Shown: positions 1-53,362 of the stretch, in pieces
How positions within the stretch are numbered: the first letter of the stretch is position 1
Layout of the letters: every line of letters begins with the position of its first letter
IMG/VR virus record: IMGVR_UViG_3300047160_009474
Location: 1 to 53,362 of that record
Origin: a virus
Direction: 5' to 3' (one strand)
Length of the DNA: 53,362 nucleotides
Program-made: the position numbers and the translations under genes
The notes under the pieces: generated by a model
Told to the model about the DNA's origin: nothing
The model's input: the letters and a program-made list of their open reading frames with translations, nothing else
Databases searched by the model: none

Positions 1-97
1 CAACTCTCAACCATTGGCGCGATGAGAGCACCGCATGGCGAACCGGCCACCAAAGTAGGCAAGGTCCTGGGCACCACCGGCAGGCTCCTCTCCTGGA
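1..97. repeat. Terminal overlap copy 1, identical to 53266-53362 (circular or terminally redundant genome, unit 53,265 bp)
   Basis: Base-by-base comparison of both window ends gives an identical 97-mer caactctcaaccattggcgcgatgagagc...ggctcctctcctgga. Confidence 0.95.
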
Positions 98-1143
98 CCG
101 ACCGGACCACCCGCTTAGTGCTGGATGATGCCTTTAAACAACTCACCGCTGAGGGGCTGGTCCCCAATACCGAAACGGCTCGGCGCGAATACACCAACCA
201 GCTGGGCCAATACAATCGCCGGGCTCAGGGGCTCATTGTGAAAATCTTCCGCGACACCGGCTTTGGACCTTTTGTCACTGCCGGGCGCACCTTCCTAGCC
301 ATGGGCTGGCGCATGGGGACCCTCTCCCCGGGAGTGCCCGCCACCAGTCTCAAGGCTGCCGCCGCCCTCCGCGCCAATGTCGCCACCAAATGGATCGGGG
401 CTTTCGCCCTGTTGGCCGCTGCCAATTATCTCCTGACCAAGCACCTGAAAAACGGCGGGGTCATGGGCCGACCGGGCACTAAGTTTGGCAACATTGATAT
501 GGGCTACAACGACAAGTCCGGGAAGATGGTTCAGTTCCCCCTGATGGATGCGCTGGGGTTGGGCAAGAGCCTCCATGTTGAGGGAATTCGCGGAGCGGTT
601 GATGCCTACCGGCTGGGGCTGACCCCGGGGGACATGGTCGATGCCGCCGCTCGCGACATCATCAACTCTGACATCGCGCCCTTCGCCGGTCCTCCGGTGA
701 AATTCGGAGTCACCGCCATCTCCGGTTATCCTGCTGCAGTGAATGTGGGCCGGGTCTCGACCATCGTTCCGCCCGGTCAGAGCCAGTTCGCCGAAAACCT
801 GAGTGAAGCGATGAAGCAGGCCAACCCCATGGTCACCGGGGCTCGCAAGCTTTATGCGGGTAAATCGGCTGCGGAAGTCCTCTCCACCCAAATCCCCCGC
901 TACTCTCTTGCTGCGGGCAAGACCGAGGCCACTGCCCAAAACTATCTCAAGATTGTCACCCTGGCCCAGGCCGCACAATACACCGATGGCATCGTGCATG
1001 ACGCACGGCGGCTCCCACCTGAGGAACGCCTCAAATTTGTCTCTGACCAGATCAATCGAATGGCCCCGGACCTGCGGCCCCATGCCTGGAAAGAAATGCG
1101 CCGTCGACGGGTCTTTGCCCTGCCTCAATCAATGGAGAAATAA
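1..1143 (+). CDS. 3' part (last 380 codons) of the giant ~2,280-aa virion-associated protein ORF that starts at 47566 and crosses the junction
   Basis: The frame from base 1 (QLSTIGAMRAPHGE...) is the same peptide that ends the window. Stop TAA is at 1141-1143. Track ORF 22..1143 is only the internal-Met remnant. Confidence 0.85.
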   Translation, partial: QLSTIGAMRAPHGEPATKVGKVLGTTGRLLSWTDRTTRLVLDDAFKQLTAEGLVPNTETARREYTNQLGQYNRRAQGLIVKIFRDTGFGPFVTAGRTFLAMGWRMGTLSPGVPATSLKAAAALRANVATKWIGAFALLAAANYLLTKHLKNGGVMGRPGTKFGNIDMGYNDKSGKMVQFPLMDALGLGKSLHVEGIRGAVDAYRLGLTPGDMVDAAARDIINSDIAPFAGPPVKFGVTAISGYPAAVNVGRVSTIVPPGQSQFAENLSEAMKQANPMVTGARKLYAGKSAAEVLSTQIPRYSLAAGKTEATAQNYLKIVTLAQAAQYTDGIVHDARRLPPEERLKFVSDQINRMAPDLRPHAWKEMRRRRVFALPQSMEK

Positions 1144-1148
1144 AAACT

Positions 1149-1346
1149 ATGAACATCAACCTGCACAACGCACTGGCGATTGCCATCCTCACCGTCCTGT
1201 CCCTGGCCTTCTGCGGCCTGTGGCATGATCGGGTCAACGTCTGGCAGTCCCTGAAGAAGACCGACACCATTGTCTTTGCCGTCATCTTCATCATCCTCTT
1301 CATGCTGGGCCAGCACTGGAACATCCTGCTCTTCGAACCCAGCTAG
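1149..1346 (+). CDS. Small membrane protein with two hydrophobic helices (holin-like size and position; function unproven)
   Basis: ATG lies 6 nt after the giant-ORF stop, with GGAGA about 10 nt upstream. Hydrophobic stretches AIAILTVLSLAFCGLW and IVFAVIFIILFML. Confidence 0.6.
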   Translation: MNINLHNALAIAILTVLSLAFCGLWHDRVNVWQSLKKTDTIVFAVIFIILFMLGQHWNILLFEPS

Positions 1347-1367
1347 AGCTAGATTTAGCGGACGGGT

Positions 1368-1424
1368 AAAAAAGGGCGGCACCAAGGGAGTTGCATGACT
1401 CAGGACTCGTTAATGATGCCGCCC
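1368..1424 (-). terminator. Putative intrinsic terminator for leftward (minus-strand) transcription
   Basis: GGGCGGCA (1374-1381) pairs with TGCCGCCC (1417-1424). On the minus strand the stem is followed by U6 (A6 at 1368-1373 on plus). The ~35-nt loop is unusually long. Confidence 0.4.
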
Positions 1425-1639
1425 ATAGCCAATCCATACGAACCATTCCATTGCGAACGAAGCACGGGTCCGTATGCCAATCGGTTCCCCCCTTTTTTAA
1501 AACTGGCGCGGGGTCATTACCAAACCGCCGTTCAACCTTTCGGTCAATGTAGTCCGATAAGCGGACCCCGCATTAAAGCATGGGGCTGGTGTAAGCCAAA
1601 CCCCACACGCTTATCACAAGTAGTTTCCCAAAATAATCT

Positions 1640-1659
1640 GTTGACAGATTAGTGTCAAC
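1640..1659. promoter_or_regulatory. Late-type inverted-repeat motif, perfect palindrome GTTGACA-gattag-TGTCAAC (contains TTGACA)
   Basis: 1636-1665 shares ATCTGTTGACA-N9-CAACGTGCGA with the copy upstream of the capsid gene (27521-27550, minus strand). Confidence 0.6.
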
Positions 1660-2265
1660 GTGCGATTGGGGCTTCATGGTTTACGAGACCCAGGATAGTC
1701 GCGAAGTTCAGATTTCGGTCTACGCGCCGAAACTTCAGACTATCCAAAGCGTAACCGAGGGGCGTCCTAGTCCGACCACCCTCAAACCCTCTGGTGCTCG
1801 TAACGCCAGAGGACATTTTGCCCCGGGTCGAAGTAACAGGGTTATCTTATCAGCAATGGTAATTCGAACCCCCTGTGACAAACCTTATCCGGGGCTTTCC
1901 GCACAAACCCATGGCCACCCTTTGGCCTGGCACTCCCACATCCTCAAAGGCATTGCTGCCCTTGGAAAGCGGGGAGTCCACCGGCCTAGGTCCCCCGCAG
2001 AGAGGATTAACACCTCCGCAGGATATCGACCGAATCCGCCCGCCCTGGACTGTGTCTGCGGAAGAAGTAAGAATCCCGGCTAAGGCCCTGCAGCCTCGTC
2101 ACAGATTATAGCCCTGGATTCGACCGGAGCAGTCGGAAGCTCTCCGACCCCGGAACCAACCATTGGGGGCGGTGTGTGTACAAGAGAAAGGCTCCCGGAG
2201 AATGCAACAACCCCAGGAGCCTCAAGGAAGCCAAACGAACCAATGACGTTAACCACCCTACCTCC

Positions 2266-2285
2266 GTCGCCACTCCACTGTCAAC
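2266..2285 (-). promoter_or_regulatory. Late-type inverted-repeat motif copy (minus-strand reading GTTGACA-gtggag-TGGCGAC)
   Basis: Minus strand GGTGTTGACAGtggaGTGGCgACGG closely matches the copy at 33229-33248, GGTGTTGACAGaataGTGGCaACGG. Confidence 0.5.
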
Positions 2286-2707
2286 ACCCCCCGAGGGGGC
2301 TCCCCCCAAAAGCCCGGACGCTAAGACCACAGATCGAAAGCACCGACACTCCCAGGGGACCCCCCTCCCACCAAGAGCTGGAGTTACCACAAAACCTACC
2401 CCCTGTCCAGTAACCCGTTGTGCCGCCAAATCTCCACCACCACGTCCTGCTGACGAAACCGCGCCTCGTTAATCCGTGAACGCACCTCCACCGGAAAGAC
2501 CCGCTCGGTCGCCATCGCCCGACACTCCCGCTGCCATAACCTCCCAACCGCAACCACATCCCGAGGCCGAGGTGCCCGCAACCGCACCGTTCTACGTGGA
2601 ACCGTTGCCATATCCCTGACACTGCCACATCGTCAGGCGAATCGTCAAAATACCCGGTGGATCGTCGGGGTGATCATCGCATAGCCCCCGGCGGCAAAAG
2701 GGATCAT

Positions 2708-2732
2708 GGGGTGGGGGGCGGTGGGGGTGGGG
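2708..2732 (+). other. Canonical G-quadruplex-forming tract GGGGTGGGGGGCGGTGGGGGTGGGG
   Basis: Four or more G-runs of at least 4 separated by 1-4 nt, read directly. It lies 19-43 nt beyond the stop of the minus-strand gene 2751..3215. Confidence 0.5.
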
Positions 2733-2750
2733 CTCGACACAAAGCATGCT

Positions 2751-3215
2751 TCATCCTGGCTCACTGGCTCCATTGTCACTCGACTGGCAACCATTGCTTT
2801 CCTGCTTTGGTGTAACTGGCTCAATATCAAGTACTTGTCCATTGTCGAGTGGACTACTACCAATAGTCGATTCTAGATTAAGTGACGAAAGCCCGTGATA
2901 CGTGGGGGGTTTTTCGGGGTGATACTGGCCCGGCCCGGGGATTTGGGCAACGTATGTCCATGCTCGGAATATGCGATCATACGCTCGGGTTAACCCGTCG
3001 TAAGCCTTAAAGCCAGTCGCTTTCAATAGGGCTTCATACAATCTCTCTTTCAATACGCTTAGGCGGGCAAGCTCCACCGCAATGGCTTCCGCACTGATTA
3101 CGGGTACTACCGGGCCGAGCGTACCGGGGTAAAGCTTCGCCAGTTTGTTCTGTTTCCGCTTTTCGTGGCCCCGGGCGGACATCTCCCGGGCATTTTGCGG
3201 AGTAAATAGCGGCAT
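2751..3215 (-). CDS. Hypothetical protein with a basic N-terminus (possible DNA-binding or small-terminase-like role, unverified)
   Basis: Track ORF 2751..3326 trimmed to the internal Met (MPLFTPQNAREMSARGHEKRKQNK...). Its acidic or polar C-terminus looks disordered. Confidence 0.45.
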   Translation of the reverse strand: MPLFTPQNAREMSARGHEKRKQNKLAKLYPGTLGPVVPVISAEAIAVELARLSVLKERLYEALLKATGFKAYDGLTRAYDRIFRAWTYVAQIPGPGQYHPEKPPTYHGLSSLNLESTIGSSPLDNGQVLDIEPVTPKQESNGCQSSDNGASEPG

Positions 3216-3317
3216 GCTGGGAATAGTCGCCCCGGGCCGCAGTGGGGTCAAGCAGTCGACTGGCTTTTGTGTCCCCCCAGGATGGAAAAATAAACCACGG
3301 TTGAGCGGGGTACACTG

Positions 3318-3346
3318 TTGACACATTGTGCCACATTCGGTAACTT
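3318..3346 (+). promoter_or_regulatory. Sigma70-like early promoter TTGACA-17-TAACTT with operator ATTGTGCCACATT in the spacer
   Basis: -35 at 3318-3323, -10 at 3341-3346, operator at 3325-3337. It sits at the head of the plus-strand early block. Confidence 0.6.
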
Positions 3347-3388
3347 AGGAGGAGTCGGGGCAATGAAGCCCGGCGAAACAAATAGAAA

Positions 3389-3397
3389 GTGACGCAG
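3389..3397 (+). promoter_or_regulatory. GTGACGCAG box 3 nt upstream of the start codon
   Basis: aatagaaaGTGACGCAGtttATG. The same extended context, aatagaaagtgacgcag, occurs at 4895-4911. Confidence 0.5.
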
Positions 3398-3400
3398 TTT

Positions 3401-3733
3401 ATGACATCGATCGAATTATTCAACGTTGCCCGGCAATTGGGCTTTCAACTCCAAAGTGTACAGAAATGCCCCGACTGTGGGCAGGTCTCAACTAAGCTCA
3501 CAAATTCAGTAGTGAAGTACTGCAAACATTGCGAGCATAATGTTACCGGAGGAGTTTGTTATCACGGTCAAACCGATGCCACAATTGATATGCTCGACTG
3601 CCAGGATTGTGGCGTTGCCCGGGCTGATTTTATCCGGGGCGCACAAGATACCATCCGGGAACAAATCACCTTTTTAGAGGATGTGCCTTGTGTCGACTAT
3701 GACGACTACAAAGCCAAATTCGCCCGCCTTTAG
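3401..3733 (+). CDS. Small Cys-rich (zinc-ribbon-like) early protein
   Basis: ATG at 3401; the track start at 3389 is the GTG inside the box. CxxC pairs: CPDCG, CKHCEH, CQDCG. Confidence 0.7.
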   Translation: MTSIELFNVARQLGFQLQSVQKCPDCGQVSTKLTNSVVKYCKHCEHNVTGGVCYHGQTDATIDMLDCQDCGVARADFIRGAQDTIREQITFLEDVPCVDYDDYKAKFARL

Positions 3734-3742
3734 ATAGTGCCC

Positions 3743-3786
3743 CACGTTGAGCCCCGGGCCACGCCTAGGGGTTCACTGTGACGCAG
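3743..3786 (+). repeat. Early intergenic hairpin element copy 1 (13-bp stem) ending in TGTGACGCAG
   Basis: CACGTTGAGCCCC (3743-3755) pairs with GGGGTTCACTGTG (3768-3780). It lies just after the stop at 3733. Confidence 0.75.
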
Positions 3787-3873
3787 TATTTAAACAATCA
3801 ATCGCCCGGGGCGCATGCCATCCGGGGACTTTTGTCCCCACTGCGTCACCATGCTCCTGGGCAAATCATGAGA

Positions 3874-3882
3874 GTGACGCAG
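3874..3882 (+). promoter_or_regulatory. GTGACGCAG box 1 nt upstream of the start codon
   Basis: gagaGTGACGCAGcATG. An inverted copy ACTGCGTCAC lies at 3840-3849. Confidence 0.5.
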
Positions 3883-3883
3883 C

Positions 3884-4609
3884 ATGATCAATTCGATCGA
3901 AACTATCCCCAGTAGGGGAATAAAACCCACAGTACTAAAACATCATCCCCGGTTCACCATTCCTGAACTTGTCCCCCTCAACGTGGGGCTTGCTTGGGAA
4001 TTAACTGGCGGACTATCGGAGCCCAGTAAAATGCCTTGCCATGGCTTTTCTACCCCTGCCCGGCGTTGCAACGTGGGGACAAAATTGCGCGAAGTCCCCG
4101 GTTCAATTTGTGAAATCTGTTACGCATTTGAACGTGGCAGGTATGGCTTTGAAGTAGTCCAGTTAGCTTTGGAGCGTAGGTACGAAGCTTTAATGAATGA
4201 GCCCCGGTGGACTGAAGCAATGGTCTGGCTCATTAATCGCTTTGAAAAGTCGGGGTACTTCCGCTGGTTTGATTCCGGGGATGTTCCTGACTTTGCCGCA
4301 TTGGAGAAGATCATTGAAGTAGTCCGCCAAACCCCCAGGATTAAACACTGGCTCCCTACCAAGGAATACGGGCTGATATCGCAATGGGTCAAAGCCCATG
4401 GGGCTTTTCCTAAAAACCTGACTGTACGCTTGTCCGCCTACATGGTGAACGGTGCCCCCCCTCGCGAGCTCGCCAAGCGTTTAGGGGTTTTAACATCCGG
4501 GGTTAAAAAACGGGGCTTTTCCTGCCCGGCATCATTGCAAGGCAATCAATGCGGGGAATGCCGCACCTGCTGGCAAAAACGGGGCAACGTTAACTATCAC
4601 AAGCATTAA
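3884..4609 (+). CDS. Cys-rich early protein, 241 aa (resembles, from memory, the phage 'gene product 88' type family; unverified)
   Basis: Long ORF with an ATG start. Motifs CEICYAFERGRYG, FRWFDSGD and a C-terminal CGECRTCW. Confidence 0.7.
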   Translation: MINSIETIPSRGIKPTVLKHHPRFTIPELVPLNVGLAWELTGGLSEPSKMPCHGFSTPARRCNVGTKLREVPGSICEICYAFERGRYGFEVVQLALERRYEALMNEPRWTEAMVWLINRFEKSGYFRWFDSGDVPDFAALEKIIEVVRQTPRIKHWLPTKEYGLISQWVKAHGAFPKNLTVRLSAYMVNGAPPRELAKRLGVLTSGVKKRGFSCPASLQGNQCGECRTCWQKRGNVNYHKH

Positions 4610-4614
4610 TTCCT

Positions 4615-4821
4615 ATGGAAGCCAATCAAAAGATCGTCAAATTGCGCCTTGTACGTAAAAGCGAAACAGCGGAATGGCTTGTGAAAGTTTGGGTGTGGGT
4701 AGGTGGCAAGTGGCTTTATTCGGAACTGGCAACGTATTACACGGATGATAAAGGTGACGCAGTAGCCACATTGTCAACCATGGCCCGGCAGTACTCCGCA
4801 CAAGGCTATTCACTTCTTTAA
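4615..4821 (+). CDS. Hypothetical small protein (68 aa)
   Basis: ATG lies 6 nt after the preceding stop. The sequence is non-repetitive and contains an internal in-frame GTGACGCAG (4754-4762). Confidence 0.6.
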   Translation: MEANQKIVKLRLVRKSETAEWLVKVWVWVGGKWLYSELATYYTDDKGDAVATLSTMARQYSAQGYSLL

Positions 4822-4902
4822 GCGCAATGATCACCCCATGCCCCCGGGCTGCAATCCCGTGGGGTATTGGGTGGCAATTACGCCACAAAAAACCAATAGA
4901 AA

Positions 4903-4911
4903 GTGACGCAG
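4903..4911 (+). promoter_or_regulatory. GTGACGCAG box 1 nt upstream of the start codon
   Basis: aatagaaaGTGACGCAGcATG. Confidence 0.5.
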
Positions 4912-4912
4912 C

Positions 4913-5227
4913 ATGAAGATTAGAAAACTCGCAACACCCCTCGGAAAGTACCGAGGCAAAAAGTACTATCGTTTCACCGTGTACTTTGAACAGTCTGGCA
5001 TAGGCTGGAATATCTCACGACCCATGGCGATCATTGCCAGTAGCGCGATCGAGGCATGCAACGCCATTCGGAACGAATTCGCCCATACGCTGGAGTACCC
5101 GGCGGAGTTTATTTGTTGCGGCCCGGCAGGGGGCAGGGTTGATCGCTTTGTCGGGTGGGAGTCAATGATCTGGGCTAAAATGGTTTCGACAATTCGCGGG
5201 CAGGAACAAATCCCACTACCCCTCTAA
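4913..5227 (+). CDS. Hypothetical protein (104 aa)
   Basis: ATG-initiated ORF directly behind the box. Confidence 0.65.
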   Translation: MKIRKLATPLGKYRGKKYYRFTVYFEQSGIGWNISRPMAIIASSAIEACNAIRNEFAHTLEYPAEFICCGPAGGRVDRFVGWESMIWAKMVSTIRGQEQIPLPL

Positions 5228-5231
5228 ACTT

Positions 5232-5606
5232 ATGACATCCAAACATAAAGAGCTCTTTTTTGTGAGCTCAACCGATGGTTGCCTACTGAGGCAAGATACT
5301 TGTCAGGTCGTACGCAAAAACTATTGCGGCCACCATATGCACATTGCGGACAATGAGGATTTTAAGGCTACACTCCGGGCCGGGCCTTACACTTTCCCGG
5401 GCTGCTATCCGCTCTTCTTTATCACCCGGGATAGTGGCGCAATTTGCTTCCCATGTGCTCAGAGGGAAGCCCGGCGAATAATGTCGAGCATTCGATCGGA
5501 TTGTAATGACGGGTGGCGCATAGAGGCATGCGACGTAAACTATGAGGATCCTCAACTCATGTGTGACCATTGCTCAAAGCCGATCCAATCAGCCTACGGA
5601 GATTAG
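5232..5606 (+). CDS. Cys-rich hypothetical protein (124 aa)
   Basis: ATG lies 5 nt after the preceding stop. Motifs FPGCYPLFFITRDSGAICFPCA and LMCDHCSKPI. Confidence 0.7.
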   Translation: MTSKHKELFFVSSTDGCLLRQDTCQVVRKNYCGHHMHIADNEDFKATLRAGPYTFPGCYPLFFITRDSGAICFPCAQREARRIMSSIRSDCNDGWRIEACDVNYEDPQLMCDHCSKPIQSAYGD

Positions 5607-5676
5607 CTAACACATGGGGCCAGGACAAACATTCTGGCCCCTTTCCGCATAGAACCAAAAACCAAAAAAGAGGAAA

Positions 5677-5685
5677 GTGACGCGC
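5677..5685 (+). promoter_or_regulatory. Variant box GTGACGCGC 4 nt upstream of a start codon
   Basis: aggaaaGTGACGCGCtgatATG. Confidence 0.4.
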
Positions 5686-5689
5686 TGAT

Positions 5690-5860
5690 ATGGAAACAGT
5701 ACCAAGCACACAGACGGGGCCGATCGAGAGTTCGATCGAGAGCTCGAACCCGATCGAGAGGCCCGATGTCTTTGCCATCTACCAGCTCCTCCGCAGGCAC
5801 AAGATTGAGGCTAAATATGTGGTCGAGTTTGCCCGCATTTTGCTCAACTCCACAGCGTAA
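5690..5860 (+). CDS. Small ORF (56 aa), below the track threshold
   Basis: METVPSTQTGPIESSIESSNPIERPDVFAIYQLLRRHKIEAKYVVEFARILLNSTA. It is preceded by the box variant and carries CGATCGAGAG three times. Confidence 0.45.
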   Translation: METVPSTQTGPIESSIESSNPIERPDVFAIYQLLRRHKIEAKYVVEFARILLNSTA

Positions 5861-5871
5861 TCTGATTGATT

Positions 5872-5915
5872 CACATTGAGCCCCGGGCTAAGGTCTAGGG
5901 GTTCACTGTGACCCA
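5872..5915 (+). repeat. Early intergenic hairpin element copy 2
   Basis: CACATTGAGCCCC (5872-5884) pairs with GGGGTTCACTGTG (5898-5910). It lies just after the stop at 5860. Confidence 0.75.
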
Positions 5916-5953
5916 AATAGGCCACATTAACATTAACCATCAAAACTAAGAAA

Positions 5954-5962
5954 GTGACGCAG
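5954..5962 (+). promoter_or_regulatory. GTGACGCAG box 3 nt upstream of the start codon
   Basis: aagaaaGTGACGCAGaatATG. Confidence 0.5.
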
Positions 5963-5965
5963 AAT

Positions 5966-6352
5966 ATGAGTGAACAAAAACCGAAACCCGATCAAGAGCT
6001 CGACCACAGACGATCGAGAGCTAACCCAATGAGCATTCTCGACTACATCAAGGCAGTGGATGAGGCCTTGGAACATCGCTACTGTGTCAGCATTGCGGAG
6101 GCTGGCATTGATGCGGCTGAGTTACTCACCGCCCAGGCGGAAGGCTGGAGCCCAGAGCAGTATGTCGAGTGGTTTGGAGAGAAGCACGACCTGACCGAGA
6201 AGAGCCAGTGGGACCTAGCTAAGGCCGTTGCGGAGTTAGCCCCCCAGTTCTGTTCCATGTGCGAGGGTCCCTTGATGCTGTTAGGAAGCTTGGGAAACCT
6301 CGCGCACTACCGGTGCCGTAATTGTGGCTTAGACTTTTCCCGTGGAGTGTAG
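5966..6352 (+). CDS. Hypothetical protein with a C-terminal zinc-ribbon-like motif (128 aa)
   Basis: ATG at 5966; the track start at 5954 is the GTG of the box. C-terminal CSMCEG...YRCRNCG. Confidence 0.7.
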   Translation: MSEQKPKPDQELDHRRSRANPMSILDYIKAVDEALEHRYCVSIAEAGIDAAELLTAQAEGWSPEQYVEWFGEKHDLTEKSQWDLAKAVAELAPQFCSMCEGPLMLLGSLGNLAHYRCRNCGLDFSRGV

Positions 6353-6360
6353 CCTACTCT

Positions 6361-6407
6361 CACGTTGAGCCCTTCTCAGGCTGGGGGGAGGGTTCACCGT
6401 GGCGCAG
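6361..6407 (+). repeat. Early intergenic hairpin element copy 3 (compensatory changes keep the stem)
   Basis: CACGTTGAGCCCT (6361-6373) pairs with AGGGTTCACCGTG (6389-6401). It lies just after the stop at 6352. Confidence 0.75.
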
Positions 6408-6512
6408 GCATTTTAACGCAGGTGACACATCATCATGCGGATGAAAAACAGAATAACCACAAACAACATCGATCGAGGCATCAAAACTGCCTACGGGGCG
6501 ATCGGGGGAAAG

Positions 6513-6521
6513 GTGACGCAG
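6513..6521 (+). promoter_or_regulatory. GTGACGCAG box overlapping a candidate GTG start
   Basis: ggaaagGTGACGCAGTGgca. Confidence 0.4.
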
Positions 6522-6703
6522 TGGCACAAGAGACAAAATACAAAGTATGGATTCATGTGACTAAAACCGATGCCTTTGATCCTGAGGATTCGACCGATAT
6601 CGCGGCAATGGATGAAGTAGCCTCGTTTCAAAGCGAAGACGAGGCCTTTCGATTTGTCGAGCGGCTAAAGTCGTTTCTGCCGATCATCGACCAGTCGGAA
6701 TAA
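6521..6703 (+). CDS. Small acidic hypothetical protein (~60 aa; start uncertain)
   Basis: In frame with track ORF 6365..6703, whose TTG start would run through the hairpin repeat. The GTG at 6521 abuts the box. The C-terminal part, VWIHVTKTDAFDPEDSTDIAAMDEV..., looks protein-like. Confidence 0.4.
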   Translation: MAQETKYKVWIHVTKTDAFDPEDSTDIAAMDEVASFQSEDEAFRFVERLKSFLPIIDQSE

Positions 6704-6717
6704 AGCAAAGATTCCAG

Positions 6718-6747
6718 TTGCAGGTTGTGCCACAACGAGCCTACTTT
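6718..6747 (+). promoter_or_regulatory. Sigma70-like promoter TTGCAG-18-TACTTT with perfect palindromic operator GTTGTGCCACAAC
   Basis: Operator at 6724-6736 abuts the -35. It lies upstream of the coupled gene set 6882-7805. Confidence 0.5.
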
Positions 6748-6881
6748 AGGACGTTTGTGACACAGGGACACATAGAGATAGACTTTTGTCCTGCTCCCAG
6801 GGAGCCGTGGGTTGCGCCCCGGTCTTTCAGGCTTTGCGGCCTGACTGCGTCACCCCCTGGGGGTAGGGCATTTTCGCATTT

Positions 6882-7049
6882 ATGAAAGCACCACAACTAC
6901 TCACACCCTTCGAACTGGCAATGCTGGCCGCACCATTCATAACCAACCTCAACCTGACCACCGAGGAAGCCTTCCTCCGGGCTCAGGAGCTGTTCTATGC
7001 GGCGGCGGATTACCTTCGGGAAAATGAAATACACCCAGATCAAAAGTAA
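6882..7049 (+). CDS. Small ORF (55 aa), below the track threshold
   Basis: MKAPQLLTPFELAMLAAPFITNLNLTTEEAFLRAQELFYAAADYLRENEIHPDQK. Its stop overlaps the next ATG (TAATG). Confidence 0.5.
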   Translation: MKAPQLLTPFELAMLAAPFITNLNLTTEEAFLRAQELFYAAADYLRENEIHPDQK

Positions 7050-7309
7050 TGCACCCGCCGGTTGGAAGCATGATCACCATTTGGCCTGAGGGTTCTCCCG
7101 AGGCCGAGGCCACTGCCACGCTATTGCTTCTCTCGGACAATCAGTTGAGTGCGGCCTTCGCCTTTGAGCACCTGCCCCGGTGGTACAACTCCTTTCCCGG
7201 GACCTTTATCAGCCTGGGCGAGGTGATCATGTTGGTGATCCGCCAGGACAAGACCGACCCCTGGACGGATCTGCGCGACGGTAAACACTACACAGTTAAA
7301 GAATTATGA
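7049..7309 (+). CDS. Hypothetical protein (86 aa)
   Basis: ATG overlaps the upstream stop, and its own stop overlaps the next ATG (ATGA). Confidence 0.6.
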   Translation: MHPPVGSMITIWPEGSPEAEATATLLLLSDNQLSAAFAFEHLPRWYNSFPGTFISLGEVIMLVIRQDKTDPWTDLRDGKHYTVKEL

Positions 7310-7485
7310 AAAGCCACCGACAAAAGCCCACCGACCGCAGAATGGACGCAGCGATCAAGGTTAAACTTCCCCGGCCCTGGTACCAAGATCTGAAGTTCCT
7401 GGCTGCCTGCGACTACGAGACAATTTCAATGCAGGTCCGCAGGGCGATTCGCCTATACCTCGATACCCGCCGGATCCACAAATGA
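7306..7485 (+). CDS. Ribbon-helix-helix (CopG/Arc-like) small DNA-binding protein (59 aa), below the track threshold
   Basis: AAIKVKLPRPWYQDLKFLAACDYETISMQVRRAIRLYL fits a beta-strand plus two helices pattern. ATGA overlaps on both sides. Confidence 0.55.
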   Translation: MKSHRQKPTDRRMDAAIKVKLPRPWYQDLKFLAACDYETISMQVRRAIRLYLDTRRIHK

Positions 7486-7805
7486 AAAAGTTTGGCCGAT
7501 ATATCCTGGTCGATGGCAAGCCGGTGCCTGAGCTGGACCTGATCAGGTGGGCCGAGTGGTTTGGTAAAACCTCCAATCGCGCTGTGGCCAGCACCCAGGT
7601 GGGTAAATCCAACATCGATACCTGCTTTCTGGGGATCGACCACAATTTCCACGTTAATGGACCCCCCATCCTCTGGGAGACACTCGTCTTTGGCGGACCA
7701 CTCCAGGGCACCATGGACCGTTGCGCCGGGTCCCGGGAACAGGCCGAGGCCATGCATGCCAGCATGGTTGAACGGGTCAAGCAGGCAAAAAAGATTTGTC
7801 CCTAA
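7482..7805 (+). CDS. Hypothetical protein (107 aa)
   Basis: ATGA-coupled to the RHH gene. Motif FLGIDHNFHVNGPPILWETLVFGG. Confidence 0.65.
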   Translation: MKKFGRYILVDGKPVPELDLIRWAEWFGKTSNRAVASTQVGKSNIDTCFLGIDHNFHVNGPPILWETLVFGGPLQGTMDRCAGSREQAEAMHASMVERVKQAKKICP

Positions 7806-7845
7806 CCGTCCGTAACCAACAACACAAAAAAAGAAAGGTCTGAAA

Positions 7846-8064
7846 ATGAACGATACACCAGCAACAAAACAACCCGACCAACGCATTCGCGCTTTGGTTT
7901 GGATGATCCTGTGCATGCTCGCCTATCTGGCCGTGATCACCGCCACTTACTTCTTATTCTTCCAGAGGGGTGACTGGCGCAGTGGGGTCGGAGTCTTTGG
8001 GGGCCTGTGCGTGATCACGTACCTACTGGCGATAGTTGCGCTCTTCAAACCTCACCGCCAATAA
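7846..8064 (+). CDS. Small membrane protein with two hydrophobic helices (72 aa)
   Basis: Hydrophobic stretches LVWMILCMLAYLAVITATYFLFF and VGVFGGLCVITYLLAIVALF. Confidence 0.65.
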   Translation: MNDTPATKQPDQRIRALVWMILCMLAYLAVITATYFLFFQRGDWRSGVGVFGGLCVITYLLAIVALFKPHRQ

Positions 8065-8088
8065 CCTCCTAACCGAGCTAACCCTATT

Positions 8089-8910
8089 ATGAAGAACAAA
8101 TTCTGTGCTGGCCAGTTTGGCGTTTCGATCCTGCTGGCTTCAATCTTTGCGACTCTCACCCCCATGCAGGCCGGTGCCGACAGTGGCGTGACAGTCAAAG
8201 TGCAAACTCTCACCGTCTATGTGCCTGCACCACCAGCTGGCCAACCGTGGCAACTGCCTGCCTCCATCCCGGAGAAGCTGCGAGGCAAAGTTCTGGAGCT
8301 CATCGGAATCACTCCCCCAGGCGTTCCCATAGTCATCGCGCCGGAAGGAACCTCACCCACCCTCATTCAACAGGCCAAAACCGCCGCCATAAAGCAGTCC
8401 ATTGTCACGCAGGGAGCCGGGCCTGCCGGGCCAACTCCACAGTCCTGCCTGGCCTGTGTTCTGGTCATCATCCTGGTCGTTGTCTGCGGAGTGGCCATCT
8501 ACGTGGTTTGGAAATGCGCTAAAAAGATAGACAAGGTCAACACCAACACCGGTCCAGGCGACCCGGCCATTCTGCGCCAGCTTCCACCGGCTCAACCCTC
8601 GGCCTTCCCCCCAACCTTAAGCGGTGACGACTCCAACTCGACCAATGCCTTCTGCACCATCGAAGGGACTACCGACCTCTCCGCTCCCAACTGGGCACCG
8701 ATGTTCACGCTGGTGTGTGTCACCAATGCTGACGGGATCCCCAGCGTTTATGCCATGAACCCGAGCAATATTCTGGTCGGTGCCTCATCGGTAATAACCA
8801 ACTCGGCCAACCCGGCTGAACTGGATACCACCACTCCGCTCAACCTGCCCTATCCAGGTCCAGGCCCAACACCACCCAACCTCTTCTTTCGGATGAACCT
8901 GCACAACTAA
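8089..8910 (+). CDS. Signal-peptide-bearing, membrane-anchored surface protein (273 aa); candidate lysogenic-conversion or exclusion gene
   Basis: N-terminal VSILLASIFATLTPMQAGA, a central helix CLACVLVIILVVVCGVAIYVVW, a Pro-rich linker, and a position next to the integrase. Confidence 0.65.
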   Translation: MKNKFCAGQFGVSILLASIFATLTPMQAGADSGVTVKVQTLTVYVPAPPAGQPWQLPASIPEKLRGKVLELIGITPPGVPIVIAPEGTSPTLIQQAKTAAIKQSIVTQGAGPAGPTPQSCLACVLVIILVVVCGVAIYVVWKCAKKIDKVNTNTGPGDPAILRQLPPAQPSAFPPTLSGDDSNSTNAFCTIEGTTDLSAPNWAPMFTLVCVTNADGIPSVYAMNPSNILVGASSVITNSANPAELDTTTPLNLPYPGPGPTPPNLFFRMNLHN

Positions 8911-8932
8911 AAGCAATCTCTTCTAAAAAGGG

Positions 8933-8975
8933 ACACCCCCTGGCTGATAAAGGCCAAGGGGTGTTTCTGTTTTTA
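8933..8975. terminator. Bidirectional intrinsic terminator between convergent genes
   Basis: ACACCCCCTGGC (8933-8944) pairs with GCCAAGGGGTGT (8953-8964) with one mismatch. A T-run follows at 8964-8975 and an A-run precedes at 8925-8930. Confidence 0.7.
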
Positions 8976-8987
8976 CTGCTGCCCTAC

Positions 8988-10199
8988 TCAGTCCTTCAGG
9001 ACAGCTTCGGGGGTTAACGCCCAGAACTTGGCAGCCTCCTCCGGTTTAACCAGTTTGCGGTAGTGGGAGAAGAGAATCCCCCAGTCGCCATGCCCCATTG
9101 CGGCCATGGTCTTGTCCACCCCGTGAATCGGCAGGAAGTTGGAGGCAAACGTGTGCCGCAGGACATCCTTGCCCCAACCATTCCAGAGGATTTTCTTGTA
9201 GTAATGGTGCTTGGTCGGATCCTTCTTGCGGGTCTTCTTGCCTTTGACGTTGGTTAACGTGATGAGCCCGGCTGCGGCCCGGACATCCCGGAACCGTTCG
9301 GCATGATTCTTGGGGTTGTACTCACCACCTGGGACCGCCAACCATGCCTTGAGTGTGTCATGGATTGGGACATAGCGTAACTGCTTGTCCTTGGCATGCG
9401 AGGCGGGGACTTCCAGCATGTCCCCCTGGATATGCACCTTGCTCAATTTGCGGGCTTCCCGTATCGGTCGGCACCCGGCAAACATCCCGCAAGCGATGAA
9501 GGGAATCAGGCCAGGATCGGTCTTCAAGGCGGCTCTCAGGAGTGCCCTGCATTGCTCCACAGTTAAGATATGAGGGGCTTTGTCGAACCCGGGCATCCTT
9601 TTCTTCGGAATCATCTTAAAAGCGTCCGTTGGCAGTTCTGTGACATACTTGTGTTTCTTGCAGTAACCAAAAAAGTTCTTCAAGGCGCACAGGTTGGCAT
9701 TCTTGTTCTGGGGGTGCATATCCTGCTGGGTAAACCACTGCCTGAGCATGTCAATGGTCACCAGGGCGACCTCCAGTTGCTCCCGGCCCCGGATGAACTT
9801 GTTAAGCTGGCACCGGTAAAACTTGAGCGTGTCCTTGGACAGACCGTCCGCCTTTTTATCGACCATGTATTCGTTAAAGGCATCCTCCAGGGTCCGCCGG
9901 GCCAGGGGTTTATTGGCAATGTTCTGGAAGGCCTGCCACACGGTGCGGAGCGCAATTCCCTTGCGGCTAATCTCCTCCAAGATCGTGAGCGTATCTAATC
10001 TGACTGCCGGGTTCATCTGGGTCCAAAACTCCGACTCCCCGTTCAGGGCCAGGACCGATTCCTGCTCGGCTTTGGCAGCCTCATACCCATCGAAGAACTT
10101 GCGCTGCCGTTTCTTCTCACCGTTCTCATCGGGCGTGAACCAGGACACCATGTATTGCTCTTTGTCCCGGACTTTTACTTTGTTGATCGTCACTTTCAT
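8988..10199 (-). CDS. int: Tyrosine recombinase (phage integrase), 403 aa
   Basis: C-terminal catalytic pattern ...LRHTFASNFL...GHGDWGILFSHYRK (R, HxxR, H, Y). N-terminal SAM-like or arm-binding region. Confidence 0.85.
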   Translation of the reverse strand: MKVTINKVKVRDKEQYMVSWFTPDENGEKKRQRKFFDGYEAAKAEQESVLALNGESEFWTQMNPAVRLDTLTILEEISRKGIALRTVWQAFQNIANKPLARRTLEDAFNEYMVDKKADGLSKDTLKFYRCQLNKFIRGREQLEVALVTIDMLRQWFTQQDMHPQNKNANLCALKNFFGYCKKHKYVTELPTDAFKMIPKKRMPGFDKAPHILTVEQCRALLRAALKTDPGLIPFIACGMFAGCRPIREARKLSKVHIQGDMLEVPASHAKDKQLRYVPIHDTLKAWLAVPGGEYNPKNHAERFRDVRAAAGLITLTNVKGKKTRKKDPTKHHYYKKILWNGWGKDVLRHTFASNFLPIHGVDKTMAAMGHGDWGILFSHYRKLVKPEEAAKFWALTPEAVLKD

Positions 10200-10432
10200 T
10201 TTTTAACCTTTCGTTTGATGTTGTTACTAACAGTTACAGTATGTGGCAGCAAAGTGACAACGGCAAGCAAAAGTTTGAGTTGGTCTGCAGCCGTTTCTAC
10301 GCAGTCGCGAATTCATGCACACGCTGGTACCATTGATTAAAAGCATGATCGCCTTTGTTTATGCGGGTGAAATCAATTTTCCGTAAGGTGCGATTCGATT
10401 TAATTTCCGGGATTGTCAGTTTCCTCAGGAAA

Positions 10433-10741
10433 TCACCGATTTTTCCCAGCATTGCCACTTTTGTTGACAGAATCGGCCCGGTAGAACCTAAAAACGAAGT
10501 ATCCAGGGACTGCGGCGAAGACCAAAAAGACCACCCCGCTGTAGCGGCGAGACTCGCGCCATTTTGCCTCAGGAACGTACTCGCCGCTCCAGCCGTCCAT
10601 CACCCCGCCATCGACCCTTGCGGCCTCCCCGCCAGTGCCCCACCACTCGACCCCGGCAGGGGTAAAACCGACCGAGAGAAAGTAACCAGCCAGGAGCAAA
10701 AGTCCGACCGTAACAACCATTAGTTTGGCTTTATCACTCAT
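10433..10741 (-). CDS. Membrane protein (102 aa) in the lysogeny region
   Basis: Hydrophobic stretches LMVVTVGLLLLAGYFLSVGF and VVFLVFAAVPGYFVFRF. Confidence 0.55.
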   Translation of the reverse strand: MSDKAKLMVVTVGLLLLAGYFLSVGFTPAGVEWWGTGGEAARVDGGVMDGWSGEYVPEAKWRESRRYSGVVFLVFAAVPGYFVFRFYRADSVNKSGNAGKNR

Positions 10742-10917
10742 GTGACCCTAAGTTCGGATTGTACTAAGGTGTAATAGGATCACTACGGAACAGGGATGCA
10801 ATAACCCTTTACACATAATCACTTGGTGTTACAGTCCTGTCGCGGGTATCCCTGTTGGAGAATCGACCATGAATATACCAAAAAACTATAGGTCCATGCC
10901 TGATGAACAGCTCAAGC

Positions 10918-11262
10918 TCATCTCTGCCGGGTTGCGGCAACGAGCTCGCGAGGTAGATGAATACGTCCGGTGCCGCCAGAAGCACCAGCACCGGCAATTA
11001 CCACCGCCGCCTCGCCACGTTCAGCCTGCTCAATGGCCGCATCGACTTCTTCTAAATTGATGCCGTGATTGTGCAGGTACTCGACCAGGGCATCCCGGGC
11101 CATCTGGCTCTCGGTGCTCTCCCTGATCACTGCCAAGGCAGCCCATCGCATCTTGAACTTCTCACCGACCCGGATGCGGATAAATTCGTCCTTAACTGCC
11201 TTTTTGAAGAATTTGCTGGAGAGTTTCTTCTGATTTTTCCGCGTTTTCATTGGTTTTTTCAT
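10918..11262 (-). CDS. Ribbon-helix-helix regulator (114 aa), candidate lysogeny repressor
   Basis: Trimmed to MKKPMKTRKNQKK.... RHH core FIRIRVGEKFKMRWAALAVIRESTESQMARDALVEYL. It is divergent from a second RHH gene. Confidence 0.6.
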   Translation of the reverse strand: MKKPMKTRKNQKKLSSKFFKKAVKDEFIRIRVGEKFKMRWAALAVIRESTESQMARDALVEYLHNHGINLEEVDAAIEQAERGEAAVVIAGAGASGGTGRIHLPRELVAATRQR

Positions 11263-11431
11263 CGTTGTTTGGTCGTTGTCGCCTGTCGGTGGATAAAAAG
11301 CTTGCACTTCTCTGTTTTGTACCACGTTTGGCCCACAAGTCAATCCGAATCACCAATGAAATCAGGGTAAGTGGCTGGTGAATAAGTACTTTTTGATTTT
11401 ATTTAAAAAACGTGCCACTCTAGTTGCACCT

Positions 11432-11614
11432 ATGGCGTACGAAGTTTTAAACGAAACCATTCGGACCAGGGTGTCGCAAAGAATGCGGCAGGCAGTGGAG
11501 GATCTGGCTAACCATCAAGGGATCAAGGTCTCTCGGCTGTGCCGACTGGCTTTCCATGAATATGTCCAGAAGAACACCCGCAAGGGCGGCAAGATAAAGG
11601 AGGTCGTCTGGTGA
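11432..11614 (+). CDS. Ribbon-helix-helix regulator (60 aa), candidate Cro-like antagonist
   Basis: MAYEVLNETIRTRVSQRMRQAVEDLANHQGIKVSRLCRLAFHEYV. It heads the plus-strand middle operon. Confidence 0.6.
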   Translation: MAYEVLNETIRTRVSQRMRQAVEDLANHQGIKVSRLCRLAFHEYVQKNTRKGGKIKEVVW

Positions 11615-11889
11615 GCCCCCCTGCCCCATTCCTGCAATCCTGGCTCAACCTGACCGAGGCTGCGGCCTGGATGCGGATAGCACCCCGCAAACTGGCGGCA
11701 TTATCCAAACACAGGGGCTCCCGGATACCTGCCGTCTGGTTTAACCGTCAGACTTGCATTTTCAACCCGGCAACCATCATCGCCAAACTGGCCGGTGAGC
11801 GCAATGTCGACCCGGAAATGATCCGGGCCATCCTCAACCAGGAACCAAATGGCAAGGACCATGAAGAACATCTACCCCTACAAACCTGA
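11611..11889 (+). CDS. Helix-turn-helix protein, excisionase/AlpA-like (92 aa)
   Basis: GTG start overlaps the upstream stop (GTGA). The WLNLTEAAAWMRIAPRKLAALSK motif is typical of Xis-type HTH. Confidence 0.5.
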   Translation: MSPPAPFLQSWLNLTEAAAWMRIAPRKLAALSKHRGSRIPAVWFNRQTCIFNPATIIAKLAGERNVDPEMIRAILNQEPNGKDHEEHLPLQT

Positions 11890-12169
11890 TGAAGCCGGGG
11901 AAGAGTTGCTGGCCTGGGCCAGGAATAACGACCCCCAGACTTCGCACGATGCGGCCCGGCGAATCACCCCGAAGGTCAATAAGCTGGAAGCCGAGACCGT
12001 CAAAGTCCTGAAGGAAAAACCAGAAGGCCTAACCACCCAGGAGATTTCGGATGCCACCGGCATCGAATATCGTTCGATAACCCCGCGCATGCAGCCCTTG
12101 GTCCGCAAGGGACTGGTGTTTAATTCGGGAGCCCGCCGGGATGGGCGCATCGTCTGGAAACCAGTATGA
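11849..12169 (+). CDS. Winged-helix (MarR-like) DNA-binding protein (106 aa)
   Basis: LTTQEISDATGIEYRSITPRMQPLVRKGLV... fits a wHTH pattern. It overlaps the upstream gene by 41 nt, so the start is uncertain. Confidence 0.55.
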   Translation: MARTMKNIYPYKPDEAGEELLAWARNNDPQTSHDAARRITPKVNKLEAETVKVLKEKPEGLTTQEISDATGIEYRSITPRMQPLVRKGLVFNSGARRDGRIVWKPV

Positions 12170-12693
12170 AAAACGCCGACATGCCGATGATGACTGCCGC
12201 TAGCTACGGCACATCGACTGACATTACCTGGTCGGAAAACACCACTGGCGCAACCGGGTGGGGACCTGCCGGGCCGCAGGGTTCACCTGGGCCACTCGCA
12301 CAGGAATTTCAACGATTGGCGCAGCAGTCGCACATCGATTACCGCTCGCCCCAGCGGGAACGCAGAATAGTTCAAACCGAAACATCAATCGAAAGTGAAA
12401 CACACATGTCATCACCCAACCGCAGAATTGTTCAAGTCTTCATCGCCGACCCCAATGAAAATGTCCCGCTGGAAGAGTCGGTGCTTTTCAAGGGCGACCA
12501 GAAGCTCACCGATGCCACCGACACTGAGCTCTTCTTTGAAGTGCCCATCGCCGACATCCTTAAAACCCACAACGAGAAACGAGTGAAGCTCCTGGATAAG
12601 GATGCCACTAAGAAAGCCGGGAAGGATGTCCTCCTGGACCCGGTAAAGATCCGCGAATTGAAAATGGTCGTCGTCACCATTGCCTCGTTCTAG
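12166..12693 (+). CDS. Hypothetical protein (175 aa)
   Basis: ATGA-coupled. The C-terminal half, RRIVQVFIADPNENVPLEESVLFKGDQKLTD..., looks globular. Confidence 0.6.
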   Translation: MKNADMPMMTAASYGTSTDITWSENTTGATGWGPAGPQGSPGPLAQEFQRLAQQSHIDYRSPQRERRIVQTETSIESETHMSSPNRRIVQVFIADPNENVPLEESVLFKGDQKLTDATDTELFFEVPIADILKTHNEKRVKLLDKDATKKAGKDVLLDPVKIRELKMVVVTIASF

Positions 12694-13157
12694 TGAACCG
12701 GAAACAGAAAATCTTCACCACTGAGAAGCAGGTCCTGGATGCGATCGAGGCCAACCTGAGCAAAGCCCAAACCAAATGGCAGGAGAGTTTCAAACACTGC
12801 GAGATATCCAGGGAGAAGTTCCTGCAGGCCGGTCAGTTCGAAGATGCTGCTTCCCTGAGCACCGGCTGGGTTCCCTGCCCCCAGTGCGGCGGCAAATCCA
12901 AGGGCAAGGTCAACACCGAGGACTTCTGTGTGGTCTGCCGGGGGATGGGCAAGGTCAATCGCGAGGCCCTGCTCTCTTATGCCGCCGGGATCCGCGAGCA
13001 GGCCAAATGGCACCGGGGCGAGGCCGACCGGCAGGCCCGTGGGGCAAAGCGATTGATCGACAAGAAAGGACCGGTCTTAAAGCAGGCCCTGGCCGAAATG
13101 CGAACCCCCAGTTTCGACTTTGCGCCTCAACTGCCGGTCGTCATGAAACCCGTATGA
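12693..13157 (+). CDS. Protein with a DnaJ-type CxxCxGxG zinc-finger pair (154 aa)
   Basis: CPQCGGKSKG...CVVCRGMGKV. GTG start overlaps the upstream TAG by 1 nt. Confidence 0.55.
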   Translation: MNRKQKIFTTEKQVLDAIEANLSKAQTKWQESFKHCEISREKFLQAGQFEDAASLSTGWVPCPQCGGKSKGKVNTEDFCVVCRGMGKVNREALLSYAAGIREQAKWHRGEADRQARGAKRLIDKKGPVLKQALAEMRTPSFDFAPQLPVVMKPV

Positions 13158-13429
13158 GAAAAGTCTGCAGAATGTGCGGTGAACAAAAGGACCCGTCACT
13201 TTTCACGGGACCCAATCCCAACATCTGCCTGCCCTGCGAGTGGTCGATTTACGAAGGGGAGGAAGCCAGGGACGATTCAAATGCATTTTCGGGGCCGCAG
13301 TGCCTGGCTCCCGCCGGGCAGAGCTCTCACCTCCCCGTAGGGCTCGGGTTTACTGACCTGCGGTCCCTCTCTTTTGGAACCGAAAACGCTACGGACGGTT
13401 CCGTTAGCCAGCGACGAAAGGGAGATTAA
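13154..13429 (+). CDS. Small zinc-ribbon-like protein (91 aa; the C-terminal half is suspicious)
   Basis: ATGA-coupled ATG at 13154. MRKVCRMCGEQ...ICLPCEW. The rest of track ORF 12776..13429 is an overlapping-frame artefact. Confidence 0.45.
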   Translation: MRKVCRMCGEQKDPSLFTGPNPNICLPCEWSIYEGEEARDDSNAFSGPQCLAPAGQSSHLPVGLGFTDLRSLSFGTENATDGSVSQRRKGD

Positions 13430-13481
13430 CGGACGCAACTAGCAACCCCTGGTCCGGGTCGCTGGCACCATTTAAAAGCCT

Positions 13482-13688
13482 ATGGATCTAATGACAGAAG
13501 TTATCGAGAGCCGGGTACGCAATCGCATCCTCCATTTCCTGCTCATGCGAAACGAGCAACTGCTGCAGGAAGCCAAGAAGTCGACCGGCGAGAACATTCA
13601 GGAACTCAAGATTCGGGCCGATGAGCTCACCAAGCTCAAGGCATTACTGGACTATGACCAGAAAGAAACAATCGAGGTGCAAGCATGA
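13482..13688 (+). CDS. Small coiled-coil protein (68 aa)
   Basis: Heptad-like charged sequence. Its stop overlaps the next ATG. Confidence 0.55.
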   Translation: MDLMTEVIESRVRNRILHFLLMRNEQLLQEAKKSTGENIQELKIRADELTKLKALLDYDQKETIEVQA

Positions 13689-14473
13689 GCGAAGCAGTTG
13701 AACTAGTGAAAGAGGAAAAGCCTGCGCTGCCCCAGCAGCCCGATGACCTGTTGCGGCTGGCGGTTGAACGTGGAGCCAGCGTCGACACCATCGAGCGGCT
13801 CATGGTGGTGCGCCGGGAGTTAAATGCCGAAAGAGCCAAGGCCGAATACGATGAGGCACTCTCAGCCTTTCAGGAGGAATGCCCCATCATCAACAAGACT
13901 AAATCTGGTGCCAGGGATGCGTATCGCTATGCCCCGCTCGACTCCATTGTCGCCCAGGTCAAACACCTGATCCGCAAACACGGTTTCTCCTACAAGGCCA
14001 ACGCACCGACCATTCCCAAACCCAACTGGGTCAAGGCAACCATCACCGTGACGCATAAAGCGGGTCACTCGGAGACTTCCGAATTCGAAGTACCGGTCGA
14101 TGACAAGAATCCACTGATGACCGGCCCCCAGCGTTTTGGAGCTTCCCTGACCTTCGCCAAACGCTATGTCTTCTGCAACGCATTCGGGATTTTAACGCAA
14201 GACGAGGACATGGACGGTGCCACTAACCGCCCCAAACCCAAAGGCCCCTCCACGGTCGCGCCCGATGAGCCCACCAAGAAAGAGTTGGCCAGTCAACTCT
14301 GGAAAGTTTTAAAGACCGTCCGGGGCACCGAGGCCAATTGGAATGCCGCCAACCAGTGGCTCTGGCGCGAGGAAATTCTGGATGCGGCGGTGCCGGAAGC
14401 TGCGCCCAACCTTTCCAATGCCCGGTTCAAGGAAGTCATCACCAAAGCCAAAGAGATTCTATGTCCTTCTTAA
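13685..14473 (+). CDS. erf: ERF-family single-strand annealing protein (262 aa)
   Basis: ...YRYAPLDSIVAQVKHLIRKHGFSY...HKAGHSE...GPQRFGASLTFAKRYVFCNAFGILTQDEDMDG matches the ERF signature as I remember it. Confidence 0.7.
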   Translation: MSEAVELVKEEKPALPQQPDDLLRLAVERGASVDTIERLMVVRRELNAERAKAEYDEALSAFQEECPIINKTKSGARDAYRYAPLDSIVAQVKHLIRKHGFSYKANAPTIPKPNWVKATITVTHKAGHSETSEFEVPVDDKNPLMTGPQRFGASLTFAKRYVFCNAFGILTQDEDMDGATNRPKPKGPSTVAPDEPTKKELASQLWKVLKTVRGTEANWNAANQWLWREEILDAAVPEAAPNLSNARFKEVITKAKEILCPS

Positions 14474-15483
14474 ACTGCACTGCCAGACTGGGGGTCAAGA
14501 CCGACCCTCGCCTCTACCATGCCGCCAAAGGCGAACGAGGCAACCCGGACTACATCATGTCCCCCTCCCAAATCATCAACTTCGACCGGCTGCCCTCACG
14601 CTGGCTCAAGGGATGGAACCCTCCAGCCGCCAGGGCGATGCGCTGGGGCAACATCATCGATACCCTGGCTCTGACACCCGAGATCTTCATGGAGCGGTAC
14701 GTGGTGCGGCCCGAAAGCTACCCGGCCAAAGACGGCAAGACCAAGAAGTGGAATGGCAACTCCACCTGGTGCCAGACCTGGATGGCTGAACACGCACTCA
14801 ATGGGGTGGGGATTCTGACCTGCCAGGAAAGTATTGCCGCCGCCGCTGCCGTCATGGAGATAGTCATCCCCAAGAATGGCGATGACACCATCCGCCGGTG
14901 GTTTGATGCCTCCGACAAGCAAGTGATGGTCGCAGGCGAGTGGAAAGATGAAGACACCGGGCTCACCATTCCCATCTCGGCACTGCTGGATTTTGTTCCC
15001 AAGGCCGACAGTGAGTTTCCCTCCTGTCTAGGGGACTTAAAAACCGTGGCGAGTGGGGAGCCTCAGATGTTTGCCCGCAAGGCTTTCAGGTTTGGCTATC
15101 ACATTCAGGCAGCCTTCGACCTGGATATCTTCAACGCCGCGACCGGCCAGAAACGGGATACCTGGTGCTTCATCCTGAGTGAAAGTTTCGAGCCCTGGGA
15201 AAGCACTCGCGCCATGTTTGGCATGGAAGGCGAACAAGGCAACCCGGGGTTCATTGAACTGGGCCGGGACGCTTACAAACGGATCCTGGCCACTTACTGT
15301 CGGTGCCTGGCGACCGGCAAATGGCCCGGCTACAACCAAACCGATGAAGCCGTGCAAGGCTGGTGCATCCTGAGGCCTGAGCCATTCATGGCGCAGAAGG
15401 CATTGTTCGCACCCAGGTACGAAATCGAAGACGAAGACATCGAGCAAGAGGACTTAGAACCTGACGATGTCCCGACACCGTGA
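14461..15483 (+). CDS. PD-(D/E)xK recombination exonuclease (YqaJ/Cas4-like fold), 340 aa
   Basis: ATG at 14461 (the track start at 14338 lies inside erf). Motif CLGDLKTV (D..ExK-type). Adjacent to the annealase. Confidence 0.55.
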   Translation: MSFLNCTARLGVKTDPRLYHAAKGERGNPDYIMSPSQIINFDRLPSRWLKGWNPPAARAMRWGNIIDTLALTPEIFMERYVVRPESYPAKDGKTKKWNGNSTWCQTWMAEHALNGVGILTCQESIAAAAAVMEIVIPKNGDDTIRRWFDASDKQVMVAGEWKDEDTGLTIPISALLDFVPKADSEFPSCLGDLKTVASGEPQMFARKAFRFGYHIQAAFDLDIFNAATGQKRDTWCFILSESFEPWESTRAMFGMEGEQGNPGFIELGRDAYKRILATYCRCLATGKWPGYNQTDEAVQGWCILRPEPFMAQKALFAPRYEIEDEDIEQEDLEPDDVPTP

Positions 15484-15495
15484 ACAAGGAACCAT

Positions 15496-15759
15496 ATGCC
15501 TCACTTAGACATACGCATCTGCGATAAGGACCAGACAGGTCCCGCATTCCCGGAACCGGAATATAACGACATCCCGGAAGGTAAACTGCTGGCTGCTGCG
15601 GTGCTGGAGGATGGCATGTCCAGCGGCAAGACCTCGGTCGGGTTCATCATTGAGGCTGCAAGCGGCAAGGTCCTGGTGCAGACCAGTGCCGCCATTCTTG
15701 ATGGACTCACGGCTGCCATACGTGGAGCCGAGCAGAGGTGGAGGGAGAGAGGAAATTGA
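15496..15759 (+). CDS. Hypothetical protein (87 aa)
   Basis: ATG-initiated ORF of ordinary composition. Confidence 0.5.
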   Translation: MPHLDIRICDKDQTGPAFPEPEYNDIPEGKLLAAAVLEDGMSSGKTSVGFIIEAASGKVLVQTSAAILDGLTAAIRGAEQRWRERGN

Positions 15760-15992
15760 ACCAGCACCCGTGATGTATGTCCTTGGTCACGGTGAACAAA
15801 ATCAAGGCCCATGCTTCCCTCGGGTAGGGACTCCGCAAGAGTGCGGGGCCGGTCAGGAAAACCGAGGTTAAATAAGCGACCGGGGGTTCCCTCCTACACT
15901 GCCTCCTAGGCGGACTCGGCTTAGGGGGGGTAGGGGGGTTCTGCCTGAGACAGACTTTGATGAGGAAGAGAAGAAATGTTGAGAGTTCGATT

Positions 15993-16226
15993 ATGAAACC
16001 CGGTGACGCTCATTACATGCAGGCAGCCGCTGAAGTGGTGGACGAGATGATCCCGGACGGGCACGGGTTTATTCTCTTCGTTGCCCCCTACCGCAGCAAA
16101 GAGGACGGCAGCAAAGGGACCTGCCGCTACGTCTCGACCATAAAGCGCGAGTCGGTGGTGAATCTTCTCAAGGAGTGGCTGATCAAATCCTCAGGCGAGG
16201 AGGAATGGATGAGGCACATCAAATGA
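15993..16226 (+). CDS. Hypothetical protein (77 aa)
   Basis: Trimmed to MKPGDAHYMQAAAEVVDEMIPDGHGFILFVAPY.... Its stop overlaps the next ATG. Confidence 0.5.
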   Translation: MKPGDAHYMQAAAEVVDEMIPDGHGFILFVAPYRSKEDGSKGTCRYVSTIKRESVVNLLKEWLIKSSGEEEWMRHIK

Positions 16227-16621
16227 CACCCCAGGAAGTTAAGAATCTGAACCGCTGTTACGAGGCCTTAACCGGATACAAGGTGTCACTAAACATGGGC
16301 ACCGAGTACACCTGGTGTGTCTGGTGCAACTATCCCGATGCGGGCAGATTCGGCCTGGAGGAGCTGGCCACGGTGGTGAGGTATCTGAAGGCCAACCAGA
16401 AGCCCAAAGGCCCTTACACCCCCAATTCCATGCGATTCTCAAGGCTTATCGGGCAGCCTGACCTGTTTGAAGAATTGCTCTCCTTAGCAAAGCTGGAGCG
16501 CAAGGCAGCCCGGCGCGAGAGCCCCGTCCAGAAACCAGACAAGCCCTTGAGCCAGGAGACACAAAAGGAACGGACCAAGCTTGGCAACATGCTGGGGGAT
16601 TGGAGCAAGAAGAACCTATGA
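16223..16621 (+). CDS. Hypothetical protein (132 aa)
   Basis: ATGA-coupled ATG at 16223 (MTPQEVKNLNRCYEALTGYKV...). Confidence 0.55.
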   Translation: MTPQEVKNLNRCYEALTGYKVSLNMGTEYTWCVWCNYPDAGRFGLEELATVVRYLKANQKPKGPYTPNSMRFSRLIGQPDLFEELLSLAKLERKAARRESPVQKPDKPLSQETQKERTKLGNMLGDWSKKNL

Positions 16622-16926
16622 AGTGCAAGTATGGAGGCCGGTGGGGCGATTACCTGATTTACTGGAAGGGCGAGTGCAAGATCATGCTCAGTGGTCCGCT
16701 GGAACGGGAGAAGCAAGGCTGGCATTTCTCCATCTCGCATCCGACCCGTTACCCGACCTGGGAGGAGATGCGGAATGTTCGCTACGAACTTATTCCCGAT
16801 GACCTTTACATGGTGATGATTCTGCCCCCCAAGAGGGAGTATGTAAACCTTCACCCCAATTGCTTTCACTGGTATGAAGCCGGGCCAAAGTTCTTCGACC
16901 AAATCAGCGGCAGGCCCAAACCATGA
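16618..16926 (+). CDS. Hypothetical protein (102 aa)
   Basis: ATGA-coupled ATG at 16618 (MKCKYGGRWGDYLIYWKGECK...). Confidence 0.55.
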   Translation: MKCKYGGRWGDYLIYWKGECKIMLSGPLEREKQGWHFSISHPTRYPTWEEMRNVRYELIPDDLYMVMILPPKREYVNLHPNCFHWYEAGPKFFDQISGRPKP

Positions 16927-17282
16927 ATGAACAAGAGCTCAAAGCCTCCATCAAAAGCAAGAGCACCCAGGCCCTCAACCCGCATCTCTTTAGTGATCCG
17001 GGTCCCGTGGGTGGGCCGTTCCCTGAACGAGCAATTGACTCACTGGAAGAGCCGATACTTGAACTCAAAAAGCGCAACCGCTGCCTGGTCGAGGTGTGTC
17101 TCATCGCTCTGCGAAAAGGAGAACTCGATGATGACAACCTTGTGGGAAGCTTTAAACCACTTCGAGACCTCATCGCCGCCCAGCTCGGGGTCGACGACGG
17201 GGACAAGCGAATCCGCTGGCGATACGGCCAGTGTCAAACCCGGGGCAGACCCGAAACCCTAGTGAGAATGGAACTGTTATGA
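16923..17282 (+). CDS. rusA: RusA-like Holliday-junction resolvase (119 aa)
   Basis: ELDDDNLVGSFKPLRDLIAAQLGVDDGDKRI parallels the RusA D-x-DN-L-x-K...D-x-L...DD motif. ATGA-coupled. Confidence 0.55.
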   Translation: MNEQELKASIKSKSTQALNPHLFSDPGPVGGPFPERAIDSLEEPILELKKRNRCLVEVCLIALRKGELDDDNLVGSFKPLRDLIAAQLGVDDGDKRIRWRYGQCQTRGRPETLVRMELL

Positions 17283-17479
17283 CGGTGATGATCATAGCCG
17301 CCCGTTCAGTGGTTGACCAGCACACGGACATCTACTTCCTGGACCCCAAAGACATCGTCTCGATTCAGTCGACCCTCGACAAGATCGTCGTCTTTTTGTT
17401 TAACGGAAAGGAACTGCACACCCAAAAACCCATCCGATTTGTTGAGAAATATGGGGTGGACACGATTGTGCCACATTAG
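17279..17479 (+). CDS. Small hypothetical protein (66 aa), weakly LytTR-like
   Basis: ATGA-coupled ATG at 17279. DIYFLDPKDIVSIQSTLDKIVVFLFNGKELHTQKPI. Confidence 0.45.
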   Translation: MTVMIIAARSVVDQHTDIYFLDPKDIVSIQSTLDKIVVFLFNGKELHTQKPIRFVEKYGVDTIVPH

Positions 17480-17485
17480 TATAGT
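17457..17485 (+). promoter_or_regulatory. Sigma70-like promoter TGGACA-17-TATAGT with operator ATTGTGCCACATT in the spacer
   Basis: Operator at 17465-17477 is identical to 3325-3337. It overlaps the stop of 17279..17479 and lies upstream of 17547. Confidence 0.55.
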
Positions 17486-17546
17486 GTCGAGTAACGGGGC
17501 GAGTCACCTCGCAAGGGACCAAAACACGAAACCAAAAGGTTAACAA

Positions 17547-18218
17547 ATGACAATGGCACTAACAGACCTCGGTGAGCGCAAGAAGCTCATCCTGGACATC
17601 ATCAGCAAACTCAAGCAAAGCCCGGATGGCAGGCTCGATTGGAAAACCTACTTCGATGCCCACCCCGCGCATAGTGAACAGTTGGGCTACCCAGGCACCA
17701 AAGGGACTGCGACGTTCAAAATCTGGGCAGCCAATAACGTGATGGCTCGCTACATGTTTCGCAACGGCAACGGCAACAGTTCTCGGGTCTCTTCGGCGGT
17801 GAAGAAGGCCCTGGCACCCTACAAGGTTCAGGTCGCGAAGCCTCGCCGCAAAAAGAGTGTTAAGTGGACCAAGGCGGATTACAAGCTGGCTGCGGCCATC
17901 GCCGAGGTTTATTCCGAGCCCAACACCAAGGGTCAGCGTGAGATTAAATGGGAGCGGGCGTTTGTAGCACACCCCGAATGGAAGGAGCAGCTTTCGAAGG
18001 GGTCGGAGAAATCCATGCTATCATTTTTGTCCCGGGTGCGGAGGAAACTGCAAGAAGGGACGCTGGTTCCTGAAACTGCTGCGACATCACTGCCCAATGG
18101 CACACCGGCGGCACCACCGCCACCCCCACCTCCGCAGATTCATTTCTGTCCGGGCTGTGGACTCAATCTCCTGATGTTCTCCAAAGCATTCTCCATCGCA
18201 ATGAAACACTCAGCATAA
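17547..18218 (+). CDS. Hypothetical protein (223 aa) with a poly-Pro tract and a C-terminal CxxC
   Basis: ATG start; PPPPPPPQIHFCPGCG near the C-terminus. Confidence 0.6.
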   Translation: MTMALTDLGERKKLILDIISKLKQSPDGRLDWKTYFDAHPAHSEQLGYPGTKGTATFKIWAANNVMARYMFRNGNGNSSRVSSAVKKALAPYKVQVAKPRRKKSVKWTKADYKLAAAIAEVYSEPNTKGQREIKWERAFVAHPEWKEQLSKGSEKSMLSFLSRVRRKLQEGTLVPETAATSLPNGTPAAPPPPPPPQIHFCPGCGLNLLMFSKAFSIAMKHSA

Positions 18219-18227
18219 AAAAGCAGC

Positions 18228-18575
18228 ATGAAACAAGTCGTTAAAAAAATACCACGGCACTTGGTGACCTTCCAAGATGCGGCAGACATCGAGACCATCT
18301 GTCTGGCCGAGTTGGGTTTGAGCACCCGGTGTATTCAAGACTCGACCGGCCTCTCGCCTAACCAGATCAGCTATCGCTTGTTCAAAGCCAAGAAAGCGGA
18401 AGGCTATGAGAGTGGGCATACCTATCGCAGTGAGTGGCGCAACGGCACCGGCCAGGCGGTGCGGGCGGTGATGAACTCACTGGTCCCCTCGCTCCGCAAA
18501 GATGCGAAGTCTCGTTTGCCAGAACTCTTCGAACATCCGACACCCGAAATCTCGCCCAACGGGAAACGGGAATGA
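18228..18575 (+). CDS. HTH protein (115 aa), possibly a sigma-region-4-like or late regulator
   Basis: ICLAELGLSTRCIQDSTGLSPNQISYRL resembles an HTH. It is the last regulator-like gene before the late genes. Confidence 0.45.
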   Translation: MKQVVKKIPRHLVTFQDAADIETICLAELGLSTRCIQDSTGLSPNQISYRLFKAKKAEGYESGHTYRSEWRNGTGQAVRAVMNSLVPSLRKDAKSRLPELFEHPTPEISPNGKRE

Positions 18576-18829
18576 AGGAGCAGTTCCTCGTTGAGTGGGT
18601 GGACAGTGGCCATGAGCCGCAGCAGGTGCCCGACCTGCGTTACCCCGATGGCATCCACCTGGATGTCTCGAAGGGAGCGCAGTCCTGCCAGGCTTTCCTG
18701 CCCTACCCGGCCAGACGATGCGGTTTCTTCTACGTGGAATGCAAGAAATGCGGAGTTAACGCAGTTGTAAGCACAGCAGGCCGGATCGACGACCCACGTT
18801 CCATCAGACTGCCCTGCAAGAAAGATTAG
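18572..18829 (+). CDS. Small Cys-containing hypothetical protein (85 aa)
   Basis: ATGA-coupled ATG at 18572 (MKEQFLVEWVDSGHEPQQ...). The track ORF from 18434 is an upstream extension. Confidence 0.5.
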   Translation: MKEQFLVEWVDSGHEPQQVPDLRYPDGIHLDVSKGAQSCQAFLPYPARRCGFFYVECKKCGVNAVVSTAGRIDDPRSIRLPCKKD

Positions 18830-18848
18830 CCGCATCCCCCACTGCGGC

Positions 18849-18891
18849 CAGCCCCGGACTCTAACCCACACTGGAGCCGGGGCTGTTTCGT
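18849..18891 (+). terminator. Putative intrinsic terminator closing the middle operon
   Basis: CAGCCCCGG (18849-18857) pairs with CCGGGGCTG (18877-18885), followed by TTTCGT (a weak U-tract). Confidence 0.4.
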
Positions 18892-18944
18892 CACTGGGTG
18901 TGATTGCGTGACGGCTCCAGCTCTGCGCCATATCCTGGCTGACT

Positions 18945-20213
18945 GTGAAACTCTTCCTGCCTTTACTCTTCTCGGGCAGCCTGTTTGCCCAAACCCAAAT
19001 CTGGATTGCTCCTGGCCCCACTCATGCCGGTAGCGGCACACTCACCGGCGGGGGCACCGCCTCTAACCCCTTCAGCGGCGACTTCGATTTAATCCTGTCC
19101 AATGCGCCCGACCATGCCGAGCTACGCCTTTTGTCTGGCGTGTTCTGGACCCAGGCCACCAGCAACCTCAAGGAAGGACAACGACTGCTGGGTTGCGGGA
19201 AGGATATCACCATCGTCCGCCGGGACCCGGCCTTCAACGGTGCCGTCAACCTGTCCACCATGGCCAACAACGTCGAGGTCTCTGACCTGACCGCCGACTG
19301 CAACGCCACCGGCTCGGAACCTTACGCCATTGCCGGGGTCCACACGGGCGGGAACCATGAGACCGTGCGCCGTGTCAAAGTGATCAACCCCTCGGGCAGC
19401 GGGGCCACCGGCAGTGAATGCTTCGCCATTTTCATTAACGACCTGTCCGCTAACAAAGCCAACAAAGCCTACTCAGGCAATCTCGTCACCGAATGCGAAG
19501 TCGCCCAGGTCAAAGGCGATTACGTTTGCGGCGTGGCCCTGCTCTCCCAGGGAGTGGTGGAAAAGTGCCGAGTGGAATTGCCGCCTTACACCGGCACCAA
19601 TGGCTATCCCATGTTCAACGCCTACCAGGCCACCGAATCCGTTAACGCCACCTTTATGAACAACCTGGCCATCGGCGGCTATATCAGCCTCTATTCGGAT
19701 TCCTTCTGGGAAACCAACCTGACCATTGCCTACAACCAGTTCCTCGGGGCCAGCCAGGGAATCAATATCACCAAGGCCTCGACCGGCATTGACGGGGTCA
19801 CGGTCGTCGGCAACGTGGTCGAATTGAGTCCGCTCGCAACCGCCAGTTCGCCGGGAGCGGCGATACGACTATGGGGCGGGGCCGGGATGAAGAATGCCAC
19901 CGTGAGCGGGAACCTGCTGCGTAACCCAGGCCAGAGCCCCATGGACGGGATCACCTTCAGGGTTTACTCCAACCTCGCCAACCTGAAGATCATTTACAAC
20001 ACCCTGGACACCAACCTCACCATTACCACCGGCACACCCAACTGCGTCTTTACCGGGAACACCGACACCTCGGGCAACCTGCTCACTTACTCGTCTCTGC
20101 CGCTGAACTCTGCGCTAGCTTGGCCCGGTAGTCGGTATACGAACCGGACAGAAACGCCAGAAGTTGCGTGGCCGCGCCGACCGCACAACCCGAAATGGCA
20201 ATTACCCAGGTAA
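18945..20213 (+). CDS. Secreted right-handed beta-helix (pectate-lyase-like) protein, 422 aa; tailspike or depolymerase, or a lysogenic-conversion enzyme
   Basis: GTG start. Signal-like MKLFLPLLFSGSLFAQT. Repetitive N/G/T-rich beta-helix-type sequence. It is a stand-alone gene behind a terminator. Confidence 0.55.
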   Translation: MKLFLPLLFSGSLFAQTQIWIAPGPTHAGSGTLTGGGTASNPFSGDFDLILSNAPDHAELRLLSGVFWTQATSNLKEGQRLLGCGKDITIVRRDPAFNGAVNLSTMANNVEVSDLTADCNATGSEPYAIAGVHTGGNHETVRRVKVINPSGSGATGSECFAIFINDLSANKANKAYSGNLVTECEVAQVKGDYVCGVALLSQGVVEKCRVELPPYTGTNGYPMFNAYQATESVNATFMNNLAIGGYISLYSDSFWETNLTIAYNQFLGASQGINITKASTGIDGVTVVGNVVELSPLATASSPGAAIRLWGGAGMKNATVSGNLLRNPGQSPMDGITFRVYSNLANLKIIYNTLDTNLTITTGTPNCVFTGNTDTSGNLLTYSSLPLNSALAWPGSRYTNRTETPEVAWPRRPHNPKWQLPR

Positions 20214-20334
20214 CCTTAGTGGGCCAGACCCCGTCATGCGCGTACTGCTGCAACGCTTCCGCCAATGGGGTCAGTGCGCCAATGGTCACGTAGCACAAAG
20301 CCTTCAGGACAACCACCAGGGTGTCGTGTTTCAT
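20083..20334 (-). CDS. Small membrane protein with two hydrophobic helices (83 aa), holin-like
   Basis: Its ATG overlaps the stop of the fibre gene (ATGA at 20331-20334). Hydrophobic stretches LVVVLKALCYVTIGAL and VTWVIAISGCAVGAATQLLAFL. Confidence 0.55.
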   Translation of the reverse strand: MKHDTLVVVLKALCYVTIGALTPLAEALQQYAHDGVWPTKVTWVIAISGCAVGAATQLLAFLSGSYTDYRAKLAQSSAAETSK

Positions 20335-23300
20335 GGTCCGATAGCTAGGGCTTTCCAAGTTCCATTAGTTCTCATGTAGGCATTGCCACTTCCAGCTTGA
20401 AGTATGAGCAAGCTGCCATTAGCTGCAGAATTATTGGTAACAAAGTACAGTCCTGGTCCAGTATTTGTGGCAATAACTGAAGCGGTTCCAGCACCGCCAA
20501 GGATTAACTGTGAGTTTTGAAGAGATGCTACTTGAGTGCCGCCTGCGTTCAGCCAATCCCACTCATTGCCTATCGAGGTAAAGTAGAAATGATTACCAAA
20601 GCCGAATATTTCGTGGTATTTGGTCTTGTCAACATCCCCGCCTAATAGAAAAGGCTGGAGGCTTCCACCGATCCCCGTAAAAGTCATCTGCGAAGCATTC
20701 CCAATGGTAAGCGTTGCCCCACCGGAAACATTGGTGCAAAGAAGTGTAGCGGCTGTGTTTCCCCAGTCATCATAAGCACATCCGGCACTCGCAAAACCAC
20801 CGTTGTTGAAAACCGCATAATAGTGGTTTCCATCACCCAGGTCTGCGCTGGCCAGCAAAACCCCGCCAGTCACACGAAAAGAGCCGTTGTTGGTACAGAA
20901 GAATGTTGGCTGCCCACCGAGATCACAGTCCCCACCAATCATGTTGAATCTGGTGTTGTCCAGGTAGATGGGATAAAACCCAGACCGATTGATCAATCCC
21001 TGCCCTTCCAGATGGCAGTTGATAGCGGTTATCCTGCAGCCCCTGAAATAAGTTAAATGATGGTTGGTGTTCCCGGCACCACCCAAGTCCAGGTCATAAA
21101 GCGACCACTCACCAGCACTGCCGTAAAGGCCATCAATCAGTAAATGGGTCCCATAACAATTTGCCCGATATTCTGAAATCTTGCACCCCTGTTGGGTCGT
21201 CGAGTTGCCGGAAGCCCACGAACCTACAACGATCCCGTTGGTGCAATTATTTACGTGCAGGCCATAAAGGGCCGTGTCGTTGATATTGGTGAAAGCAAAG
21301 CCATTATCAAATCCGCCTGCCCCGCAATTGTTAACGTTAAAAGTCTGAAAGTTGGAGTTGGTGCATACGAACACGAACCCGTTTTGGCCAGCAGTTATTT
21401 TACCCGCACCATTAAAAAACGCGTTGCTGCTGGCTACCGTAATTCCTTCGATTACAGAACCAGCCGGGAAGATATTGGTTAAATTGCAAGTGAGTGCAGG
21501 GTTGGCACTGGAAACGAAAGTTGGAAGCTGGGCACCACCGAAGACCCCGCCCCAGGTCTTGCCATGGCTGTAGATATTGAACCGGTTGGTCAGGTTCAGT
21601 GTTCCGGTCATCTTATAATAAAGCCTGGGATTATATTGAGACTGGACATTGAAACCTTTGAGGATTAACGCCTCTGCCTTTGCCTCGCAGGTGTTGCAGG
21701 GAACAGTGTCGTCGGCAACCCCGTCCCCTTTCGCGCCGAACATTTCCGGTGTTAAAATCTGCTGGTCATTACTATAAGCCATCCAAAGATTAGTTAGTCC
21801 GGTTGCACTACCATTAATATTCCAGCCAAAATTAACCTGCCCAGTATTGGTTACGACCACGGGTGCTGGATAGATGTTGTATTTAAAGTTGAGAAATTTA
21901 AACGTCTCATCCACATCTGCTGCACTTTGCGGGTATTTATCACTGGTGTAGGTGTCAGCAATGTAGCCCTGAAAATAATTATACGGTGATGCCAGATTCT
22001 GGTCGTTATCCGCACCGATGATATTTGTGAAATTGCCAAAAGTGCCAAAGGAATTAATGCCATTGGTATCCTGTTTGCCGTTCACGTAAATCGAGAAATT
22101 GCCGGTGAGATTACTGTATGTTGCCATCACGGCATACCAGGTGTTGGTGTTGAATATGGTCTGTGAATTGCCAAATGTTGCGTGTCCTGCGAACAGAAGC
22201 TCCAGCTGAGACGAGGGATTAAGTCGAAGACCAACACCACCCGACCCCTGTGTTCCCAGGATGGTTCGATAAACAGGAGAGTTATTGGTGCAGTTAAATA
22301 CTGCGATCACTGTTCCCTGAGATTGTCCGGTATACACACCGGACTGGAGATATTGGTTGGTTCCAAAATTGGCAACATTATGGCCATTCAATCCCGAGAT
22401 GATGAAGGTGGGTGCTTTAGGTCCGCCATTAGTAGCTGGGTATAGACCGAGAATGGATTCGGGCCAGTTAACTATTGTGGAGCCATTCACAGTGTTGGTG
22501 ATCGTATCCGAATCAAACCAGTTCCGGTTGATGCCTCCTAAATTAATAATGCCGAACGTGGATGATTTCTGGATCAAACCATTGGTAACACTGTTGATCG
22601 TGTATGGGGCATTCTGAACCGTGGAGGGAGTGTTGATGTTCGTAGTGACACCGGAAGTAATCACGCCGCCGCTGGTAACGAGGCCATATTTATTCTGGAA
22701 GTATGTCGTTATGGAGGCCACGTCACCATCCGATAAGGTAAAACTGGAGAGCCCGATGTCTGCCATCTGACCACTAAACTGTTCCTGAAGCGTTCCCGCA
22801 CATTTGTTTGCGCCTATCAGCATCGGAACAGGGGTGAAAGAGGGGTTTAAAATTGAAACCAGATTTGTAACCAACGCTCCATTTAACCACAACTTGGAAG
22901 TTCCATCATTGGCATAGGTGGCCACAATAATATACCATGGCCCATTTGCTATGGGAGATGGGCTGATAGCAAGAGAGCCGCCGCAAGGATAAAAGAATTC
23001 AACCAATCCTCCAGGTGTTAATCTAAGAGAAGGGCCTGGATTATTACCTGATGTTCCAGCGGGGGCAAAAAAGTCCTGAAAAGATGGAACCCCAGCGGAT
23101 TTAATTACCGCAAACACAGACGCAGGTTTAAAATAATCCTTGGCAAGTGATTGTAAGAACTGTGAGCCATTAAAGTTAACAACTGGATGACCATTTAACT
23201 GGTTCGTTACATATGTGGGAGCAGTTGCTCCAGCATTGGTGGCTGCTAAAGTTCCACCAAAAACAGACTCGGGCCATCTGACAATCGTTGAGTTATTTAC

Positions 23301-24725
23301 CGTGTTGGTGATGCTGTCACTATCAAACCAAAAACTCATTCCCGTTAGGCCGGTGATACTCCAGTTGGTTACGCCAACCACCTGCCCATTAAGAACATTT
23401 AAGATGGATTGCCCAGCGATGCTGACCGATTGACTAACCCCGTTATTATTACCGAGGTTCTTCGGCAGTAAGTTGAATGTGTTGGCACCGTTGGTAATAT
23501 AGAAATTATCAGTGTTGGTCATCAAGATCCACCTGTGATGGCCATTGACATCCCCTACAAAATAGTTGGAGGCTGGATATCCTGGAATGGGAGTAAACCT
23601 TTGCCATCCATTGGTGACTGTGAAGGCAGCACCACCCCAGGTGTTGGTTCCATAAATGGCCCACGGAACTTGCCATTCTTCATCCAGATACCATCCAGCA
23701 TAAGGAGCAAAATGGGGGAACGGCACGTCACCATACAGCGGGTTCCAGTTTGTAGTGCAGGCGTTAACGGCTTGTGGCAATAAGCTGCTGCCAACCATCC
23801 CATTAATAACGGCACCACTGTCTTGAACAAAATGACCCATGGCCCCATTCATCCAAAGAAAGGTCTCGGGAATTCCAAAATCATTTGAGCAAACAAAGGA
23901 TGAAAGTTGCGGGTCAGGAACGATATCAAAGTTGGACACCTTGTATCCATTGGCAACCGGGTCCCGATTGCCTGACACAATAATGATTTCCCGACAAGAC
24001 CTCTTGATCAAGTCTGGTCCCGATAAAGAGCTGTATTGGTCAGGCCCACTGTGATATAGGTTATACAAGTTATAAAGAGGGCCTGCGAATATCATCGTAA
24101 CCGAATTAGTTGGAACTTTTCCCAGGGCTTTGCGATACACCGTAAGAGCACTGGGATACGAGATCGAATTGGTGTAGGTGGAGGAGAAGAGCGGATTAGC
24201 CAAATACAACGGGCTCGGATTACCAGACCATCCTAATACCCCATTGTTGTTGGTTATCCCAATATACCCCCCTTGATAAGCAGAAGGAGACGTTCCGATT
24301 GGAATAAAAGGGTATTTAAAGTACTTGTTAACAACATCATACAGTGGACCGCCCGATACATCAGAGCGATTGTCTGTGGAAGAAACTGCTGCAATGATAT
24401 TAACCAGCCCCTTATCCATGAAACCCAGGGCGGCGTAGTAGGCCTCAATCCCATCAAAGTCCAGCCCGATATCATCATCCCAGATGACCATGGGTGCGGT
24501 GTTGTTTGGACCTTGAATATTGCCGATGGCAATGTCGGTGGTGATGTTCAGGTTTGTCAATCCCGCGCCATTCCCTGAATACGTACCATTGTAAAGGTTC
24601 GCCGTATTGGTCAGCTTCAGCGCATTGGGCACGCTGCCGTCTGGATACATGGGCACGTAAGGGGAACCCGCACCAAAGGCCGAGAGCGCACAGCAGAGAC
24701 AGCAAAGTGAGATCAACTTTTTCAT
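20331..24725 (-). CDS. Giant tail fibre / depolymerase-like protein (1,464 aa) with two tandem LamG/ConA-like lectin repeats and a C-terminal beta-helix region
   Basis: A ~270-aa internal duplication (WFDSDSITNTVNNSTIVRWPES... / WFDSDTITNTVNGSTIVNWPES...). Beta-helix-like NNCGAGGFDNGFAF...HVNNCTNGIVVG. Last large gene of the morphogenesis operon. Confidence 0.7.
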   Translation of the reverse strand: MKKLISLCCLCCALSAFGAGSPYVPMYPDGSVPNALKLTNTANLYNGTYSGNGAGLTNLNITTDIAIGNIQGPNNTAPMVIWDDDIGLDFDGIEAYYAALGFMDKGLVNIIAAVSSTDNRSDVSGGPLYDVVNKYFKYPFIPIGTSPSAYQGGYIGITNNNGVLGWSGNPSPLYLANPLFSSTYTNSISYPSALTVYRKALGKVPTNSVTMIFAGPLYNLYNLYHSGPDQYSSLSGPDLIKRSCREIIIVSGNRDPVANGYKVSNFDIVPDPQLSSFVCSNDFGIPETFLWMNGAMGHFVQDSGAVINGMVGSSLLPQAVNACTTNWNPLYGDVPFPHFAPYAGWYLDEEWQVPWAIYGTNTWGGAAFTVTNGWQRFTPIPGYPASNYFVGDVNGHHRWILMTNTDNFYITNGANTFNLLPKNLGNNNGVSQSVSIAGQSILNVLNGQVVGVTNWSITGLTGMSFWFDSDSITNTVNNSTIVRWPESVFGGTLAATNAGATAPTYVTNQLNGHPVVNFNGSQFLQSLAKDYFKPASVFAVIKSAGVPSFQDFFAPAGTSGNNPGPSLRLTPGGLVEFFYPCGGSLAISPSPIANGPWYIIVATYANDGTSKLWLNGALVTNLVSILNPSFTPVPMLIGANKCAGTLQEQFSGQMADIGLSSFTLSDGDVASITTYFQNKYGLVTSGGVITSGVTTNINTPSTVQNAPYTINSVTNGLIQKSSTFGIINLGGINRNWFDSDTITNTVNGSTIVNWPESILGLYPATNGGPKAPTFIISGLNGHNVANFGTNQYLQSGVYTGQSQGTVIAVFNCTNNSPVYRTILGTQGSGGVGLRLNPSSQLELLFAGHATFGNSQTIFNTNTWYAVMATYSNLTGNFSIYVNGKQDTNGINSFGTFGNFTNIIGADNDQNLASPYNYFQGYIADTYTSDKYPQSAADVDETFKFLNFKYNIYPAPVVVTNTGQVNFGWNINGSATGLTNLWMAYSNDQQILTPEMFGAKGDGVADDTVPCNTCEAKAEALILKGFNVQSQYNPRLYYKMTGTLNLTNRFNIYSHGKTWGGVFGGAQLPTFVSSANPALTCNLTNIFPAGSVIEGITVASSNAFFNGAGKITAGQNGFVFVCTNSNFQTFNVNNCGAGGFDNGFAFTNINDTALYGLHVNNCTNGIVVGSWASGNSTTQQGCKISEYRANCYGTHLLIDGLYGSAGEWSLYDLDLGGAGNTNHHLTYFRGCRITAINCHLEGQGLINRSGFYPIYLDNTRFNMIGGDCDLGGQPTFFCTNNGSFRVTGGVLLASADLGDGNHYYAVFNNGGFASAGCAYDDWGNTAATLLCTNVSGGATLTIGNASQMTFTGIGGSLQPFLLGGDVDKTKYHEIFGFGNHFYFTSIGNEWDWLNAGGTQVASLQNSQLILGGAGTASVIATNTGPGLYFVTNNSAANGSLLILQAGSGNAYMRTNGTWKALAIGP

Positions 24726-25054
24726 GACACGAAGTAAAGCTGGGCTGTTACCGCGACGAACGCACCAGACCCGCCGAAGACGAGAGGGTTTGAGACTGGC
24801 GTGAAGGTGTAGGTCCCGGCTCCATTCCCATAGACATTGTTTTGGTCACTGACGCTTACGTCGTTAGGCGCAACCAACACGGCGCGATACGTGTGCCCAA
24901 TTTGAATGTTGACGTTATAATGTTGGTTGAAGTCATAAGTGGACCCTGCAGGGATCAGGTTGGTTCCGCCTCCCTTCACTGCTAGCATTTTGGCCAGCAG
25001 CACCCGTATCCCGTCAGCCGCCTGCGGTGCGAAATTACTAAAGCCCATGCTCAC
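24722..25054 (-). CDS. Structural-module hypothetical protein (110 aa)
   Basis: ATGA-coupled to the fibre gene. Confidence 0.55.
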   Translation of the reverse strand: MSMGFSNFAPQAADGIRVLLAKMLAVKGGGTNLIPAGSTYDFNQHYNVNIQIGHTYRAVLVAPNDVSVSDQNNVYGNGAGTYTFTPVSNPLVFGGSGAFVAVTAQLYFVS

Positions 25055-25218
25055 GGTTGGCCCCTGAGCGTTCGCAGCACCTTGACCTGGGTCGCTCGCC
25101 GTGTGTCGGTCTGCTTAGAGACATTGCGGCCCGTTGGGACCAACTGCTGTAGGAATTTCTTCCAGAGCATCAGCCGCGTATCCCCCGCTTTGGGTGGTGT
25201 GTTGGGAGGAAAGGGCAT
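25051..25218 (-). CDS. Small hypothetical protein (55 aa)
   Basis: Trimmed to the Met directly after the upstream stop (MPFPPNTPPKAGDTRLMLWKKF...). Confidence 0.4.
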   Translation of the reverse strand: MPFPPNTPPKAGDTRLMLWKKFLQQLVPTGRNVSKQTDTRRATQVKVLRTLRGQP

Positions 25219-25219
25219 G

Positions 25220-25510
25220 CTACCAGTCCCGCATCGCGTCCTCGGTGGCGACAATGAATGGATAGAGAAGTTCAACCGCAGCACCGGCGACCGCAGTGAA
25301 CGTGGCCCCCTGCCAGTACTTCACCCGGCCAGTGCTGGTGCATCGGTAGCCTTTGCCCTTCCACCGGTCCTGGGTGGGCGCGGCGTAGGTCCTCATTCCG
25401 GTCTTCACCCAGGTTGTGCCGGGGCTGCTGACAAACTTGAACTGTTGACGTGTGGGCAGCTCATGGAACTGGGAGCGGTAATGGACTCCCTGGTGTAGGA
25501 AGGTGCTCAT
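25220..25510 (-). CDS. Structural-module hypothetical protein (96 aa)
   Basis: ATGA-coupled ORF in the operon. Confidence 0.55.
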   Translation of the reverse strand: MSTFLHQGVHYRSQFHELPTRQQFKFVSSPGTTWVKTGMRTYAAPTQDRWKGKGYRCTSTGRVKYWQGATFTAVAGAAVELLYPFIVATEDAMRDW

Positions 25511-25749
25511 GCGTTGGGATAACCTTGTTGCCTCATGCTGCCGACATAACCGCCGTAGTCCGGTTTAGCCTCATTCATCTTCTCCTTGCCATAGCCCGGC
25601 ATGGGCGCATCACCGAACTGCGTCATGCAGACTCGTCCGTCTGGCTTGCGCCGGAACGTGCAGACGAGGTCGAACTCCTGCGCTCCTTCGCCCTCAGGCA
25701 CCGCCGCATTCTGGGGCGGATGGAACTCCACCTTTTCGTAGTCCTTCAT
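25507..25749 (-). CDS. Structural-module hypothetical protein (80 aa)
   Basis: ATG-initiated ORF tightly packed in the operon. Confidence 0.55.
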   Translation of the reverse strand: MKDYEKVEFHPPQNAAVPEGEGAQEFDLVCTFRRKPDGRVCMTQFGDAPMPGYGKEKMNEAKPDYGGYVGSMRQQGYPNA

Positions 25750-25750
25750 A

Positions 25751-25885
25751 TCAGCAGTTCACCGGGTGACCACCTTTGAAATTCGATGGCTTGCCGCCGG
25801 GGGCATGTTTATATCCGCCTCTGCCGCCGCCTGCGGATTTAATGACAGCAGTCCCCCTGGCCTTTTTTGGTTTCTTACCTTTCAT
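25751..25885 (-). CDS. Very basic Gly/Lys-rich small protein (44 aa)
   Basis: MKGKKPKKARGTAVIKSAGGGRGGYKHAPGGKPSNFKGGHPVNC, with AAAGG upstream. Confidence 0.35.
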   Translation of the reverse strand: MKGKKPKKARGTAVIKSAGGGRGGYKHAPGGKPSNFKGGHPVNC

Positions 25886-25965
25886 AGTTAACCTTTCTTT
25901 GAAGTGGGGAAAACCCCGGTGAGGACCAACCGCCACCCCACCGGGGAGCCCAAGTACACTACCAA

Positions 25966-27333
25966 TCAGCTGCAGCTGACACAGTCGAAGTCAGCAACGC
26001 ATCGGGTAAAGATGAGCAGCCGTCCGTAATCAGGGAAAATCGGCTTGGCCGCATGCCGGTATTCGGCAACGTGCCGTCCCAGTTTGTGGGTCGGGTCCTG
26101 GGTGCCAGCCGGGCAATCCGGGAAGCCGATCAATGCATCGTTGCCGGTGATGAAATTCCATTCCCCCATATAATTTTGGGCCATCCATTTCATGCCCGGC
26201 GCAGAGTTGACGGGCCGCAGAACCTCTTCGGTGTAGACCCATGGGTTGAGCACAATGCAGCCTTCGTAGGTGGCGATGTTGGGGTTCTGCCAGTAGGGGT
26301 TCACGATGGATACCTGCCCCTTCGTCGCATTGACCTGAGCGGTCGACATGTTCCAGGTCGGCACCCGGTAGTAACCGGTCGCCGTGGCGACAGTCGGTGG
26401 CAGTCCGGGAGCCAGTGACAGGGCCTGGCCGGAAGTCAGCCATGCCCACCGTGGCGGAAACATCGTGATGATGTGCCGAAAGTTCTTGATGACCCGCGAG
26501 GCACCCATGCGGGCAATCACCGGGTTGGCATCGCCAAAGGCTTCAAAGGCCGAGCGGTAATCACGGCGAAGCTCGCTGTTGTTAAGCAGGATTTTATTCG
26601 AAGCTTCCTGACCAATGAGCAGCGAATAGATAGGACCCTCAGGACCCAGCGTCATCCAACCGTTGCTGTTGGGATCGAATGCGCCGGTCTCGTTTAAGTT
26701 GAGTGCCGTCAGGTCCAGAAAGTCCTGCGAGAGATTGCAGGAAGCCTGGCCGATGGCAGTGCTGCCCGCCGTCACACCGTTCAAGTCAACAATGGAGGGT
26801 GGCGGCTGGGCTGCGGCCTGGTTGAAGATGCCCGGCACGAAGGTGAAAGGGCTGGAGGTCGAATTAATACAAGCCGCCTTGCTTGAATAATTCATGTAAA
26901 TGTTGGCGAGCCGATTGATGATGGATTTGGCATTTCTTTTCTCCAATGCCATAAAATACTTTTCCCAAAAATCGGTCGAGTTCCAATGCAGCGTGAGGTC
27001 GTCCTGACAGATGAGCGGGCCGACCAGGCCGAACTCTTCGGGCTTGTACACGACCTCCAGGTGACCCACATAGGTCTGGTTGTAGGTGACGGCACAGCTG
27101 CCCACAAAGGTTCCGCCGGAAGTGGTTTGGATGGGGGGCCAGGTTTCTTCATCGGTCGCCGGTTCGCTTCGACCAATCGTGAAGGCCGAGCGGTTCAGAC
27201 CGGCTCCCACCGGCCATTCAGCGCGGGGGACCAGGTTCAACCAGGGGTCTTGCCAGGAGGCACGAACGTAGAGTTGCGGGCCGAGATCTTCGACGCGCAT
27301 TCTCAGGACATCGAACGGATTTAAACAGGCCAT
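25966..27333 (-). CDS. Probable major capsid protein (455 aa)
   Basis: Follows the scaffold gene in the canonical portal-scaffold-capsid order. It has its own late motif upstream and a non-repetitive globular sequence. No homology search was run. Confidence 0.6.
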   Translation of the reverse strand: MACLNPFDVLRMRVEDLGPQLYVRASWQDPWLNLVPRAEWPVGAGLNRSAFTIGRSEPATDEETWPPIQTTSGGTFVGSCAVTYNQTYVGHLEVVYKPEEFGLVGPLICQDDLTLHWNSTDFWEKYFMALEKRNAKSIINRLANIYMNYSSKAACINSTSSPFTFVPGIFNQAAAQPPPSIVDLNGVTAGSTAIGQASCNLSQDFLDLTALNLNETGAFDPNSNGWMTLGPEGPIYSLLIGQEASNKILLNNSELRRDYRSAFEAFGDANPVIARMGASRVIKNFRHIITMFPPRWAWLTSGQALSLAPGLPPTVATATGYYRVPTWNMSTAQVNATKGQVSIVNPYWQNPNIATYEGCIVLNPWVYTEEVLRPVNSAPGMKWMAQNYMGEWNFITGNDALIGFPDCPAGTQDPTHKLGRHVAEYRHAAKPIFPDYGRLLIFTRCVADFDCVSCS

Positions 27334-27526
27334 AAAAATCTCAAAGTTGCCAACGTGTTTGCAGGGGAAGACCGCATGCCGATGCGGCGACACACTGCGG
27401 GTGTTTTGGATTTTTACGCGATGAAGTCGGCGCGTAACGCCGGTGCTCCTGGTCCTGTTACCGAGCTTTAATGACCTGAGGCTGTTTTATGTCGGTTGCA
27501 GCCTTCAACCAAGGCATCTGTCGCAC

Positions 27527-27546
27527 GTTGCCAAAAACGTGTCAAC
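27527..27546 (-). promoter_or_regulatory. Late-type inverted-repeat motif upstream of the capsid gene (minus reading GTTGACA-cgtttt-TGGCAAC)
   Basis: Forward GTTGCCAaaaacgTGTCAAC. The extended match to 1636-1665 comprises ATCTGTTGACA and CAACGTGCGA at identical spacing. Confidence 0.6.
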
Positions 27547-27550
27547 AGAT

Positions 27551-27700
27551 TTATTTCCGAATCGTAGTGCGGTAGGGCTCTGTGCGCCTGAGCAAGTCCT
27601 TGCCTCGCTGTCGCTCAAAGGTCATCCCGATGCTAAAGCCAATAGCGAACACATATCCCAGTATCAGCAGGGCCAGCAGGATGGCCCCTGCGATTATCAT
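27551..27700 (-). CDS. Small single-pass membrane protein (49 aa)
   Basis: Its ATG overlaps the scaffold stop (ATGA). MIIAGAILLALLILGYVFAIGFSIGM... Confidence 0.4.
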   Translation of the reverse strand: MIIAGAILLALLILGYVFAIGFSIGMTFERQRGKDLLRRTEPYRTTIRK

Positions 27701-28869
27701 TGCTCGTCCAACCTCGGCAGGTTCGCAACCCACGGGGCCATGGCCTGCCGGGGGCTGGAGCCGGGAGCAATCAGGACTTTCCTGGGCTCGTTGCCGTTGG
27801 TGGTGGTCTCAGTGTTCTGGACTCGCGCATTCGGTTGAGCCGCACTGAGACTCTTGATTTGCTCCTGCGCTTTGGCTAACTGGTCCCGCAAAGCAAGGTT
27901 CTCCTCCAGCACTGGCTCCGAGCCGGTCCCCGCCACAATCAGCCGCAGGATGCTATCCGCGCTGCCCTTGCCACTGAAAAGGTTCCTCACCACCTGGACC
28001 CGCTGGTCGACTGCCTTGTTCCACTCCTCCTGCCCTTCCCGTTTCTGGAAGGCCGGGTGCCCATTCTTGGCATTCTGTGCGGCCAAGAGCACTGAATCCA
28101 CAGCCTTGTTGAGCATGACACCCTGGTCGGCAACCCGTTTGGCTTCAGTCTCCTGCATCTGGCGGAAGTTCTCCTGGCTCTTCTTGATTTCGCCCTGCCG
28201 CTCATTCTCCAGTATCGCCAGGCTATTAACCACCCCACCGATTCGGGCCGCAGCCATGGAGGTAAGGTCCGCCGTGAATTCGTCCAGCTGCGTGTCTTTG
28301 TATTCACCCTCGGGCATCTCCAGAATCTTGGCGATTTGGTCAGCCCTTTCCTTCCCGACAATGGAGCGAGCCACATCAATCTGCGCCTTCCTCTTGTCCC
28401 CGAAGTAAGCCTGGAACCTCGGGTGCTGGGTGACATCGACCACCTTCAGACGCTCGCTCAGAGCATCCCGCTCCTCCTGCAATGATTTGTACTCTGAGCT
28501 CTCGGTCGCCGGTGTGGCCGTGGTCTTCTTGGCATCATCGCGCTCCGACTCAAGCGTCTTTATCCGGGTCTCATATTCAGCGTATTTACTATCCCGGACC
28601 TTCTTAAACTCTTTCCACTGGTCAGCCGAGCGGGGCCACTTGTCCTCGGTGGTCACCGGCTCCCGGGCGGGCTCTTTGGCCGGTTCCTTCTGCGGCTCCT
28701 TGGGTGGCTCTTTGTCGGGCTCCTTCGGTGGCTCAGGCTCAACCAGTTTGTCTTTATTGGGAATATTCGCGGGCGTTCCGATTTGCGGGTTGGGCAACTC
28801 TGCGGAGAGTGCGCCCATGAAATCTTTCAACGCCTGCGCCGGTGGTGCTAGTGTCGGTGCATCAGGCAT
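27697..28869 (-). CDS. Probable scaffolding protein (~390 aa)
   Basis: Charged, coiled-coil-rich, with an EPxKEP repeat tract, lying immediately upstream of the capsid gene. Start is ATG 28869 or GTG 28875. Confidence 0.6.
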   Translation of the reverse strand: MPDAPTLAPPAQALKDFMGALSAELPNPQIGTPANIPNKDKLVEPEPPKEPDKEPPKEPQKEPAKEPAREPVTTEDKWPRSADQWKEFKKVRDSKYAEYETRIKTLESERDDAKKTTATPATESSEYKSLQEERDALSERLKVVDVTQHPRFQAYFGDKRKAQIDVARSIVGKERADQIAKILEMPEGEYKDTQLDEFTADLTSMAAARIGGVVNSLAILENERQGEIKKSQENFRQMQETEAKRVADQGVMLNKAVDSVLLAAQNAKNGHPAFQKREGQEEWNKAVDQRVQVVRNLFSGKGSADSILRLIVAGTGSEPVLEENLALRDQLAKAQEQIKSLSAAQPNARVQNTETTTNGNEPRKVLIAPGSSPRQAMAPWVANLPRLDEQ

Positions 28870-28886
28870 AATCACTACATGAAACC

Positions 28887-28906
28887 GTTGTCAGTAACCT
28901 GTCAAC
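28887..28906 (-). promoter_or_regulatory. Late-type inverted-repeat motif upstream of the scaffold gene (minus reading GTTGACA-ggttac-TGACAAC)
   Basis: Forward GTTGTCAgtaaccTGTCAAC, 17 nt from the scaffold ATG. Confidence 0.6.
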
Positions 28907-28909
28907 AAC

Positions 28910-29245
28910 TTACTTGCGTAATTCCTCGGGCTCGAACGTGGCATCGGGTGCCGTGCCGATGGCTTTGAACTGTCCCAGTGCCTCCAGGTTAGCCAGGCAC
29001 ATCGAGTAGCCCTCGGCCCTGGCCTGCAGGATAGCCCGCATCTCCAGGGATGAATTGTGGTGGTCCTCAACCACCAGGGCCGGGTGTTCGTTGTGCAGCA
29101 CCGCCAGCATGAGCTGGAGCCGGGAATCCCCCAGCAGGATCTTCGCCTGCCCGGAGAGCTCCTTATCGGCCTGCCACTCATGCAATCGCAATTCTGTAAC
29201 CGTGCGGGTTACGATTTGGATCTTGAGCTGTCTTTTACCGAACAT
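28910..29245 (-). CDS. Hypothetical protein (111 aa)
   Basis: Trimmed to MFGKRQLKIQIVTRTV.... Last gene of the inserted cassette. Confidence 0.5.
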   Translation of the reverse strand: MFGKRQLKIQIVTRTVTELRLHEWQADKELSGQAKILLGDSRLQLMLAVLHNEHPALVVEDHHNSSLEMRAILQARAEGYSMCLANLEALGQFKAIGTAPDATFEPEELRK

Positions 29246-29558
29246 CGGGATCCACTTTATGAGGCGGGATAATTGTGCCCGCAGCTTTAACAATGACATC
29301 CATTTCCTCCCAACTCTTGAGTTCCAGCACCAGAAACTTGCGGCCAATCACGGTGAGACCCCGGAAGATCGTAACCATGTTGCCCTCCTGCTCGATGCGA
29401 TAGCCCCGTTCCTTCATCCAGCCCAGGGCATCCTGGTCCTTGTAGTGCATGCCATGGTAGATATGCGGCGGCAGTTCCTTCTTCAGGGTCTGGTCCACCC
29501 ACTTGAACTTCATCCGCTCGATGCCTTTGCGAATATCGTCTCTGGCTATTCGTTTCAT
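29235..29558 (-). CDS. Hypothetical protein (107 aa)
   Basis: Its ATG overlaps the upstream TAA (TAATG). MKRIARDDIRKGIERMKFKWVDQ... Confidence 0.5.
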   Translation of the reverse strand: MKRIARDDIRKGIERMKFKWVDQTLKKELPPHIYHGMHYKDQDALGWMKERGYRIEQEGNMVTIFRGLTVIGRKFLVLELKSWEEMDVIVKAAGTIIPPHKVDPDVR

Positions 29559-29902
29559 TAGTATGGCCCCCACTGAACTGGACCCGGGGGCACAGGTTTT
29601 ACCGGCGGGGTTAGTTCCACAATCCATCCACACTTGGAGCAGAAGGCTCTTTGTATGGGCATCGATTGCAGCTGGGGATGTGTGTTGCCAGCTACCGGGT
29701 TCTGGCAGGGCGCATACATCTGCACGTAGTTATGTCCCGCAGCAAGGCAGGGGTGGGTTGCCGGTGAGGGTTTCGGCGGTGCCGGTCGAGGCGGGTCTTT
29801 CGGTGGTGGTGTCCTGACCGTCCTCTTGTCAACGGTCCTTTGGGTCCTGGAGCCAAATGACTCCCGTCTGTGTTTTTGTCTTCGTTTGGTTTTCTTTTTC
29901 AT
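29558..29902 (-). CDS. Basic/Pro-rich protein with a Cys cluster (114 aa)
   Basis: MKKKTKRRQKHRR... then PPPKDPPRPAPPKPSP and FCSKCGW. ATGA-coupled. Confidence 0.5.
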   Translation of the reverse strand: MKKKTKRRQKHRRESFGSRTQRTVDKRTVRTPPPKDPPRPAPPKPSPATHPCLAAGHNYVQMYAPCQNPVAGNTHPQLQSMPIQRAFCSKCGWIVELTPPVKPVPPGPVQWGPY

Positions 29903-30900
29903 AAATCGCTCACCAGTATCGTGAGGTCATCGTGCGGAATCTCGACCCACCCGCATTTCAAATCATTCACCCCCAGTGTGATGAGCCACTTGCCCTCCCG
30001 CAACAGTGCCCCGCAGGGGAACACCACCAGGGGTTTGCGCGGGAACCAGTAATCGTTCTGGCTCCCGATGAGCAAGGGCTCTGCCGTAACTTTTGTTACG
30101 TTGAACGGTGGCTCTGCTTTGAAGGCGTAGGCTCCCATAAAGTATCGCCGGTAGGGCGGCTTCCATTCCATCGAACTGTGAAAGAAGGTCCAGTATTCAT
30201 CACCTACCCGAACCGGCGGGGTGCCCCCGCGAATCACACCATGCGGCCAGGGGCATTCACTGGTGGTCTTGTAGACCTGGCTCTGGCGCATCTCCCCATC
30301 GAACTCGACAATCTCATGGTTGGGTGGACCGGCATAAAGCATGTGGGGTTTCTGGGAGTGGAACCACCAGAGCCAGTTCTTTTCATGCCCCCGGTTCTGT
30401 CCCAGCCCGCCGCCATTCTTGCCGTAGTCAGGATCATACCGGGATACGGCGACCCACTTGTCATCCACCGGCACCAGGATCTGGTGTCCACCGGTCCAGC
30501 GGTTGCGGTCACCAAACCAAACGAAGTTGCAGGCACCAATCCAGGTGCGCCCGCCAAAGACAACGGCGCGAGGATCCTCAAACTGCTCCTCGGGCTTGCT
30601 CGGCATCATTTGGACTTTCACCCCGCGCAGTGGAGTGATGCCATCAGGCTCTCCCAGGGCAAAGGCGTAAATGGCATTGCGGCCAAAGCGCAGCCGGTCT
30701 TCGAAGATGGAGCGTCGGACCAAGAGCCAAAGTCCATCGGGCCGCTCAACGATGCCGGGATTGAAGTAGTCAACGTGGTCCTTTTCGGCCAGACCAAAGG
30801 AGAAGATCCCGGCCTTCCACCCGGAGTGTGCGGCCTGCTCGGTGAGCTTGGGAACCAGGTCGTCCCGCTTGAGGTGATGTTTTTCCAGCTGGTCGTTCAT
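29899..30900 (-). CDS. Beta-propeller glycosidase/phosphorylase-like or glycosyltransferase-like protein (333 aa)
   Basis: Motifs FEDPRAV and GHEKNWLWW recall GH130/GH43-type propellers and EKNW-type mannosyl enzymes (from memory). ATGA-coupled within the cassette. Confidence 0.4.
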   Translation of the reverse strand: MNDQLEKHHLKRDDLVPKLTEQAAHSGWKAGIFSFGLAEKDHVDYFNPGIVERPDGLWLLVRRSIFEDRLRFGRNAIYAFALGEPDGITPLRGVKVQMMPSKPEEQFEDPRAVVFGGRTWIGACNFVWFGDRNRWTGGHQILVPVDDKWVAVSRYDPDYGKNGGGLGQNRGHEKNWLWWFHSQKPHMLYAGPPNHEIVEFDGEMRQSQVYKTTSECPWPHGVIRGGTPPVRVGDEYWTFFHSSMEWKPPYRRYFMGAYAFKAEPPFNVTKVTAEPLLIGSQNDYWFPRKPLVVFPCGALLREGKWLITLGVNDLKCGWVEIPHDDLTILVSDL

Positions 30901-31511
30901 CGCACCTTGAAAATCTTGTAGGTCGCGCCGTCCTTAACACAGTCGGCGTAATCGAGGATGAGGCCCTGAGCTTTTCGCGTGGTCTCCCAGTCGCAGTCGT
31001 CAAACAGGATGATTCCATCTTTTCGCACTTTGGGGACATAGTTTTGAACGTCGCGGCAGGAGGGCACCTCGGCGTGATTGCCGTCGATGTTGAGCATGTC
31101 AATATTTGTGAATAACTGGTGAACATATTGGGACTGAGCTCGAATCGGAATCACGTACTCATCCAGGCCCAATCGCCAGAAAGCTTCCATCGCCCCCTTG
31201 TGTACCCAGTCCAGGTCGATGGATTGCCACCAGCCCTTGTTGGCATCGTTCTCAGACTCCAGGCAATCGGAACGCTTCCACGGGTCGATGGTGTAAAGCT
31301 TCCCGCGCCCCAGCTCTTTAAGAGCCAGCCCCATCGCAATGGTCGAGCGTCCCCCGAAACACCCGATTTCTACGATGAGGCCAGGCTCAAAATTAATAAC
31401 CAGTTCCGCCATCTCCACGCCGCGCTCCGGGGTGGTCCAGCCCTGCAGACACCCTTCCCGGTCCAGAACCAGTTCCCGGCGCAGTTGCACAATGAGAGCT
31501 TCAGCAATCAT
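30897..31511 (-). CDS. Class I SAM-dependent methyltransferase (204 aa)
   Basis: LIVEIGCFGGRSTIAMGLAL (SAM-binding loop) then ...YTIDPW...LNIDGNH, an O-methyltransferase / Methyltransf_24-like layout. Confidence 0.6.
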   Translation of the reverse strand: MIAEALIVQLRRELVLDREGCLQGWTTPERGVEMAELVINFEPGLIVEIGCFGGRSTIAMGLALKELGRGKLYTIDPWKRSDCLESENDANKGWWQSIDLDWVHKGAMEAFWRLGLDEYVIPIRAQSQYVHQLFTNIDMLNIDGNHAEVPSCRDVQNYVPKVRKDGIILFDDCDWETTRKAQGLILDYADCVKDGATYKIFKVR

Positions 31512-32062
31512 CGGCCCCTCCCATCGTGATGCCAGTGGATGTCACGCAGAGCCTCAATCTGCCTGCCTTGTTTGTGACACTCGTCAAACCAGCAGTAATC
31601 AATCGGCAGGTAATTCTCCAACGACTTGGCCCATGCCGTGGGCACCACCATGCCGCCCACTCCATACGGAAAGGGATAACAACTTCCACCCAGTTCGTAG
31701 AATTCGGCCATGTAAGCCTTGCCCTCATTGGCGGTTCGCAGTTGCGGCTGCCAGTTGCCGACCAGCCACGCATCATCATCGAGAAACCAGGACCATTTGC
31801 CCTGCGCTGCACTGAGCATCTCCTCGGTGAACCGCAGCATGTCCCCGCCTTTTGTCTTGCCCCGGTCGCTGACCACCACTCTGACCGGTACTTGCAGATT
31901 CAGCGTTTTAACGAACCACTCCCGCTCCGGCTGGTCCGCATCCACCTTCAGCACCACCTCGACCTCTGTCCGGTCCAGAGCTGTGTTGTCAATTGAACGC
32001 AGTGCCCTCTCCAGCCACTCATGCCGGTGGCGGCTGGGCATCAAGAACGACACCAGCTTCAT
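31508..32062 (-). CDS. GT-A fold glycosyltransferase-like protein (184 aa)
   Basis: VSFLMPSRHRHEWLERALRSI (family-2-like N-terminus) and a DxD motif, WFLDDDAW. Confidence 0.5.
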   Translation of the reverse strand: MKLVSFLMPSRHRHEWLERALRSIDNTALDRTEVEVVLKVDADQPEREWFVKTLNLQVPVRVVVSDRGKTKGGDMLRFTEEMLSAAQGKWSWFLDDDAWLVGNWQPQLRTANEGKAYMAEFYELGGSCYPFPYGVGGMVVPTAWAKSLENYLPIDYCWFDECHKQGRQIEALRDIHWHHDGRGR

Positions 32063-33045
32063 AGTTCCCTCAGTGGCATCCGGGTATACCAGTCATGCTC
32101 CGGGGTGCAGCGAACGGGAAACTCTCCGCCGTTCAGAATGGCCTGTCTCAGTGTCCCGATGTCGTCAAAGCCATTGCCGAAATACTGCTCAAAACGGGTG
32201 CTCCCCCGGGCCTGGTTGAGCGCACTGTGCGACTTGTCGTTCTGTCCATTGCCGCCGATGACAGGCCGGTCCCCTTCCCAATGCCAGTCCTCCTTTCGGA
32301 AGGCAGGCTCCAGGTGGTGGTGCTCCTCGCTTTCCAAGGTCAGCATGTTCCGGTTGTAACGGAAGCCATAGCGGTTGGTGTTGCCCAGGGTGATGCCGGT
32401 GCAAACGTCCTCAAACCCCAGACCATCACACAGGGCCTCACCCCACCCGTTGATGTCCAGGAACGCCTGCACCGGCGCAATCAAAGAGCAGCCATACATC
32501 CAGTCGCCGCCAACCGAAACCAGGTCGGATGCGGCCTGGTCCCAGCGACCGTCCTTGTCCTGGAGCTTAAACGATTCGGCTCGACCATTGGTGACCACTA
32601 AGTCCCTGACCTTCAGGTAGGCACCCAGGCCGATGTAACCCTTCTGAATGGCATCGGTCACCGAGTTGACCCAGCCGGGCATGAGGACCGACAGGTCATC
32701 CACGTAAGCAATCCATCCATCGGGGGCATAACACAGCCCAGTGTTGCGAGCGTTGGCCATGGCAAACCAATCCTCCTTGGTGAGCCGGTGCTTGCCCTGC
32801 CAGACACACGGTTTTGGCTCGACTAACTTGTAGGGAAACCGGGGCGGGAAGAATTCAACCGGCCTCTCCTTGGCGTAGAAGTCAACCAGCACCACGTTGG
32901 TCGCAAAGGGAAGCGACTCTCCATCATCGAGCAGCCTCAATAACGAATCGAGGAACCACTCAATCTTGCAGTTCCTCCGGGCCGTGCAGTAGCAAATGGT
33001 GAGGTTGATGGCGTGGCCCTTCAGGTCTGCCGCATCACGGTTCAT
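32059..33045 (-). CDS. GT-A fold glycosyltransferase-like protein (328 aa)
   Basis: Its ATG overlaps the RHH stop (ATGA). ANARNTGLCYAPDGWIAYVDDLS fits an NxARN...DxD pattern. Confidence 0.5.
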   Translation of the reverse strand: MNRDAADLKGHAINLTICYCTARRNCKIEWFLDSLLRLLDDGESLPFATNVVLVDFYAKERPVEFFPPRFPYKLVEPKPCVWQGKHRLTKEDWFAMANARNTGLCYAPDGWIAYVDDLSVLMPGWVNSVTDAIQKGYIGLGAYLKVRDLVVTNGRAESFKLQDKDGRWDQAASDLVSVGGDWMYGCSLIAPVQAFLDINGWGEALCDGLGFEDVCTGITLGNTNRYGFRYNRNMLTLESEEHHHLEPAFRKEDWHWEGDRPVIGGNGQNDKSHSALNQARGSTRFEQYFGNGFDDIGTLRQAILNGGEFPVRCTPEHDWYTRMPLREL

Positions 33046-33209
33046 GCCTTGGGCTGTTGTGCGAAGAGCTCCTCCAGCTTCTCCCGGCACTTGCCGAGCA
33101 TGAAGTCCACGATGAAGGCCACGCTCACATGGTTCTTCTGTGCCATCTCAGTCAGTGATTCGTGAGCGTTCTTGCTCACCCGGACAGTTTTAGTGTCATC
33201 CAGTAGCAT
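33042..33209 (-). CDS. Ribbon-helix-helix small regulator (55 aa) heading the enzyme cassette
   Basis: MLLDDTKTVRVSKNAHESLTEMAQKNHVSVAFIVDFMLGKC.... The late motif ends 19 nt upstream of its ATG. Confidence 0.5.
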   Translation of the reverse strand: MLLDDTKTVRVSKNAHESLTEMAQKNHVSVAFIVDFMLGKCREKLEELFAQQPKA

Positions 33210-33228
33210 TGCGTTACTACTCGACACC

Positions 33229-33248
33229 GTTGCCACTATTCTGTCAAC
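33229..33248 (-). promoter_or_regulatory. Late-type inverted-repeat motif upstream of the RHH/glycosyltransferase cassette (minus reading GTTGACA-gaatag-TGGCAAC)
   Basis: Forward GTTGCCActattcTGTCAAC, lying between the stop at 33253 and the ATG at 33209. Confidence 0.6.
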
Positions 33249-33252
33249 ACCT

Positions 33253-33471
33253 TTAATGCCGCTTCTTGTGCCGGGGGCCGAAGTGAATGCCCGTCCTGGC
33301 AAATCCGCTGTTGCTCTTGCCTTTGGGAGTCTTGTCGCTCATGGGCTTGCGGGGCCAGGGCATGCGGAACACATCCTTCATCGGGTCCATGACCGGGGGC
33401 CGGTCCTGCGCTGGCGGCTTGTGGTAATCGAACGGGTTATTCGGATACGTTGAATCGGTTTCTCTTTCCAT
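33253..33471 (-). CDS. Small basic/Pro-rich hypothetical protein (72 aa)
   Basis: ATG-initiated ORF between the ATP-grasp-like gene and the cassette promoter. Confidence 0.45.
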   Translation of the reverse strand: MERETDSTYPNNPFDYHKPPAQDRPPVMDPMKDVFRMPWPRKPMSDKTPKGKSNSGFARTGIHFGPRHKKRH

Positions 33472-33555
33472 AACTTTGGTCTGCGTGTTGTTGGCGAGAT
33501 GCGTCAGCCCCTCGCGCTCTCAAACCTGGGTTTGCTGGCTGCTCTTCAGGCGGCA

Positions 33556-34857
33556 TTAATCATCACCTCCTAACACAATCTCGGGTTCAGGTATGGTCTG
33601 TTCAGTGAATTGCATACCACTGTCCTCGGCCTCCTTGATCTGCTTCAGCAAATCGGAGAGCTCGGAGAATTCGCAGGAGGCACCATCGGGCAGCATGGCA
33701 GCGTGGTTTTTAAGTTCCCCAATCGCTTGCTCAATGGTGTCTCCAATCGCAACCAGCCAGCCAACGTCACTATCGTTGGAATCATCTGGCGGGAACCAAA
33801 GCTTGCCACCCTCCCGGACACAGTTGCCACATTTGATCCAACGGTCCAACTCCTCGGGCAGGTTCATGGCCGACCAGGTGGTGCGGTCGCCTTTCAATTT
33901 AATGAGCCCCTGCACTCCAATTTTGGCGGCGGGTTCCGGGTCGATGAGGTTTCCGTTAGCCCCCTGCCAGATGATGTCCGAGAAATTGGCGAAGAGCTCG
34001 GCCATTACCTGGGAGGGTGGCGAGCCCGCCCGGCAGGTGGGGTCGGTAAAGTAGCTCTCGCCCTCTTCGGTTATTCGAACCTCGGAGGAGAAGAACGACC
34101 GGTACCCGTATTTGGCCAGTACCGGCCCGAAGGCCTCGTTAACCACCGACAATTCTTTGGGTAGATCTTCGAACTTTTGCACCGCCCCCAGGAACGCCTT
34201 GTCCTTGGCCTCCATGCCATGAACGCAAAGACTAGGCCAATTGCCGTCAATGTTATAGCCGTCGTAACCGTCCTCAATTTTGGTTTCGATAGGGTCAAAG
34301 ACATAGAACACCACCTGTTCCCGGTAGGGACCAAACTTCACGGCGTAATGGTCCAGGGTATTTTCATCCTCATCCCAGCTCCTCCAGTGCAAGGTTTCCC
34401 AGTCCCCGCGATAGCGGCTGATCTTGATCCACTTGTCCTCCCGCTTTTTGAGATGCTCCCGCAGGTCGGTGATCCCGTAAATCGGCACACACCTGGGGAC
34501 CGGCAACTCAGTCTCGTTCTGCAATACGTTCAGGAATTTGCCCCGCAGGATTTCCAGTGAATCACCGGCGCGGGCACCCCACACAATGCGGCCATCCCGC
34601 AAGAGCTTCCTCTGGATCCCGGATAGTCCGATGTCAGGACAGACCCACAGGTCGGTCTCCTCTTCCCGGTCCCACTCACTCTCCAGCCGGGTGAGTTCCG
34701 GGAAGCCATCGCCAATCTGGTCTTTGCACGTTTCAAAGGCTCGCTCATGCGGCGACCAGTAGTTCACGCGCTTAACGTCGCGGGCGATGCGCCTGGCAAT
34801 GGGCACAAAGAGCCCCTTGTCCAGCACCGTCACTTCGATTTCAGAAAGCTCTTTCAC
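33556..34857 (-). CDS. ATP-grasp-like enzyme (433 aa), tentative
   Basis: GTG start overlapping the upstream stop. Strings KISRYRGDWETL and SSEVRITEEGESYFTDPTCRAGSPPS resemble ATP-grasp core motifs (by eye only). Confidence 0.4.
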   Translation of the reverse strand: MKELSEIEVTVLDKGLFVPIARRIARDVKRVNYWSPHERAFETCKDQIGDGFPELTRLESEWDREEETDLWVCPDIGLSGIQRKLLRDGRIVWGARAGDSLEILRGKFLNVLQNETELPVPRCVPIYGITDLREHLKKREDKWIKISRYRGDWETLHWRSWDEDENTLDHYAVKFGPYREQVVFYVFDPIETKIEDGYDGYNIDGNWPSLCVHGMEAKDKAFLGAVQKFEDLPKELSVVNEAFGPVLAKYGYRSFFSSEVRITEEGESYFTDPTCRAGSPPSQVMAELFANFSDIIWQGANGNLIDPEPAAKIGVQGLIKLKGDRTTWSAMNLPEELDRWIKCGNCVREGGKLWFPPDDSNDSDVGWLVAIGDTIEQAIGELKNHAAMLPDGASCEFSELSDLLKQIKEAEDSGMQFTEQTIPEPEIVLGGDD

Positions 34858-34973
34858 TCGTCCAAATCCTCAGTTCGCATCCGCAGCACATCCGCCGGTT
34901 CCTCACAGTCCTCGTCCTCATCGAGCTCATCAGGCAGTCCCTCATCCGGCAATTCAGGATCGCCTTCAGGCAT
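34854..34973 (-). CDS. Very acidic mini-ORF (39 aa), below the track threshold
   Basis: MPEGDPELPDEGLPDELDEDEDCEEPADVLRMRTEDLDE. Its stop overlaps the next GTG (GTGA). Confidence 0.3.
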   Translation of the reverse strand: MPEGDPELPDEGLPDELDEDEDCEEPADVLRMRTEDLDE

Positions 34974-35265
34974 AAAACTCAAAAAAGAATGGATGCTTTA
35001 CGGCAACCTTGATATGTCCAAGGAGTTCCAAGGACATCCACCGCATGGGATTGCGGTGAGCTTCTATCCCGATTGATACTCCAGCCTCAGTCAGGCTCGC
35101 AAAGCCGGTATCAGCCTTCGTAACACCAAACGCCTTGGCCAGTTCCTGCAAATACCGGCGGTCTTTTTCCGCACGGCTATTCCTTTCAAAACCCTTCAGC
35201 ACACCATCCCATAACCAGTAGCAACCGTTAGGTTTTTCGATTGTGATAATTCTATTGCTCCTCAT
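34966..35265 (-). CDS. Hypothetical protein (99 aa)
   Basis: ATGA-coupled to the portal gene. Confidence 0.5.
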   Translation of the reverse strand: MRSNRIITIEKPNGCYWLWDGVLKGFERNSRAEKDRRYLQELAKAFGVTKADTGFASLTEAGVSIGIEAHRNPMRWMSLELLGHIKVAVKHPFFFEFYA

Positions 35266-37520
35266 TCAGTCTCCGCGAATGCCTTGAGGTTGCTGCGGTG
35301 GATCTCGCTGGCGGTCGAGGCATCAGCCAGGGCCATCCCCTGCCGGTGCTGCTGGTCTTTAATCTGCATCTGCTGGCGGGCCTTGGCCGTCTTGATGGCG
35401 AGGTCCGACTGCGTCTTGGCGTTCTTTAACTGCAAGTCGCTCATCACCTGTTGTGTCCGACCGGCCTGTGCCTTCTGTTGTTCCGCCTGGCGTTGGGCCA
35501 TGGCCTTCAACTGGTCGGTCATCTTCATCAGTTGCTGCATCTGTTTCTCCATCTGTTTGTAAACGGATTGTCGCAATGGGTCTTGGGCGAAGCGTTTCAT
35601 GTGCGCCATGATCGCCGGGCCGCAGATATTTAAGAACGCAACCACCGTATTGATGTCCGCTCCCTGCTGTACGCTTTGGATGGCACTGACGGCTGCCGAG
35701 AGGAACACACCGGCGAAGGTCACCGGGTTCTGTTGGGAGGTAATGATGGGCTTAACCCCCGTCTTCATCGCGGCAACCTGGGTCATGGCAAAGGCAGTCT
35801 GGTCGTTGGGCATCCGCTGCTGGATGGTCTTGGGGAAGTAGCGGGACACTGCCGTCTGCCCGGCCTCCACCGCAATCTTGTCGGCAATGAGATTCTCCCG
35901 CCCCTCCTCGGGCAGCGAACCGGCCAACTGCATCAGGGAATCCACTGCGTTCTTCCGCATGAAGGTGCTCCCCTGGCCGATCACCCGCAGTGCCCTCACC
36001 CGTTCGATGCGGCCAAAGCACTGGCGTGGCACTCCGCGCTTTTCACATCGCTTCTGGATTTCTTTGGCGCGAGGGTCGGTCGAGTTCAAGTCGAACATCC
36101 GGCGGACAATCTCGCCATACAAAGCGTCCATCTGTTTGTAATAGCGGTTGTAAGTCGTCTTGTTGAGCGAGCTCTGCTGGCTGGCATCCAGCATGATTTG
36201 TTTGGCGGTCACCGGGTTGCCGGTCTGTTTAGTGGGCACCTGCTGGCGGTACTGCGAGAGGGTCGACTGCATGATTTGGGTCAACTCCCCGTTCATCGCC
36301 AGTCCCTCCTGCAGCATGCCGCCAATGGGGTTTTGCACCACATCGTAACCGGAGGGCAAAAGGCCATAGTCGCCGTGATGCGCCAGGTTGAACCGCTGGG
36401 TGGCCTCGGTGGTCGTGGGCTTAAAGAGGGTTTTGGGCGAATTGGCCTTATCCACCAGGTTGCAGATCATTCGGTTCTGGTGCTCCATGGCCGCATACAT
36501 CTTGACCCCCAGGCCGGTGACCGAGTGATGCATGCCGCCATTGCCCCGGTCGAAGTACATCGGGTGGCAGCATTCCTCCCAGGTGCGGTAACGTCCCCGG
36601 TTGAAATAGAGATAGCGAATGTCGGTGGGCTCCGGGCTCTGGCTGCTGACCTGCCGGGGGCCGGTGCCGGTCGAGCTTTCGCGCTCCACGATGGCCTGCG
36701 TGATCGACTGGTCAAACTCCTGCCAGAACACATAAGCCAACTGGATCCACTTGGAATCATCCCACATGTAAGCCAGTGAGTTGTTCTTCAACTCCTGTTG
36801 GACAAAGGTCCACTCCCGGCGGATGCCCTCCTGGGTCCGCAGGTCCATGGCGTTCTCAATCACGCACTTGGTGTAAGGCACATCCCAGCCCACTTTGCTG
36901 GCAGCCTCCTCATCCAGGATGAACTTGTAGAGTTGGGGCGGGTAGTAGTTGACCACCAGGGCGCAAGCCTCCCAGTAATGGGTATCGGAGGGAGTGAATT
37001 CCGGGACGAAGAGTTTCCACACGGCCCGGGGCAGGATGGAGTATTTGTCTTCGAACATGAGCGGACCCTTGCCGTGCAGCACCATCTTCCACTGGCTCTG
37101 CTGCATCTCGTAATCCCACACCGGATCCCGGTCGAGCATCGCATCGGCTTCCTCGCTCATCACCCGGGAATACTGCAGGCGCATCTCGTCGGTGCCGTAA
37201 CTGGTCTCAATGCTCACATAGCCCGGTGCCTCGGAGAATAAATCGTAGAAGGCCCCCGACCCATTCTCCATGTATGAGCGGCCAATGCCCCAGTTGACGT
37301 TGCACTTATTGGTCATCCCCGCTTCCCTGAGTTTGGAATAGCGGAAGGGCGGATTGCCATCCACCAGTCCATTGACCCGTGACTCCTTGTAGTCGCGCTG
37401 CTCGTCGTTATCGGAAAGCCGCCTGACCCAGTCCTGGGTCGAGCGGGCATCGGACATCCGAGTCTCGGGCACTTCCCCGTGGTCGATGGTCTTTAATGTT
37501 TCAGTTCCGTAAGTAGCCAT
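35262..37520 (-). CDS. Probable portal protein (752 aa)
   Basis: Its size, its position just downstream of TerL (one small gene between) and a long Q/K/A-rich C-terminal coiled coil (P22-barrel-like) support the call. No search was run. Confidence 0.6.
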   Translation of the reverse strand: MATYGTETLKTIDHGEVPETRMSDARSTQDWVRRLSDNDEQRDYKESRVNGLVDGNPPFRYSKLREAGMTNKCNVNWGIGRSYMENGSGAFYDLFSEAPGYVSIETSYGTDEMRLQYSRVMSEEADAMLDRDPVWDYEMQQSQWKMVLHGKGPLMFEDKYSILPRAVWKLFVPEFTPSDTHYWEACALVVNYYPPQLYKFILDEEAASKVGWDVPYTKCVIENAMDLRTQEGIRREWTFVQQELKNNSLAYMWDDSKWIQLAYVFWQEFDQSITQAIVERESSTGTGPRQVSSQSPEPTDIRYLYFNRGRYRTWEECCHPMYFDRGNGGMHHSVTGLGVKMYAAMEHQNRMICNLVDKANSPKTLFKPTTTEATQRFNLAHHGDYGLLPSGYDVVQNPIGGMLQEGLAMNGELTQIMQSTLSQYRQQVPTKQTGNPVTAKQIMLDASQQSSLNKTTYNRYYKQMDALYGEIVRRMFDLNSTDPRAKEIQKRCEKRGVPRQCFGRIERVRALRVIGQGSTFMRKNAVDSLMQLAGSLPEEGRENLIADKIAVEAGQTAVSRYFPKTIQQRMPNDQTAFAMTQVAAMKTGVKPIITSQQNPVTFAGVFLSAAVSAIQSVQQGADINTVVAFLNICGPAIMAHMKRFAQDPLRQSVYKQMEKQMQQLMKMTDQLKAMAQRQAEQQKAQAGRTQQVMSDLQLKNAKTQSDLAIKTAKARQQMQIKDQQHRQGMALADASTASEIHRSNLKAFAETE

Positions 37521-37524
37521 AAGT

Positions 37525-38121
37525 TCAGGTGGTGCATTGCTTCCAGCACCTGGGCACGGCTGCGAATTGTTTGGCCATTTCCTCGTTCACATCGGGACAC
37601 TGGGTGTCCAACGGGAACCACACGGCCACTCGGGTCCAGCAGCCGCAGATGCCGCAGGCCCGCAGGTCATGGTCGTAAGGAGTGGATTTGCTGCCGGTGC
37701 CCGAAAGGACATTCACCAGTTCCGAGCACAGACCGGCGCAGGGTTTGGAAAAGAAGACTGCCTGGGGACAGCTCGCGCAGATTGCGGCCCGCTCGTTTGC
37801 GGTGGCCTGGGCCACTAACTGCGAGCCGGTGAGCTTGTGCCGGGCAAAGGTCATCGTGCCCCGCACGATTTCGCCCATGCTCCAATGGCTCTTGCGCCGG
37901 GTGCCGGGCGGAACATTCTCGCAGTCATCGGGGTAGTTGGCGCAGATGTCCCGCTCCACCTCCTGCTCGAAGTCCAATCCCACCGGGACACCGTTGGCCT
38001 TGCGCTCCTGGTAGGCGAAGTGCATCAACTGCTCGAAGGTGGTGCCCCTGACTTCCTGGCGGGTCAGCGGGTCACGCCAGAGAAAAGAACCGCCATAGGG
38101 GATTTGCGAGATGATCCTCAT
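37525..38121 (-). CDS. Cys-rich hypothetical protein between terminase and portal (198 aa)
   Basis: ATGA-coupled to terL. CASCPQ...CAGLC...CGICGC cluster. Confidence 0.55.
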   Translation of the reverse strand: MRIISQIPYGGSFLWRDPLTRQEVRGTTFEQLMHFAYQERKANGVPVGLDFEQEVERDICANYPDDCENVPPGTRRKSHWSMGEIVRGTMTFARHKLTGSQLVAQATANERAAICASCPQAVFFSKPCAGLCSELVNVLSGTGSKSTPYDHDLRACGICGCWTRVAVWFPLDTQCPDVNEEMAKQFAAVPRCWKQCTT

Positions 38122-39875
38122 GCCTCGATTTCCTCCGGGACATAGCCCACCTGGTCTGACTCCTCGTACACGCTGTTAACCTCCTGGGCGTAGTTGAAGA
38201 ATTCCTCACTGCGGGCGACCGTCTCGCCGATGGGTTGGATGCGGAAACCCCGCTGGCGGGCAACCTCGATGATCATCACAAAGCAGTCGGACAAGTCGGG
38301 CGACTCACCGAACTGCTCCTTGTAATCCCGCTTGTTCATCATCACGATCCGCTGCTTCGAATCGTCAAACTCGATGGTGCAAAGCTCTCGGGCCGTCAGC
38401 TGGTCCAACCCGCGCAACTGCTCATGGTTCATCGCATCGCGAGAGCGGAAGTACATCTCAGTGCGCTTATTCCAGTAAACCTCCTTTGCGGGTCGGATGT
38501 CCTCGGGCGAGCAGGAGTCTTCACTGGCCGCTCCCGCGAATTCGATGCGGATGATCTTCGGGCTCCAGATGCGTTGGACGATGTCGCACAGACCCCCGCC
38601 CTCGCCGGTGGCATCGATGCCCAGGTTTTGGGGTTCGCAGGAGTATTCGACTCCGTTGTATTGAAAGGATTCGCATTGGCGTTTTAACTGTTCCGCAAGT
38701 TGGAAGTGGACCGGGTTTTTCGATGAGGCGTCGATGGTGAGGATGACGGGCGGCATGCATTCGATGCCGGTGTTCCCGTTAGAGATTTCTCCCATTTTGG
38801 CAAATCGAAGAGCGGGCCGGTCGCCCCCGCCGAAAGCTGGGTCGAAAGCTCCAATAATTCGGAAATTTCTTCCGGTGAATACGTGGCGTTCGAAACCTTT
38901 TGCATTGATGATTCCTACTTCGCTAAAGACAGTTTTAGTGAGCCCGATGGGTGGCCAGAACCCCCGTTCGTTCGACCAATAGGAGGGGCTGTTCTCCCCG
39001 CCTGCCAGTGCCCGGCGGCTCTCCACCCGGCGCAGGGAAGGCAAGTGCCTGGAAACAGTTTTACCATTCAGAATGTTGGGCGACTTCTCGGCATCGAACC
39101 GCAGCACAATGCCGGTCCTGCCGTTCTGTTGGGGCTTGCTCTCCCACTCCTCGGTCTCGACGCTGACACTTGCCCACCCGTCCTTGGGCTCGCAGAACTT
39201 CCCCATCTCATCCAGCCGCGAGCGGGGGTTGCCGATGACCACCATTAGGAATTCTTCGCAGGCCGCAGACAGGTTGAACCCCGCTTCGAAGATGGCATGC
39301 GGCACGGCTGTTGCCTCATCTATGACAACCATCTGGCGGCGGGTGTGGTGGCCTTTGATGTTGTCGGCCACCTTGAAGACTGAGCCCTCGCGCACGGCGA
39401 TGCCGATGATGGCATGTTTATCGTCGCCCTTGTTGGACTGCCAGATCATGCGCGAATCCACAAAGTTGCCGTACTGCCGAGGACCCAAAGCCGAGAAGAG
39501 CCGCTGGATCTCCGACCAGCCCCGCCGCCTCAGAGCCTTGGCGGTGGTGGAGCAAAAGATGACGCTGGATTCCTCGGGGCAACAGAGCCACCAAATCCCC
39601 GCAAACCCAGCGACATTAAAGGTTTTTGCGCTCCCCGCGCAGCCCGCCAGGCCGACCCACTCATTGAAGCAGCAGGCATCGATGATGTTGTTAGTCCAAG
39701 GGTGATACTCGAAATGCTTGGGCAGGAGCAGATTGGCAACCGCCCGGAAAAGGTCAGGCCGTGGCGGCATTCCCCGCATCGGGCCATTGCGATGACTGAA
39801 CGCCCAGCGGTCGTAGGAGAGCTGATCCAGGCCAGGTTTTAAGCCATAGGTTCTGACCGTAGCCGTGGTAGGCAT
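38118..39875 (-). CDS. terL: Terminase large subunit (585 aa)
   Basis: Walker A-like GCAGSAKT, Walker B MVVIDEAT, then VIGNP and a C-terminal nuclease-sized half. First gene of the morphogenesis operon. Confidence 0.8.
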   Translation of the reverse strand: MPTTATVRTYGLKPGLDQLSYDRWAFSHRNGPMRGMPPRPDLFRAVANLLLPKHFEYHPWTNNIIDACCFNEWVGLAGCAGSAKTFNVAGFAGIWWLCCPEESSVIFCSTTAKALRRRGWSEIQRLFSALGPRQYGNFVDSRMIWQSNKGDDKHAIIGIAVREGSVFKVADNIKGHHTRRQMVVIDEATAVPHAIFEAGFNLSAACEEFLMVVIGNPRSRLDEMGKFCEPKDGWASVSVETEEWESKPQQNGRTGIVLRFDAEKSPNILNGKTVSRHLPSLRRVESRRALAGGENSPSYWSNERGFWPPIGLTKTVFSEVGIINAKGFERHVFTGRNFRIIGAFDPAFGGGDRPALRFAKMGEISNGNTGIECMPPVILTIDASSKNPVHFQLAEQLKRQCESFQYNGVEYSCEPQNLGIDATGEGGGLCDIVQRIWSPKIIRIEFAGAASEDSCSPEDIRPAKEVYWNKRTEMYFRSRDAMNHEQLRGLDQLTARELCTIEFDDSKQRIVMMNKRDYKEQFGESPDLSDCFVMIIEVARQRGFRIQPIGETVARSEEFFNYAQEVNSVYEESDQVGYVPEEIEA

Positions 39876-39919
39876 TTGTGTTGACCCTACATCATCTGGG
39901 GGTTATCAGTAAAGCGTAC

Positions 39920-39939
39920 GTTGGCAGAAAAGTGGCAAC
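39920..39939. promoter_or_regulatory. Late-type inverted-repeat motif in the divergent terL / tail-operon control region (GTTGGCA-gaaaag-TGGCAAC)
   Basis: The minus-strand reading TTGCCA-N9-CAACG lies 44 nt upstream of the terL ATG. The near-symmetric site could serve both directions. Confidence 0.5.
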
Positions 39940-39945
39940 ACTAAT

Positions 39946-40197
39946 ATGACGACTTTGCCGTGCGATTGTAGCTTCACCTCCTGGAATCCATGTTCCTGCT
40001 CTAACTTTCCCAGCACCGCTCCTCTTCCGCCAGGTAGTGGCACCACTGAAGTTTTTGGCGGCACCGGCAGTCCGCTCACTGGCAACGCTGTTCCCGATCC
40101 CGGCGTCCCAACCGCTCCGGTGGCGATCTGGATTCAGAGTGATTCCTTCCCGCCATTCCAGACCACCGCTATTTGGATGGATGGGGCGTGGCACTAA
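39946..40197 (+). CDS. Possible small protein (83 aa) preceding the fibre gene
   Basis: ATG ORF ending 5 nt before the fibre ATG. Its C-terminus, VAIWIQSDSFPPFQTTAIWMDGAWH, looks protein-like, but the N-terminus is Cys/Ser/Pro-rich. Confidence 0.3.
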   Translation: MTTLPCDCSFTSWNPCSCSNFPSTAPLPPGSGTTEVFGGTGSPLTGNAVPDPGVPTAPVAIWIQSDSFPPFQTTAIWMDGAWH

Positions 40198-40202
40198 ACC
40201 TT

Positions 40203-41624
40203 ATGGCTTGCGACCCAGTCCAAATTCCCATCATCACTCAAGTGCCAGGACCGCAGGGACCCTCCGGTCCACCGGGGCCGCAAGGCCAGACCGGTCCAGC
40301 GGGACCACAAGGTCCGAAAGGCGACACTGGCTCACAAGGACCGCCGGGTACTTCGATCAGTTTCCCCACCACCACCCGTGGCGACCTGATGGTGGATAAC
40401 GGGAACAACACCCCCAATCCCAGCGTGGTGCGGCTGGGAACCGGCGGTGCGCCCAATGACGGTTTGCTTCTACTAGCCGACAGCAGTCAGCCCACCGGGT
40501 TGCATTGGTTGCCCCTTAGCACGGCTGAGACTGACAAGGGCATCCCGCGATTTAATGGCGTTAATGGGCTTCCGCCGTTGGAAAGTTCCAATGTTACTAT
40601 CACTGACAACGGGGCCATTCAAACGACCGGCGGCAATGTTCGTGGAACCGACTCAGTGGACTTGCAGGCCAACCGCAGTTCAGCTGCCCAGGTCGCCAGC
40701 GGCAATCAATCGACTATCGGTGGGGGAACCAATAATACCGCTTCGGGCCAGTTTTCCACCGTCGCCGGGGGTGGCACTAATCAGGCCACGCAGGCCCAGG
40801 CCACGGTCGGCGGCGGCTTCACCAATAACGCTACCGGCGCGGAAAGCACAGTGGCGGGTGGCAACACCAATACCGCCAGCGGCTCTGCGGCCACCGTGGG
40901 CGGCGGACAGGGTAATACCGCCAATGGTCCCAGTGCCACCATCGCTGGCGGTCTTAGTAATACCGTCAGTGGGGCTCGCTCAGTCGTTGGCGGCGGTCAG
41001 AGCAATAACGCCTCGGGCGGTAACGCTACGATTGCCGGTGGAGCTAATAATACCTGTTCCGCCACAAGCGATGGCACAGTGGGGGGTGGAGCTTTCAATA
41101 CTGTCAGTGCCTCTTTTGCTACCGTGTTTGGCGGATACGGGGCCAATGCTTACCTGATGGGGCAAGTCGCCTGGGCTGGTGGAGTCTTTGCGTCATATGG
41201 GGACGCGCAGGTCAGCATTCTTCAGGCGCGTTGCCTGACCAAGGACGGGACGACGGCGACCCCCATGACCCTGGATGGCGGGGCCTCTGACTCATTCGGC
41301 ATCTTTAACATGGTCATTCCCACCGATACCGCCTGGGCTTTCGATGGACAGATTGTTTGCCGTTCCAACGAAAGTCCGCCTAAAGGGGCCATGTGGACCT
41401 TCACGGGGATCATTCAAAACAATGCCGGGACGGTCTCTATGATCGGTTCAAATGTTGCCAACGGGGTGGAAAACTTCAGTCCGAATCTGGCCAACCCCGT
41501 CGTGACGGCGGATAACACCAATAAGGCTCTGAAGATTACGGTGGTGGGTCAGGGCTCGACCAATATCCGGTGGCTGGCTCGCACCATTTTAACAGAAGTG
41601 TTTGGGGCTGCGGGATTCTCTTAA
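40203..41624 (+). CDS. Tail fibre with a collagen-like G-X-Y tract and ~10 tandem 14-aa GGxNxAxG repeats (473 aa)
   Basis: [35 protein letters not shown] (about 40245-40349). Repeats such as [17 protein letters not shown] span about 40719-41140. The track start at 40173 is a TTG extension. Confidence 0.7.
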
Positions 41625-41628
41625 ACCC

Positions 41629-43932
41629 ATGTCGGATAAAGCAAGAGTCCTGGACGGGTTTACCAATCTTTCCACCGGGATGGATGCTGGAAAAAGTAAG
41701 TCCCTCATCCTGGCCAGTTCCGTCGCCAACGCTTGCAATGTTTCCTTTCGCGGCAGTTACGTCCACACCCGTCCGCCCTGGACCAATATTCCGATCACTG
41801 TTCCCGCCAGCCTCACTTCCCGATGGACTGGAATTTATCAGGGTGCGGAATTTTACGATGGGCAGGGCGTGGCCAGTGGCTGGATTATTTCGCGGGGCGG
41901 TCTGATTTTCTTTCTCGATTCCTCCAACTTCACGCTCAAGGAAATCACCGTTCAAACCCCCGTCACCGTCACCGTTGATTTCACGGTCCCGGCCCTAAAC
42001 GCCACGCTCAACATTGAGGTGACCACTCAATCGGTCTTTTCGGTCGGCCAAACCATCGTCATTGATGGCGGTCAATACCAGGTCCAGAACCTCTTCACCA
42101 ATGAGATTCTGGCGGAATATCTGGGCGGGTCGACAACCGGGGCCACCGTCAAGTCGGGCGATGCCATCACCGACACCTCGGGCAACCAGCTGATTTTTTA
42201 CGATGCCAACCAGAGCACCGATGATTTTGTTTACATCTTCCAGGCCGAACAATACGGCATCATTTTGGCAGGCCAGGAATCCCCGCTCATCTGGGATGGC
42301 AACAGTCTTCGCCGCGCCGGGGTCAATGAAATCCCTCCCGGCATTCTCGGTGCCTATGGCTGGGGACGGATCTGGATCACCCTGCCCGACCAGCGTTCCT
42401 TTGTCGCCGGAAACCTGGTGGGCGACCAATCAAGCGGCACTGCCCAGGCCGGGTTCCGCGATGCCATTCTCAAGTTCACCGACAATAATTTCTTAAACGG
42501 TGGCGGCACCTTCACCATTCCGGTCAATGCCGGGAAGATCACCACCATGCAGTTTTTGGCCACCCAGGACACTAGCCTGGGGGTTGGGGTTCTTCTGGTC
42601 GGCACCACCAACGCCGTCTTTTCGGTCAACGCGCCGGTGGACCGCACCACCTGGCAGAATCTCTCCTACCCCATCCAAACCGTCTCGCTCATCGATTACG
42701 GGCCGGAAGGTCCACGCAACTCGGTCTCGGTCAACGGGGACATGTGGTACCGGTCGGTGGACGGCATTCGCGCCTTCATGGTCGTGCGCCGTTATTTCGG
42801 CGACCCCGGCAATGTGCCCATGAGCCATGAGATGGACCCGGTGCTCTCCGATGACACCGACGACCTGCTTTTCTATGGCAGTGGAATTTATTTCGACAAC
42901 AAGCTCTTGGAAACTTTCTCCCCCTTGCGGACCCCTAACGGGGTCCAGCACCGGGGAATGGTGAGCATCAACTATGACCTCATCTCGGACCTGCGCCAGA
43001 AACTCCCACCCGCCTGGGAAGGGGTGCATACCGGCGTTCAAATTCTGCAACTGACCAAAGGCCGGATTAACGATGTCGAGCGGGGCTTCATGTTCGTGGC
43101 GGGACCCAGCAACCTGGAACTTTGGGAGATTCAAAGACAGGGACTGCATGACAGCATTACCCCGATTAAGACCTACATTGCCTCCTGGATGATAACCCGT
43201 TCGTTTTCTTTCTCTTCCACGTTCCAACTCAAGAAGCTTTACATGCTGGAACTCTACCTGGACGACATCGCGGACGAGGTCCGCATGACGGTGAAGTTTC
43301 AGCCCGACCAGTATCCCGACTGGGTTCTCTGGGGGACCTTGCAGTTCTGCGCCTCGGTAACGCAATGCCAGTTATCCGCCACCGTCAACGGGGTTTGCCA
43401 GGTGTTCAAGACCAATGCCAGGCAATACGCCGCCCGGGTGCTTCTGCCCCAACCGCCGGAAGCCTTGTGCAATTCCATCCCCGGCATGCCCCCGCTCAAC
43501 CTGGGTTACGAATTCGCTTTAAAGATCGAATGGCAGGGTCATGTGCAGGTGCGCCATTGTCAGCTTCACGCCAAGGTGGTCGACCAGCCCATGGAAGGTT
43601 ACTGCCAGGCTGCTGCGGCCTGCGCGGCTTTCCCCATCTGTGGCCTTAATTACTTCACTTACAGTTCCTACACGGGTGACTTTGCCGACAACCTCGTTCC
43701 ACCGGGGCAATTCTATCCAGACTTTCCAAGTCCCTACGGATGTGTCTACCAGCTATCCGGCCTGTTGGTCGGCCAGAATTATATCTATCTCCACGGAAGT
43801 CCCAACGATGTCCAGTTGCGTGATGGAATCAATACCTATGTCAGCGGGGAGACTTTTGCCGCTCAGAACACCCAGGTCCTGCTCAGTGGCACTTGTGGCG
43901 CACCCGTCACCGCCATCGTTCAAGCAGTCTAA
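41629..43932 (+). CDS. Large tail structural protein (767 aa; nozzle or tubular-B-like position)
   Basis: ATG at 41629, 5 nt after the fibre stop. Its size and its position in the tail/internal-protein operon support the call. No motif was recognised. Confidence 0.5.
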   Translation: MSDKARVLDGFTNLSTGMDAGKSKSLILASSVANACNVSFRGSYVHTRPPWTNIPITVPASLTSRWTGIYQGAEFYDGQGVASGWIISRGGLIFFLDSSNFTLKEITVQTPVTVTVDFTVPALNATLNIEVTTQSVFSVGQTIVIDGGQYQVQNLFTNEILAEYLGGSTTGATVKSGDAITDTSGNQLIFYDANQSTDDFVYIFQAEQYGIILAGQESPLIWDGNSLRRAGVNEIPPGILGAYGWGRIWITLPDQRSFVAGNLVGDQSSGTAQAGFRDAILKFTDNNFLNGGGTFTIPVNAGKITTMQFLATQDTSLGVGVLLVGTTNAVFSVNAPVDRTTWQNLSYPIQTVSLIDYGPEGPRNSVSVNGDMWYRSVDGIRAFMVVRRYFGDPGNVPMSHEMDPVLSDDTDDLLFYGSGIYFDNKLLETFSPLRTPNGVQHRGMVSINYDLISDLRQKLPPAWEGVHTGVQILQLTKGRINDVERGFMFVAGPSNLELWEIQRQGLHDSITPIKTYIASWMITRSFSFSSTFQLKKLYMLELYLDDIADEVRMTVKFQPDQYPDWVLWGTLQFCASVTQCQLSATVNGVCQVFKTNARQYAARVLLPQPPEALCNSIPGMPPLNLGYEFALKIEWQGHVQVRHCQLHAKVVDQPMEGYCQAAAACAAFPICGLNYFTYSSYTGDFADNLVPPGQFYPDFPSPYGCVYQLSGLLVGQNYIYLHGSPNDVQLRDGINTYVSGETFAAQNTQVLLSGTCGAPVTAIVQAV

Positions 43933-43935
43933 TTT

Positions 43936-44712
43936 ATGGCTAACCAACTCTTACTCCCCATCCAAGCTGGTCAGCTTCCCTTGGGTTTCTGCCCCTCCAC
44001 TTATCAGGACATGCTCAATGGTTTTTCCGCCGTCCAGAATGCGGTCTTAAATCCCTCCGGTGGCAGTGCCCCGATTGCCAGTGGTTTTGTCGTTAGTCCC
44101 ACCCCGCCCAGCGATCACACGGTCGCCTGGTTGCAACTGGATTCATTGGGACGACCCACCCGGCTTTACTTTTTCGCGCAGGGGGCCTGGCTCTCGCTGC
44201 ACCCCACCAACTCTGGCTTAACCATGTGGTGGTTTAACGCCCTGCCGGATTTCACCACCTTCGATGGCGGGGATGGCACTTCGCCTACGCCTACGCCCCT
44301 TTCGGGTCCCATGTGGCAGCAGGCCCTGGATGCCAATAACAAAATGATCGTCGCCCAGTTTCCAGTCGCGGCAGGGGCGATGCCCAGCCCCAGCACCACG
44401 GTCCTGTCGGTGCCGGGCTCCGGCGGCTACGAAAAGGTCCAGCTCGTTGCCGCTGAAATTGCGCCTCACATCCATGTGCTCGACAACGTGGGAATAAACG
44501 CTCAGGCCAGTGGCAATACCGTCAATCACACCACCAATGGCCTTTTGGCCGGTGACCGCAATAACGCCACCTCGGTCCCGGGCGTGGATATCTTGACCAA
44601 GAATAATGTCGGCGACGGTTCCAGCGTTACCGCCCAGGGACACAACAATATGCCCCCGTATGTGGTGGGCTATCTCTTGCAGCGGACCATACGCCTCTAC
44701 TATCGAGTCTAA
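43936..44712 (+). CDS. Tail-collar-domain fibre protein (258 aa)
   Basis: EIAPHIH...GHNNMPPYVVGYLL matches the phage tail-collar / MdpB-type signature (H-x-H ... H-N-N-x-P-P-Y). Confidence 0.6.
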   Translation: MANQLLLPIQAGQLPLGFCPSTYQDMLNGFSAVQNAVLNPSGGSAPIASGFVVSPTPPSDHTVAWLQLDSLGRPTRLYFFAQGAWLSLHPTNSGLTMWWFNALPDFTTFDGGDGTSPTPTPLSGPMWQQALDANNKMIVAQFPVAAGAMPSPSTTVLSVPGSGGYEKVQLVAAEIAPHIHVLDNVGINAQASGNTVNHTTNGLLAGDRNNATSVPGVDILTKNNVGDGSSVTAQGHNNMPPYVVGYLLQRTIRLYYRV

Positions 44713-45761
44713 TGAGAGTCACCCTTCAAGACGCAATTGACTTTGGTATCCCCACGGTAATCGGGGCCTGTGGTCTGGACCCTCGTTTCCTGCGCGTTCT
44801 AAACGAAGGAATACAACGGCTGCTGTTCAAAGGCAAATGGTGGGGCACCGTGCAGCGTTTCCGTTTCTGTGTCACCGATGGCGAAGTCACCCTGCCCAAG
44901 CAGATTGCCACGATTGAAGCCGCTGCGGTCTGCGGTTATCCCGTCCAGGTTCGTGACATGTGGTACGAGTTCCTGGAGAATGGGTTTGGCATCCGGCAGG
45001 CCCAGTTCGACCAACCCTCCACTTCCAACGGGAGTAATTTTAACCGGGTGTGGGGCACCAACGAATGCCTTTACCGGGGACGTTACCCGACCTTCTCCAA
45101 CGTCATGGGCACCGATAAAAGGCTGAACCTCTTCTGTGACCGTTCCAGTGACATCGGCAAACCCGTCCTGCTTTTGGGTTGGGACCAGAACAATAACTGG
45201 ATCCGCACCCTGCAGAGCGGCACCATGGCGGATGGGGAAGTAGTGCAGCTGCTGCAAGCTCCCGGAAGCCAGACCATCAATCTCTTTTCTTCCGTCACCG
45301 ACATTCAACCGCCCAATAATCTCGATGGGCAATGGTGGCTCTATGAATTCTCCACAACCGCACTCACGAACCGGCTCATCGGTCACTACCAGTATGATGA
45401 TACTCGTCCTTCCTTTGCCCGCTACCTCCTGCCCGGAATCAATCAGCAGCAGCCGACTCCCTCAACCTGCAACTACACCCCCATTGAACTGGCTGGTAAG
45501 TTGGACTTCATCCCCGCCAAAAAACCTACCGATTACCTCATCATCGGTAATCTCCCCGCCTTAAAAGAGATCTGCATGGGGATTAACAACTCTGAAAACG
45601 AACCGGATGGGCGGGTCAAAGTGTCGATCATCAATAGCGCAATGCAATCGGCGGCAGTGCTCTTGGACCAGGAACTGGACCATTACCTGGGCTCTGGCCG
45701 CAAGCAGGGCATGAACGTCCAGTTTTACAGCGACGATTATCCAATCGAAAACTTCATCTGA
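44712..45761 (+). CDS. Tail/virion structural protein (349 aa)
   Basis: TAATG-coupled, within the tail operon. Confidence 0.5.
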   Translation: MRVTLQDAIDFGIPTVIGACGLDPRFLRVLNEGIQRLLFKGKWWGTVQRFRFCVTDGEVTLPKQIATIEAAAVCGYPVQVRDMWYEFLENGFGIRQAQFDQPSTSNGSNFNRVWGTNECLYRGRYPTFSNVMGTDKRLNLFCDRSSDIGKPVLLLGWDQNNNWIRTLQSGTMADGEVVQLLQAPGSQTINLFSSVTDIQPPNNLDGQWWLYEFSTTALTNRLIGHYQYDDTRPSFARYLLPGINQQQPTPSTCNYTPIELAGKLDFIPAKKPTDYLIIGNLPALKEICMGINNSENEPDGRVKVSIINSAMQSAAVLLDQELDHYLGSGRKQGMNVQFYSDDYPIENFI

Positions 45762-45764
45762 TTT

Positions 45765-46487
45765 ATGGCGATTCCCTGGCTATCTGGCGTCTTTGGTTCC
45801 AAACCGACCGTCCCTAATCTTCCGCACCTGAACCTCTCGACCGAGCAGGGCAAGGCCATTGCCTCCAACCAGGCCAACCTCCCGGCGGCTGAACAGCTGA
45901 CCAGTGCGGCCAACGCTTTCTCCCAGCAACAGATTCAGGCGATGCTGGCCCAGGCCATCCCCGGATACCAGAATCTGGTTCAAGGCGTGACCGGCGACAT
46001 CTCTTCCATGGTCTCCGGTCAGTTGCCTGCGGATGTGCGGGCGCAGATCCAGCAGAGCACCGCAGCCTCGGCAGTGGCCGGTGGTTATGGGGGCAGCGGC
46101 ATGGCGGGCAACTTGACGGCGCGGGACCTGGGGCTCACCAGCCTGAACCTCACCCAGCAGGGCATCAGCTCCGCGCAGAGTTGGATGCAGCAGATGAACA
46201 ACATGTTTGGCCCCAGTATGCTCAACGTGTCCTCGATGTTCGTCTCCCCGCAGCAGCAAGCCGCCTTCGATGTCGAGGAACGCAACGCCCAATTCCAGCG
46301 GCAATGGATGGAGAGCCAAATCTCTGCCATGCCTGATCCCATGCTGCGCGGGCTGCATGACACCATCATGCAACTAGCGACTGCCTACCTGAGCAAAGGT
46401 GGCGGCAGCAGTTACAAGTCGATGGATACCACTGCGGCCTACGGCGAGGCTGGCGCAGATTTCAGTGGCGGCGGCTTTGCCTACTAG
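45765..46487 (+). CDS. Probable internal virion (ejection) protein (240 aa)
   Basis: Q/A/S/G-rich with a Gly-rich C-terminus. It is the first of three consecutive genes of increasing size ending in the giant ORF, a T7 gp14-16-like arrangement. Confidence 0.45.
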   Translation: MAIPWLSGVFGSKPTVPNLPHLNLSTEQGKAIASNQANLPAAEQLTSAANAFSQQQIQAMLAQAIPGYQNLVQGVTGDISSMVSGQLPADVRAQIQQSTAASAVAGGYGGSGMAGNLTARDLGLTSLNLTQQGISSAQSWMQQMNNMFGPSMLNVSSMFVSPQQQAAFDVEERNAQFQRQWMESQISAMPDPMLRGLHDTIMQLATAYLSKGGGSSYKSMDTTAAYGEAGADFSGGGFAY

Positions 46488-46491
46488 TTTT

Positions 46492-47565
46492 ATGGCGAAC
46501 ATCTTTGCAGGAACCGAACCACCGGCCTGGCTGGAAGCCATCGCTAAACCCATTGACACGAAGCTCACCGGCCAGGTCTTTGGGGCTATTCTGGGCGGTC
46601 TCAGCAATGCCCACCAGGAAGCCAAAGAGAAAAACCAGAACCTGCCGCCTGATAAACAGACCAGCTTCTGGGAACAACTCCCCGACAGTTTCCACAATGC
46701 GGCCATGCGGATCCGGGACCCGATGTATGACATCCACATGAAGCAGTCCCAGCTCCAACTGGGGCAGCAGTCCCTCAACATGCAGGCCACTCAGCAGAAG
46801 ATGAACTTTGCCGCGCAGGATATGGTGATGAGGGCGCATGACCAACAAGCCCTGGCTGATTGGCTCACGAAGTATCCCACGCTCAAAAGTCGCCAGGACG
46901 CAGAGGCACCGATACTGGAGAGCGATGAGGGCTGGCAGCACTACGAGGCTATTCGCAAGGGGGATTCGGCACAGGAAAACCAGAAAGAAAATGACCGCAT
47001 GGGCCAAAGGTTCAATGAGATGCTCAGGCTGGCCGATGACCCAACCAGAGCAAAAATCAACGGGATGATGGCGCAGAGCGGAGGCAAGATCACCTTTGAG
47101 ATGTACGAGGAGTTAGCCAAAGGGGAAGCAGCCCAGATACCCAAGGGAGAGGGTCCTGAGGGCAAATGGATCCACGATGAGCAGACCATCAGCCGGATCT
47201 ATGGCGGGCGAGAGAGTCAGGTGTATAAAGATTTCATCGCGAAATCAGACAAGAACTTGCAAGGAACGATTTGGACCGATGAGAAGACCGGTGAGCGGCT
47301 CTTCCTGTATGGCAAGACTGTTCGCAAGCTCGCTGACTACAGTGCGGCAGATCAGGACCGAATCAATGTGGCGATGGCTAATGTGAAGGGCGCACTGGAC
47401 CCGACCACAAAGGCCAAAGCACAGGAGGACTTTGATAACCTCATGAAGTCATTGGACTCAGGCAAAGCCGCACCGTCCGGGAAACCGCAACCCAAAGTCA
47501 TTAGGATTGAACGAGCCCAACCAGCCGCACCGACCAATGCGATCCCGCCGATCACCCAGCAATAA
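46492..47565 (+). CDS. Probable internal virion (ejection) protein (357 aa)
   Basis: ATG at 46492; the track start at 46399 overlaps the previous gene. The giant-ORF ATG begins on the base immediately after its stop (TAAATG). Confidence 0.45.
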   Translation: MANIFAGTEPPAWLEAIAKPIDTKLTGQVFGAILGGLSNAHQEAKEKNQNLPPDKQTSFWEQLPDSFHNAAMRIRDPMYDIHMKQSQLQLGQQSLNMQATQQKMNFAAQDMVMRAHDQQALADWLTKYPTLKSRQDAEAPILESDEGWQHYEAIRKGDSAQENQKENDRMGQRFNEMLRLADDPTRAKINGMMAQSGGKITFEMYEELAKGEAAQIPKGEGPEGKWIHDEQTISRIYGGRESQVYKDFIAKSDKNLQGTIWTDEKTGERLFLYGKTVRKLADYSAADQDRINVAMANVKGALDPTTKAKAQEDFDNLMKSLDSGKAAPSGKPQPKVIRIERAQPAAPTNAIPPITQQ

Positions 47566-50500
47566 ATGAGCGAGTGGAAAGCAACATTAGACGATGGGCG
47601 CACCATTGTCCTGGAGGGTGATGAAAAGCCCACTGAGTCGCAGGTTCTCTCCGCGCTGAACGAATACAACGCTGGCCGCAAAGCCGAGCTCGCGGAGAAA
47701 CGCGCAGCCATTCAAGCTGAAGGAGAACGCTCCTACGTTTTCGGTGGTGACGAGGAAGGCAAGCCCACAGCCAAAACCCTGCCCCGCCGCTCAGGCCGGT
47801 TGCTCGATACGGGCGAGGAGGCCCCACCGGCACCGGTCGAAAAGATTGTCTCAGCCGCAGTCACTGAGGGTGGCGACATCCACACCGGTGCCAACCATCC
47901 AGAAATCCTGAACCGGTTGGGCATCAAAGGCTACGAGGACAGGGAGTCGCGCAACACCAACAAGTTTGGATTCACCACCAACACCGGGCGATTCGTTTCC
48001 CGGGAGGAAGCGGGCCGCATTGCCACTAACGCCGGTCAGAATCTCGACACCTTCGGGCCGGGTGAGTTAGTCCACAGCGACCAGATTGCCTCACCCAAAG
48101 ACCCGGACAAAGCACTGGGTGATGTGCCGCAGGAACCCGGGATTCGGCAAGCCAGTATGTATGAGCGGGCGCGGATGTCGCCATTGGCCCAGGCAGTCTT
48201 TGGAGAAACCGAAGCGGGCAAGCAGTTGCAGAAAGAATACGGCGGAGGCGGCACTCCTTCCCCCAGTGAAGTGCTGGGTGCTTCCAGCATGATCGCAGGG
48301 GTTGGTCCCGGTGGGTTGCTTGGCAAGGGGCTCATGATTTATTTCGCCGGGAATTATCTCTGGCATTCACCCGGGCAGATGAAAGCCGCTCTCAAAGCCT
48401 ACAACGCAGGCGACTACCAGACCGCCAGAAACATCATCATTGAGCAAGCACTGGGCGGTGGTCTCACAGCGGTTGGGCTCCATGGCGCATTTCAAAAGGG
48501 AGCACCCGACCTGGGTCCAGCTAAAGAAGTTCCACTGGAATATCAGGGCACCTTTAAAGAGCGCAAGCCAGGTGAAGCCCCCGAGGCTCCCATCGACGTT
48601 CAGGCCGAGGTAGTCAAACCCAAACAGTTGTCCTTCGTGGACCCTCGCACTGGTGTGGTCTATGACTCCAGTGGCAAGGTCAGTTCCATCTCCAGCCCGG
48701 GGGGACTCACCCTGGCTGCGACCGGCGATGAGATTGCCAGGAACGGTGCCCCTGCGACTGCAGCGGCACTCAATGAACAAGTAGCGAAAGGAGAAGCACA
48801 TGCCATTCAAGAGCGAAGCGCAGCGGCGGTACCTGTGGAAGCACCACCCGCAGCTGGCCCGGAAGTGGGCGCACGAACACCCGGGACAAAAGAACCTGCC
48901 GTACCACAAACGGAAAAAGAAACGGTAACCGAGCCCACACGGGAACAACTGCAACAGGCAGCCCGCGAGAGTGCCGCTGAGTATGAGGAGGAGCATGCCG
49001 AGGACATAGCGGACGAGGAGGAGGAAACACCCGCACCGGCGGCAGAGCCGACTACAGTTTTCCTCTCTGGCACCGAGCGCAACAAGGCAGACCGACAATC
49101 GCGGATGGAGCAGGGTTTGCCGATGGGCGTGACTGCCACTGGACCGGGTAGCAAGGGTGGAGAACGGACACTTTCACCAGCCGTGCGACAGGATGTAGTC
49201 AAACATTTGAATGCGGGTGGCGAGGTGTTCATGGATTCCGGTGCTTATGCCGCAACCAAACCAGACGAACCAGAGAAGCAGCGTGAAGTGAACTGGGGGA
49301 CTGTGCTGCATGCCTATAATGAAATCGCGGATCAGGCTAGCCGCCCGGTCCATTCAACTCTTTACGTGGTTGCGCCAGACAAGCTGCGCGATCCAACCAC
49401 CACACAAGAACTGTGGAATAAGTACCACACGCAACTTGGGGACTTGATCGGCAAGGGAGTGAACGTAATTGCGCCCGTTCAGAAAGCACCAGGGAAAACC
49501 TTAGCGGAGTCCATGAAGGAAGTGCCCACCTCGTTTCGAGGCCAGCAATACCGGGATAAAATTCCAGGCGATGTGATTGTCGGCATCCCGATGAAGCAGT
49601 GGACGATGCAAGACCTGACCGACATGCTGGCTGCGAGCAAGGGCAAAACGCTCAGTGTGCATTTGCTGGGTGGCGGGGAGGAAATGGTTAACTGGTTCAA
49701 GGATATCGCCAAAGAGCAGGGTGTAAACCTGCGCCATGTGTCCGGTGATGCTTCGGTCACCAAAGATATTCGCGAGCGCAAATTCGGTCCACCAGAGAAG
49801 GCCGCAGAACCACCTCCAGCCGAGGCACCCGAAAGGCCAAACCTGTCGAAGTGGGGGGTCCCTCAGGCGCAATGGGATGAGATGGCGAAATATAATGACT
49901 TCGACCAGATGAAAATCTGGGGCACCACCCGCGCCAAAATTATTGAGAAAGTTTCACTGGAGCAATTCGGGAAAAAGAAAGAGGAGGAAGCAGTAGCCAA
50001 ACCGGCCAAGGCGTTGCCGACCCAGATGAAGGCGAGCGATGCCCCACCACCCAAACCGGGCGAGCCAGACCTGGTGATGATCGGTTGCGGTGTCGACAAG
50101 GTTAAGACCAAGACACCGGTGCCGATCGCGGACCTGTACACCGGCAGGCTCACTAAAGCCCGGGTGAATTGGGCCAAAGGCCAGGACCGTCCATGGATGA
50201 TCCTTTCGGCAATGCATGCAGCCATTGAACCGGGCCAACCGGTAATGCCATACAATGTAAGCATTGACCAGTTGACCCCTGAAGAACTGCCGGGTTGGCG
50301 GCAACGGGTTAGGCAGAAAATCCTTGATTACTTCGGCGGCAGTCGCGAGGGCACCATTGGCAAGACCATCGAGATCCATGCTGGAAAGAAGTACGTAGCG
50401 GAGTTCAATAAAGCGGTGGAGGGACTGGGGGTCACGGTCAAACCTGCGTTCACTGGCGGCGAAGGTTCCGCCAAACAGGAGGTCGCCTACAAAAAGGGAT

Positions 50501-53362
50501 ACCAACGACCGGCAGCCGAGGCTCCAGCAGCTGCACCCGCGCCGGTGGAGAAACCGGCGGCACCGGCAAAGCCACAGCCCTTAGCCGAGTTCTCCACCAA
50601 GCAGGACTTCAATAAGGACTTCGACCCGGGCCAGTTGACCGGCGAGTACCAATACGTTGCCGACTTCCACAATTCCCAGAACGACGCGCAGGCCAGGAAG
50701 GCACTGAGCAAAGCCACAGTCGATCAGTTGAAGCAACTGGCTGAGTGGCACGGCATCGCCGTAGGCGGCAACGCAAAGCAGCTGACCGACCGGCTGGTGG
50801 AGTTGAAGGGCCTGGCTCGCAAACTCAAGACCACCCCGGAGTCAGAGCTCGCCAAGCTAACCAACTATGAGCTCAACGAGATGCTTAAAAAGACCGGCGG
50901 CTATCGGGGTCTGCCCAAAGACACCAAGGTCAGGCAACTCAAAGCCTTCCCGGAAAAGTTCGAAGGCACTCTCAGGGTTGAAGCTGCGGAGCAAATCCAG
51001 CATGACCAGTTCGCGGCAGCCATCAAAGCTCGCAAACCGGTGGGTAGAAAGGCCGCAGAGTCCTGGGACATTGAGTCTCAGCTGGAGCAACTGGGTTACC
51101 AGTGGAACGAGAAGACCCAGCAACTTGAGTTCGTCGGTCCCCCAGACATCGTCCGGGTCGGTGAGAGGCGCATGCCCGAGGAAACCCTCAGGCGCAAGGT
51201 TGCCGAGATGGAGCGATTACTGGAAGGGCATGAGAAGGGAACAGCTGAACTTGAAAAGCAGATCGCAAAGTATGCGGAGGAAAGCCGACCGGAAAATCCC
51301 GACGTTGAGCGGCGTGAATTTGCCCAGAAACATTTGGGGACTGCTAAGGGGATGCTGCCAGAACGCAGGGCGCAGATAGAGAAGGAGCAACGCGAGTTGG
51401 CCCAGATGAAGGAAGCCCTGAAGGGACCCAAGCAAAAGGCTCGTCCTGGTGTTCAGCATCTGCGGAGAGCTGAGAAGCCAGAAAGAGGCAGTGGTCGGTT
51501 CATCGATGAGAACAGTAATGAGTACGTCCTCGAAAACGATTCCGGTCAGAGGCTGGATAGTCTCAGCGTCACTCGCTATGGGCAGGATAAAACCAAACCT
51601 ATACTTCGGCTGCCCAAGACATTGCAGAAGAACCCGGACGCAGCACAGTCCAAGTTCTGGCGGGATAACCTGGCGAACGTAGCCAAAGCCGAGGGTGGCA
51701 AACTCTACTCCGGTGACCCGGTCAGGAGCCTGAGCAAAGCCGACAAGGCAGTGTGGGAGAAATTGAACACCGGCACTGAGAAGCTCGGTGATGCCGAGTA
51801 TTATGTTTTCGAACCCGAACCCCAAACCAAAGAGGGCAAATCAAAACGAATAGCTAATCTCATCGAGCAACGATTTGGAGAGAAGGCCCAACTCGAAAAA
51901 CAAACCGCTGCGGCCAGTGAAGGCAAACCCATTCCTCCCGGGCATGAGGGTCCTGGTGGTGCCTCTGTCGGTGATGTTCCCAATACCCCGCCCCAGGCCC
52001 GAGCCGCAGGCGCACGGGTCGAGCAGGCCCCACCGGCGGAAAGACCCCTGGGTCCGGTGTCAACGGTTGCCAATGCGCTCAAGAATGTCGGCAACTGGAT
52101 TGTCGCGGAAGCCAAGGGGATGGCGGGAGCCACCATGCCTCACACCACTGCCGCGCACCGGGAAACCGGAGAAGCCGGGGCACGTTACCTTTCTTCCCGC
52201 ATCGCCGCTCTACCCAACGCCCATGCCTTCTCCACCCAGGTATTGGAAGGCACCAACGTCGACCCGCACAAATTCGGTGCCGCTCTGACCGAAGACAACC
52301 TGCGCTCCATCCGGGAAGCCTTGCGAGCCAAAGCCACTGAGCTGCTGGCCATCGGGGATGATGAAGGTGCCGACGAAGCCAGCGCACAAGCCGATGAAGT
52401 CCGCACCATGATCGGTGCCCGGGGTTCGCCCTTCCGCACCGAGGATGAATACTTCGATTTCCTGGCTGACCCCCAAACCCAACGGGCCATCGACCAGCAC
52501 ATCCAGTTGTGGCAGGAAGTCATTGACCCGCAGTACAAGCAGGCCATGGACCTGGACCCCTCCACCCAGCTGCCCACCCGGGGTCAGCAAACCGGGGCTC
52601 GCGTTAATCTAAAACCCATCTTTGGCGATGAGGAATTGCCGGTGGGTAAAACCGTCAAGGGGGCCGATGGTCCCCGGCTCACCGCCACTTTCAAACGCAA
52701 GTCGCCCTTCGCCCGCAAGGCCAAAGGCACCGGCGAATCCTATGCCATCAACTATCACGAAATCATTGCCAACACCTTTGAGAAGCAACTGGAGGTGGCC
52801 AATAAAAACGCCTTCGATAAATCCCTGGTGGATTCGGGCAATGCCCTCATTGGCGACCCGGGCCAGCGCATCACCCTCGGCGGGGAAGCCACGGTCGCAT
52901 TCCCGCTCACCCGCAAGACCATCGTTACCTCCAGTGAGGGAGTCACCAAGGCCTTCCCCCTTTCCAAAAACATCTACGTTCGCAAAAGCCTGGCCGGTGA
53001 GTACGCCTCTGCGGCCAACGTCGACCGCAAGTTCAGAGTCCCCATTGTCACCCCGATAATGAATGCGCTCAATAAAGTGGCTCTGGCTGGGCTGACCGAT
53101 GCCACGGCTCACATCTCCAACCAGATGTCGTTACTCTTTAATCGCCCCATCTCCGGTCCCCTGTGGGCTGACTCACTGCTCTCTGCCGCCGGTCGGCTCG
53201 ATGTCCCGGTGGCCATTGGCCGGGCTCTAGTCAAAGCCTTCCAGAACAACACCCAGCAAATTGCCCAACTCTCAACCATTGGCGCGATGAGAGCACCGCA
53301 TGGCGAACCGGCCACCAAAGTAGGCAAGGTCCTGGGCACCACCGGCAGGCTCCTCTCCTGGA
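47566..53362 (+). CDS. 5' part of the giant ~2,280-aa multidomain virion-associated protein (continues at 1..1143)
   Basis: The frame of ATG 47566 has no stop to the window end, and no frame-1 ORF is closed in the track. It joins the 1..1143 frame through the 97-bp overlap. Total length is 6,843 nt. Confidence 0.85.
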   Translation, partial: MSEWKATLDDGRTIVLEGDEKPTESQVLSALNEYNAGRKAELAEKRAAIQAEGERSYVFGGDEEGKPTAKTLPRRSGRLLDTGEEAPPAPVEKIVSAAVTEGGDIHTGANHPEILNRLGIKGYEDRESRNTNKFGFTTNTGRFVSREEAGRIATNAGQNLDTFGPGELVHSDQIASPKDPDKALGDVPQEPGIRQASMYERARMSPLAQAVFGETEAGKQLQKEYGGGGTPSPSEVLGASSMIAGVGPGGLLGKGLMIYFAGNYLWHSPGQMKAALKAYNAGDYQTARNIIIEQALGGGLTAVGLHGAFQKGAPDLGPAKEVPLEYQGTFKERKPGEAPEAPIDVQAEVVKPKQLSFVDPRTGVVYDSSGKVSSISSPGGLTLAATGDEIARNGAPATAAALNEQVAKGEAHAIQERSAAAVPVEAPPAAGPEVGARTPGTKEPAVPQTEKETVTEPTREQLQQAARESAAEYEEEHAEDIADEEEETPAPAAEPTTVFLSGTERNKADRQSRMEQGLPMGVTATGPGSKGGERTLSPAVRQDVVKHLNAGGEVFMDSGAYAATKPDEPEKQREVNWGTVLHAYNEIADQASRPVHSTLYVVAPDKLRDPTTTQELWNKYHTQLGDLIGKGVNVIAPVQKAPGKTLAESMKEVPTSFRGQQYRDKIPGDVIVGIPMKQWTMQDLTDMLAASKGKTLSVHLLGGGEEMVNWFKDIAKEQGVNLRHVSGDASVTKDIRERKFGPPEKAAEPPPAEAPERPNLSKWGVPQAQWDEMAKYNDFDQMKIWGTTRAKIIEKVSLEQFGKKKEEEAVAKPAKALPTQMKASDAPPPKPGEPDLVMIGCGVDKVKTKTPVPIADLYTGRLTKARVNWAKGQDRPWMILSAMHAAIEPGQPVMPYNVSIDQLTPEELPGWRQRVRQKILDYFGGSREGTIGKTIEIHAGKKYVAEFNKAVEGLGVTVKPAFTGGEGSAKQEVAYKKGYQRPAAEAPAAAPAPVEKPAAPAKPQPLAEFSTKQDFNKDFDPGQLTGEYQYVADFHNSQNDAQARKALSKATVDQLKQLAEWHGIAVGGNAKQLTDRLVELKGLARKLKTTPESELAKLTNYELNEMLKKTGGYRGLPKDTKVRQLKAFPEKFEGTLRVEAAEQIQHDQFAAAIKARKPVGRKAAESWDIESQLEQLGYQWNEKTQQLEFVGPPDIVRVGERRMPEETLRRKVAEMERLLEGHEKGTAELEKQIAKYAEESRPENPDVERREFAQKHLGTAKGMLPERRAQIEKEQRELAQMKEALKGPKQKARPGVQHLRRAEKPERGSGRFIDENSNEYVLENDSGQRLDSLSVTRYGQDKTKPILRLPKTLQKNPDAAQSKFWRDNLANVAKAEGGKLYSGDPVRSLSKADKAVWEKLNTGTEKLGDAEYYVFEPEPQTKEGKSKRIANLIEQRFGEKAQLEKQTAAASEGKPIPPGHEGPGGASVGDVPNTPPQARAAGARVEQAPPAERPLGPVSTVANALKNVGNWIVAEAKGMAGATMPHTTAAHRETGEAGARYLSSRIAALPNAHAFSTQVLEGTNVDPHKFGAALTEDNLRSIREALRAKATELLAIGDDEGADEASAQADEVRTMIGARGSPFRTEDEYFDFLADPQTQRAIDQHIQLWQEVIDPQYKQAMDLDPSTQLPTRGQQTGARVNLKPIFGDEELPVGKTVKGADGPRLTATFKRKSPFARKAKGTGESYAINYHEIIANTFEKQLEVANKNAFDKSLVDSGNALIGDPGQRITLGGEATVAFPLTRKTIVTSSEGVTKAFPLSKNIYVRKSLAGEYASAANVDRKFRVPIVTPIMNALNKVALAGLTDATAHISNQMSLLFNRPISGPLWADSLLSAAGRLDVPVAIGRALVKAFQNNTQQIAQLSTIGAMRAPHGEPATKVGKVLGTTGRLLSW
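48800..48928 (+). CDS. Embedded alternative-frame small ORF (42 aa) with a strong Shine-Dalgarno sequence
   Basis: AAAGGAGAAgcacATG. MPFKSEAQRRYLWKHHPQLARKWAHEHPGQKNLPYHKRKKKR. It lies in the +1 frame over an Ala/Pro/Glu-rich linker of the giant ORF. Confidence 0.35.
   Translation: MPFKSEAQRRYLWKHHPQLARKWAHEHPGQKNLPYHKRKKKR
53266..53362. repeat. Terminal overlap copy 2, identical to 1-97
   Basis: See 1-97. Confidence 0.95.

Follow-up and report, generated by a model that had tools for sequence, protein, structure and literature searches.

The 1.4-kb interval between positions 1347 and 2750 of the phage genome described here is truly non-coding DNA in a variable cargo slot, and it is made up of four zones rather than one element. 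It is tentatively read, at somewhat less than even confidence, as a non-coding unit between two gene blocks that is transcribed convergently and has a regulatory or insulating role, while a large RNA with catalytic or scaffold function is unlikely. This reading draws on an absence of coding signal, a local excess of stable hairpins, a terminator-shaped element at the left edge, an extreme base composition toward the right edge, and two copies of a newly recognized directional motif that face each other across the hairpin zone.

Genome setting and coding potential

The window analyzed, a stretch of 53,362 nucleotides, represents a circularly assembled phage genome of 53,265 bp, the contig ends overlapping cleanly by 97 nt and a 2,280-aa ORF running unbroken over the circular junction (47566..1143). 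The phage is temperate, with an integrase gene 6 kb and a large terminase gene 37 kb from the gap. It is a singleton, and the protein clusters of the genes flanking the gap each hold one member. The left bound is a 65-aa membrane-like gene (1149..1346, plus strand), the final gene of a rightward late block, which follows the gene for the 2,280-aa giant virion protein. The right bound is a 154-aa orphan gene (2751..3215, minus strand; P0013 of the source annotation), the product of which is predicted to form three helices and a disordered tail and has no match in Pfam, PHROG, PDB-sequence or Foldseek searches. The slot 3' of the giant-protein gene varies, with relatives holding other cargo or a short terminator-like hairpin at this location. 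Relatives were reached through the C-terminus of the giant protein (12 proteins and 37 loci, at most 57% identity) and through the GP88 neighbour (44 loci, at most 56% identity), and a scan of genome contigs for relatives found none. No DNA or protein was common to the gap or its neighbours and the 139 loci fetched.

The preliminary description of this DNA had seen no credible ORF between 1347 and 2750, and coding scores, homology, the source annotation and an AlphaFold model all agree. The longest ORF-poor stretch on a permissive gene map is 1347-2705, and a 3-periodic Markov model trained on the long genes of the phage detects no positive coding frame across 1347-2750; the same model gives the flanking 65-aa gene +0.33 per codon. 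When the fifteen gap ORFs were concatenated and searched against 5.8e9 protein clusters, zero matches were returned, self match included. As P0001 and P0013, both called proteins of the window, are present in that database, the missing self match indicates that the source annotation called no gene in the gap. The longest gap ORF, at 143 aa, likewise had no homolog among 1.84e9 representatives. In its 135-aa form (1676-2083, plus strand, from ATG 1676), it is marginally the best of its six frames and its coding score is still negative. Its AlphaFold model (pLDDT 46) contains two 3-residue helical turns and is otherwise coil, with no helix or strand of reportable length, whereas the 154-aa orphan modelled in the same single-sequence mode forms its three helices at pLDDT 70-84. 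A 58-aa ORF on the minus strand of the gap scores -0.41, and another frame scores better at that place. No 3-nt periodicity is found in 1501-2160 (p 0.37); weak periodicity is seen in 2250-2620 (permutation p 0.002), with C favoured at codon position 2.

Hairpins, terminator and composition of the gap

The whole of 1347-2750 had been taken to be hairpin-dense, which is borne out for about 1500-2160 only; the right part, 2161-2640, is unstructured. All seven helices listed in the preliminary description are present at their coordinates. Perfect stems of at least 7 bp occur at 19.7 per kb in 1501-2160 versus 4.9 per kb genome-wide and 5.1 per kb in 2161-2750. The minimum free energy of 1660-2160 corresponds to a z-score of -3.05 on the plus strand and -3.09 on the minus strand, with none of 100 shuffles folding equally well, and z-scores lie between about 0 and +2 for windows within 2000-2800. 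The hairpin-dense core (1661..2160), which has neither 3-nt periodicity nor coding potential, holds two hairpins that are individually significant, 1693-1745 (z -3.8) and 1820-1895 (z -3.3), together with the weaker hairpins 1788-1812 and 2124-2153, both of marginal significance; those at 1969-1998 and 2016-2061 are at chance level. To the left of the core lies a long hairpin with a GAAA apical loop (1508..1571, minus strand; -31.7 kcal/mol, z -2.9, matched by 2/200 shuffles). Its significance is limited to the minus strand, as the plus-strand form reaches only -21.9 kcal/mol (z -1.2, 21/200 shuffles), the 10 kcal/mol advantage arising from G-U pairs.

The fold stability of the gap is strand-symmetric and derives mainly from Watson-Crick stems. 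Since stability is equal on both strands, no preferred RNA strand is indicated, and this symmetry fits DNA palindromes as well as RNA. Hairpin density is also not unique to the gap, because the early region at 3200-4400 is equally dense. The palindromic word CCCGGG, considered as a source of hairpins as a by-product, occurs as a single copy in the hairpin zone and is thereby dismissed for the gap, and the likeness of 1812-1850 to a repeated early-region element is at chance level.

At the left edge, the minus strand bears an intrinsic-terminator-like hairpin (1368..1424) at a distance of 22 nt from where the 65-aa late gene stops. Its 11-bp G+C-rich stem (1424-1414 / 1384-1374) leads directly into U6, which corresponds to the A-run 1368-1373 of the plus strand. 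It folds at -24.1 kcal/mol (z -2.3), with 6/200 shuffles as good. A G+C-rich stem and a direct U-run are what mark an intrinsic terminator in sequence, and both are found here around an unusually long loop of 29 nt, because of which a simple terminator scan missed the hairpin. Upstream of it on the same strand, a sigma-70-like site (1658-1630) matches at 10/12 positions, as one of four such sites genome-wide, a number that is not enriched over shuffles.

The right part of the gap is of a different nature. The tract 2161..2640 is, on the plus strand, rich in C and poor in G and T (C 40%, G 21.5%, T 13.5%) to a degree unmatched in the genome, where its GC skew (-0.33) and A+C content (66%) are both the extremes. 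Its weak 3-nt periodicity places C at codon position 2 of plus frame 1. By composition and unstructuredness, the tract may be rut-like for a rightward RNA, or else it may be a decayed Pro/Thr/Ala/Ser-rich coding remnant. It is followed by a G-run, GGGGTGGGGGGCGGTGGGGGTGGGG (2708..2732, plus strand), the strongest G-quadruplex-type motif of the genome; the minus strand is C-rich here, right after the stop of the 154-aa gene.

A 22-bp directional motif shared with late genes

A 22-bp directional near-palindrome recognized here for the first time, TGTTGACA-N6-TGnCAACG, is present in six copies, in the gap and elsewhere in the genome. With a position weight matrix the six sites score 30-36 bits and no other site scores above 17, and strand-matches to the motif number 10 versus 0.44 expected, a count reached by 0/100 shuffles. 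Two copies lie in the gap. S1 (1639..1660, plus strand) faces right, into the hairpin zone, and S2 (2265..2286, minus strand) faces left, into the same zone and convergent with S1; together they form an inverted pair of 22 nt and 77% complementarity, with 604 bp between them. The other four copies are all on the minus strand. One (27526..27547) is intergenic and upstream of a capsid-like gene (25966-27393); another (28886..28907) comes after the stop (28910) of an upstream ORF and before a scaffold-like gene, whose ATG 28869 is 16 nt downstream; a third (33228..33249) is intergenic and upstream of the gene 32059-33090; and the last (39919..39940) precedes the large-terminase gene (38118-39875) by 44 nt. 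All four precede minus-strand late genes and point in the same direction as those genes, and three are clearly intergenic. Five of the six sites are clearly non-coding, the exception being the terminase-upstream copy, which sits inside an uncharacterised 100-aa ORF (39892-40194, minus strand) that is possibly not a real gene.

Repeated, asymmetric and oriented with the genes downstream, these sites have the properties of scattered directional operators or stoperators, with a binding protein that is only putative. No sigma-70-type -10 hexamer is found at the proper spacing from the motif, which counts against the preferred reading; instead of a promoter, the sites may represent operators or roadblocks. 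No structured leaders were found downstream of the late copies. The 139 loci of other phages hold zero copies, and use of the motif as a probe for relatives in IMG/VR gave 58 single chance matches, the sole contig with two matches being an end-overlap duplicate. The motif is known from its six sites in this phage only, which counts against the reading favoured here.

Scattered directional repressor sites are typified by the stoperators of mycobacteriophage L5 and the C1 operators of P1. Like these, the motif is multi-copy, located in or beside short intergenic regions and oriented with transcription; unlike these, it takes the form of a near-palindrome of 22 bp that occurs just six times, and its repressor is putative. 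Coliphage 186 provides a convergent-promoter switch, pR/pL, in which promoters placed tens of bp apart act by transcriptional interference. The gap resembles this switch in having two control elements that face each other at the boundary of a lytic and a leftward unit, and differs in that S1 and S2 are 604 bp apart and only putative promoters.

Readings of the gap

Because S1 and S2 face inward and the remaining copies precede late structural genes in the same orientation, the hairpin zone (about 1500-2160) is most likely a non-coding unit that is transcribed convergently and governed by the late-gene control of the phage itself. By this inference, S1 and S2 would drive converging transcripts of the zone. 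Of the two RNAs, the leftward one, predicted at about 0.9 kb, would end at the terminator 1424-1374 and its U6, just short of running antisense through the late block. The rightward one would enter the C-rich, G-poor and unstructured, Rho-utilisation-like tract and then the G-run before becoming antisense to the 154-aa gene. Rut sites such as lambda tR1, which span some 80 nt or more of RNA, belong to Rho-dependent terminators, and the predicted RNA of 2161-2640 would likewise be C-rich, G-poor, unstructured and downstream of an operon end; the tract differs in being 480 nt long. The likely role of such a unit would be in sense/antisense RNA, in transcriptional interference and in shielding each block from read-through.

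Antisense and small regulatory RNAs are found at module boundaries of several phages, as with lambda OOP, P22 sar, the P1 c4 and P4 CI RNAs and prophage sRNAs. The gap is similarly non-coding, it adjoins a gene read leftward where the late and early regions of this temperate phage meet, and its minus strand bears a promoter-like site (1658-1630) and a canonical terminator, both predicted. In contrast to these systems, the RNAs predicted for the gap would be of far greater length (0.26-0.9 kb), and they share no sequence similarity with any of them. A comparison of the gap with the remaining genome revealed no significant complementarity, and hence no target, which counts against the preferred reading. 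It is quite improbable that the zone of about 1660-2265, maybe extending to 1367, encodes a fully overlapping pair of sense/antisense structured RNAs of 0.6-0.9 kb under the late-gene control element, a pair that would constitute an RNA-based regulatory or immunity module without a relative in Rfam or the public sequences searched.

The gap might instead act at the level of DNA or termination only, as a buffer in which the hairpins serve as terminators or pause sites and the motif pair as stoperator-kind repressor roadblocks that halt read-through from both sides, with no functional RNA made from the gap. Such a buffer would account for the strand-symmetric and largely Watson-Crick stability of the hairpins, for motif copies oriented with transcription arriving from either side, for the minus-strand terminator at the left edge and for the C-rich tracts that confront each incoming transcript, and at the corresponding convergent junction relatives hold nothing more than a compact hairpin. 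It is nonetheless unlikely, given that 1.25 kb far exceeds the needs of termination, that most hairpins of the zone have no following U-run and that the other four motif copies are upstream of genes, in promoter- or operator-like positions, rather than at the ends of operons. It is unlikely as well that the gap holds orphan or decayed coding sequence. By this account the ORF 1676-2083 and/or the small minus-strand ORFs would be real but atypical, or the C-rich tract would be what is left of a Pro/Thr/Ala/Ser-rich gene in plus frame 1 (2176-2619, with one in-frame TAA). ATG 1676 follows S1 at a distance of 15 nt, a spacing that resembles the 16 nt at the scaffold-like gene; this favours translation of the longest gap ORF and counts against the preferred reading, and the marginal lead of the 135-aa frame and the periodicity of 2250-2620 point the same way. 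Negative coding scores, the aperiodic hairpin zone, the nearly all-coil 135-aa model, the 58-aa ORF falling outside its best frame and the lack of an annotated gene argue against coding, while the absence of homologs is weak evidence against it because the neighbouring real genes are orphans too.

The preliminary description had proposed a single large ornate non-coding RNA of the kind of GOLLD, ROOL and HEARO, which would now have to represent a new family. With GOLLD, ROOL, HEARO, OLE and raiA the gap shares a long, phage-borne, ORF-free stretch with many local helices, several individually significant, and about 0.65-0.8 kb of it is significantly stabler than shuffled sequence. Unlike these RNAs, it matches no covariance model: the whole window has zero gathering-level matches to any family of Rfam 15, so that the segment stays unassigned as it had been, and at E-values up to 10 only chance-level matches appear, to the nematode sRNA ceN72-3 (25.4 bits, gathering score 38) and, below it, to the archaeal snoRNA sR14 (10.9 bits, gathering score 38). 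No tRNA or tmRNA was detected by ARAGORN or Rfam. No homologs emerged when GenBank phages, both near and distant, and plasmids were searched by blastn, nor when IMG/VR was scanned with exact seeds from two gap hairpins, while known large RNAs are widespread. As only about 0.65 kb, or half of the claimed span, is structured, stability is equal on the two strands and the coding early region is as rich in hairpins, the proposal of one 1.4-kb RNA is not supported and a single ornate RNA is very unlikely. Highly improbable, too, is an origin of the gap as the scar of a mobile element (a MITE-like insertion whose terminal inverted repeats would be the 22-bp sites) or as an artefact of chimeric joining during metagenome assembly. 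The inverted S1/S2 pair, the outlying composition of 2161-2640 and the variability of the slot among relatives would suit such an origin, but the flanks bear no target-site duplication, the genome and the 139 loci hold no further copy, and the contig closes cleanly over 97 nt with the 2,280-aa ORF continuous over the junction. Four more single copies upstream of late genes mark the motif as a control element of the phage, as opposed to the end of a transposon.

Other identities were rejected. In the closest relatives, a 424-aa scaffold-like gene follows the giant gene, and a pseudogene of it was considered; tblastn places its counterpart at 27.7-28.9 kb, and its sole match in the gap is chance low-complexity. 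A replication origin was dismissed as iterons are absent, and the whole-genome GC-skew profile is uninformative; the gap likewise holds no CRISPR array and no tandem or iteron repeats. Genome ends or a pac site are judged unlikely from the distance to the terminase gene, and attP from the distance to the integrase gene and the lack of a visible tRNA fragment. A MITE or insertion sequence was set aside on the same missing duplication and further copies, despite the inverted pair 1639-1660 / 2265-2286.

If the gap is a mere spacer or a decayed cargo slot, it is an ordinary finding, and it would show that DNA without ORFs and rich in hairpins, when met in a singleton phage from a metagenome, is alone no evidence for a GOLLD-like RNA. 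If it is a convergent, late-controlled non-coding unit, it would represent a sense/antisense RNA module of unusual length where the late and early regions of a phage meet and, because the 22-bp motif marks late genes, would offer a handle on the wiring of gene expression in an otherwise unannotatable lineage of soil phages.

Genomic setting and coding content of the gap

The contig is circularly closed, with bases 1-97 identical to 53266-53362, and removal of this 97-nt overlap gives a genome of 53,265 bp. A polyvalent-type virion protein of 2,280 aa, bearing a DUF6884 domain at residues 837-962, is encoded by a single giant ORF that crosses the contig junction (47566-53265 continuing 1-1143). 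Downstream lie a 65-aa membrane-like gene with a strong coding signal (1149-1346), the gap under study (1347-2750), and a minus-strand ORF (2751-3326; P0013 in the source annotation, 154 aa, 2751-3215), beyond which are rightward early genes, including one of the GP88 family (3884-4609, plus strand). PHROGs matches to an integrase (8988-10199) and a large terminase (38118-39875), both on the minus strand, indicate a temperate tailed phage; family matches were obtained for few other proteins of the window. Most genes have no Shine-Dalgarno sequence in front of them, perhaps a sign that the host makes little use of it; one upstream string, AAAGGTTAA(A/C)AAATG, is common to the integrase gene and the one at 17547 (10200-10215, 17530-17546).

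The preliminary description held that 1347-2750 lacks any credible ORF, and the coding model, protein searches, AlphaFold and the source annotation all bear this out; the gap is real and exceeds every other ORF-free stretch in the genome. After training on 18 long ORFs of the phage, a 3-periodic Markov model regained the true frame for most genes and returned no positive coding frame in 1347-2750, and no uncovered stretch on a permissive gene map is longer than 1347-2705. Fifteen ORFs from the gap (42-143 aa), joined into one query, matched nothing among 5.8e9 protein clusters, themselves included; since P0001 and P0013 from the source annotation sit in that database, the annotation evidently called no gene in the gap. 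Exhaustive scanning of 1.84e9 representatives with HMMER likewise left the 143-aa ORF without a match. Missing homologs alone are weak evidence here, because the real small genes of this phage are also orphans. AlphaFold rendered the 135-aa ATG-initiated form as almost pure coil (pLDDT 46) and the equally orphan 154-aa neighbour as three helices (pLDDT 70-84).

Structure and composition of the four zones

In zone A (1347-1500) lies a putative canonical terminator on the minus strand, its 11-bp G+C stem (arms 1424-1414 and 1384-1374) followed by U6. Zone B (1501-2160) is the hairpin zone, in which no 3-nt periodicity was detected. The unstructured zone C (2161-2640) is the genome extreme in GC skew (-0.33, 3.4 SD off the genome mean) and in A+C content (66%, 4 SD), and displays weak 3-nt periodicity, with C at codon position 2 of plus frame 1 (permutation p 0.002-0.007). 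The G-rich zone D (2641-2750) contains the best G-quadruplex-type run of the genome (2708-2732).

All seven helices listed in the preliminary description are found in the sequence, and its account of the gap as hairpin-dense applies to the left half, about 1501-2160, but not to 2161-2750. Perfect stems of at least 7 bp occur at 19.7/kb in 1501-2160, compared to 4.9/kb genome-wide and 5.1/kb in 2161-2750, and 200-nt z-scores over 2000-2800 are about 0 to +2. The MFE z-score of 1660-2160 is -3.05 on the plus and -3.09 on the minus strand (0 of 100 shuffles folding as well), and the 500-nt window at 1501 ranks second and third among 46 strand-windows across the genome. Hairpins 1693-1745 and 1820-1895 are individually significant, and 1508-1571 is so when folded as the minus strand but not as the plus; 1969-1998 and 2016-2061 fold no better than chance. 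As the stability excess is equal on both strands, no single RNA strand is indicated. Rfam 15 gave no gathering-level match across the whole window, and at E up to 10 two sub-threshold chance matches; ARAGORN returned none. No membership of GOLLD, ROOL, HEARO, OLE, tmRNA or RNase P was found, and the GOLLD-like interpretation is not supported.

A second zone at least as hairpin-dense as the gap overlaps real early genes at 3190-4400, with 14 perfect 7-bp stems per 660 nt; 3401-3900 (plus strand) has the most extreme MFE z-score of the 46 strand-windows tested (-6.0), and CCCGGG is concentrated in 2934-3805 (7 of 39 genome copies). The early region also carries nine of the ten copies, at no more than one mismatch, of the motif (A/G)GTGACGCAG (2.9 expected; 0 of 100 shuffles), exemplified within 3388-6854 by those at 3388, 3777, 3841 (minus), 3873, 4753, 4902, 5953, 6512 and 6845 (minus). 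Several stand 1-3 nt ahead of the ATG in rightward early ORFs, frequently in the form AGAAAGTGACGCAG. The motif is a candidate for an early-gene operator, a promoter or a site of translational control. An element of about 40 nt, TTGAGCCCCGGGC...TAGGGGTTCACTGTGAC(G/C)CA, is repeated at 3747-3786 and 5876-5916, with a weaker third copy near 6364-6408; its 21-nt core occurs twice at up to 2 mismatches, against 0 expected.

A directional motif common to the gap and late genes

The most useful new fact is a 22-bp late-gene motif whose two gap copies are aimed into the hairpin zone. This directional near-palindrome, TGTTGACA-N6-TGnCAACG, was uncovered via a TTGACA-containing repeat and occupies six sites (10 strand-matches at up to 3 mismatches, 0.44 expected, with 10 reached in 0 of 100 shuffles) that score 30-36 bits by PWM, the next best site scoring 17. 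Of the six, four are found upstream of late genes on the minus strand (the capsid-like, the scaffold-like, a 343-aa and the large-terminase gene), all reading in the direction of their genes; three are clearly intergenic, and the one before the terminase shares sequence with an uncharacterised 100-aa ORF as well. The remaining two, S1 (1639-1660, rightward) and S2 (2286-2265, leftward), face each other on either side of zone B. No sigma-70-type -10 hexamer was found at proper spacing after the motif, which may therefore serve as an operator, as an activator site, or as a promoter of a non-sigma-70 kind. The first 81 fetched loci contain no copy, and IMG/VR yielded single chance matches only, besides one end-overlap duplicate. 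A degenerate seventh match (2771-2792, minus strand, 13.4 bits) lies in the 154-aa gene, within its 3' end. Midway between S1 and S2, the longest plus-strand gap ORF (TAA 2081-2083) and a 58-aa minus-strand ORF (stop 2080-2082) have overlapping stop codons (cTAa, 2080-2083).

Relatives and interpretation of the gap

The phage is a singleton. Relatives recovered via the C-terminal 373 aa of the giant protein reach at most 57% identity, and no DNA or protein common to them and the gap or adjacent early genes was found. The giant gene is followed by a 90-aa gene, a 424-aa scaffold-like gene and a capsid gene in three loci (L004-L006), by a 214-aa helix-turn-helix-like gene and then a short hairpin junction in L001, by a 243-aa gene in L007, and by directly convergent genes in L012. 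Two distant C-terminus relatives from one ENA assembly (L002, 7747-8862; L003, 2502-3599) lie near TnpB/Cas12f-like genes (OrfB_IS605, Cas12f1-like_TNB). The differing content marks this position as a variable cargo slot, and the additional 1.25 kb of non-coding DNA is peculiar to this genome.

The best-supported reading, adopted tentatively, sees the gap as a non-coding unit that is transcribed convergently under late-type control. Rather less likely is a buffer that acts purely by termination or roadblock and makes no functional RNA. An orphan or decayed coding sequence is also unlikely; in its favour are the periodicity of zone C and the placement of S1 15 nt before ATG 1676, much like the motif 16 nt before the ATG of the scaffold-like gene. 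One new large ornate RNA seems very improbable, and least probable of all is a mobile-element scar or assembly artefact.

For the convergent non-coding unit, we infer transcription, termination mode and function alike. The leftward RNA would be halted by the terminator of zone A, and rightward RNA would enter the rut-like C-rich tract and G-run ahead of antisense entry into the 154-aa gene. The finding is of modest interest; the role of such a unit would be regulatory or insulating, separating the late block from the leftward gene.

Follow-up and report, generated by a model that had tools for sequence, protein, structure and literature searches.

In Vibrio phage ICP1, RNA-seq revealed that the most abundant phage transcript is an RNA of ~800 nt, which corresponds to an ORF-less gap of ~1 kb between gp139 and gp140 (PMC7567579). 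The GOLLD and ROOL RNAs of phages and prophages are likewise large (about 580 to more than 800 nt) and highly structured, and both are thought to form RNA-only assemblies, with GOLLD known to accumulate in lytic growth (PMC12286853, PMC5737381). Such large phage ncRNAs (GOLLD, ROOL and the ICP1 RNA) are abundant, yet they have no known function.

Two other types of phage elements provide useful points of reference. Morons of lambdoid phages are autonomous units with their own promoter and terminator that are inserted between conserved phage genes and carry a protein gene. Dual-mode switch proteins, such as phi29 p4 and lambda CI, occlude early promoters and activate late ones from upstream sites. 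Here, we describe a gene-free block of ~0.9 kb from a complete circular phage genome, novel, of soil type and recovered from a metagenome, which constitutes our window (the whole stretch of DNA analysed, 53,362 nt). Our leading reading, in which we place moderate confidence, is that the block is a leftward non-coding unit whose tandem, dyad-overlapped sigma-70-type promoters and shared terminator would yield RNAs of ~880 and ~255 nt. It resembles the ICP1 locus in being a roughly 1-kb ORF-less phage interval, not beside tRNA genes, that would produce a discrete RNA of ~0.8-0.9 kb, and it resembles GOLLD and ROOL in that the predicted product is a large, structured RNA encoded by a phage.

The block is the biggest non-coding-like gap in the genome according to hexamer scoring, and it occupies a control region with the end of the tail operon on one side and the start of the early operon on the other. 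The 14-kb plus-strand late operon ends at the block and has no terminator of its own on that strand; beyond the block begins the plus-strand early operon, headed by a promoter-like site at position 3318. Two orphan ORFs are located in the intervening region in the same orientation as the predicted unit. The ORF directly upstream of the block (2396 to 2611, minus strand) encodes 71 amino acids, is arginine-rich and exhibits a period-3 signal in its frame; its JGI annotation comprises only the C-terminal 39 amino acids. The other (2751 to 3215, minus strand) encodes 154 amino acids and is preceded by TTGACC-17-GACTAT, with the ATG following 7 nt later in an arrangement that looks leaderless. Transcription reading through from this ORF could also enter the block. 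A GC-rich 13-bp inverted repeat without a U-tract (2293 to 2367, minus strand) lies between the 71-aa ORF and the block’s first dyad motif, described below. Almost no protein of this phage lineage has a recognisable domain.

The initial annotation considered positions 1368 to 2285 to be free of ORFs, and coding statistics agree with this view while extending the stretch to about 2395. No ORF within 1347-2395 has a positive hexamer coding score, and a period-3 signal is missing from about 1350 to 2220. Several ORFs of 40-140 amino acids are present, all with negative hexamer scores, and none of the block ORFs matches Pfam or PHROGs. The longest (143 aa, 1652-2083, plus strand) has no match among 1.84 billion representative proteins. 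By hexamer usage, period-3 signal or homologs, no protein-coding gene is evident in the block. Recoding of stop codons can be dismissed, given that all three stops are spread over all six frames. We also rejected a replication origin, as the block has no iterons or tandem repeats and no DnaA-box enrichment. GC skew over the whole genome is uninformative.

Scanning the window for the dyad pattern TGTTGACA-N6-TGNCAACG with at most two mismatches yielded seven matches, compared with 0.16 expected, and this number was reached in none of 100 shuffles. Four of these matches (27526-27547, 28886-28907, 33228-33249 and 39919-39940, all on the minus strand) are intergenic and upstream of minus-strand structural genes, and the genes behind them include the large terminase. 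The block carries a copy at 2265-2286 on the minus strand and another at 1639-1660 that matches on both strands and is therefore counted twice; together these two dyads form an inverted repeat 604 bp apart. The former, which had been placed correctly to within 1 nt at 2266-2285, reads TGTTGACA-GTGGAG-TGGCGACG, has one mismatch to the consensus, and is embedded in the minus-strand sequence GGTGTTGACAGTGGAGTGGCGACGG (from 2288). Its upstream flank is GC-rich, whereas those of the gene-associated copies are A/T-rich.

The internal copy was initially described as a perfect palindrome (1640-1659), which is true of its 7-nt arms (GTTGACA, 1640-1646, and TGTCAAC, 1653-1659) but not of its non-palindromic 6-nt spacer. 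This is probably the highest-affinity site of a putative dyad-binding protein. Transcribed into RNA, 1639-1660 would fold into a hairpin of 7 bp with AGAUUAUUUU behind it, which on the minus strand weakly resembles a terminator. Comparison of the copies reveals that the sequence of the arms is kept, that the mismatch position is fixed, and that compensatory changes are absent. Because the arm sequences are conserved without such changes, we read the dyad as a site in DNA and not as a hairpin in RNA. The only candidate binder is the 106-aa product of 11849-12169, which has a weak winged-helix match. A scan of IMG/VR for the motif returned 58 single, unrelated matches. We dropped the idea of a MITE with the dyads as terminal inverted repeats, since a target-site duplication is absent and four promoters carry the dyad as a single copy.

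A whole-genome search with the sigma-70-type pattern TTGACA-N16-18-TAnnnT produced only three matches in 53 kb (0.54 expected; three reached in 3 of 100 shuffles), all of which fall in 1630-3346. One of these, TTGACA-17-TAACTT at 3318-3346 on the plus strand, is located at the head of the early operon and serves as our reference for this promoter class. The other two are on the minus strand of the block, and both carry the elements that define a sigma-70-type promoter (TTGACA followed after 16-18 nt by TAnnnT/TATAAT). The predicted promoter at 2284-2255, TTGACA-18-TAGGGT (9/12), combines a perfect -35 with a minimal TAnnnT -10 that is weak (3/6) and below the criteria of the promoter-scan tool. 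The predicted promoter at 1658-1630, TTGACA-17-TATTTT (10/12), is the only promoter-like match found by that scan in positions 1-6000, and the best canonical one in this region. If these promoters fire, we infer that the longer RNA starts near 2248 and the shorter RNA near 1623.

The four gene-associated dyad copies have a different architecture. None has a TAnnnT -10 at 17-18 nt; GACACTA is present at exactly +53 from the motif start in two of the four, and the other two have GACATAA (+55) or ACACAAA (+60). We define the late promoter class by three features, namely the dyad, A/T-rich sequence upstream of it, and, at +53 to +60, a GACACTA-like element. The copy at 2286 has the dyad, but its flank is GC-rich and it has no GACACTA-like element. 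The initial annotation had likened this copy to those preceding the capsid and scaffold genes. Given that it carries a TAnnnT -10 and neither the late element nor the A/T-rich flank, that likeness does not hold, and the ‘late’ label for the block unit is therefore not supported. Rather, the block copies look like host sigma-70-type promoters under a dyad operator. Read on the plus strand, the copy at 1640 has both the dyad and the A/T-rich flank but is missing the downstream element, and this flank doubles as the TATTTT -10 of the minus-strand promoter. Because the plus strand of this palindrome has neither a TAnnnT -10 nor a GACACTA-type element at +53 to +60, we consider a nested second minus-strand promoter to be more likely than an opposing promoter, one of the roles first envisaged.

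Both block promoters face a predicted intrinsic terminator at 1424-1368, which has the stable GC-rich hairpin directly before a U-tract that is typical of rho-independent terminators. The hairpin and its U6 tract had been noted with an 8-bp stem. We find that the stem (GGGCGGCAUCA...UGGUGCCGCCC on the minus strand) extends these eight GC-rich pairs by three to 11 bp and encloses a structured 29-nt interior, which is larger than textbook examples and caused a simple terminator scan (loop 3-8) to miss the site. With a hairpin energy of -24 kcal/mol, it is third in hairpin stability when the 83 T5+ runs of the whole genome (both strands) are compared; the first two places are taken by the opposite faces of an evident bidirectional terminator at 8929-8970. 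The plus strand has no such U-tract. On the minus strand, the terminator stops 22 nt short of the stop codon of the converging late operon at 1346, in good agreement with the ~20 nt first given. The minus-strand segment 1483-1499 (UAAAAAAGGGGGGAACC) can form 14 of 16 pairs with the 3' arm and U-tract of the terminator (1383-1368), and this pairing is part of the minimum-energy fold of the 149-nt 3' segment. Thus folded, the segment could serve as an alternative anti-terminator or as a helix that seals the 3' end.

On the basis of these promoters and the terminator, we predict a long non-coding RNA of about 880 nt (1368-2248, minus strand) and a short RNA of about 255 nt (1368-1623, minus strand) with a common 3' end. 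A discrete minus-strand unit is thus still the best reading of the block, and the evidence for a terminator-bounded, non-coding unit is stronger than was originally stated, although the promoter class has had to be revised. The 880-nt stretch has a folding z-score relative to shuffles of -5.47 on the minus strand and -3.04 on the plus strand, compared with a mean of -0.81 (sd 1.24, minimum -3.14) for 28 coding control segments; overall, the folding z-scores are moderate. Most helices are Watson-Crick on both strands, and the minus strand adds helices with G-U pairs; 177 high-confidence pairs (27 G-U) are predicted for the minus strand versus 130 (6 G-U) for the plus strand. The region of the short RNA (z = -2.6) carries most of the minus-strand-specific structure, and within 1501-1650 the z-scores are -3.5 for the minus strand and -1.5 for the plus strand. 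A long hairpin predicted only for the minus strand (1508-1571) has an 8-bp GC base, a 10-bp stem with four G-U pairs, and an apical UUGACC-GAAA-GGUUGA element with a GNRA loop. Another minus-specific hairpin (1938-1970) has 13 bp, including three G-U pairs, and is capped by a GCAA (GNRA) tetraloop. With its two promoter-like sites and strong terminator, the block probably makes structured non-coding RNAs.

The minus-strand RNA is also complementary over ~37 nt (~80%) to the mRNA of the late gene 32059-33090, with a BLAST-level p of ~0.003 by shuffles. A trans-antisense role was nonetheless set aside, because the duplex (-60.9 kcal/mol) is weaker than the shuffled mean best (-63.0 kcal/mol), and the pairing is kept only as a lead.

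Searches for relatives yielded no counterpart of the block in the collections examined. No curated RNA family matched any part of the window at its gathering threshold with cmscan, and GOLLD and ROOL models gave no match in 1200-3500, 1355-1680 or 1600-2420 at E-values up to 10 with lax filters. Likewise, no group I or II intron, RNase P RNA, tmRNA, 6S RNA, HEARO, OLE, riboswitch or ribozyme was near its gathering threshold. The best Rfam matches are at chance level, including a nematode sRNA at 25.4 bits (gathering threshold 38), HEARO at 12 (83), and others at no more than 17.5. A tRNA-like segment of 77 nt (1820-1896) has a 7-bp closing stem and UUCGAAU but forms no cloverleaf, and its sole Rfam match is the below-threshold nematode sRNA. 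A likeness by eye to RNase P CR-I/CR-V (GGAAAGCCCCGG ... CGCUUAUCGG) was dropped for want of a model match. At the DNA level, blastn identified no relatives of the block in the phage collection INPHARED, and word scans found chance matches only in IMG/VR and nothing in GTDB genomes, with the caveat that exact words have a low sensitivity for diverged RNAs. Neither IMG/VR nor the GTDB genomes contained a relative of the adjacent tail protein, and the 154-aa and 71-aa ORFs are also orphans in our searches. Relatives of the tail protein (41-57% identity) do occur in 23 contigs, from which both the block and the dyad are absent.

Our leading reading can be extended to a mechanism. Two tandem host-sigma-70-type promoters would bear the phage dyad operator over their -35 and spacer, and would both fire toward the single strong terminator at 1424-1368, giving coterminal RNAs of ~880 and ~255 nt with many stable helices. 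At the structural-gene promoters, the same dyad precedes a different core element by ~45 bp. Synthesis of the block RNAs could therefore be tied to the early-to-late switch by one dimeric phage protein, most likely through repression in the block, where the dyad covers the -35 and spacer, and through activation at the late genes, where it lies upstream. If the RNA is the functional product, it might act in trans as a stable structured RNA, scaffold or decoy, like other large phage ncRNAs. More tentatively, the block may represent a new class of ~0.9-kb structured phage RNA with a ~255-nt 3' core that is wired to the early-to-late switch. Host RNA polymerase would synthesise such an RNA-only effector, perhaps a scaffold, decoy or sponge, as infection begins, and production of the effector would be shut off, or boosted, once the dyad-binding protein appears.

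An alternative that we regard as unlikely is that the block is a regulatory or insulating spacer in which the dyads are operator or titration sites and any RNA is a by-product. Leftward transcription and the terminator would then shield the convergent tail operon from early-left transcription, and would also oppose late plus-strand read-through into the early operon. The position of the block, exactly between a terminator-less plus-strand late operon and a plus-strand early operon, fits this reading, as do the inverted arrangement of the dyads and the Watson-Crick nature of most helices on both strands, and absence from all the related contigs is what would be expected of dispensable sequence. 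However, ~900 bp far exceeds the need for operators and a terminator, and a spacer leaves unexplained both the minus-specific G-U helices and GNRA loops and a degree of minus-strand folding beyond that of all 28 of the control segments. Even if the RNA should be dispensable, the block would show in a clean, natural form how a terminator-bounded non-coding buffer can separate convergent and tandem operons. We consider it improbable that the 1640 copy instead fires on the plus strand against the 2286 copy on the minus strand, generating complementary RNAs over about 1680-2250 that act through dsRNA or transcriptional interference. In its plus orientation, the 1640 copy has no mismatches to the 22-nt consensus (two in the minus orientation), is 83% identical to the 27547 copy over 36 nt that include the flanks, and resembles the gene-associated copies in its A/T-rich upstream flank; moreover, the plus strand folds better within 1726-1875 (z = -2.9 versus -1.2), and ICP1 PLE satellites make an abundant transcript between inverted repeats (PMC7567579). 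The missing plus-strand -10 and GACACTA-type element and the service of the flank as a minus-strand -10 nevertheless speak against convergent promoters, as does the scarcity of terminator-like sites on the plus strand: ahead of the early operon there is just one, a weak hairpin inside an ORF (2892-2906).

Two protein-based explanations fare worse. In the closest relatives (L068-L070 and L004), the position of the block behind the tail gene is taken by genes for 89-90 aa (118 aa as called in L069) and 422-436 aa, which raises the very improbable prospect that the block is the decayed remnant of these plus-strand genes, or of a lost lysogeny or accessory module, with incidental helices and motifs. 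In 1950-2700, C and A are abundant on the plus strand, as they are on the plus coding strand nearby, and when tblastn is used with composition correction switched off, the N-terminus of the 425-aa family, which is rich in Pro/Thr/Ala, aligns to plus frames in 2087-2590. Yet these alignments are confined to the low-complexity part and fall in several frames simultaneously, the ~320 conserved residues at the C-terminus of the family are unmatched, and tblastx of the related contigs under normal statistics finds nothing above noise against the block, so that a pseudogene of either the 90-aa or the 425-aa gene was rejected. Decay also fails to explain why two of the three genomic sigma-70-type matches and a top-ranked terminator are found here in the correct order and orientation. 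The least probable reading by our estimate, with only a slim chance of being correct, is that the block encodes small or unconventional proteins, such as a 58-aa ORF (2256-2080, minus strand) or an 85-aa ORF (1395-1652, plus strand). Because Shine-Dalgarno sequences are absent from most genes of this genome, ribosome-binding-site logic carries no weight against the small ORFs of the block; the host may translate leaderless mRNAs, and there are two leaderless-looking starts, with ATGs at 3215 and 28869. Set against this are the uniformly negative hexamer scores, the absent period-3 signal, and the lack of a homolog for the 143-aa ORF. Furthermore, the GTG at 2256 is inside the predicted -10 and upstream of the inferred start, and neither inferred transcription start opens an ORF.

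Our leading reading of a leftward non-coding unit also differs from the known systems in several respects. The ICP1 RNA was observed by RNA-seq, whereas the RNAs described here are predicted from sequence, and only this locus has tandem promoters with a dyad operator lying across them. Unlike GOLLD and ROOL, the block matches neither covariance model, including the conserved pseudoknotted 3' half of GOLLD. GOLLD is often located beside tRNA genes, whereas ARAGORN finds no tRNA or tmRNA genes in this 53-kb genome. Like a moron, the block appears to be self-contained, running from promoter to terminator where the tail operon ends, a position at which related genomes carry other genes. It differs from morons in having no coding signal and in that its promoters bear the phage’s own regulatory dyad, suggesting that the unit belongs to the phage programme and is not independent of it. 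In a manner reminiscent of phi29 p4 and lambda CI, the dyad is found both over the -35 and spacer (in the block) and ~45 bp upstream of the core element (at the structural genes); the candidate binder here is a protein with a weak winged-helix match. The locus thereby exposes a regulatory grammar of this lineage, with a single dyad that overlaps sigma-70-type promoters in one setting and precedes a separate structural-gene core in the other. In comparison with GOLLD, ROOL and the ICP1 RNA, the explicit control elements of this unit (two promoters, a shared operator and a terminator) could provide a handle on when such an RNA is needed.

The ORF-poor block that lies past the tail operon and ahead of the early operon appears best read, as the initial annotation had proposed, as a discrete minus-strand transcription unit, judging from its promoter-like sites, its terminator and its missing coding signal. 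The annotation's description of the region as ORF-free was borne out, and the part that is truly ORF-free is 1347-2395. No block ORF receives a positive hexamer score, whether the model is trained on long ORFs or self-trained, and the period-3 signal seen in the flanking genes is missing from approximately 1350 to 2220. Stop codons of all kinds are found in every frame, and the longest block ORF has no match among 1.84 billion proteins. The larger interval, 1347-3388, exceeds every other non-coding-like gap of the genome, and it includes two orphan ORFs, both called by JGI, that carry in-frame period-3 signal (2396-2611 and 2751-3215, both on the minus strand). The former ORF (71 aa) immediately precedes the non-coding unit. 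Its N-terminus is rich in arginine (MATVPRRTVRLRAPRPRD) and recalls RNA-binding peptides of the arginine-rich type, and the sole database match of this ORF is the contig's own 39-aa gene call.

A 97-bp direct repeat at the two ends (1-97 and 53266-53362) indicates that the window was assembled as a circle and represents a complete phage genome with 53,265 unique bp. Its early/middle region (approximately 3389-20213, plus strand) encodes an ERF recombinase, a PDDEXK nuclease and a GP88-like protein, and its structural region runs on the minus strand from 39875 down to 20331, with the large terminase at 38118-39875. The plus-strand tail operon extends from 40173 across the junction to a stop codon at 1346, and includes an ORF of more than 1000 aa that spans the junction into 22-1143. 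By sequence comparison the phage appears very isolated: an INPHARED DNA search with its genome gave no match, almost none of its proteins were matched in Pfam and PHROGs, and the tail protein adjoining the block has relatives at 41-57% identity only. Shine-Dalgarno sequences are absent from most genes and leaders are A-rich, which hints at low Shine-Dalgarno usage in the host. Two starts look leaderless, at 3215(-) and 28869(-); the ATG of the 154-aa ORF lies 7 nt after TTGACC-17-GACTAT (ATG and promoter-like site together at 3215-3251, minus strand), and at 28869 an in-frame ATG follows the start of the 28907 motif by about 39 nt. DnaA-box-like sites, whose total count genome-wide is not above chance, form a cluster of four (one mismatch each) at 11175-11709, and none is present in the block.

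All elements described in the initial annotation are present in the sequence. The minus-strand GC stem followed by U6 at 1424-1368 proves to be an 11-bp stem of -24 kcal/mol. When all 83 T5+ runs of the genome were scored for a hairpin ending beside them, this site ranked third, below only the two faces of the terminator at 8929-8970. Situated between the convergent genes 8089-8910(+) and 8988-10199(-), the latter is an intrinsic terminator that looks strong in both directions (T5 on both strands, -24 to -26 kcal/mol). Given that no U-tract follows the 1424-1368 hairpin on the plus strand, this hairpin is predicted to be a minus-strand terminator, and minus-strand transcription would thus be expected to arrive there. 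The sequence A6G6AACC (1498-1483) can pair at 14 of 16 positions with the 3' arm and U-tract of the terminator, and the 149-nt 3' segment adopts this pairing in its minimum-energy fold; from this model, we infer that the pairing could serve as an anti-terminator or, as a helix, close off the 3' end. Plus-strand read-through has a single candidate stop before it would reach the early operon, namely a plus-strand-specific, terminator-like hairpin at 2892-2916 (CCCGUG-AUA-CGUGGG, then GGGUUUUU), which lies inside the minus-strand 154-aa ORF.

The inverted-repeat motif, or dyad, TGTTGACA-N6-TGNCAACG has seven matches in the window with at most two mismatches (the copy at 1639-1660 being counted on both strands), compared with 0.16 expected, a count that none of 100 shuffles attains. 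The remaining copies are all on the minus strand, one in the block (2265-2286) and four in intergenic positions ahead of structural genes on that strand (27526-27547, 28886-28907, 33228-33249 and 39919-39940). When the copies are aligned in register, the arms GTTGNCA and TGNCAAC are conserved in sequence, mismatches are usual at the central arm position and no compensatory changes are seen. With these characteristics, a dimeric protein's binding site on DNA is a better fit than an RNA hairpin. Two further occurrences of TGTTGACA at 20627-20634(-) and 10462-10469(+) lack both the dyad and a TAnnnT at 16-18 nt, and that at 20634 falls within the 3'-terminal part of a 1464-aa gene, facing the convergent junction with 18945-20213(+).

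The dyads fall into two classes, namely four gene-associated copies versus two block copies. Gene-associated copies have an A/T-rich upstream flank, lack TAnnnT at 17-18 nt, and carry a second element downstream: GACACTA, which occurs only five times in the genome, at exactly +53 (minus-strand positions 28855 and 33197, for the 28907 and 33249 copies), GACATAA at +55 (27493, for 27547) and ACACAAA at +60 (39881, for 39940). This arrangement suggests a bipartite late promoter, wherein an activator site precedes a non-canonical core by about 45 bp. The initial annotation considered the 2266-2285 copy to be late-type as well, and here we differ, because the block copies lack a GACACTA-type element and instead carry a TAnnnT -10 at the canonical distance from TTGACA. 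Genome-wide, TTGACA-N16-18-TAnnnT has three matches compared with 0.54 expected (3 of 100 shuffles reach three): 1658-1630(-), 2284-2255(-) and 3318-3346(+), the last of which heads the early operon. Since they share TAnnnT with this early site of host sigma-70 type, the block copies probably belong to the same promoter class and not to that of the structural genes, with the dyad overlying the -35 and spacer. A single dyad-binding protein could occlude the block promoters and activate late genes from the upstream sites. The only candidate for such a dimeric protein is the 106-aa product of 11849-12169(+), which has weak winged-helix matches (B-block_TFIIIC at 24.4 bits; TrmB and MarR_2 below threshold).

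The palindrome at 1639-1660 had been viewed as an internal RNA hairpin, a roadblock or an opposing promoter. As RNA, the palindrome followed by AGAUUAUUUU would also form a weak terminator-like hairpin for transcripts from 2248. The palindrome matches the 22-nt consensus perfectly on the plus strand (two mismatches on the minus), but neither kind of core element was found on the plus strand, and therefore we rank an opposing promoter below a nested one of the same direction. On the minus strand, TTGACA-17-TATTTT (10/12) is the sole promoter-like match of a simple scan of 1-6000, and together with the terminator it would bound an RNA of approximately 255 nt. Thus, a second leftward promoter is the more likely assignment. 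The palindrome and its flanks have 36 nt in common with the 27547 copy at 83% identity, which suggests a common origin.

Predicted folding favours the minus strand, though not decisively. The 880 nt from the inferred start at 2248 to the terminator give z = -5.47 for the minus strand versus -3.04 for the plus (28 coding-region controls of the same length: mean -0.81, sd 1.24, minimum -3.14), values that are noisy because only 16 shuffles were used for each, and separate runs on 1360-2290 gave z of about -3.6 on both strands. Among 150-nt windows (200 shuffles), the minus strand scores lower at 1501-1650 (-3.5 versus -1.5) and 1876-2025 (-2.75 versus -1.7), and the plus strand at 1726-1875 (-2.9 versus -1.2 for the minus). 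The minus strand has 177 pairs (27 G-U) in high-probability helices and the plus strand 130 (6 G-U). Hairpins capped by GAAA (1508-1571) and GCAA (1938-1970) form on the minus strand only, and one with a GNRA cap (GUAA, ~1586-1597) on the plus. The plus strand of 1953-1989 is about 80% similar over 37 nt to 32310-32346 on the sense strand of the late gene 32059-33090(-), and thus a minus-strand RNA would be antisense to its mRNA; this match has a BLAST-level p of ~0.003 by shuffles and a duplex energy not above shuffle background.

Could the block instead be the remnant of a gene? The closest relatives of the adjacent tail protein (contigs L068-L070, 55-57% identity, and L004) carry at this position a conserved plus-strand gene pair encoding 89-90 aa (118 aa as called in L069) and 422-436 aa, the latter with a Pro/Ala/Thr-rich N-terminus (L068 2235-3777, L069 1305-2937, L070 2423-3976 and L004 2069-3652). 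The phage studied here lacks both genes; in their place are a 65-aa membrane ORF and the block. However, sensitive tblastn searches with the relatives' genes gave only low-complexity, Pro/Thr-rich matches to the block in several frames, and the pseudogene reading is not supported and seems unlikely. Among 23 contigs with tail-protein relatives, none has the block, the dyad or anything similar to 1347-3400, and when block sequences were scanned as exact words against IMG/VR and GTDB genomes, the only matches were at chance level. Two ENA contigs with tail-protein relatives also encode TnpB-like proteins (OrfB_IS605 / Cas12f1-like_TNB; L002 502-1599 and L003 7747-8862) and a ddrB-ParB domain protein, all absent from the window.

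Returning to the transcription unit, we regard it as an even call whether it yields a functional non-coding RNA, and place greater confidence in the prediction that the block is transcribed leftward and terminated at 1368. Rfam searches found nothing at gathering thresholds, and only chance-level matches at E up to 10, short pieces included; no tRNA or tmRNA genes were found in the genome. Membership in GOLLD or ROOL is ruled out by the absence of both a model match and a tRNA neighbourhood. Like a moron, the block has its own predicted promoter and terminator and is absent from relatives, but it carries no gene. The most abundant transcript of phage ICP1 is an RNA of approximately 800 nt in an ORF-less gap of about 1 kb (PMC7567579), and GOLLD and ROOL RNAs are encoded by phages or prophages, build up during lytic growth and assemble into RNA-only nanocages (PMC12286853). 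The block resembles all three as a discrete, ORF-less phage unit of about a kilobase. By this analogy, it stands nearest in kind to the large non-coding RNAs borne by phages, and we classify it as a candidate orphan addition to the large non-coding transcription units of phages.

What the first reader, a model, noticed from the sequence alone, without database searches (positions are those of the whole stretch)
1640..39939. A 20-bp inverted repeat GTTGNCA-N6-TGNCAAC marks every late transcription unit
Six copies, given as forward-strand strings:
- 1640-1659 GTTGACAgattagTGTCAAC
- 2266-2285 GTCGCCActccacTGTCAAC
- 27527-27546 GTTGCCAaaaacgTGTCAAC
- 28887-28906 GTTGTCAgtaaccTGTCAAC
- 33229-33248 GTTGCCActattcTGTCAAC
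- 39920-39939 GTTGGCAgaaaagTGGCAAC

Four of the six are oriented so that a perfect TTGACA lies distal and CAACG proximal to a minus-strand gene start (capsid, scaffold, RHH/glycosyltransferase cassette, and the ncRNA block). The sixth sits between the divergent terL and tail operons.

No sigma70-like -10 follows at 17 nt; the hexamers there are TCATGT, TCGAGT, GACAGA and similar. The element therefore looks like a -35 box fused to a dimeric activator or operator site, or a promoter for an alternative or phage-modified holoenzyme.

The copies at 1636-1665 and 27521-27550 share 21 of 30 positions in two exact blocks.
Basis: seen in the sequence. Interest (0 to 1): 0.65.

Follow-up and report, generated by a model that had tools for sequence, protein, structure and literature searches.

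The report
Late promoter-operator motif of a soil phage
An uncultured temperate soil phage carries the same 20-22 bp near-palindrome at the head of each of its five structural-gene units: one half is an ordinary bacterial -35 promoter box, the other half makes it a two-fold binding site, most likely for a small phage repressor. This is a tidy but familiar kind of gene switch.

Summary
GTTGNCA-N6-TGNCAAC occurs 5 times perfectly (0.01 expected) and 8 times with at most one mismatch (0.2 expected). A weight matrix separates seven strong sites: the six reported plus 2772-2791. All seven lie in the 13% of the window that is intergenic. Five head the five inferred structural-gene units; three sit in a 2-kb poorly coding block.

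The element is directional: a/t-rich, then GTTGACAG-nnn-AGTGGCAAC-G. The left half is a sigma-70-type -35 box. Relatives keep TTGACA at the homologous capsid promoter, followed 17 nt later by TAnnnn. In the window, ATG codons, including the scaffold-like and RHH-like gene starts, lie 37-40 nt from the motif start, where a leaderless transcript would begin. Early promoters of the same phage have normal -10 boxes; the late ones do not.

The right half is specific to this phage. It gives two self-symmetric TGNCA boxes 11 bp apart over the -35 box and spacer, a geometry like CopG/Arc and ArtA operators. One site lies 19 nt upstream of an orphan RHH-like gene.

My best reading is a promoter-operator for a phage repressor that blocks sigma region 4. 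Activator and altered-holoenzyme readings remain open. No RNA or binding data exist.

The parts
1640..1659 (+). Site 1, GTTGACAGATTAGTGTCAAC. This is the only perfect palindrome. An ATG lies at motif position 37 (coordinate 1676). The opposite strand reads TTGACA-17-TATTTT, and the palindrome followed by a T-run looks like a terminator for leftward transcripts.
   Evidence: (29.4 bits)
2266..2285 (-). Site 2, read on the minus strand as GTTGACAGTGGAGTGGCGAC. It points leftward into the poorly coding block.
   Evidence: (24.8 bits)
2772..2791 (-). On the minus strand it reads GTTGCCAGTCGAGTGACAAT. An ATG lies at motif position 38 but opens only a 16-codon ORF.
   Evidence: (22.7 bits)
27527..27546 (-). 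Site 4, on the minus strand GTTGACACGTTTTTGGCAAC. It heads a leader of about 190 nt for the putative capsid gene (25966-27333). It is at the position homologous to TTGACA-17-TATGGT in L023.
28887..28906 (-). Site 5, on the minus strand GTTGACAGGTTACTGACAAC. The ATG of the scaffold-like gene (28869) is at motif position 38.
33229..33248 (-). Site 6, the best match to the consensus: on the minus strand GTTGACAGAATAGTGGCAAC. The ATG of the RHH-like gene (33209) is at motif position 40.
   Evidence: (30.2 bits)
39920..39939 (.). Site 7, GTTGGCAGAAAAGTGGCAAC, between the divergent terL unit (ATG 39875, minus strand) and the tail-fibre unit (plus strand). Each half is a 5-of-6 -35 box for one direction (TTGGCA and TTGCCA).
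39310..39329 (.). Marginal site inside terL coding sequence (one mismatch, 13.6 bits). It may be chance.
33042..33209 (-). Gene for a 55-aa protein with a ribbon-helix-helix-like pattern (TVRVS, then helix, HVS, helix). It is the first gene of the unit headed by site 6 and the candidate binder.
   Evidence: Pfam HicB, E 0.009; no homologue; many RHH folds among non-significant Foldseek hits
27697..28869 (-). Scaffold-like gene. Its N-terminus aligns with homologues in L023, L024, L002 and L026.
25966..27333 (-). Putative major capsid gene. It has 244 homologues, many on contigs of about 53 kb. Its identity is inferred from position only.
   Evidence: structure model too poor to confirm
38118..39875 (-). 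Large terminase gene.
   Evidence: phrog_2, E 6.5e-17
40173..41624 (+). Collagen-repeat tail-fibre-like gene, the first clear gene of the rightward structural unit.
3318..3346 (+). Contrast: an early promoter, TTGACA-17-TAACTT, with a TGTGCCACA palindrome in its spacer. It shows that this phage does use a normal -10 box elsewhere.
17457..17485 (+). Contrast: a second promoter of the early class, TGGACA-17-TATAGT, with the same ATTGTGCCACATT spacer.

Best explanation
Each site is a composite promoter-operator.

Shown or well supported:
- The left half (G)TTGACA is the -35 hexamer of a sigma-70-type host promoter.
- Transcription would start about 30 nt downstream of the hexamer. For at least the scaffold-like and RHH-like genes that point is the start codon itself, so the mRNAs would be leaderless.

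Inferred:
- The right half TG(G/N)CAAC lies in the spacer at about -24 to -18 and mirrors the -35 box. Each promoter therefore carries two self-symmetric TGNCA boxes one helical turn (11 bp) apart.
- A phage-encoded dimeric or dimer-of-dimers DNA-binding protein binds this site. It competes with sigma region 4 for the -35 box and so represses all seven promoters together. At the 39920 site it would repress both divergent promoters at once.
- The most likely binder is the orphan 55-aa RHH-like protein encoded directly behind the best site (33229). It would autoregulate and act as a governor of late transcription.

The sign of regulation and the identity of the protein are inferred, not shown.
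For: Promoter half:
- Relatives with 60-82% capsid identity keep TTGACA at the homologous place upstream of the capsid gene. It is followed at 17 nt by TATGGT, TAAGCC, TATCCG or TATACC.
- An ATG lies at motif position 37-40 at four of seven sites. P is 6e-4 uncorrected and 0.02 after a conservative correction.
- Two of these ATGs are the scaffold-like and RHH-like gene starts.
- Relatives show canonical leaderless promoters: L024 TTGACT-17-TAAAGA-6-ATG, L019 TATTAT-7-GTG, L001 CATAAG-6-ATG and L009 TAGGAT-6-GTG.
- The sequence upstream of the sites is A/T-rich.

Operator half:
- The second arm is as conserved as the -35 box in all seven sites.
- It is absent from every relative's homologous promoter.
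- No IMG/VR contig carries the extended consensus form (GTTGACAGNNNAGTGGCAAC) more than once.
- The central N positions do not pair, so the palindrome is not selected as a hairpin.
- A dyad centred near -27.5 overlaps the sigma region 4 contact. From general knowledge of bacterial promoters, that is where repressors sit, not activators.

Binder:
- An RHH-like gene starts 19 nt after the best site.
- Relatives carry a leaderless small regulator at the same syntenic place. It is RHH-like in L002 and L019 and looks like an XRE-type HTH in L001 and L015 (read from the translation). Each has its own inverted repeat over its -35 box, present once in the DNA held.

Precedents:
- CopG and Arc operators are two 4-bp boxes (the self-palindrome TGCA, or TAGA) 5 bp apart that overlap the promoter. 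Arc represses two divergent promoters (PMC2724298).
- ArtA is an RHH master regulator. Its operators contain TGACA and overlap the -35 boxes of six promoters, blocking sigma region 4 (PMC2777438).
Against: - No transcription start, expression timing or binding data exist. No RNA run holds this phage.
- The late promoters lack a -10 box. At most the A at its second position is kept. Early promoters of the same phage have TAACTT and TATAGT. This suggests the late promoters are weak on their own and need a positive factor rather than a repressor.
- The RHH assignment is weak. Pfam HicB gives E 0.009, below its cut-off. The PDB sequence and profile searches are non-significant. The single-sequence AlphaFold model shows two helices and no strand. 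All Foldseek E-values exceed 2.
- A repressor whose own promoter is its best site is a poor silencer for lysogeny.
- Two pairs of sites share flanking bases (1640 with 27527; 28887 with 33229). Part of the conservation may therefore be recent copying rather than selection.
- Two of the four ATGs at position 37-40 open ORFs that are probably not genes.
Confidence: 0.45

Rival explanations
1. Activator-dependent late promoters. The palindrome binds a phage dimer that recruits or remodels the host sigma-70 holoenzyme at promoters that cannot open unaided, because they lack a -10 box. The RHH-like or another early protein would be a late activator with positive autoregulation.
For: None of the seven sites has a TAnnnT box at 16-19 nt. 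Early promoters in the same genome do, and relatives' late promoters keep at least TA. The motif is restricted to structural-gene units, as expected of a late switch.
Against: From general knowledge, known activator-dependent phage late promoters (P2 Ogr, Mu C/Mor, P1 Lpa, lambda cII-dependent) have a usable -10 box and a poor or missing -35 box. Here the arrangement is the reverse: five of seven sites have a perfect TTGACA. A symmetric protein on -36 to -17 would occupy the very bases that sigma region 4 reads. RHH proteins are overwhelmingly repressors (PMC2724298, PMC2777438).
Confidence: 0.27
2. The whole 22-bp element is a promoter for a different holoenzyme: host sigma-54, a phage-encoded sigma or sigma-appropriating factor, or a phage RNA polymerase. 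TTGACA would then not be read as a -35 box.
For: TGaCAg-N5-TgGCA matches the sigma-54 consensus TGGCAC-N5-TTGCA at 8 of 11 positions with the right spacing. Site 39920 on the plus strand has the full GG-N10-GC. A conserved G lies where a sigma-54 start would fall (position 29). The element is conserved as one continuous block and there is no -10 box.
Against: The -24 G, which is nearly invariant in sigma-54 promoters, is A in five of seven sites and C in another. No sigma factor, enhancer-binding protein or polymerase was found in any Pfam or PHROG scan of the window's proteins, although many are orphans. Relatives have plain TTGACA-17-TAnnnn at the same place. The start codons of the scaffold-like and RHH-like genes fit sigma-70 geometry.
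Confidence: 0.12
3. Same promoter-operator, different binder and role. The prophage immunity repressor (the RHH-like 10918-11262 or a neighbour) binds all late promoters to silence them in the lysogen, as P1 C1 or mycobacteriophage L5 gp71 act at many dispersed sites.
For: The phage has an integrase. Next to it lies a divergent pair of RHH-like genes, read from the translations (weak CopG-like PHROG hit for 11432-11614). Late promoters with a consensus -35 box would need silencing. L5-type repressors bind more than 20 dispersed, orientation-biased sites (PMC9283540). The operator classes of this phage share a TGCCA/GTGGCA core.
Against: No copy of the late motif lies in the immunity region 10700-11450; the best score there is below 9 bits. 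That region has its own inverted repeat, GTGCCACtctaGTTGCAC. Early promoters carry a different palindrome, TGTGCCACA.
Confidence: 0.1
4. No protein reads the second half. The sites would be copies of one promoter cassette spread by recombination, or serve as hairpins (terminators or cruciforms), or as plasmid-type centromere sites.
For: Pairs of sites share flanks beyond the motif. Site 1640 forms a perfect 8-bp hairpin followed by a T-run.
Against: Between the pairs the flanks are unrelated while the 20-mer is kept. Hairpins are weak (0 to -7 kcal/mol) with a central mismatch at six of seven sites. No ParA or ParB was detected in the proteins scanned. The sites are tied to gene starts and are directional, which centromeres are not.
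Confidence: 0.06

Closest known systems
ArtA regulon of Staphylococcus plasmid pSK41 (RHH master repressor; PMC2777438)
   Same: One small regulator controls several promoters of one mobile element. Its operators contain TGACA and overlap the -35 boxes, so repression is by blocking sigma region 4. Its own promoter is among the targets.
   Different: ArtA's cognate operator is ACATGACATG and is bound mostly by a single dimer. Here there are two inverted TGNCA boxes 11 bp apart. The element is a phage and the targets are structural-gene units. No sequence similarity was found, and binding is untested.
CopG (pMV158) and Arc (phage P22) operators (PMC2724298)
   Same: Two short boxes lie in inverted arrangement overlapping the promoter. 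In CopG the box is the self-palindrome TGCA, over the -35 box. A dimer sits on each box. The regulator gene is first in the regulated operon. Arc represses two divergent overlapping promoters, like site 39920.
   Different: Those boxes are 4 bp long and 5 bp apart, giving a 13-bp element. Here they are 5 bp long and 6 bp apart, inside a 20-bp element. CopG and Arc each control a single locus; here there are seven.
Mycobacteriophage L5 / cluster A operator-stoperator system (PMC9283540)
   Same: One phage repressor site occurs at many dispersed places, including structural-gene regions, and its orientation correlates with the direction of transcription.
   Different: L5 sites are asymmetric 13-mers bound by a monomer. 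They number more than 20 and lie inside transcription units to stop elongation. Here the sites are near-palindromes found only at the 5' ends of units.
Activator-dependent phage late promoters (P2 Ogr, Mu C, P1 Lpa; from general knowledge)
   Same: A shared dyad-symmetric element marks the late transcription units of a temperate phage.
   Different: Those promoters have a -10 box and lack a -35 box, and the dyad lies upstream of, or replaces, the -35 box. Here the -35 box is at consensus and the -10 box is missing.
Sigma-54 (-24/-12) promoters
   Same: Two TGNCA-like blocks with the same 11-bp register. Site 39920 read on the plus strand fits GG-N10-GC.
   Different: The -24 G is replaced in six of seven sites. 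No enhancer-binding protein is in evidence.

Membership tests
sigma-70-type promoter | -35 hexamer close to TTGACA | tested here: met
   Perfect TTGACA in five of seven sites and 5 of 6 matches in the other two. It is conserved at the homologous capsid promoter in L002, L003, L004, L023, L024 and L027 (TTGACT in L026).
sigma-70-type promoter | -10 hexamer TAnnnT 16-18 nt downstream | tested here: not met
   The hexamers are GATTGG, GACAGA, TCATGT, TCGAGT, GTAGGG and the like. The consensus scan finds no hit in the gene direction.
sigma-70-type promoter | Transcription start about 30 nt after the -35 hexamer | tested here: inconclusive
   No RNA data exist. Indirectly, an ATG lies at motif position 37-40 at four sites (P 6e-4), and relatives have leaderless promoters.
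RHH (Arc/CopG/ArtA-type) operator | Two or more short, internally symmetric boxes about one helical turn apart on one DNA face | tested here: met
   TGNCA at positions 3-7 and 14-18, centres 11 bp apart, in all seven sites. Compare TGCA-N5-TGCA in CopG.
RHH (Arc/CopG/ArtA-type) operator | Operator overlaps the regulated promoter, usually the -35 box | tested here: met
   The left box is the -35 hexamer itself. This holds only if TTGACA is the -35 box.
RHH (Arc/CopG/ArtA-type) operator | A ribbon-helix-helix protein encoded in the regulated unit | tested here: inconclusive
   The 55-aa product of 33042-33209 has the strand-helix-helix pattern. However, Pfam HicB gives E 0.009, below its cut-off. 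There is no homologue among 5.8 billion clusters or 1.84 billion representatives. The AlphaFold monomer model lacks the strand. Foldseek hits include many RHH proteins, but all have E above 2.
RHH (Arc/CopG/ArtA-type) operator | Specific binding of the protein to the site | not testable with these tools
   Needs gel-shift or footprint assays.
sigma-54 promoter | GG at -25/-24 and GC at -13/-12 (GG-N10-GC) | tested here: not met
   Only site 39920 on the plus strand has GG. Five sites have GA and one has GC at that place. The -12 GC is also missing at sites 1640, 2772 and 28887.
L5-type stoperators | Asymmetric site, many copies inside transcription units, one orientation relative to transcription | tested here: not met
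   The sites are near-palindromic and number seven. All lie at the 5' ends of units or in a non-coding block. Orientation bias is present.
Intrinsic terminator or structural hairpin | Arms that pair throughout; compensatory change keeps pairing | tested here: not met
   The central N positions mismatch at six of seven sites. Folding energies are 0 to -7 kcal/mol except at site 1640 (-9.3).
MerR-type promoter | 19-20 bp spacer with the dyad inside the spacer and good -35 and -10 boxes | tested here: not met
   The dyad includes the whole -35 box. No -10 box is found at 19-20 nt.
Activator-dependent phage late promoter (Ogr/C/Lpa type) | Usable -10 box, weak or absent -35 box, activator dyad at or upstream of -35 | tested here: not met
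   The arrangement is the opposite: consensus -35 box and no -10 box. The family's features are taken from general knowledge.

The most novel reading that the evidence does not exclude
The seven elements are a new promoter class. The host polymerase holds the TTGACA half through sigma region 4, while a phage protein on the mirrored half, or a phage sigma-like factor reading the whole 22-mer, supplies the function of the missing -10 box. This would give leaderless late mRNAs in an uncultured soil phage lineage whose host does not use Shine-Dalgarno sites.
Probability: 0.12. Interest if true: 0.75.

Novelty: new member of a known kind. Interest (0 to 1): 0.4.

Why it matters
If correct, this orphan phage genome, where almost no protein has a named relative, gets a readable wiring diagram: five structural-gene units and three non-coding-block promoters under one switch.

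Together with the relatives' promoters, it shows that this widespread family of ~53-kb soil phage genomes probably uses leaderless mRNAs and -35-driven promoters.

It also suggests how a regulon can grow. In relatives, the syntenic small regulator has an inverted repeat only at its own promoter. Here the operator appears at seven promoters.

The 20-mer and the 55-aa protein would be a compact, orthogonal repressor-operator pair that is easy to test.

It does not open a new principle of gene control unless the -10-less promoters prove to need a new kind of factor.

Tried and rejected
- **Named phages.** Megablast of 8 kb against 50,697 phage records gave no match.
- **Host.** The genome-contig scans gave only a 53.6-kb contig binned in a Patescibacteria MAG and a 2.8-kb contig in a Verrucomicrobiia MAG. 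The host remains unknown. DnaN, response-regulator and GerE genes in relatives indicate a bacterial host.
- **Expression data.** No RNA run holds the phage.
- **Near-identical variants.** Contigs from four soil DNA runs carry the identical sequence at low depth and show no variation at the sites.
- **The motif elsewhere.** The extended pattern in IMG/VR gave 12 single hits in unrelated contigs, with no second copy in the stretch fetched around each hit. One one-mismatch copy in L011, at a promoter with a TACTCT -10 box, is within chance expectation for the DNA scanned.
- **Homologues of the RHH-like protein.** None were found in either large protein search. PDB sequence and profile searches were non-significant.
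- **Capsid identity.** The structure model for the putative capsid protein was too poor to use (pLDDT 48.6).
- **ORF 1676-2083.** It follows site 1640 but has no homologue, so it is probably not a gene.
- **Known RNA families.** Rfam found nothing credible in the window or in the 1300-3450 block.
- **A shared -10-like box.** Aligning all sites gave only weakly conserved G residues at positions 21, 29 and 32.
- **Readings rejected.** Hairpin, MerR-type, class II activator (centre -41.5) and sigma-54, for the reasons in the membership table.

Full report
**Observation.** The pattern GTTGNCA-N6-TGNCAAC is far above chance. There are 5 perfect copies against 0.01 expected, and 8 copies with at most one mismatch against 0.2 expected. 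A weight matrix built from the oriented sites separates seven strong sites (22.7-30.2 bits) from everything else (13.9 bits or less). Sites 39310 (inside terL) and 10242 (upstream of the integrase) are marginal. All seven strong sites fall in the 13% of the window that I scored as intergenic.

**Context.** The window is an uncultured soil phage. The identical sequence is present at low depth in several soil metagenomes and matches no named phage. The putative capsid protein has 244 homologues, many on contigs of 53-57 kb, so the window is probably a whole genome.

Recognisable genes:
- an integrase at 8988-10199, an ERF recombinase and a RecE/YqaJ-like exonuclease
- terL at 38118-39875
- a glycosyltransferase, methyltransferase and GH130 cassette at 29899-32062
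- a collagen-repeat tail-fibre-like protein at 40173-41624

Most other proteins are orphans. Genes rarely have a Shine-Dalgarno sequence. From the gene layout there are five structural-gene units: terL to 33253, the RHH-like gene plus glyco cassette, the scaffold-like gene, the capsid gene through the 1464-aa gene, and the rightward tail-fibre unit. Each starts with a site. The other three sites lie in a 2-kb block (1347-3388) with no convincing genes.

**Anatomy.** When each site is oriented towards its downstream gene, the consensus is directional: a/t-rich, then t-GTTGACAG-nnn-AGTGGCAAC-G. The symmetric part is positions 1-7 and 14-20. G8, A12, G13 and G21 are conserved but not symmetric. 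The variable middle bases of the two arms do not pair, so the hairpins are weak except at site 1640. This is a double-stranded DNA signal. Seen another way, the element is two internally symmetric TGNCA boxes whose centres are 11 bp apart.

**The left half is a -35 box.**
- Relatives with 60-82% capsid identity have TTGACA at the homologous position upstream of the capsid gene. It is followed 17 nt later by TATGGT, TAAGCC, TATCCG or TATACC. After that come the same 5' hairpin and conserved leader blocks as in the window.
- In the window an ATG lies at motif position 37, 38, 38 and 40 at four sites. P is 6e-4 uncorrected and 0.02 after correcting for the choice of offset.
- Two of these ATGs are the starts of the scaffold-like gene, whose N-terminus aligns with homologues, and of the RHH-like gene.
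- A start codon at that distance is what a leaderless mRNA from a TTGACA-17-hexamer-6/7 promoter would give.
- Relatives have such promoters with good -10 boxes: L024 TTGACT-17-TAAAGA-6-ATG, L019 TATTAT-7-GTG, L001 CATAAG-6-ATG and L009 TAGGAT-6-GTG.
- Two of the four window ATGs open ORFs that are probably not genes, so the statistic should be read with care.

**The -10 box is indeed missing.** Aligning the sites leaves at most an A at the second position of the expected hexamer. Sigma-70-like matches are not enriched anywhere in the late region. The same genome has early promoters with proper -10 boxes: 3318 on the plus strand (TTGACA-17-TAACTT) and 17457 on the plus strand (TGGACA-17-TATAGT). 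Both have a different palindrome, TGTGCCACA, in the spacer. This contrast is the strongest argument that the late promoters need help. It is why I do not dismiss the activator reading.

**The right half is specific to this phage.** None of the relatives' promoters has it. In IMG/VR the extended pattern occurs only as single, unrelated hits. The best site (33229) lies 19 nt upstream of a 55-aa protein whose sequence has the strand-helix-helix pattern of RHH proteins. Support for that fold is weak:
- Pfam HicB scores E 0.009, below its cut-off.
- No homologue exists in either large protein search.
- The AlphaFold monomer model has two helices and no strand.
- The Foldseek list is rich in RHH proteins (AtaR, AmrZ, CdbA, Arc, CopG, MazE, PutA), but every E-value is above 2.

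In relatives the same syntenic spot holds a leaderless small regulator. It is RHH-like in L002 and L019, and looks like an XRE-type HTH in L001 and L015 (read from the translation). Each has its own inverted repeat over its -35 box, present only once in the DNA held. This points to an ancestral autoregulated regulator whose operator, in this phage, has spread to all late promoters.

**Mechanism.** A dyad covering about -36 to -17 includes the bases read by sigma region 4, which is the position of a repressor. Two precedents match closely.
- CopG and Arc bind two short boxes in inverted arrangement overlapping the promoter. In CopG the box is the self-palindrome TGCA, over the -35 box. Arc shuts two divergent promoters at once (PMC2724298).
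- ArtA of pSK41 is an RHH master regulator. Its operators contain TGACA and overlap the -35 boxes of six promoters, blocking sigma region 4 (PMC2777438).

I therefore read the element as a promoter-operator bound by a phage dimer-of-dimers, probably gp33042-33209, which damps all late units together. My confidence is about 0.75 for the promoter-operator reading, about 0.5 that the protein is a repressor, and about 0.35 for the identity of the protein.

**Rivals.**
- An activator (0.27) is favoured by the missing -10 box. It is disfavoured by the perfect -35 box and the position of the dyad.
- A different holoenzyme (0.12). The match to the sigma-54 consensus is 8 of 11 with correct spacing, but the -24 G is replaced at six of seven sites, and no sigma factor or polymerase was found.
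- The immunity repressor as binder (0.10). The motif is absent from the immunity region.
- No protein at all (0.06).

**Novelty.** This is a new member of a known kind. The interest lies in the clean regulon, the leaderless architecture of a large uncultured phage family, and the -10-less promoters.

Noticed in passing
window 3389-6853: GTGACGCAG occurs 9 times (0.4 expected), only in the early region. At 3874, 4903 and 5954 it sits 1-3 nt before the ATG of an early plus-strand gene (gaaaGTGACGCAGnATG); at 3389 it is followed after 3 nt by an in-frame ATG. That is where a ribosome-binding site would be. It could be a translational operator, a processing site or an unusual ribosome-binding signal.
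   Followed up: partly
window 3327, 6726, 6756, 17467: A 9-bp palindrome, TGTG(C/A)CACA, lies in the spacer of sigma-70-like promoters that have proper -10 boxes (3318+ and 17457+ share ATTGTGCCACATT). It appears to be a separate early or middle operator class. It shares the TGCCA/GTGGCA core with the late motif.
   Followed up: partly
window 11412-11429: The inverted repeat GTGCCACtctaGTTGCAC ends 2 nt before the ATG (11432) of a small RHH-like gene. The region is divergent between two RHH-like genes next to the integrase and is probably the immunity switch.
   Followed up: no
window 1347-3388: A 2-kb block without convincing genes. It carries three late-motif sites (one pointing right, two pointing left, so transcription would converge), a C-rich stretch at 2280-2600 and a terminator-like hairpin at 2892-2906. 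Bases 1660-2250 fold better than shuffles on both strands (z -3.0 and -3.5). No Rfam family matches.
   Followed up: partly
window 27334-27526; L002, L004, L023 upstream of the capsid gene: The capsid gene has a leader of about 190 nt. Some blocks are conserved across relatives: a 5' hairpin GGTTGAAGGCTGCAACC (with L023), GCGCCGACTTC (L004; close variant in L023) and GCAGTGTG (L002, L004, L023). An A/U-rich, SD-less stretch precedes the ATG. It is possibly a structured regulatory leader.
   Followed up: no
L001 11465-11520; L002 4198-4241; L019 about 1340-1380; L009 about 1770-1805: In relatives a small regulator gene follows the 433-aa protein homologue (and, in L001, L002 and L019, a small basic protein). 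It is leaderless (a -10 box 6-8 nt before ATG or GTG). In L001, L002 and L019 it has its own inverted repeat over the -35 box: AAAGTG-N7-CACTTT in L001, TTGACACCCCAC...GTGGGGCGTGTCAA in L002 and CTTGC-N7-GCAAG in L019.
   Followed up: partly
window 1640-1659, minus strand: Read leftward, this site is the best sigma-70 match in the window (TTGACA-17-TATTTT). As RNA it is a perfect hairpin followed by AGAUUAUUUU, so it may also end the leftward transcripts from sites 2266 and 2772.
   Followed up: no
L011 1876-1895: A one-mismatch copy of the motif (GTTGACAAAACCTTGCCAAT) lies in a relative's divergent promoter that has a normal -10 box (TACTCT) and an ATG 8 nt later. A single copy is within chance for the DNA scanned.
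   Followed up: partly
L027 (JAGWWT010000007.1); L028: A 53.6-kb contig of this phage family is filed in a Patescibacteria MAG, probably through mis-binning. A 2.8-kb fragment sits in a Verrucomicrobiia MAG. These are the only hints about the host.
   Followed up: no
window 33556-34857 and homologues (A1): A well-conserved 430-aa protein lies between the portal and the small regulator (45-50% identity in L002 and L001). It has no Pfam or PHROG match, so it is a family-specific head-module protein of unknown role.
   Followed up: no

What the first reader, a model, noticed from the sequence alone, without database searches (positions are those of the whole stretch)
3389..6853. GTGACGCAG box 1-4 nt upstream of (or overlapping) six early start codons
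Start-proximal copies:
- 3389 (3 nt before the ATG)
- 3874 (1 nt)
- 4903 (1 nt)
- 5677 (variant GTGACGCGC, 4 nt)
- 5954 (3 nt)
- 6513 (overlapping a GTG)

The copies usually follow an A-rich GAAA. Further copies lie in hairpin copy 1 (3778-3786) and inside a gene (4754-4762). Inverted copies ACTGCGTCAC lie at 3840-3849 and 6844-3853's counterpart 6844-6853, each near a shared GACTTTTGTCC 11-mer (3827-3837 and 6781-6791).

The box occupies the place of a Shine-Dalgarno sequence but is not purine-rich, and classical SDs are rare in this genome. It is confined to 3.4-6.9 kb.

Three ideas fit: a translational operator for a RegA-like early-gene repressor, a promoter or TSS element giving near-leaderless mRNAs, or a non-SD ribosome-recruitment signal.

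The ORF track is misled by the box: its GTG is taken as the start at 3389 and 5954.
Basis: seen in the sequence. Interest (0 to 1): 0.65.

Follow-up and report, generated by a model that had tools for sequence, protein, structure and literature searches.

The report
Start-codon box with antisense copies
In an otherwise unrelated soil phage, six early genes carry the same 9-letter box just before their start codons, and the same strand holds two exact complements of it, which points to shared translational control, possibly by a small antisense RNA.

Summary
GTGACGCAG occurs 9 times (7 on +, 2 on -), against 0.41 expected, and every copy lies in 3389-6853. Five exact + copies and one variant end between -1 and 4 nt from the start codon of a cistron.

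The six boxed cistrons all follow a long gap (the 5' leader, or 83-168 nt with a strong hairpin). The two tightly coupled cistrons lack the box. Two boxed starts are confirmed by the N-termini of homologues.

No relative of this phage exists in any collection searched, so conservation could not be tested.

The closest known thing is the Start-Associated Sequence (SAS/ESAS) of Cluster K mycobacteriophages and Cluster EF Microbacterium phages, whose function is still unknown. This box differs in three ways. It lacks the Shine-Dalgarno core and has only a weak GAAAG flank. It sits in a 3.5-kb island of distinct composition. It has two same-strand complements.

One complement forms a hairpin with the box of gene 2. 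The other is exposed in a 10-nt single-stranded junction of a very stable, strand-specific structure (6787-6870) just downstream of a sigma70-like promoter.

My best reading, at confidence 0.4, is an mRNA-level start-associated operator gated by antisense pairing, as with phage P1 c4 RNA. The rivals are a protein operator, a DNA "stoperator", and a near-leaderless promoter. I class it as a new variant of a known kind.

The parts
3318..3346 (+). Sigma70-like promoter TTGACA-17-TAACTT at the head of the boxed module.
   Evidence: Read. It fails the scan's 4/6 rule for the -10 hexamer. It is homologous to the 3' half of the hp1-3 repeat.
3349..3392 (+). Strong SD (AGGAGG, 3349-3354) followed by a 9-codon mini-ORF from ATG 3364 to TGA 3390-3392. 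The stop codon lies inside box 3389.
   Evidence: Sequence. A second mini-ORF, 4838-4906, also ends at the TGA of box 4903; box 5954 has no such mini-ORF (read).
3389..3397 (+). Box copy, 3 nt before ATG 3401 (g1, a 110-aa zinc-ribbon protein with no homologues).
3743..3780 (+). Hairpin hp1, just after the g1 stop codon. It is one of three related hairpins of the form CACGTTGAGCCC...GGGTTCAC.
   Evidence: Folds to -23.8 kcal/mol with z -3.06 on the + strand, against z -0.28 on the - strand. Alignment.
3778..3786 (+). Box copy not at a start codon, directly 3' of hp1. It can pair with the anti-box at 3840-3849 over 10 bp.
3824..3839 (+). Perfect hairpin GGGGACUUUUGUCCCC, which contains the shared 11-mer.
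3840..3849 (+). Anti-box 1, ACTGCGTCAC. It is the exact complement of the box on the mRNA strand.
   Evidence: In the minimum-energy fold of the gap (z -3.92) it pairs with box 3874-3882.
3874..3882 (+). Box copy, 1 nt before ATG 3884 (g2, GP88 family PF17338).
4754..4762 (+). Box copy inside g3, with no start codon after it.
4831..4874 (+). Hairpin in the g3-g4 gap.
   Evidence: the 94-nt gap folds to -34.4 kcal/mol, z -2.42.
4903..4911 (+). Box copy, 1 nt before ATG 4913 (g4).
5616..5641 (+). Hairpin GGGGCCAGGA...UCCUGGCCCC followed by UUUCC, in the g5-g6 gap.
5677..5685 (+). Variant box GTGACGCGC, 4 nt before ATG 5690 (g6).
5871..5911 (+). Hairpin hp2, followed by a degenerate box GTGACCCAA (5908-5916).
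5954..5962 (+). Box copy, 3 nt before ATG 5966 (g7).
6360..6402 (+). Hairpin hp3, followed by a degenerate box GTGGCGCAG (6399-6407). That variant could still pair with the anti-box through a G-U wobble.
   Evidence: Folds to -37.5 kcal/mol, z -4.36, against z -1.63 on the - strand.
6513..6521 (+). Box copy whose last G begins the in-frame GTG 6521 (g8; this start is uncertain).
6757..6784 (+). Sigma70-like promoter GTGACA-16-TAGACT. Its -35 hexamer is part of a one-mismatch box, GTGACACAG.
6787..6870 (+). Highly structured RNA: a 16-bp closing stem, two inner hairpins, and a 10-nt single-stranded junction. A U-rich tail (AUUUUCGCAUUU) follows, then ATG 6882. It is a candidate small antisense RNA or regulatory leader.
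   Evidence: Folds to -52.4 kcal/mol with z -4.55 and 0 of 200 shuffles as good. The - strand gives only -38.8 kcal/mol, z -1.98. No Rfam match.
6844..6853 (+). Anti-box 2, ACTGCGTCAC, exposed in the single-stranded junction (6845-6854) of the structure above.
   Evidence: P(all 9 nt unpaired) = 0.45, the 97th percentile of all 9-mers in 3300-7200. Structure.

Best explanation
The box is a start-associated sequence. It is a cis-element in the mRNA of a roughly 3.5-kb early module, placed between a weak ribosome contact and the start codon. That contact is an A-rich tract plus GAAAG, which other genes of this phage also use. The box marks every cistron that has to initiate independently, after a long gap containing a hairpin.

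The invariant 9-mer is the recognition site of a sequence-specific trans-factor that gates initiation on all six cistrons together. The most likely factor is RNA, because the same strand carries two exact complements (ACUGCGUCAC).
- Anti-box 1 sits between a non-start box (3778) and the box of gene 2 (3874). It can pair with either one, which would make a local on/off switch for gene 2.
- Anti-box 2 is displayed single-stranded in a very stable structure of about 85 nt (6787-6870). That structure begins at the predicted start of a sigma70-like promoter and ends in a U-rich tail. It is a candidate small antisense RNA, or the leader of the next operon. It would pair with the boxes and block 30S binding once the next transcription unit is switched on.

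What is shown:
- The enrichment of the box.
- Its adjacency to start codons.
- The rule that boxed genes follow a gap.
- The strand-specific RNA structures.
- The predicted exposure of anti-box 2.

What is inferred:
- That these RNAs are made.
- That they pair.
- That pairing represses translation.
For: **The box.**
- Enrichment and confinement: 9 copies against 0.41 expected, all in 3389-6853.
- Adjacency to starts: P about 1e-8. Two starts are confirmed by homologue N-termini.
- Sharp conservation boundary: the 9-mer is invariant while the flanks average 50% identity.
- Boxed cistrons follow the 5' leader or gaps of 83-168 nt. The cistrons g3 and g5, with gaps of 5 and 4 nt, are unboxed.
- The GAAAG(G) flank also serves unboxed genes.

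**The complements.**
- By my estimate from region length, about 0.013 reverse-complement copies would be expected by chance in 3.5 kb. Two are seen, and both are in non-coding gaps.
- Anti-box 1 pairs with box 3874 in the minimum-energy fold: -68.9 kcal/mol, z -3.92. The alternative pairing with box 3778 costs only 5.3 kcal/mol more.
- Anti-box 2 has P(unpaired) = 0.45, the 97th percentile.
- It lies in a structure of -52.4 kcal/mol, z -4.55.
- That structure is much weaker on the other strand, z -1.98.
- A promoter-like GTGACA-16-TAGACT ends 2 nt before the structure begins.
- Predicted duplexes with boxed start regions are -17 to -36 kcal/mol. For most unboxed start regions they are about -4 to -14 kcal/mol.

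**Cross-system hint.**
- In mycobacteriophage Anaya, the single reverse-orientation SAS copy lies in a 385-nt gene-free gap.
- On the SAS-gene strand it forms the 10-nt loop of a long hairpin.
- That hairpin is kept in 11 diverse Cluster K phages: 16 pairs, one compensatory change, and several wobble changes.
Against: - No RNA data exist for this contig, so no transcript, 5' end or 3' end is known.
- No relatives exist, so covariation between box and anti-box cannot be tested.
- Complementarity is only 9-11 nt and does not extend consistently into the flanks.
- The boxes themselves have only average predicted accessibility, 50th to 82nd percentile.
- The variant box at 6757 would mismatch the anti-box (A-C).
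- The structure at 6787-6870 is not a canonical terminator hairpin, and gene 9 starts immediately after it. It may therefore be only a 5' leader.
- In phage Hammy the homologous hairpin loop has changed (CCUCCUUCCCC) while the SAS has not. The cross-system parallel is therefore imperfect.
- Inverted copies are equally expected for a DNA-binding protein.
Confidence: 0.4

Rival explanations
1. The box is a protein translational operator. A phage or host RNA-binding protein, for example one of the small zinc-ribbon proteins g1, g5 or g7, binds the box in the mRNA and represses or activates initiation of the six cistrons. This would resemble RegA or Com. The anti-boxes would be a local cis-hairpin or decoys.
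For: - The position and gap rule are the same as for the best explanation.
- The 9-mer is invariant, which suits sequence-specific recognition.
- The first boxed gene encodes a zinc-ribbon protein, which would allow autoregulation.
Against: - No RegA, Com or other RNA-binding family was detected in about 40 ORFs.
- The candidate proteins are orphans.
- This reading does not explain why an exact complement is displayed single-stranded in a strong, strand-specific structure.
Confidence: 0.2
2. The box is a DNA operator of the 'stoperator' kind. A phage repressor binds the asymmetric 9-13-bp site in double-stranded DNA at many places in the operon and blocks elongating RNA polymerase, keeping the module silent in the prophage.
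For: - Copies occur in both orientations.
- The phage is temperate, with an integrase at 8988-10199.
- Most copies are co-oriented with transcription.
- A one-mismatch copy overlaps the -35 hexamer of the 6757 promoter.
- The precedent is L5 gp71 and its stoperators (PMC9283540, PMC6550527, seen as abstracts).
Against: - Sites are confined to 3.5 kb rather than spread over the genome.
- The gaps are 83-168 nt, yet each box sits within 4 nt of the start codon. A roadblock does not need that placement.
- No box overlaps the module's own promoter at 3318.
- No helix-turn-helix protein was found next to the module.
- Other palindromic operator-like sites (TTGACA-N6-TGTCAA) exist elsewhere for a conventional repressor.
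- The structures around the boxes are RNA-strand-specific.
Confidence: 0.15
3. The box is a promoter core. The A-rich tract plus nAnnGT acts as a -10 element, GACGCAG as a GC-rich discriminator, and transcription starts at the last G of the box. This would give mRNAs with 0-5-nt leaders, with one promoter per cassette after each terminator-like hairpin.
For: - In 9 of 10 copies the hexamer ending at the box's T has A at '-11' and T at '-7' (note written).
- At 6513 the GTG start begins exactly at the predicted +1.
- Each gap has a hairpin upstream.
- In phages L160-L162, almost every early gene has TTGACA-17-TAnnnT-6-ATG, that is, a leaderless promoter. This includes the orthologue of gene 2.
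Against: - There is no -35 element, no extended -10, and no T at -12. The scan finds no promoter at any box.
- The phage has consensus-like promoters elsewhere (3318, 6757), so it does not lack them.
- Perfect conservation of a discriminator is unusual for a sigma70 promoter.
- No phage RNA polymerase or sigma factor was detected.
- Copies inside g3 and on the opposite strand have no gene to serve.
Confidence: 0.12
4. The box has no dedicated function. It would be the conserved junction of small gene cassettes that spread by duplication or illegitimate recombination, like the promoter-stem-loop cassettes of T4-type phages. In that case it is kept only by recent common descent.
For: - Two copies share 39 nt at 79% identity (family D6).
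- The hairpins hp1-3 and the 3318 promoter region are paralogous.
- The module is a compositional island: GC about 0.51 against about 0.57 elsewhere, and 10 of the window's 12 CGATCG sites.
Against: - The flanks have diverged to about 50% identity while the 9-mer is intact in 9 copies. That pattern suggests selection, not recent copying.
- The inverted copies share only the 9-10-mer.
Confidence: 0.08
5. The box is a pure ribosome-recruitment signal that pairs with ribosomal RNA outside the anti-SD sequence, with no regulator involved.
For: - The box sits where an SD sequence would.
- AGAAAG could pair with a CUUUCU 3' tail of 16S rRNA. This rests on general knowledge; the host is unknown.
Against: - The invariant part is the 9-mer, not the rRNA-complementary flank.
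- Unboxed genes use GAAAGG alone.
- This reading cannot explain the inverted copies, or copies 3778 and 4754 that have no start codon.
Confidence: 0.05

Closest known systems
[quoted passage not shown] Sources: PMC3203893, PMC11373665, PMC7302621, PMC12699233.
   Same: - A short asymmetric motif in many identical copies.
- It lies a few nt upstream of start codons, mostly ATG.
- It occurs only in the non-structural, early part of a temperate phage.
- It precedes genes that follow gaps of more than 50 bp.
- It has one orientation, plus a rare reverse copy that is not at a start.
- Conservation extends beyond what rRNA pairing needs.
- Inverted-repeat or promoter elements lie upstream in the same gaps.
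- A stop codon of an upstream ORF sometimes falls inside the motif.
- Its function is unknown.
   Different: - The sequences are unrelated.
- The invariant part here has no AGGAG core, and only a weak GAAAG flank is SD-like.
- There are only six starts, all in one 3.5-kb island.
- There are two reverse copies, each in a structured RNA.
- The host is unknown, and the phage is not an actinophage by any homology found.
- Conservation across relatives cannot be shown.
c4 antisense RNA of phages P1 and P7 (immI operon c4-icd-ant). Sources: Citron and Schuster 1990, as cited in PMC8198154; the detail on repeated target sites flanking c4 is from my own knowledge.
   Same: - A small structured RNA is encoded on the same strand and in the same transcription region as its targets.
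- Short complementary stretches in its single-stranded regions pair with the ribosome-binding region of a downstream gene and block translation.
- Copies of the target sequence lie both upstream and downstream of the RNA, as with box 3778, anti-box 3840 and box 3874 here.
   Different: - There is no sequence or Rfam match to any RNA family.
- Here the target is repeated at six cistrons rather than one.
- Expression and processing are unknown.
Stoperators of Cluster A mycobacteriophages (L5 gp71 repressor). Sources: PMC9283540, PMC6550527.
   Same: - A short asymmetric repeated site in short non-coding stretches.
- It is mostly co-oriented with transcription.
- The phage is temperate.
   Different: - Stoperators are spread over the whole genome, are 13-14 bp long, and act on DNA.
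- Here the sites are confined to one module, sit hard against start codons, and are surrounded by RNA-strand-specific structure.
T4 RegA translational operators, and Mu Com with the mom mRNA (from my own knowledge).
   Same: One small phage protein controls initiation on several early mRNAs (RegA), or a zinc-finger protein acts on a start region (Com).
   Different: - RegA sites are AU-rich, degenerate, and overlap the AUG.
- No RegA or Com homologue was found here.
Leaderless early promoters of the metagenomic phages L160-L162, seen here.
   Same: - One regulatory signal abuts the ATG of each small early gene.
- They share the GP88-family gene.
   Different: - Those signals are textbook TTGACA-17-TAnnnT promoters.
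- The box has neither hexamer.

Membership tests
SAS/ESAS (start-associated sequences of actinophages) | Many near-identical copies of a short asymmetric motif. | tested here: met
   9 exact copies against 0.41 expected.
SAS/ESAS (start-associated sequences of actinophages) | Copies lie a few nt (3-9) upstream of start codons, mostly ATG. | tested here: met
   Six copies end between -1 and 4 nt from a start codon, five of them ATG. Two starts are confirmed by homologues.
SAS/ESAS (start-associated sequences of actinophages) | Restricted to the non-structural, early part of the genome. | tested here: met
   All copies lie in 3389-6853. The structural genes are at about 20-53 kb.
SAS/ESAS (start-associated sequences of actinophages) | Associated with genes that follow gaps of more than 50 bp. 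| tested here: met
   Boxed genes follow the 5' leader or gaps of 83-168 nt. The genes g3 and g5, with gaps of 5 and 4 nt, lack the box.
SAS/ESAS (start-associated sequences of actinophages) | One orientation, with a rare reverse copy that is not at a start. | tested here: met
   Seven forward and two reverse copies, and neither reverse copy precedes a gene.
SAS/ESAS (start-associated sequences of actinophages) | Contains the Shine-Dalgarno core (AGGAG or AGGA) complementary to 16S rRNA. | tested here: not met
   GTGACGCAG has no SD core. Only the variable 5' flank GAAAG is SD-like.
SAS/ESAS (start-associated sequences of actinophages) | A subset has an upstream inverted repeat containing a SigA-like promoter (ESAS). 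| tested here: inconclusive
   Every gap has a strong hairpin, and three share a conserved sequence. Only the hairpin-less copy at 3318 has a good -35/-10 pair.
SAS/ESAS (start-associated sequences of actinophages) | Conserved at the same genes across related phages. | not testable with these tools
   No relatives were found.
c4-type same-strand antisense RNA | The complement of the target's ribosome-binding region is encoded on the same strand. | tested here: met
   ACTGCGTCAC at 3840-3849 and 6844-6853.
c4-type same-strand antisense RNA | The complementary stretch is single-stranded within a stable RNA structure. | tested here: met
   In silico only. Anti-box 2 has P(unpaired) 0.45, the 97th percentile, in a structure with z -4.55. 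Anti-box 1 is instead paired with box 3874.
c4-type same-strand antisense RNA | Homology to the curated C4 RNA family. | tested here: not met
   No Rfam match at the gathering score or at E<=1.
c4-type same-strand antisense RNA | The RNA is made or processed, and represses translation. | not testable with these tools
   No RNA runs hold this sequence.
L5-type stoperator | Sites are distributed across the genome in both arms. | tested here: not met
   All copies lie within 3.5 kb of the 53-kb window.
L5-type stoperator | One site acts as the operator at the early promoter. | tested here: not met
   No box lies in the 3318 promoter. Only a one-mismatch copy lies at the -35 hexamer of the 6757 promoter.
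L5-type stoperator | Bound by the immunity repressor. | not testable with these tools
   No repressor was identified.
RegA-type translational operator | A RegA-family protein is encoded by the phage. | tested here: not met
   No such Pfam or PHROG hit in about 40 ORFs scanned. Not every ORF was scanned.
RegA-type translational operator | An AU-rich, degenerate site that overlaps the AUG. | tested here: not met
   The box is GC-rich, invariant, and upstream of the AUG.
Sigma70 leaderless promoter | TTGACA-like -35 and TAnnnT -10, with the start codon at +1. | tested here: not met
   No conserved -35 element, and the -10-like hexamer lacks T at -12. Compare the clear examples.

The most novel reading that the evidence does not exclude
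A phage-encoded antisense RNA coordinates translation of a whole multi-gene early module. It would do so by pairing with one shared 9-nt box placed in the SD-to-AUG spacer of every independently initiating cistron. The same logic, an 'anti-SAS' loop RNA, would then explain the start-associated sequences of Cluster K mycobacteriophages, which have been unexplained since 2011. In those phages the lone reverse SAS copy forms the loop of a conserved hairpin in a gene-free gap.
Probability: 0.3. Interest if true: 0.8.

Novelty: new variant of a known kind. Interest (0 to 1): 0.6.

Why it matters
Start-associated sequences have been catalogued in hundreds of actinophage genomes since 2011 without a mechanism.

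This contig shows the same architecture in a phage that shares no detectable ancestry with them, and with the Shine-Dalgarno core removed. That separates the "extra" conserved letters from ordinary ribosome binding and shows they are the point of the element.

The exact same-strand complements, one of them exposed in a strong RNA structure, turn a descriptive puzzle into a testable model. In that model, one small RNA switches off, or times, a set of early genes at the level of initiation.

If true, the model could be tested at once in tractable mycobacteriophages. It would also add a compact multi-gene translational switch to the known repertoire of phage regulation.

Tried and rejected
**Searches for relatives, all empty or at chance level.**
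- blastn of 3000-9000 against GenBank phages found nothing.
- The 14-mer AGAAAGTGACGCAG in IMG/VR gave single chance hits and coding tandem repeats. L049's 20-nt match lies inside an AT-rich coding ORF.
- Protein-anchored scans of IMG/VR with the integrase and g7 found nothing.
- The 5.8-billion-protein search showed that g1 and ORF 8089-8910 are orphans.
- The nearest g2 homologues (62% identity or less) sit in non-syntenic phages without the box.
- The hairpin 18-mer in JGI metagenomes and the box 17-mer in GTDB genomes gave only chance hits.
- Two 24-nt identities in Paenibacillus appear to be the antisense of an integrase-like coding sequence (my reading, KLRHFLL).
- The g7 homologue P0135 has no box upstream.

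**Sequencing runs.**
- The soil runs hold only the identical sequence at very low depth, so they give no variants.
- No RNA runs hold this sequence.

**Ideas considered and rejected.**
- The box as an N-terminal coding sequence: rejected because its frame relative to the ATG differs among copies.
- The box's TGA as a general stop codon for upstream mini-ORFs: true at 3389 and 4903 but not at 5954.
- The box as a -35 element: rejected because there is no consistent -10 element 17 nt downstream.
- A T7-like single-subunit polymerase promoter: rejected because the conserved part is too short and no polymerase was found.
- attP arm sites, an origin of replication, or iterons: rejected because spacing is irregular over 3.5 kb.

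**Other dead ends.**
- Rfam and tRNA scans were negative.
- A literature search for the 9-mer returned only aptamer primers.

Full report
**1. The observation**

GTGACGCAG occurs 9 times in the 53,362-nt window: seven copies on the + strand and two on the - strand. All lie between 3389 and 6853. Dinucleotide-preserving shuffles expect 0.41 copies, and none of 100 reaches 9. One-mismatch copies outside the region are at chance level.

Read against the sequence, the + copies stand as follows.

| Box | Distance to start | Gene |
|---|---|---|
| 3389 | 3 nt before ATG 3401 | g1 |
| 3874 | 1 nt before ATG 3884 | g2 |
| 4903 | 1 nt before ATG 4913 | g4 |
| 5677 (variant GTGACGCGC) | 4 nt before ATG 5690 | g6 |
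| 5954 | 3 nt before ATG 5966 | g7 |
| 6513 | its last G begins the in-frame GTG 6521 | g8 |

The g8 start is uncertain, because ATG 6608 is an alternative. Copies 3778 (in a gap) and 4754 (inside g3) have no start codon after them.

Only 1.4% of positions in the region abut a gene start. The chance of at least 5 of 7 copies doing so is about 1e-8.

Two boxed starts are corroborated independently:
- g2's N-terminus MINSIETI matches homologue P0006, MINEPISVI.
- g7's MSEQKPKP matches P0135, MSDQKPSP. This favours ATG 5966 over both the box's own GTG and the Met-22 start at which the collection's own entry P0123 begins.

The frame between the box and the ATG differs among copies, so the box is not coding.

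**2. Anatomy**

An alignment of the six start-proximal copies shows an invariant core GTGAC-G-C. The full 9-mer is intact in five of the six. It is preceded by an A-rich tract and GAAAG (GAGAG once, GAAAGG once). Otherwise the flanks average about 50% identity. So the 9-mer, not its flank, is what is held constant.

GAAAGG(T) about 6 nt before the ATG also precedes unboxed genes at 7846, the integrase, and 17547. Only 11 of 60 crude genes have any 4-nt SD core. The flank is therefore this phage's ordinary weak ribosome contact, and the box fills the spacer between it and the start codon.

The boxed cistrons follow either the 5' leader or gaps of 83-168 nt. The two cistrons that abut their upstream neighbour (g3 with a 5-nt gap, g5 with 4 nt) have no box.

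Each long gap holds a strong hairpin directly after the upstream stop codon. Three of these (hp1 at 3743, hp2 at 5871, hp3 at 6360) are paralogous. They are also related to the region of the module's sigma70-like promoter, TTGACA-17-TAACTT at 3318.

The hairpins fold far better on the + strand than on the - strand:

| Hairpin | z on + strand | z on - strand |
|---|---|---|
| hp1 | -3.06 | -0.28 |
| hp3 | -4.36 | -1.63 |

So they are features of the sense RNA.

The module is also a compositional island. GC dips to about 0.51 against about 0.57 elsewhere. Ten of the window's twelve CGATCG sites fall in 3300-6900.

**3. The inverted copies**

By my estimate from region length, about 0.013 reverse complements of a given 9-mer are expected by chance in 3.5 kb. 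Two are present, both in non-coding gaps, and neither is followed by a gene on the other strand. A signal that works only in the sense orientation, such as a ribosome site or a promoter, does not predict them. A DNA-binding protein or an RNA-RNA interaction does.

*Anti-box 1 (3840-3849)* lies between box 3778 and box 3874.
- The minimum-energy fold of the gap pairs it with box 3874, sequestering the region just before the g2 start. This fold is -68.9 kcal/mol, z -3.92.
- Pairing with box 3778 instead costs only 5.3 kcal/mol more.
- So two mutually exclusive structures are available.

*Anti-box 2 (6844-6853)* lies in the 178-nt gap after g8.
- The stretch 6787-6870 folds into a 16-bp closing stem, two inner hairpins, and a 10-nt single-stranded junction that is exactly CUGCGUCACC.
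- This fold is -52.4 kcal/mol, z -4.55, with 0 of 200 shuffles as good.
- The opposite strand gives only -38.8 kcal/mol, z -1.98.
- In a sliding local-folding calculation, the 9 nt of anti-box 2 are all unpaired with probability 0.45. That is the 97th percentile of all 9-mers in 3300-7200. The boxes themselves are average.
- The only + strand promoter-like site the scan reports in 2200-9000, GTGACA-16-TAGACT (6757-6784), ends 2 nt before this structure begins.
- A U-rich tail follows the structure, and then the ATG of g9.

No Rfam family and no tRNA matches anywhere in the window.

**4. Relatives**

None could be found.
- There is no DNA match in GenBank phages.
- There is no IMG/VR relative of the integrase or of g7.
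- g1 and ORF 8089-8910 are singletons among 5.8 billion protein clusters.
- Pattern scans of IMG/VR, JGI metagenomes and GTDB genomes return only chance hits.
- The soil runs that hold the sequence hold it identically and at very low depth.
- No RNA runs are available.

Only g2 (GP88 family) has homologues, at 62% identity or less, and they sit in unrelated phages. There the orthologous ATG, like most early genes, is preceded by TTGACA-17-TAnnnT-6. That is one textbook promoter per gene, with the start codon at +1.

So the box is a property of this phage's regulatory system and not of the genes. It also means a signal abutting the ATG can be a promoter in this kind of gene neighbourhood.

**5. 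Mechanism**

I commit to an mRNA-level start-associated operator. The evidence for the mRNA level is:
- the position in the SD-to-AUG spacer,
- the rule that only cistrons which cannot rely on coupling carry the box,
- the sharp conservation boundary,
- the sense-strand-specific RNA structure around the boxes.

For the partner, I favour antisense pairing by the same-strand complements:
- a cis switch at g2, made of box 3778, anti-box 1 and box 3874;
- a trans or long-range interaction from the exposed anti-box 2 in the structured RNA, which the next promoter would produce.

Pairing over positions -1 to -12 would exclude the 30S subunit. Once the downstream unit is on, the six cistrons would be shut off together. 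Everything beyond the sequence and folding results is inference.

Overall confidence in this reading is 0.4. I put about 0.6 on the broader claim that the box is an mRNA-level initiation control element.

The rivals are:

| Rival | Confidence | Main argument against |
|---|---|---|
| Protein operator | 0.2 | No candidate family was found in about 40 ORFs |
| DNA stoperator-like site | 0.15 | Sites are confined to one module, hug the ATG within 83-168-nt gaps, and none lies at the 3318 promoter |
| Near-leaderless promoter | 0.12 | No -35 element and a poor -10, although A at '-11' and T at '-7' hold in 9 of 10 copies and one search gives a precedent |
| Cassette-junction relic | 0.08 | Flanks have diverged while the 9-mer has not |
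| rRNA-pairing recruiter | 0.05 | The invariant part is the 9-mer, not the rRNA-complementary flank |

**6. Comparison with what is known**

The closest described phenomenon is the Start-Associated Sequence of Cluster K mycobacteriophages. Its features (PMC3203893) are:
- a 13-bp asymmetric motif, GGGATAGGAGCCC, in 11-19 copies;
- copies 3-7 nt before start codons, mostly ATG;
- copies only in the non-structural arm;
- copies at genes that follow gaps of more than 50 bp;
- one orientation, plus a single reverse copy that is not at a start;
- about half the copies preceded by an inverted repeat (ESAS).

The ESAS was later read as a SigA-like promoter plus an operator (PMC11373665). A similar motif, GGGAAAGGACCCC, occurs in Cluster EF Microbacterium phages (PMC7302621). 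The function was still open in 2025 (PMC12699233).

The window meets five of the defining features. It fails one (there is no SD core in the invariant part), and two cannot be decided. The sequences are unrelated. Hence my classification: a new variant of a known kind.

Mechanistically, the nearest established system is the c4 antisense RNA of P1 and P7. It is encoded in the same operon as its target and blocks the icd ribosome site (PMC8198154, citing Citron and Schuster 1990). There is no homology to it.

**7. A cross-check in the known system**

In phage Anaya, the single reverse SAS copy lies in a 385-nt gene-free gap between gp96 and gp97. On the strand of the SAS genes it reads CCUCCUAUCC. 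That stretch is exactly the 10-nt loop of a long GC-rich hairpin: the 151-nt region folds to -76.6 kcal/mol, z -4.52.

The region is conserved in 138 Cluster K records. In 11 diverse members the 16-pair hairpin is kept, with one compensatory change and several wobble changes.

In Hammy, however, the loop has changed to CCUCCUUCCCC while the SAS is unchanged. Pairing there would need a one-nt bulge. Some records also annotate a hypothetical protein across the region.

The papers read do not mention such an RNA. This is a weak, independent hint that start-associated boxes come with an exposed complement.

**8. Verdict**

The feature is real and statistically solid. It is not an ordinary Shine-Dalgarno site and not a classical promoter. 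It is the first SAS-like system I can point to outside actinophages. It comes with a concrete and testable antisense hypothesis, but it rests on one orphan contig with no expression data. I score interest at 0.6.

Noticed in passing
window 3300-6900, compared with the rest of the window: CGATCG occurs 12 times in the window, and 10 of those are in 3300-6900, often as CGATCGAG(A/G)G within the first 10-60 nt of boxed genes. GC also dips to about 0.51 there. The boxed module looks like a compositional island of different origin.
   Followed up: partly
window 5721-5747 and 5989-6025: There are four copies of a 15-mer, CGATCGAGAGCTCGA, in the 5' coding parts of g6 and g7 (family D2). Their meaning is unknown.
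   Followed up: no
whole window (3233, 5117, 9273, 11950, 12270, 14705, 25125, 26211, 28244, 35616, 37783, 48011): A second over-represented 9-mer, TGCGGCCCG, has 12 copies (6 on each strand) against 0.94 expected. It is dispersed over the whole contig.
   Followed up: partly
window 1641-1658 and 28888-28905: Palindromes of the form TTGACA-N6-TG(T/A)CAA occur as 3 strand-matches against 0.04 expected. Each starts about 35 nt before an ATG (1676 on +, 28869 on -). They are candidate promoter-plus-operator sites for a conventional repressor.
   Followed up: partly
window 3349-3392 and 4838-4906: A strong SD (AGGAGG) precedes a 9-codon mini-ORF whose TGA stop lies inside box 3389. A 22-codon mini-ORF likewise ends in box 4903, and both peptides end in ...TNRK. 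This suggests possible termination-reinitiation coupling into g1 and g4.
   Followed up: partly
L160, L161, L162 (metagenomic phage contigs carrying GP88 homologues): Most small early genes have TTGACA-N17-TAnnnT-N6 immediately followed by ATG. That is one consensus promoter per gene and apparently leaderless mRNAs throughout the early region.
   Followed up: partly
L207 29850-29900 (Mycobacterium phage Anaya, record positions about 59,850-59,900): The lone reverse-orientation SAS copy forms the 10-nt loop (CCUCCUAUCC) of a long hairpin in a 385-nt gene-free gap. The hairpin is kept in 11 diverse Cluster K phages. In Hammy the loop differs while the SAS does not.
   Followed up: partly
whole window: The contig is a temperate-phage-like genome with very few recognisable genes. 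Those recognised are an integrase (8988-10199, -), ERF (13685-14473), an exonuclease VIII-like gene (14461-15483), a large terminase (38118-39875, -), and a 1,932-aa open-ended ORF with DUF6884 (47566-53361). Several proteins have no homologue in 5.8 billion clusters.
   Followed up: partly
window 2281-3326, - strand: The long - strand ORFs here (191 aa and 115 aa) have odd, low-complexity translations and no family hits. It is unclear whether the 1.2 kb between gene 1676-2083 and the 3318 promoter is coding at all.
   Followed up: no
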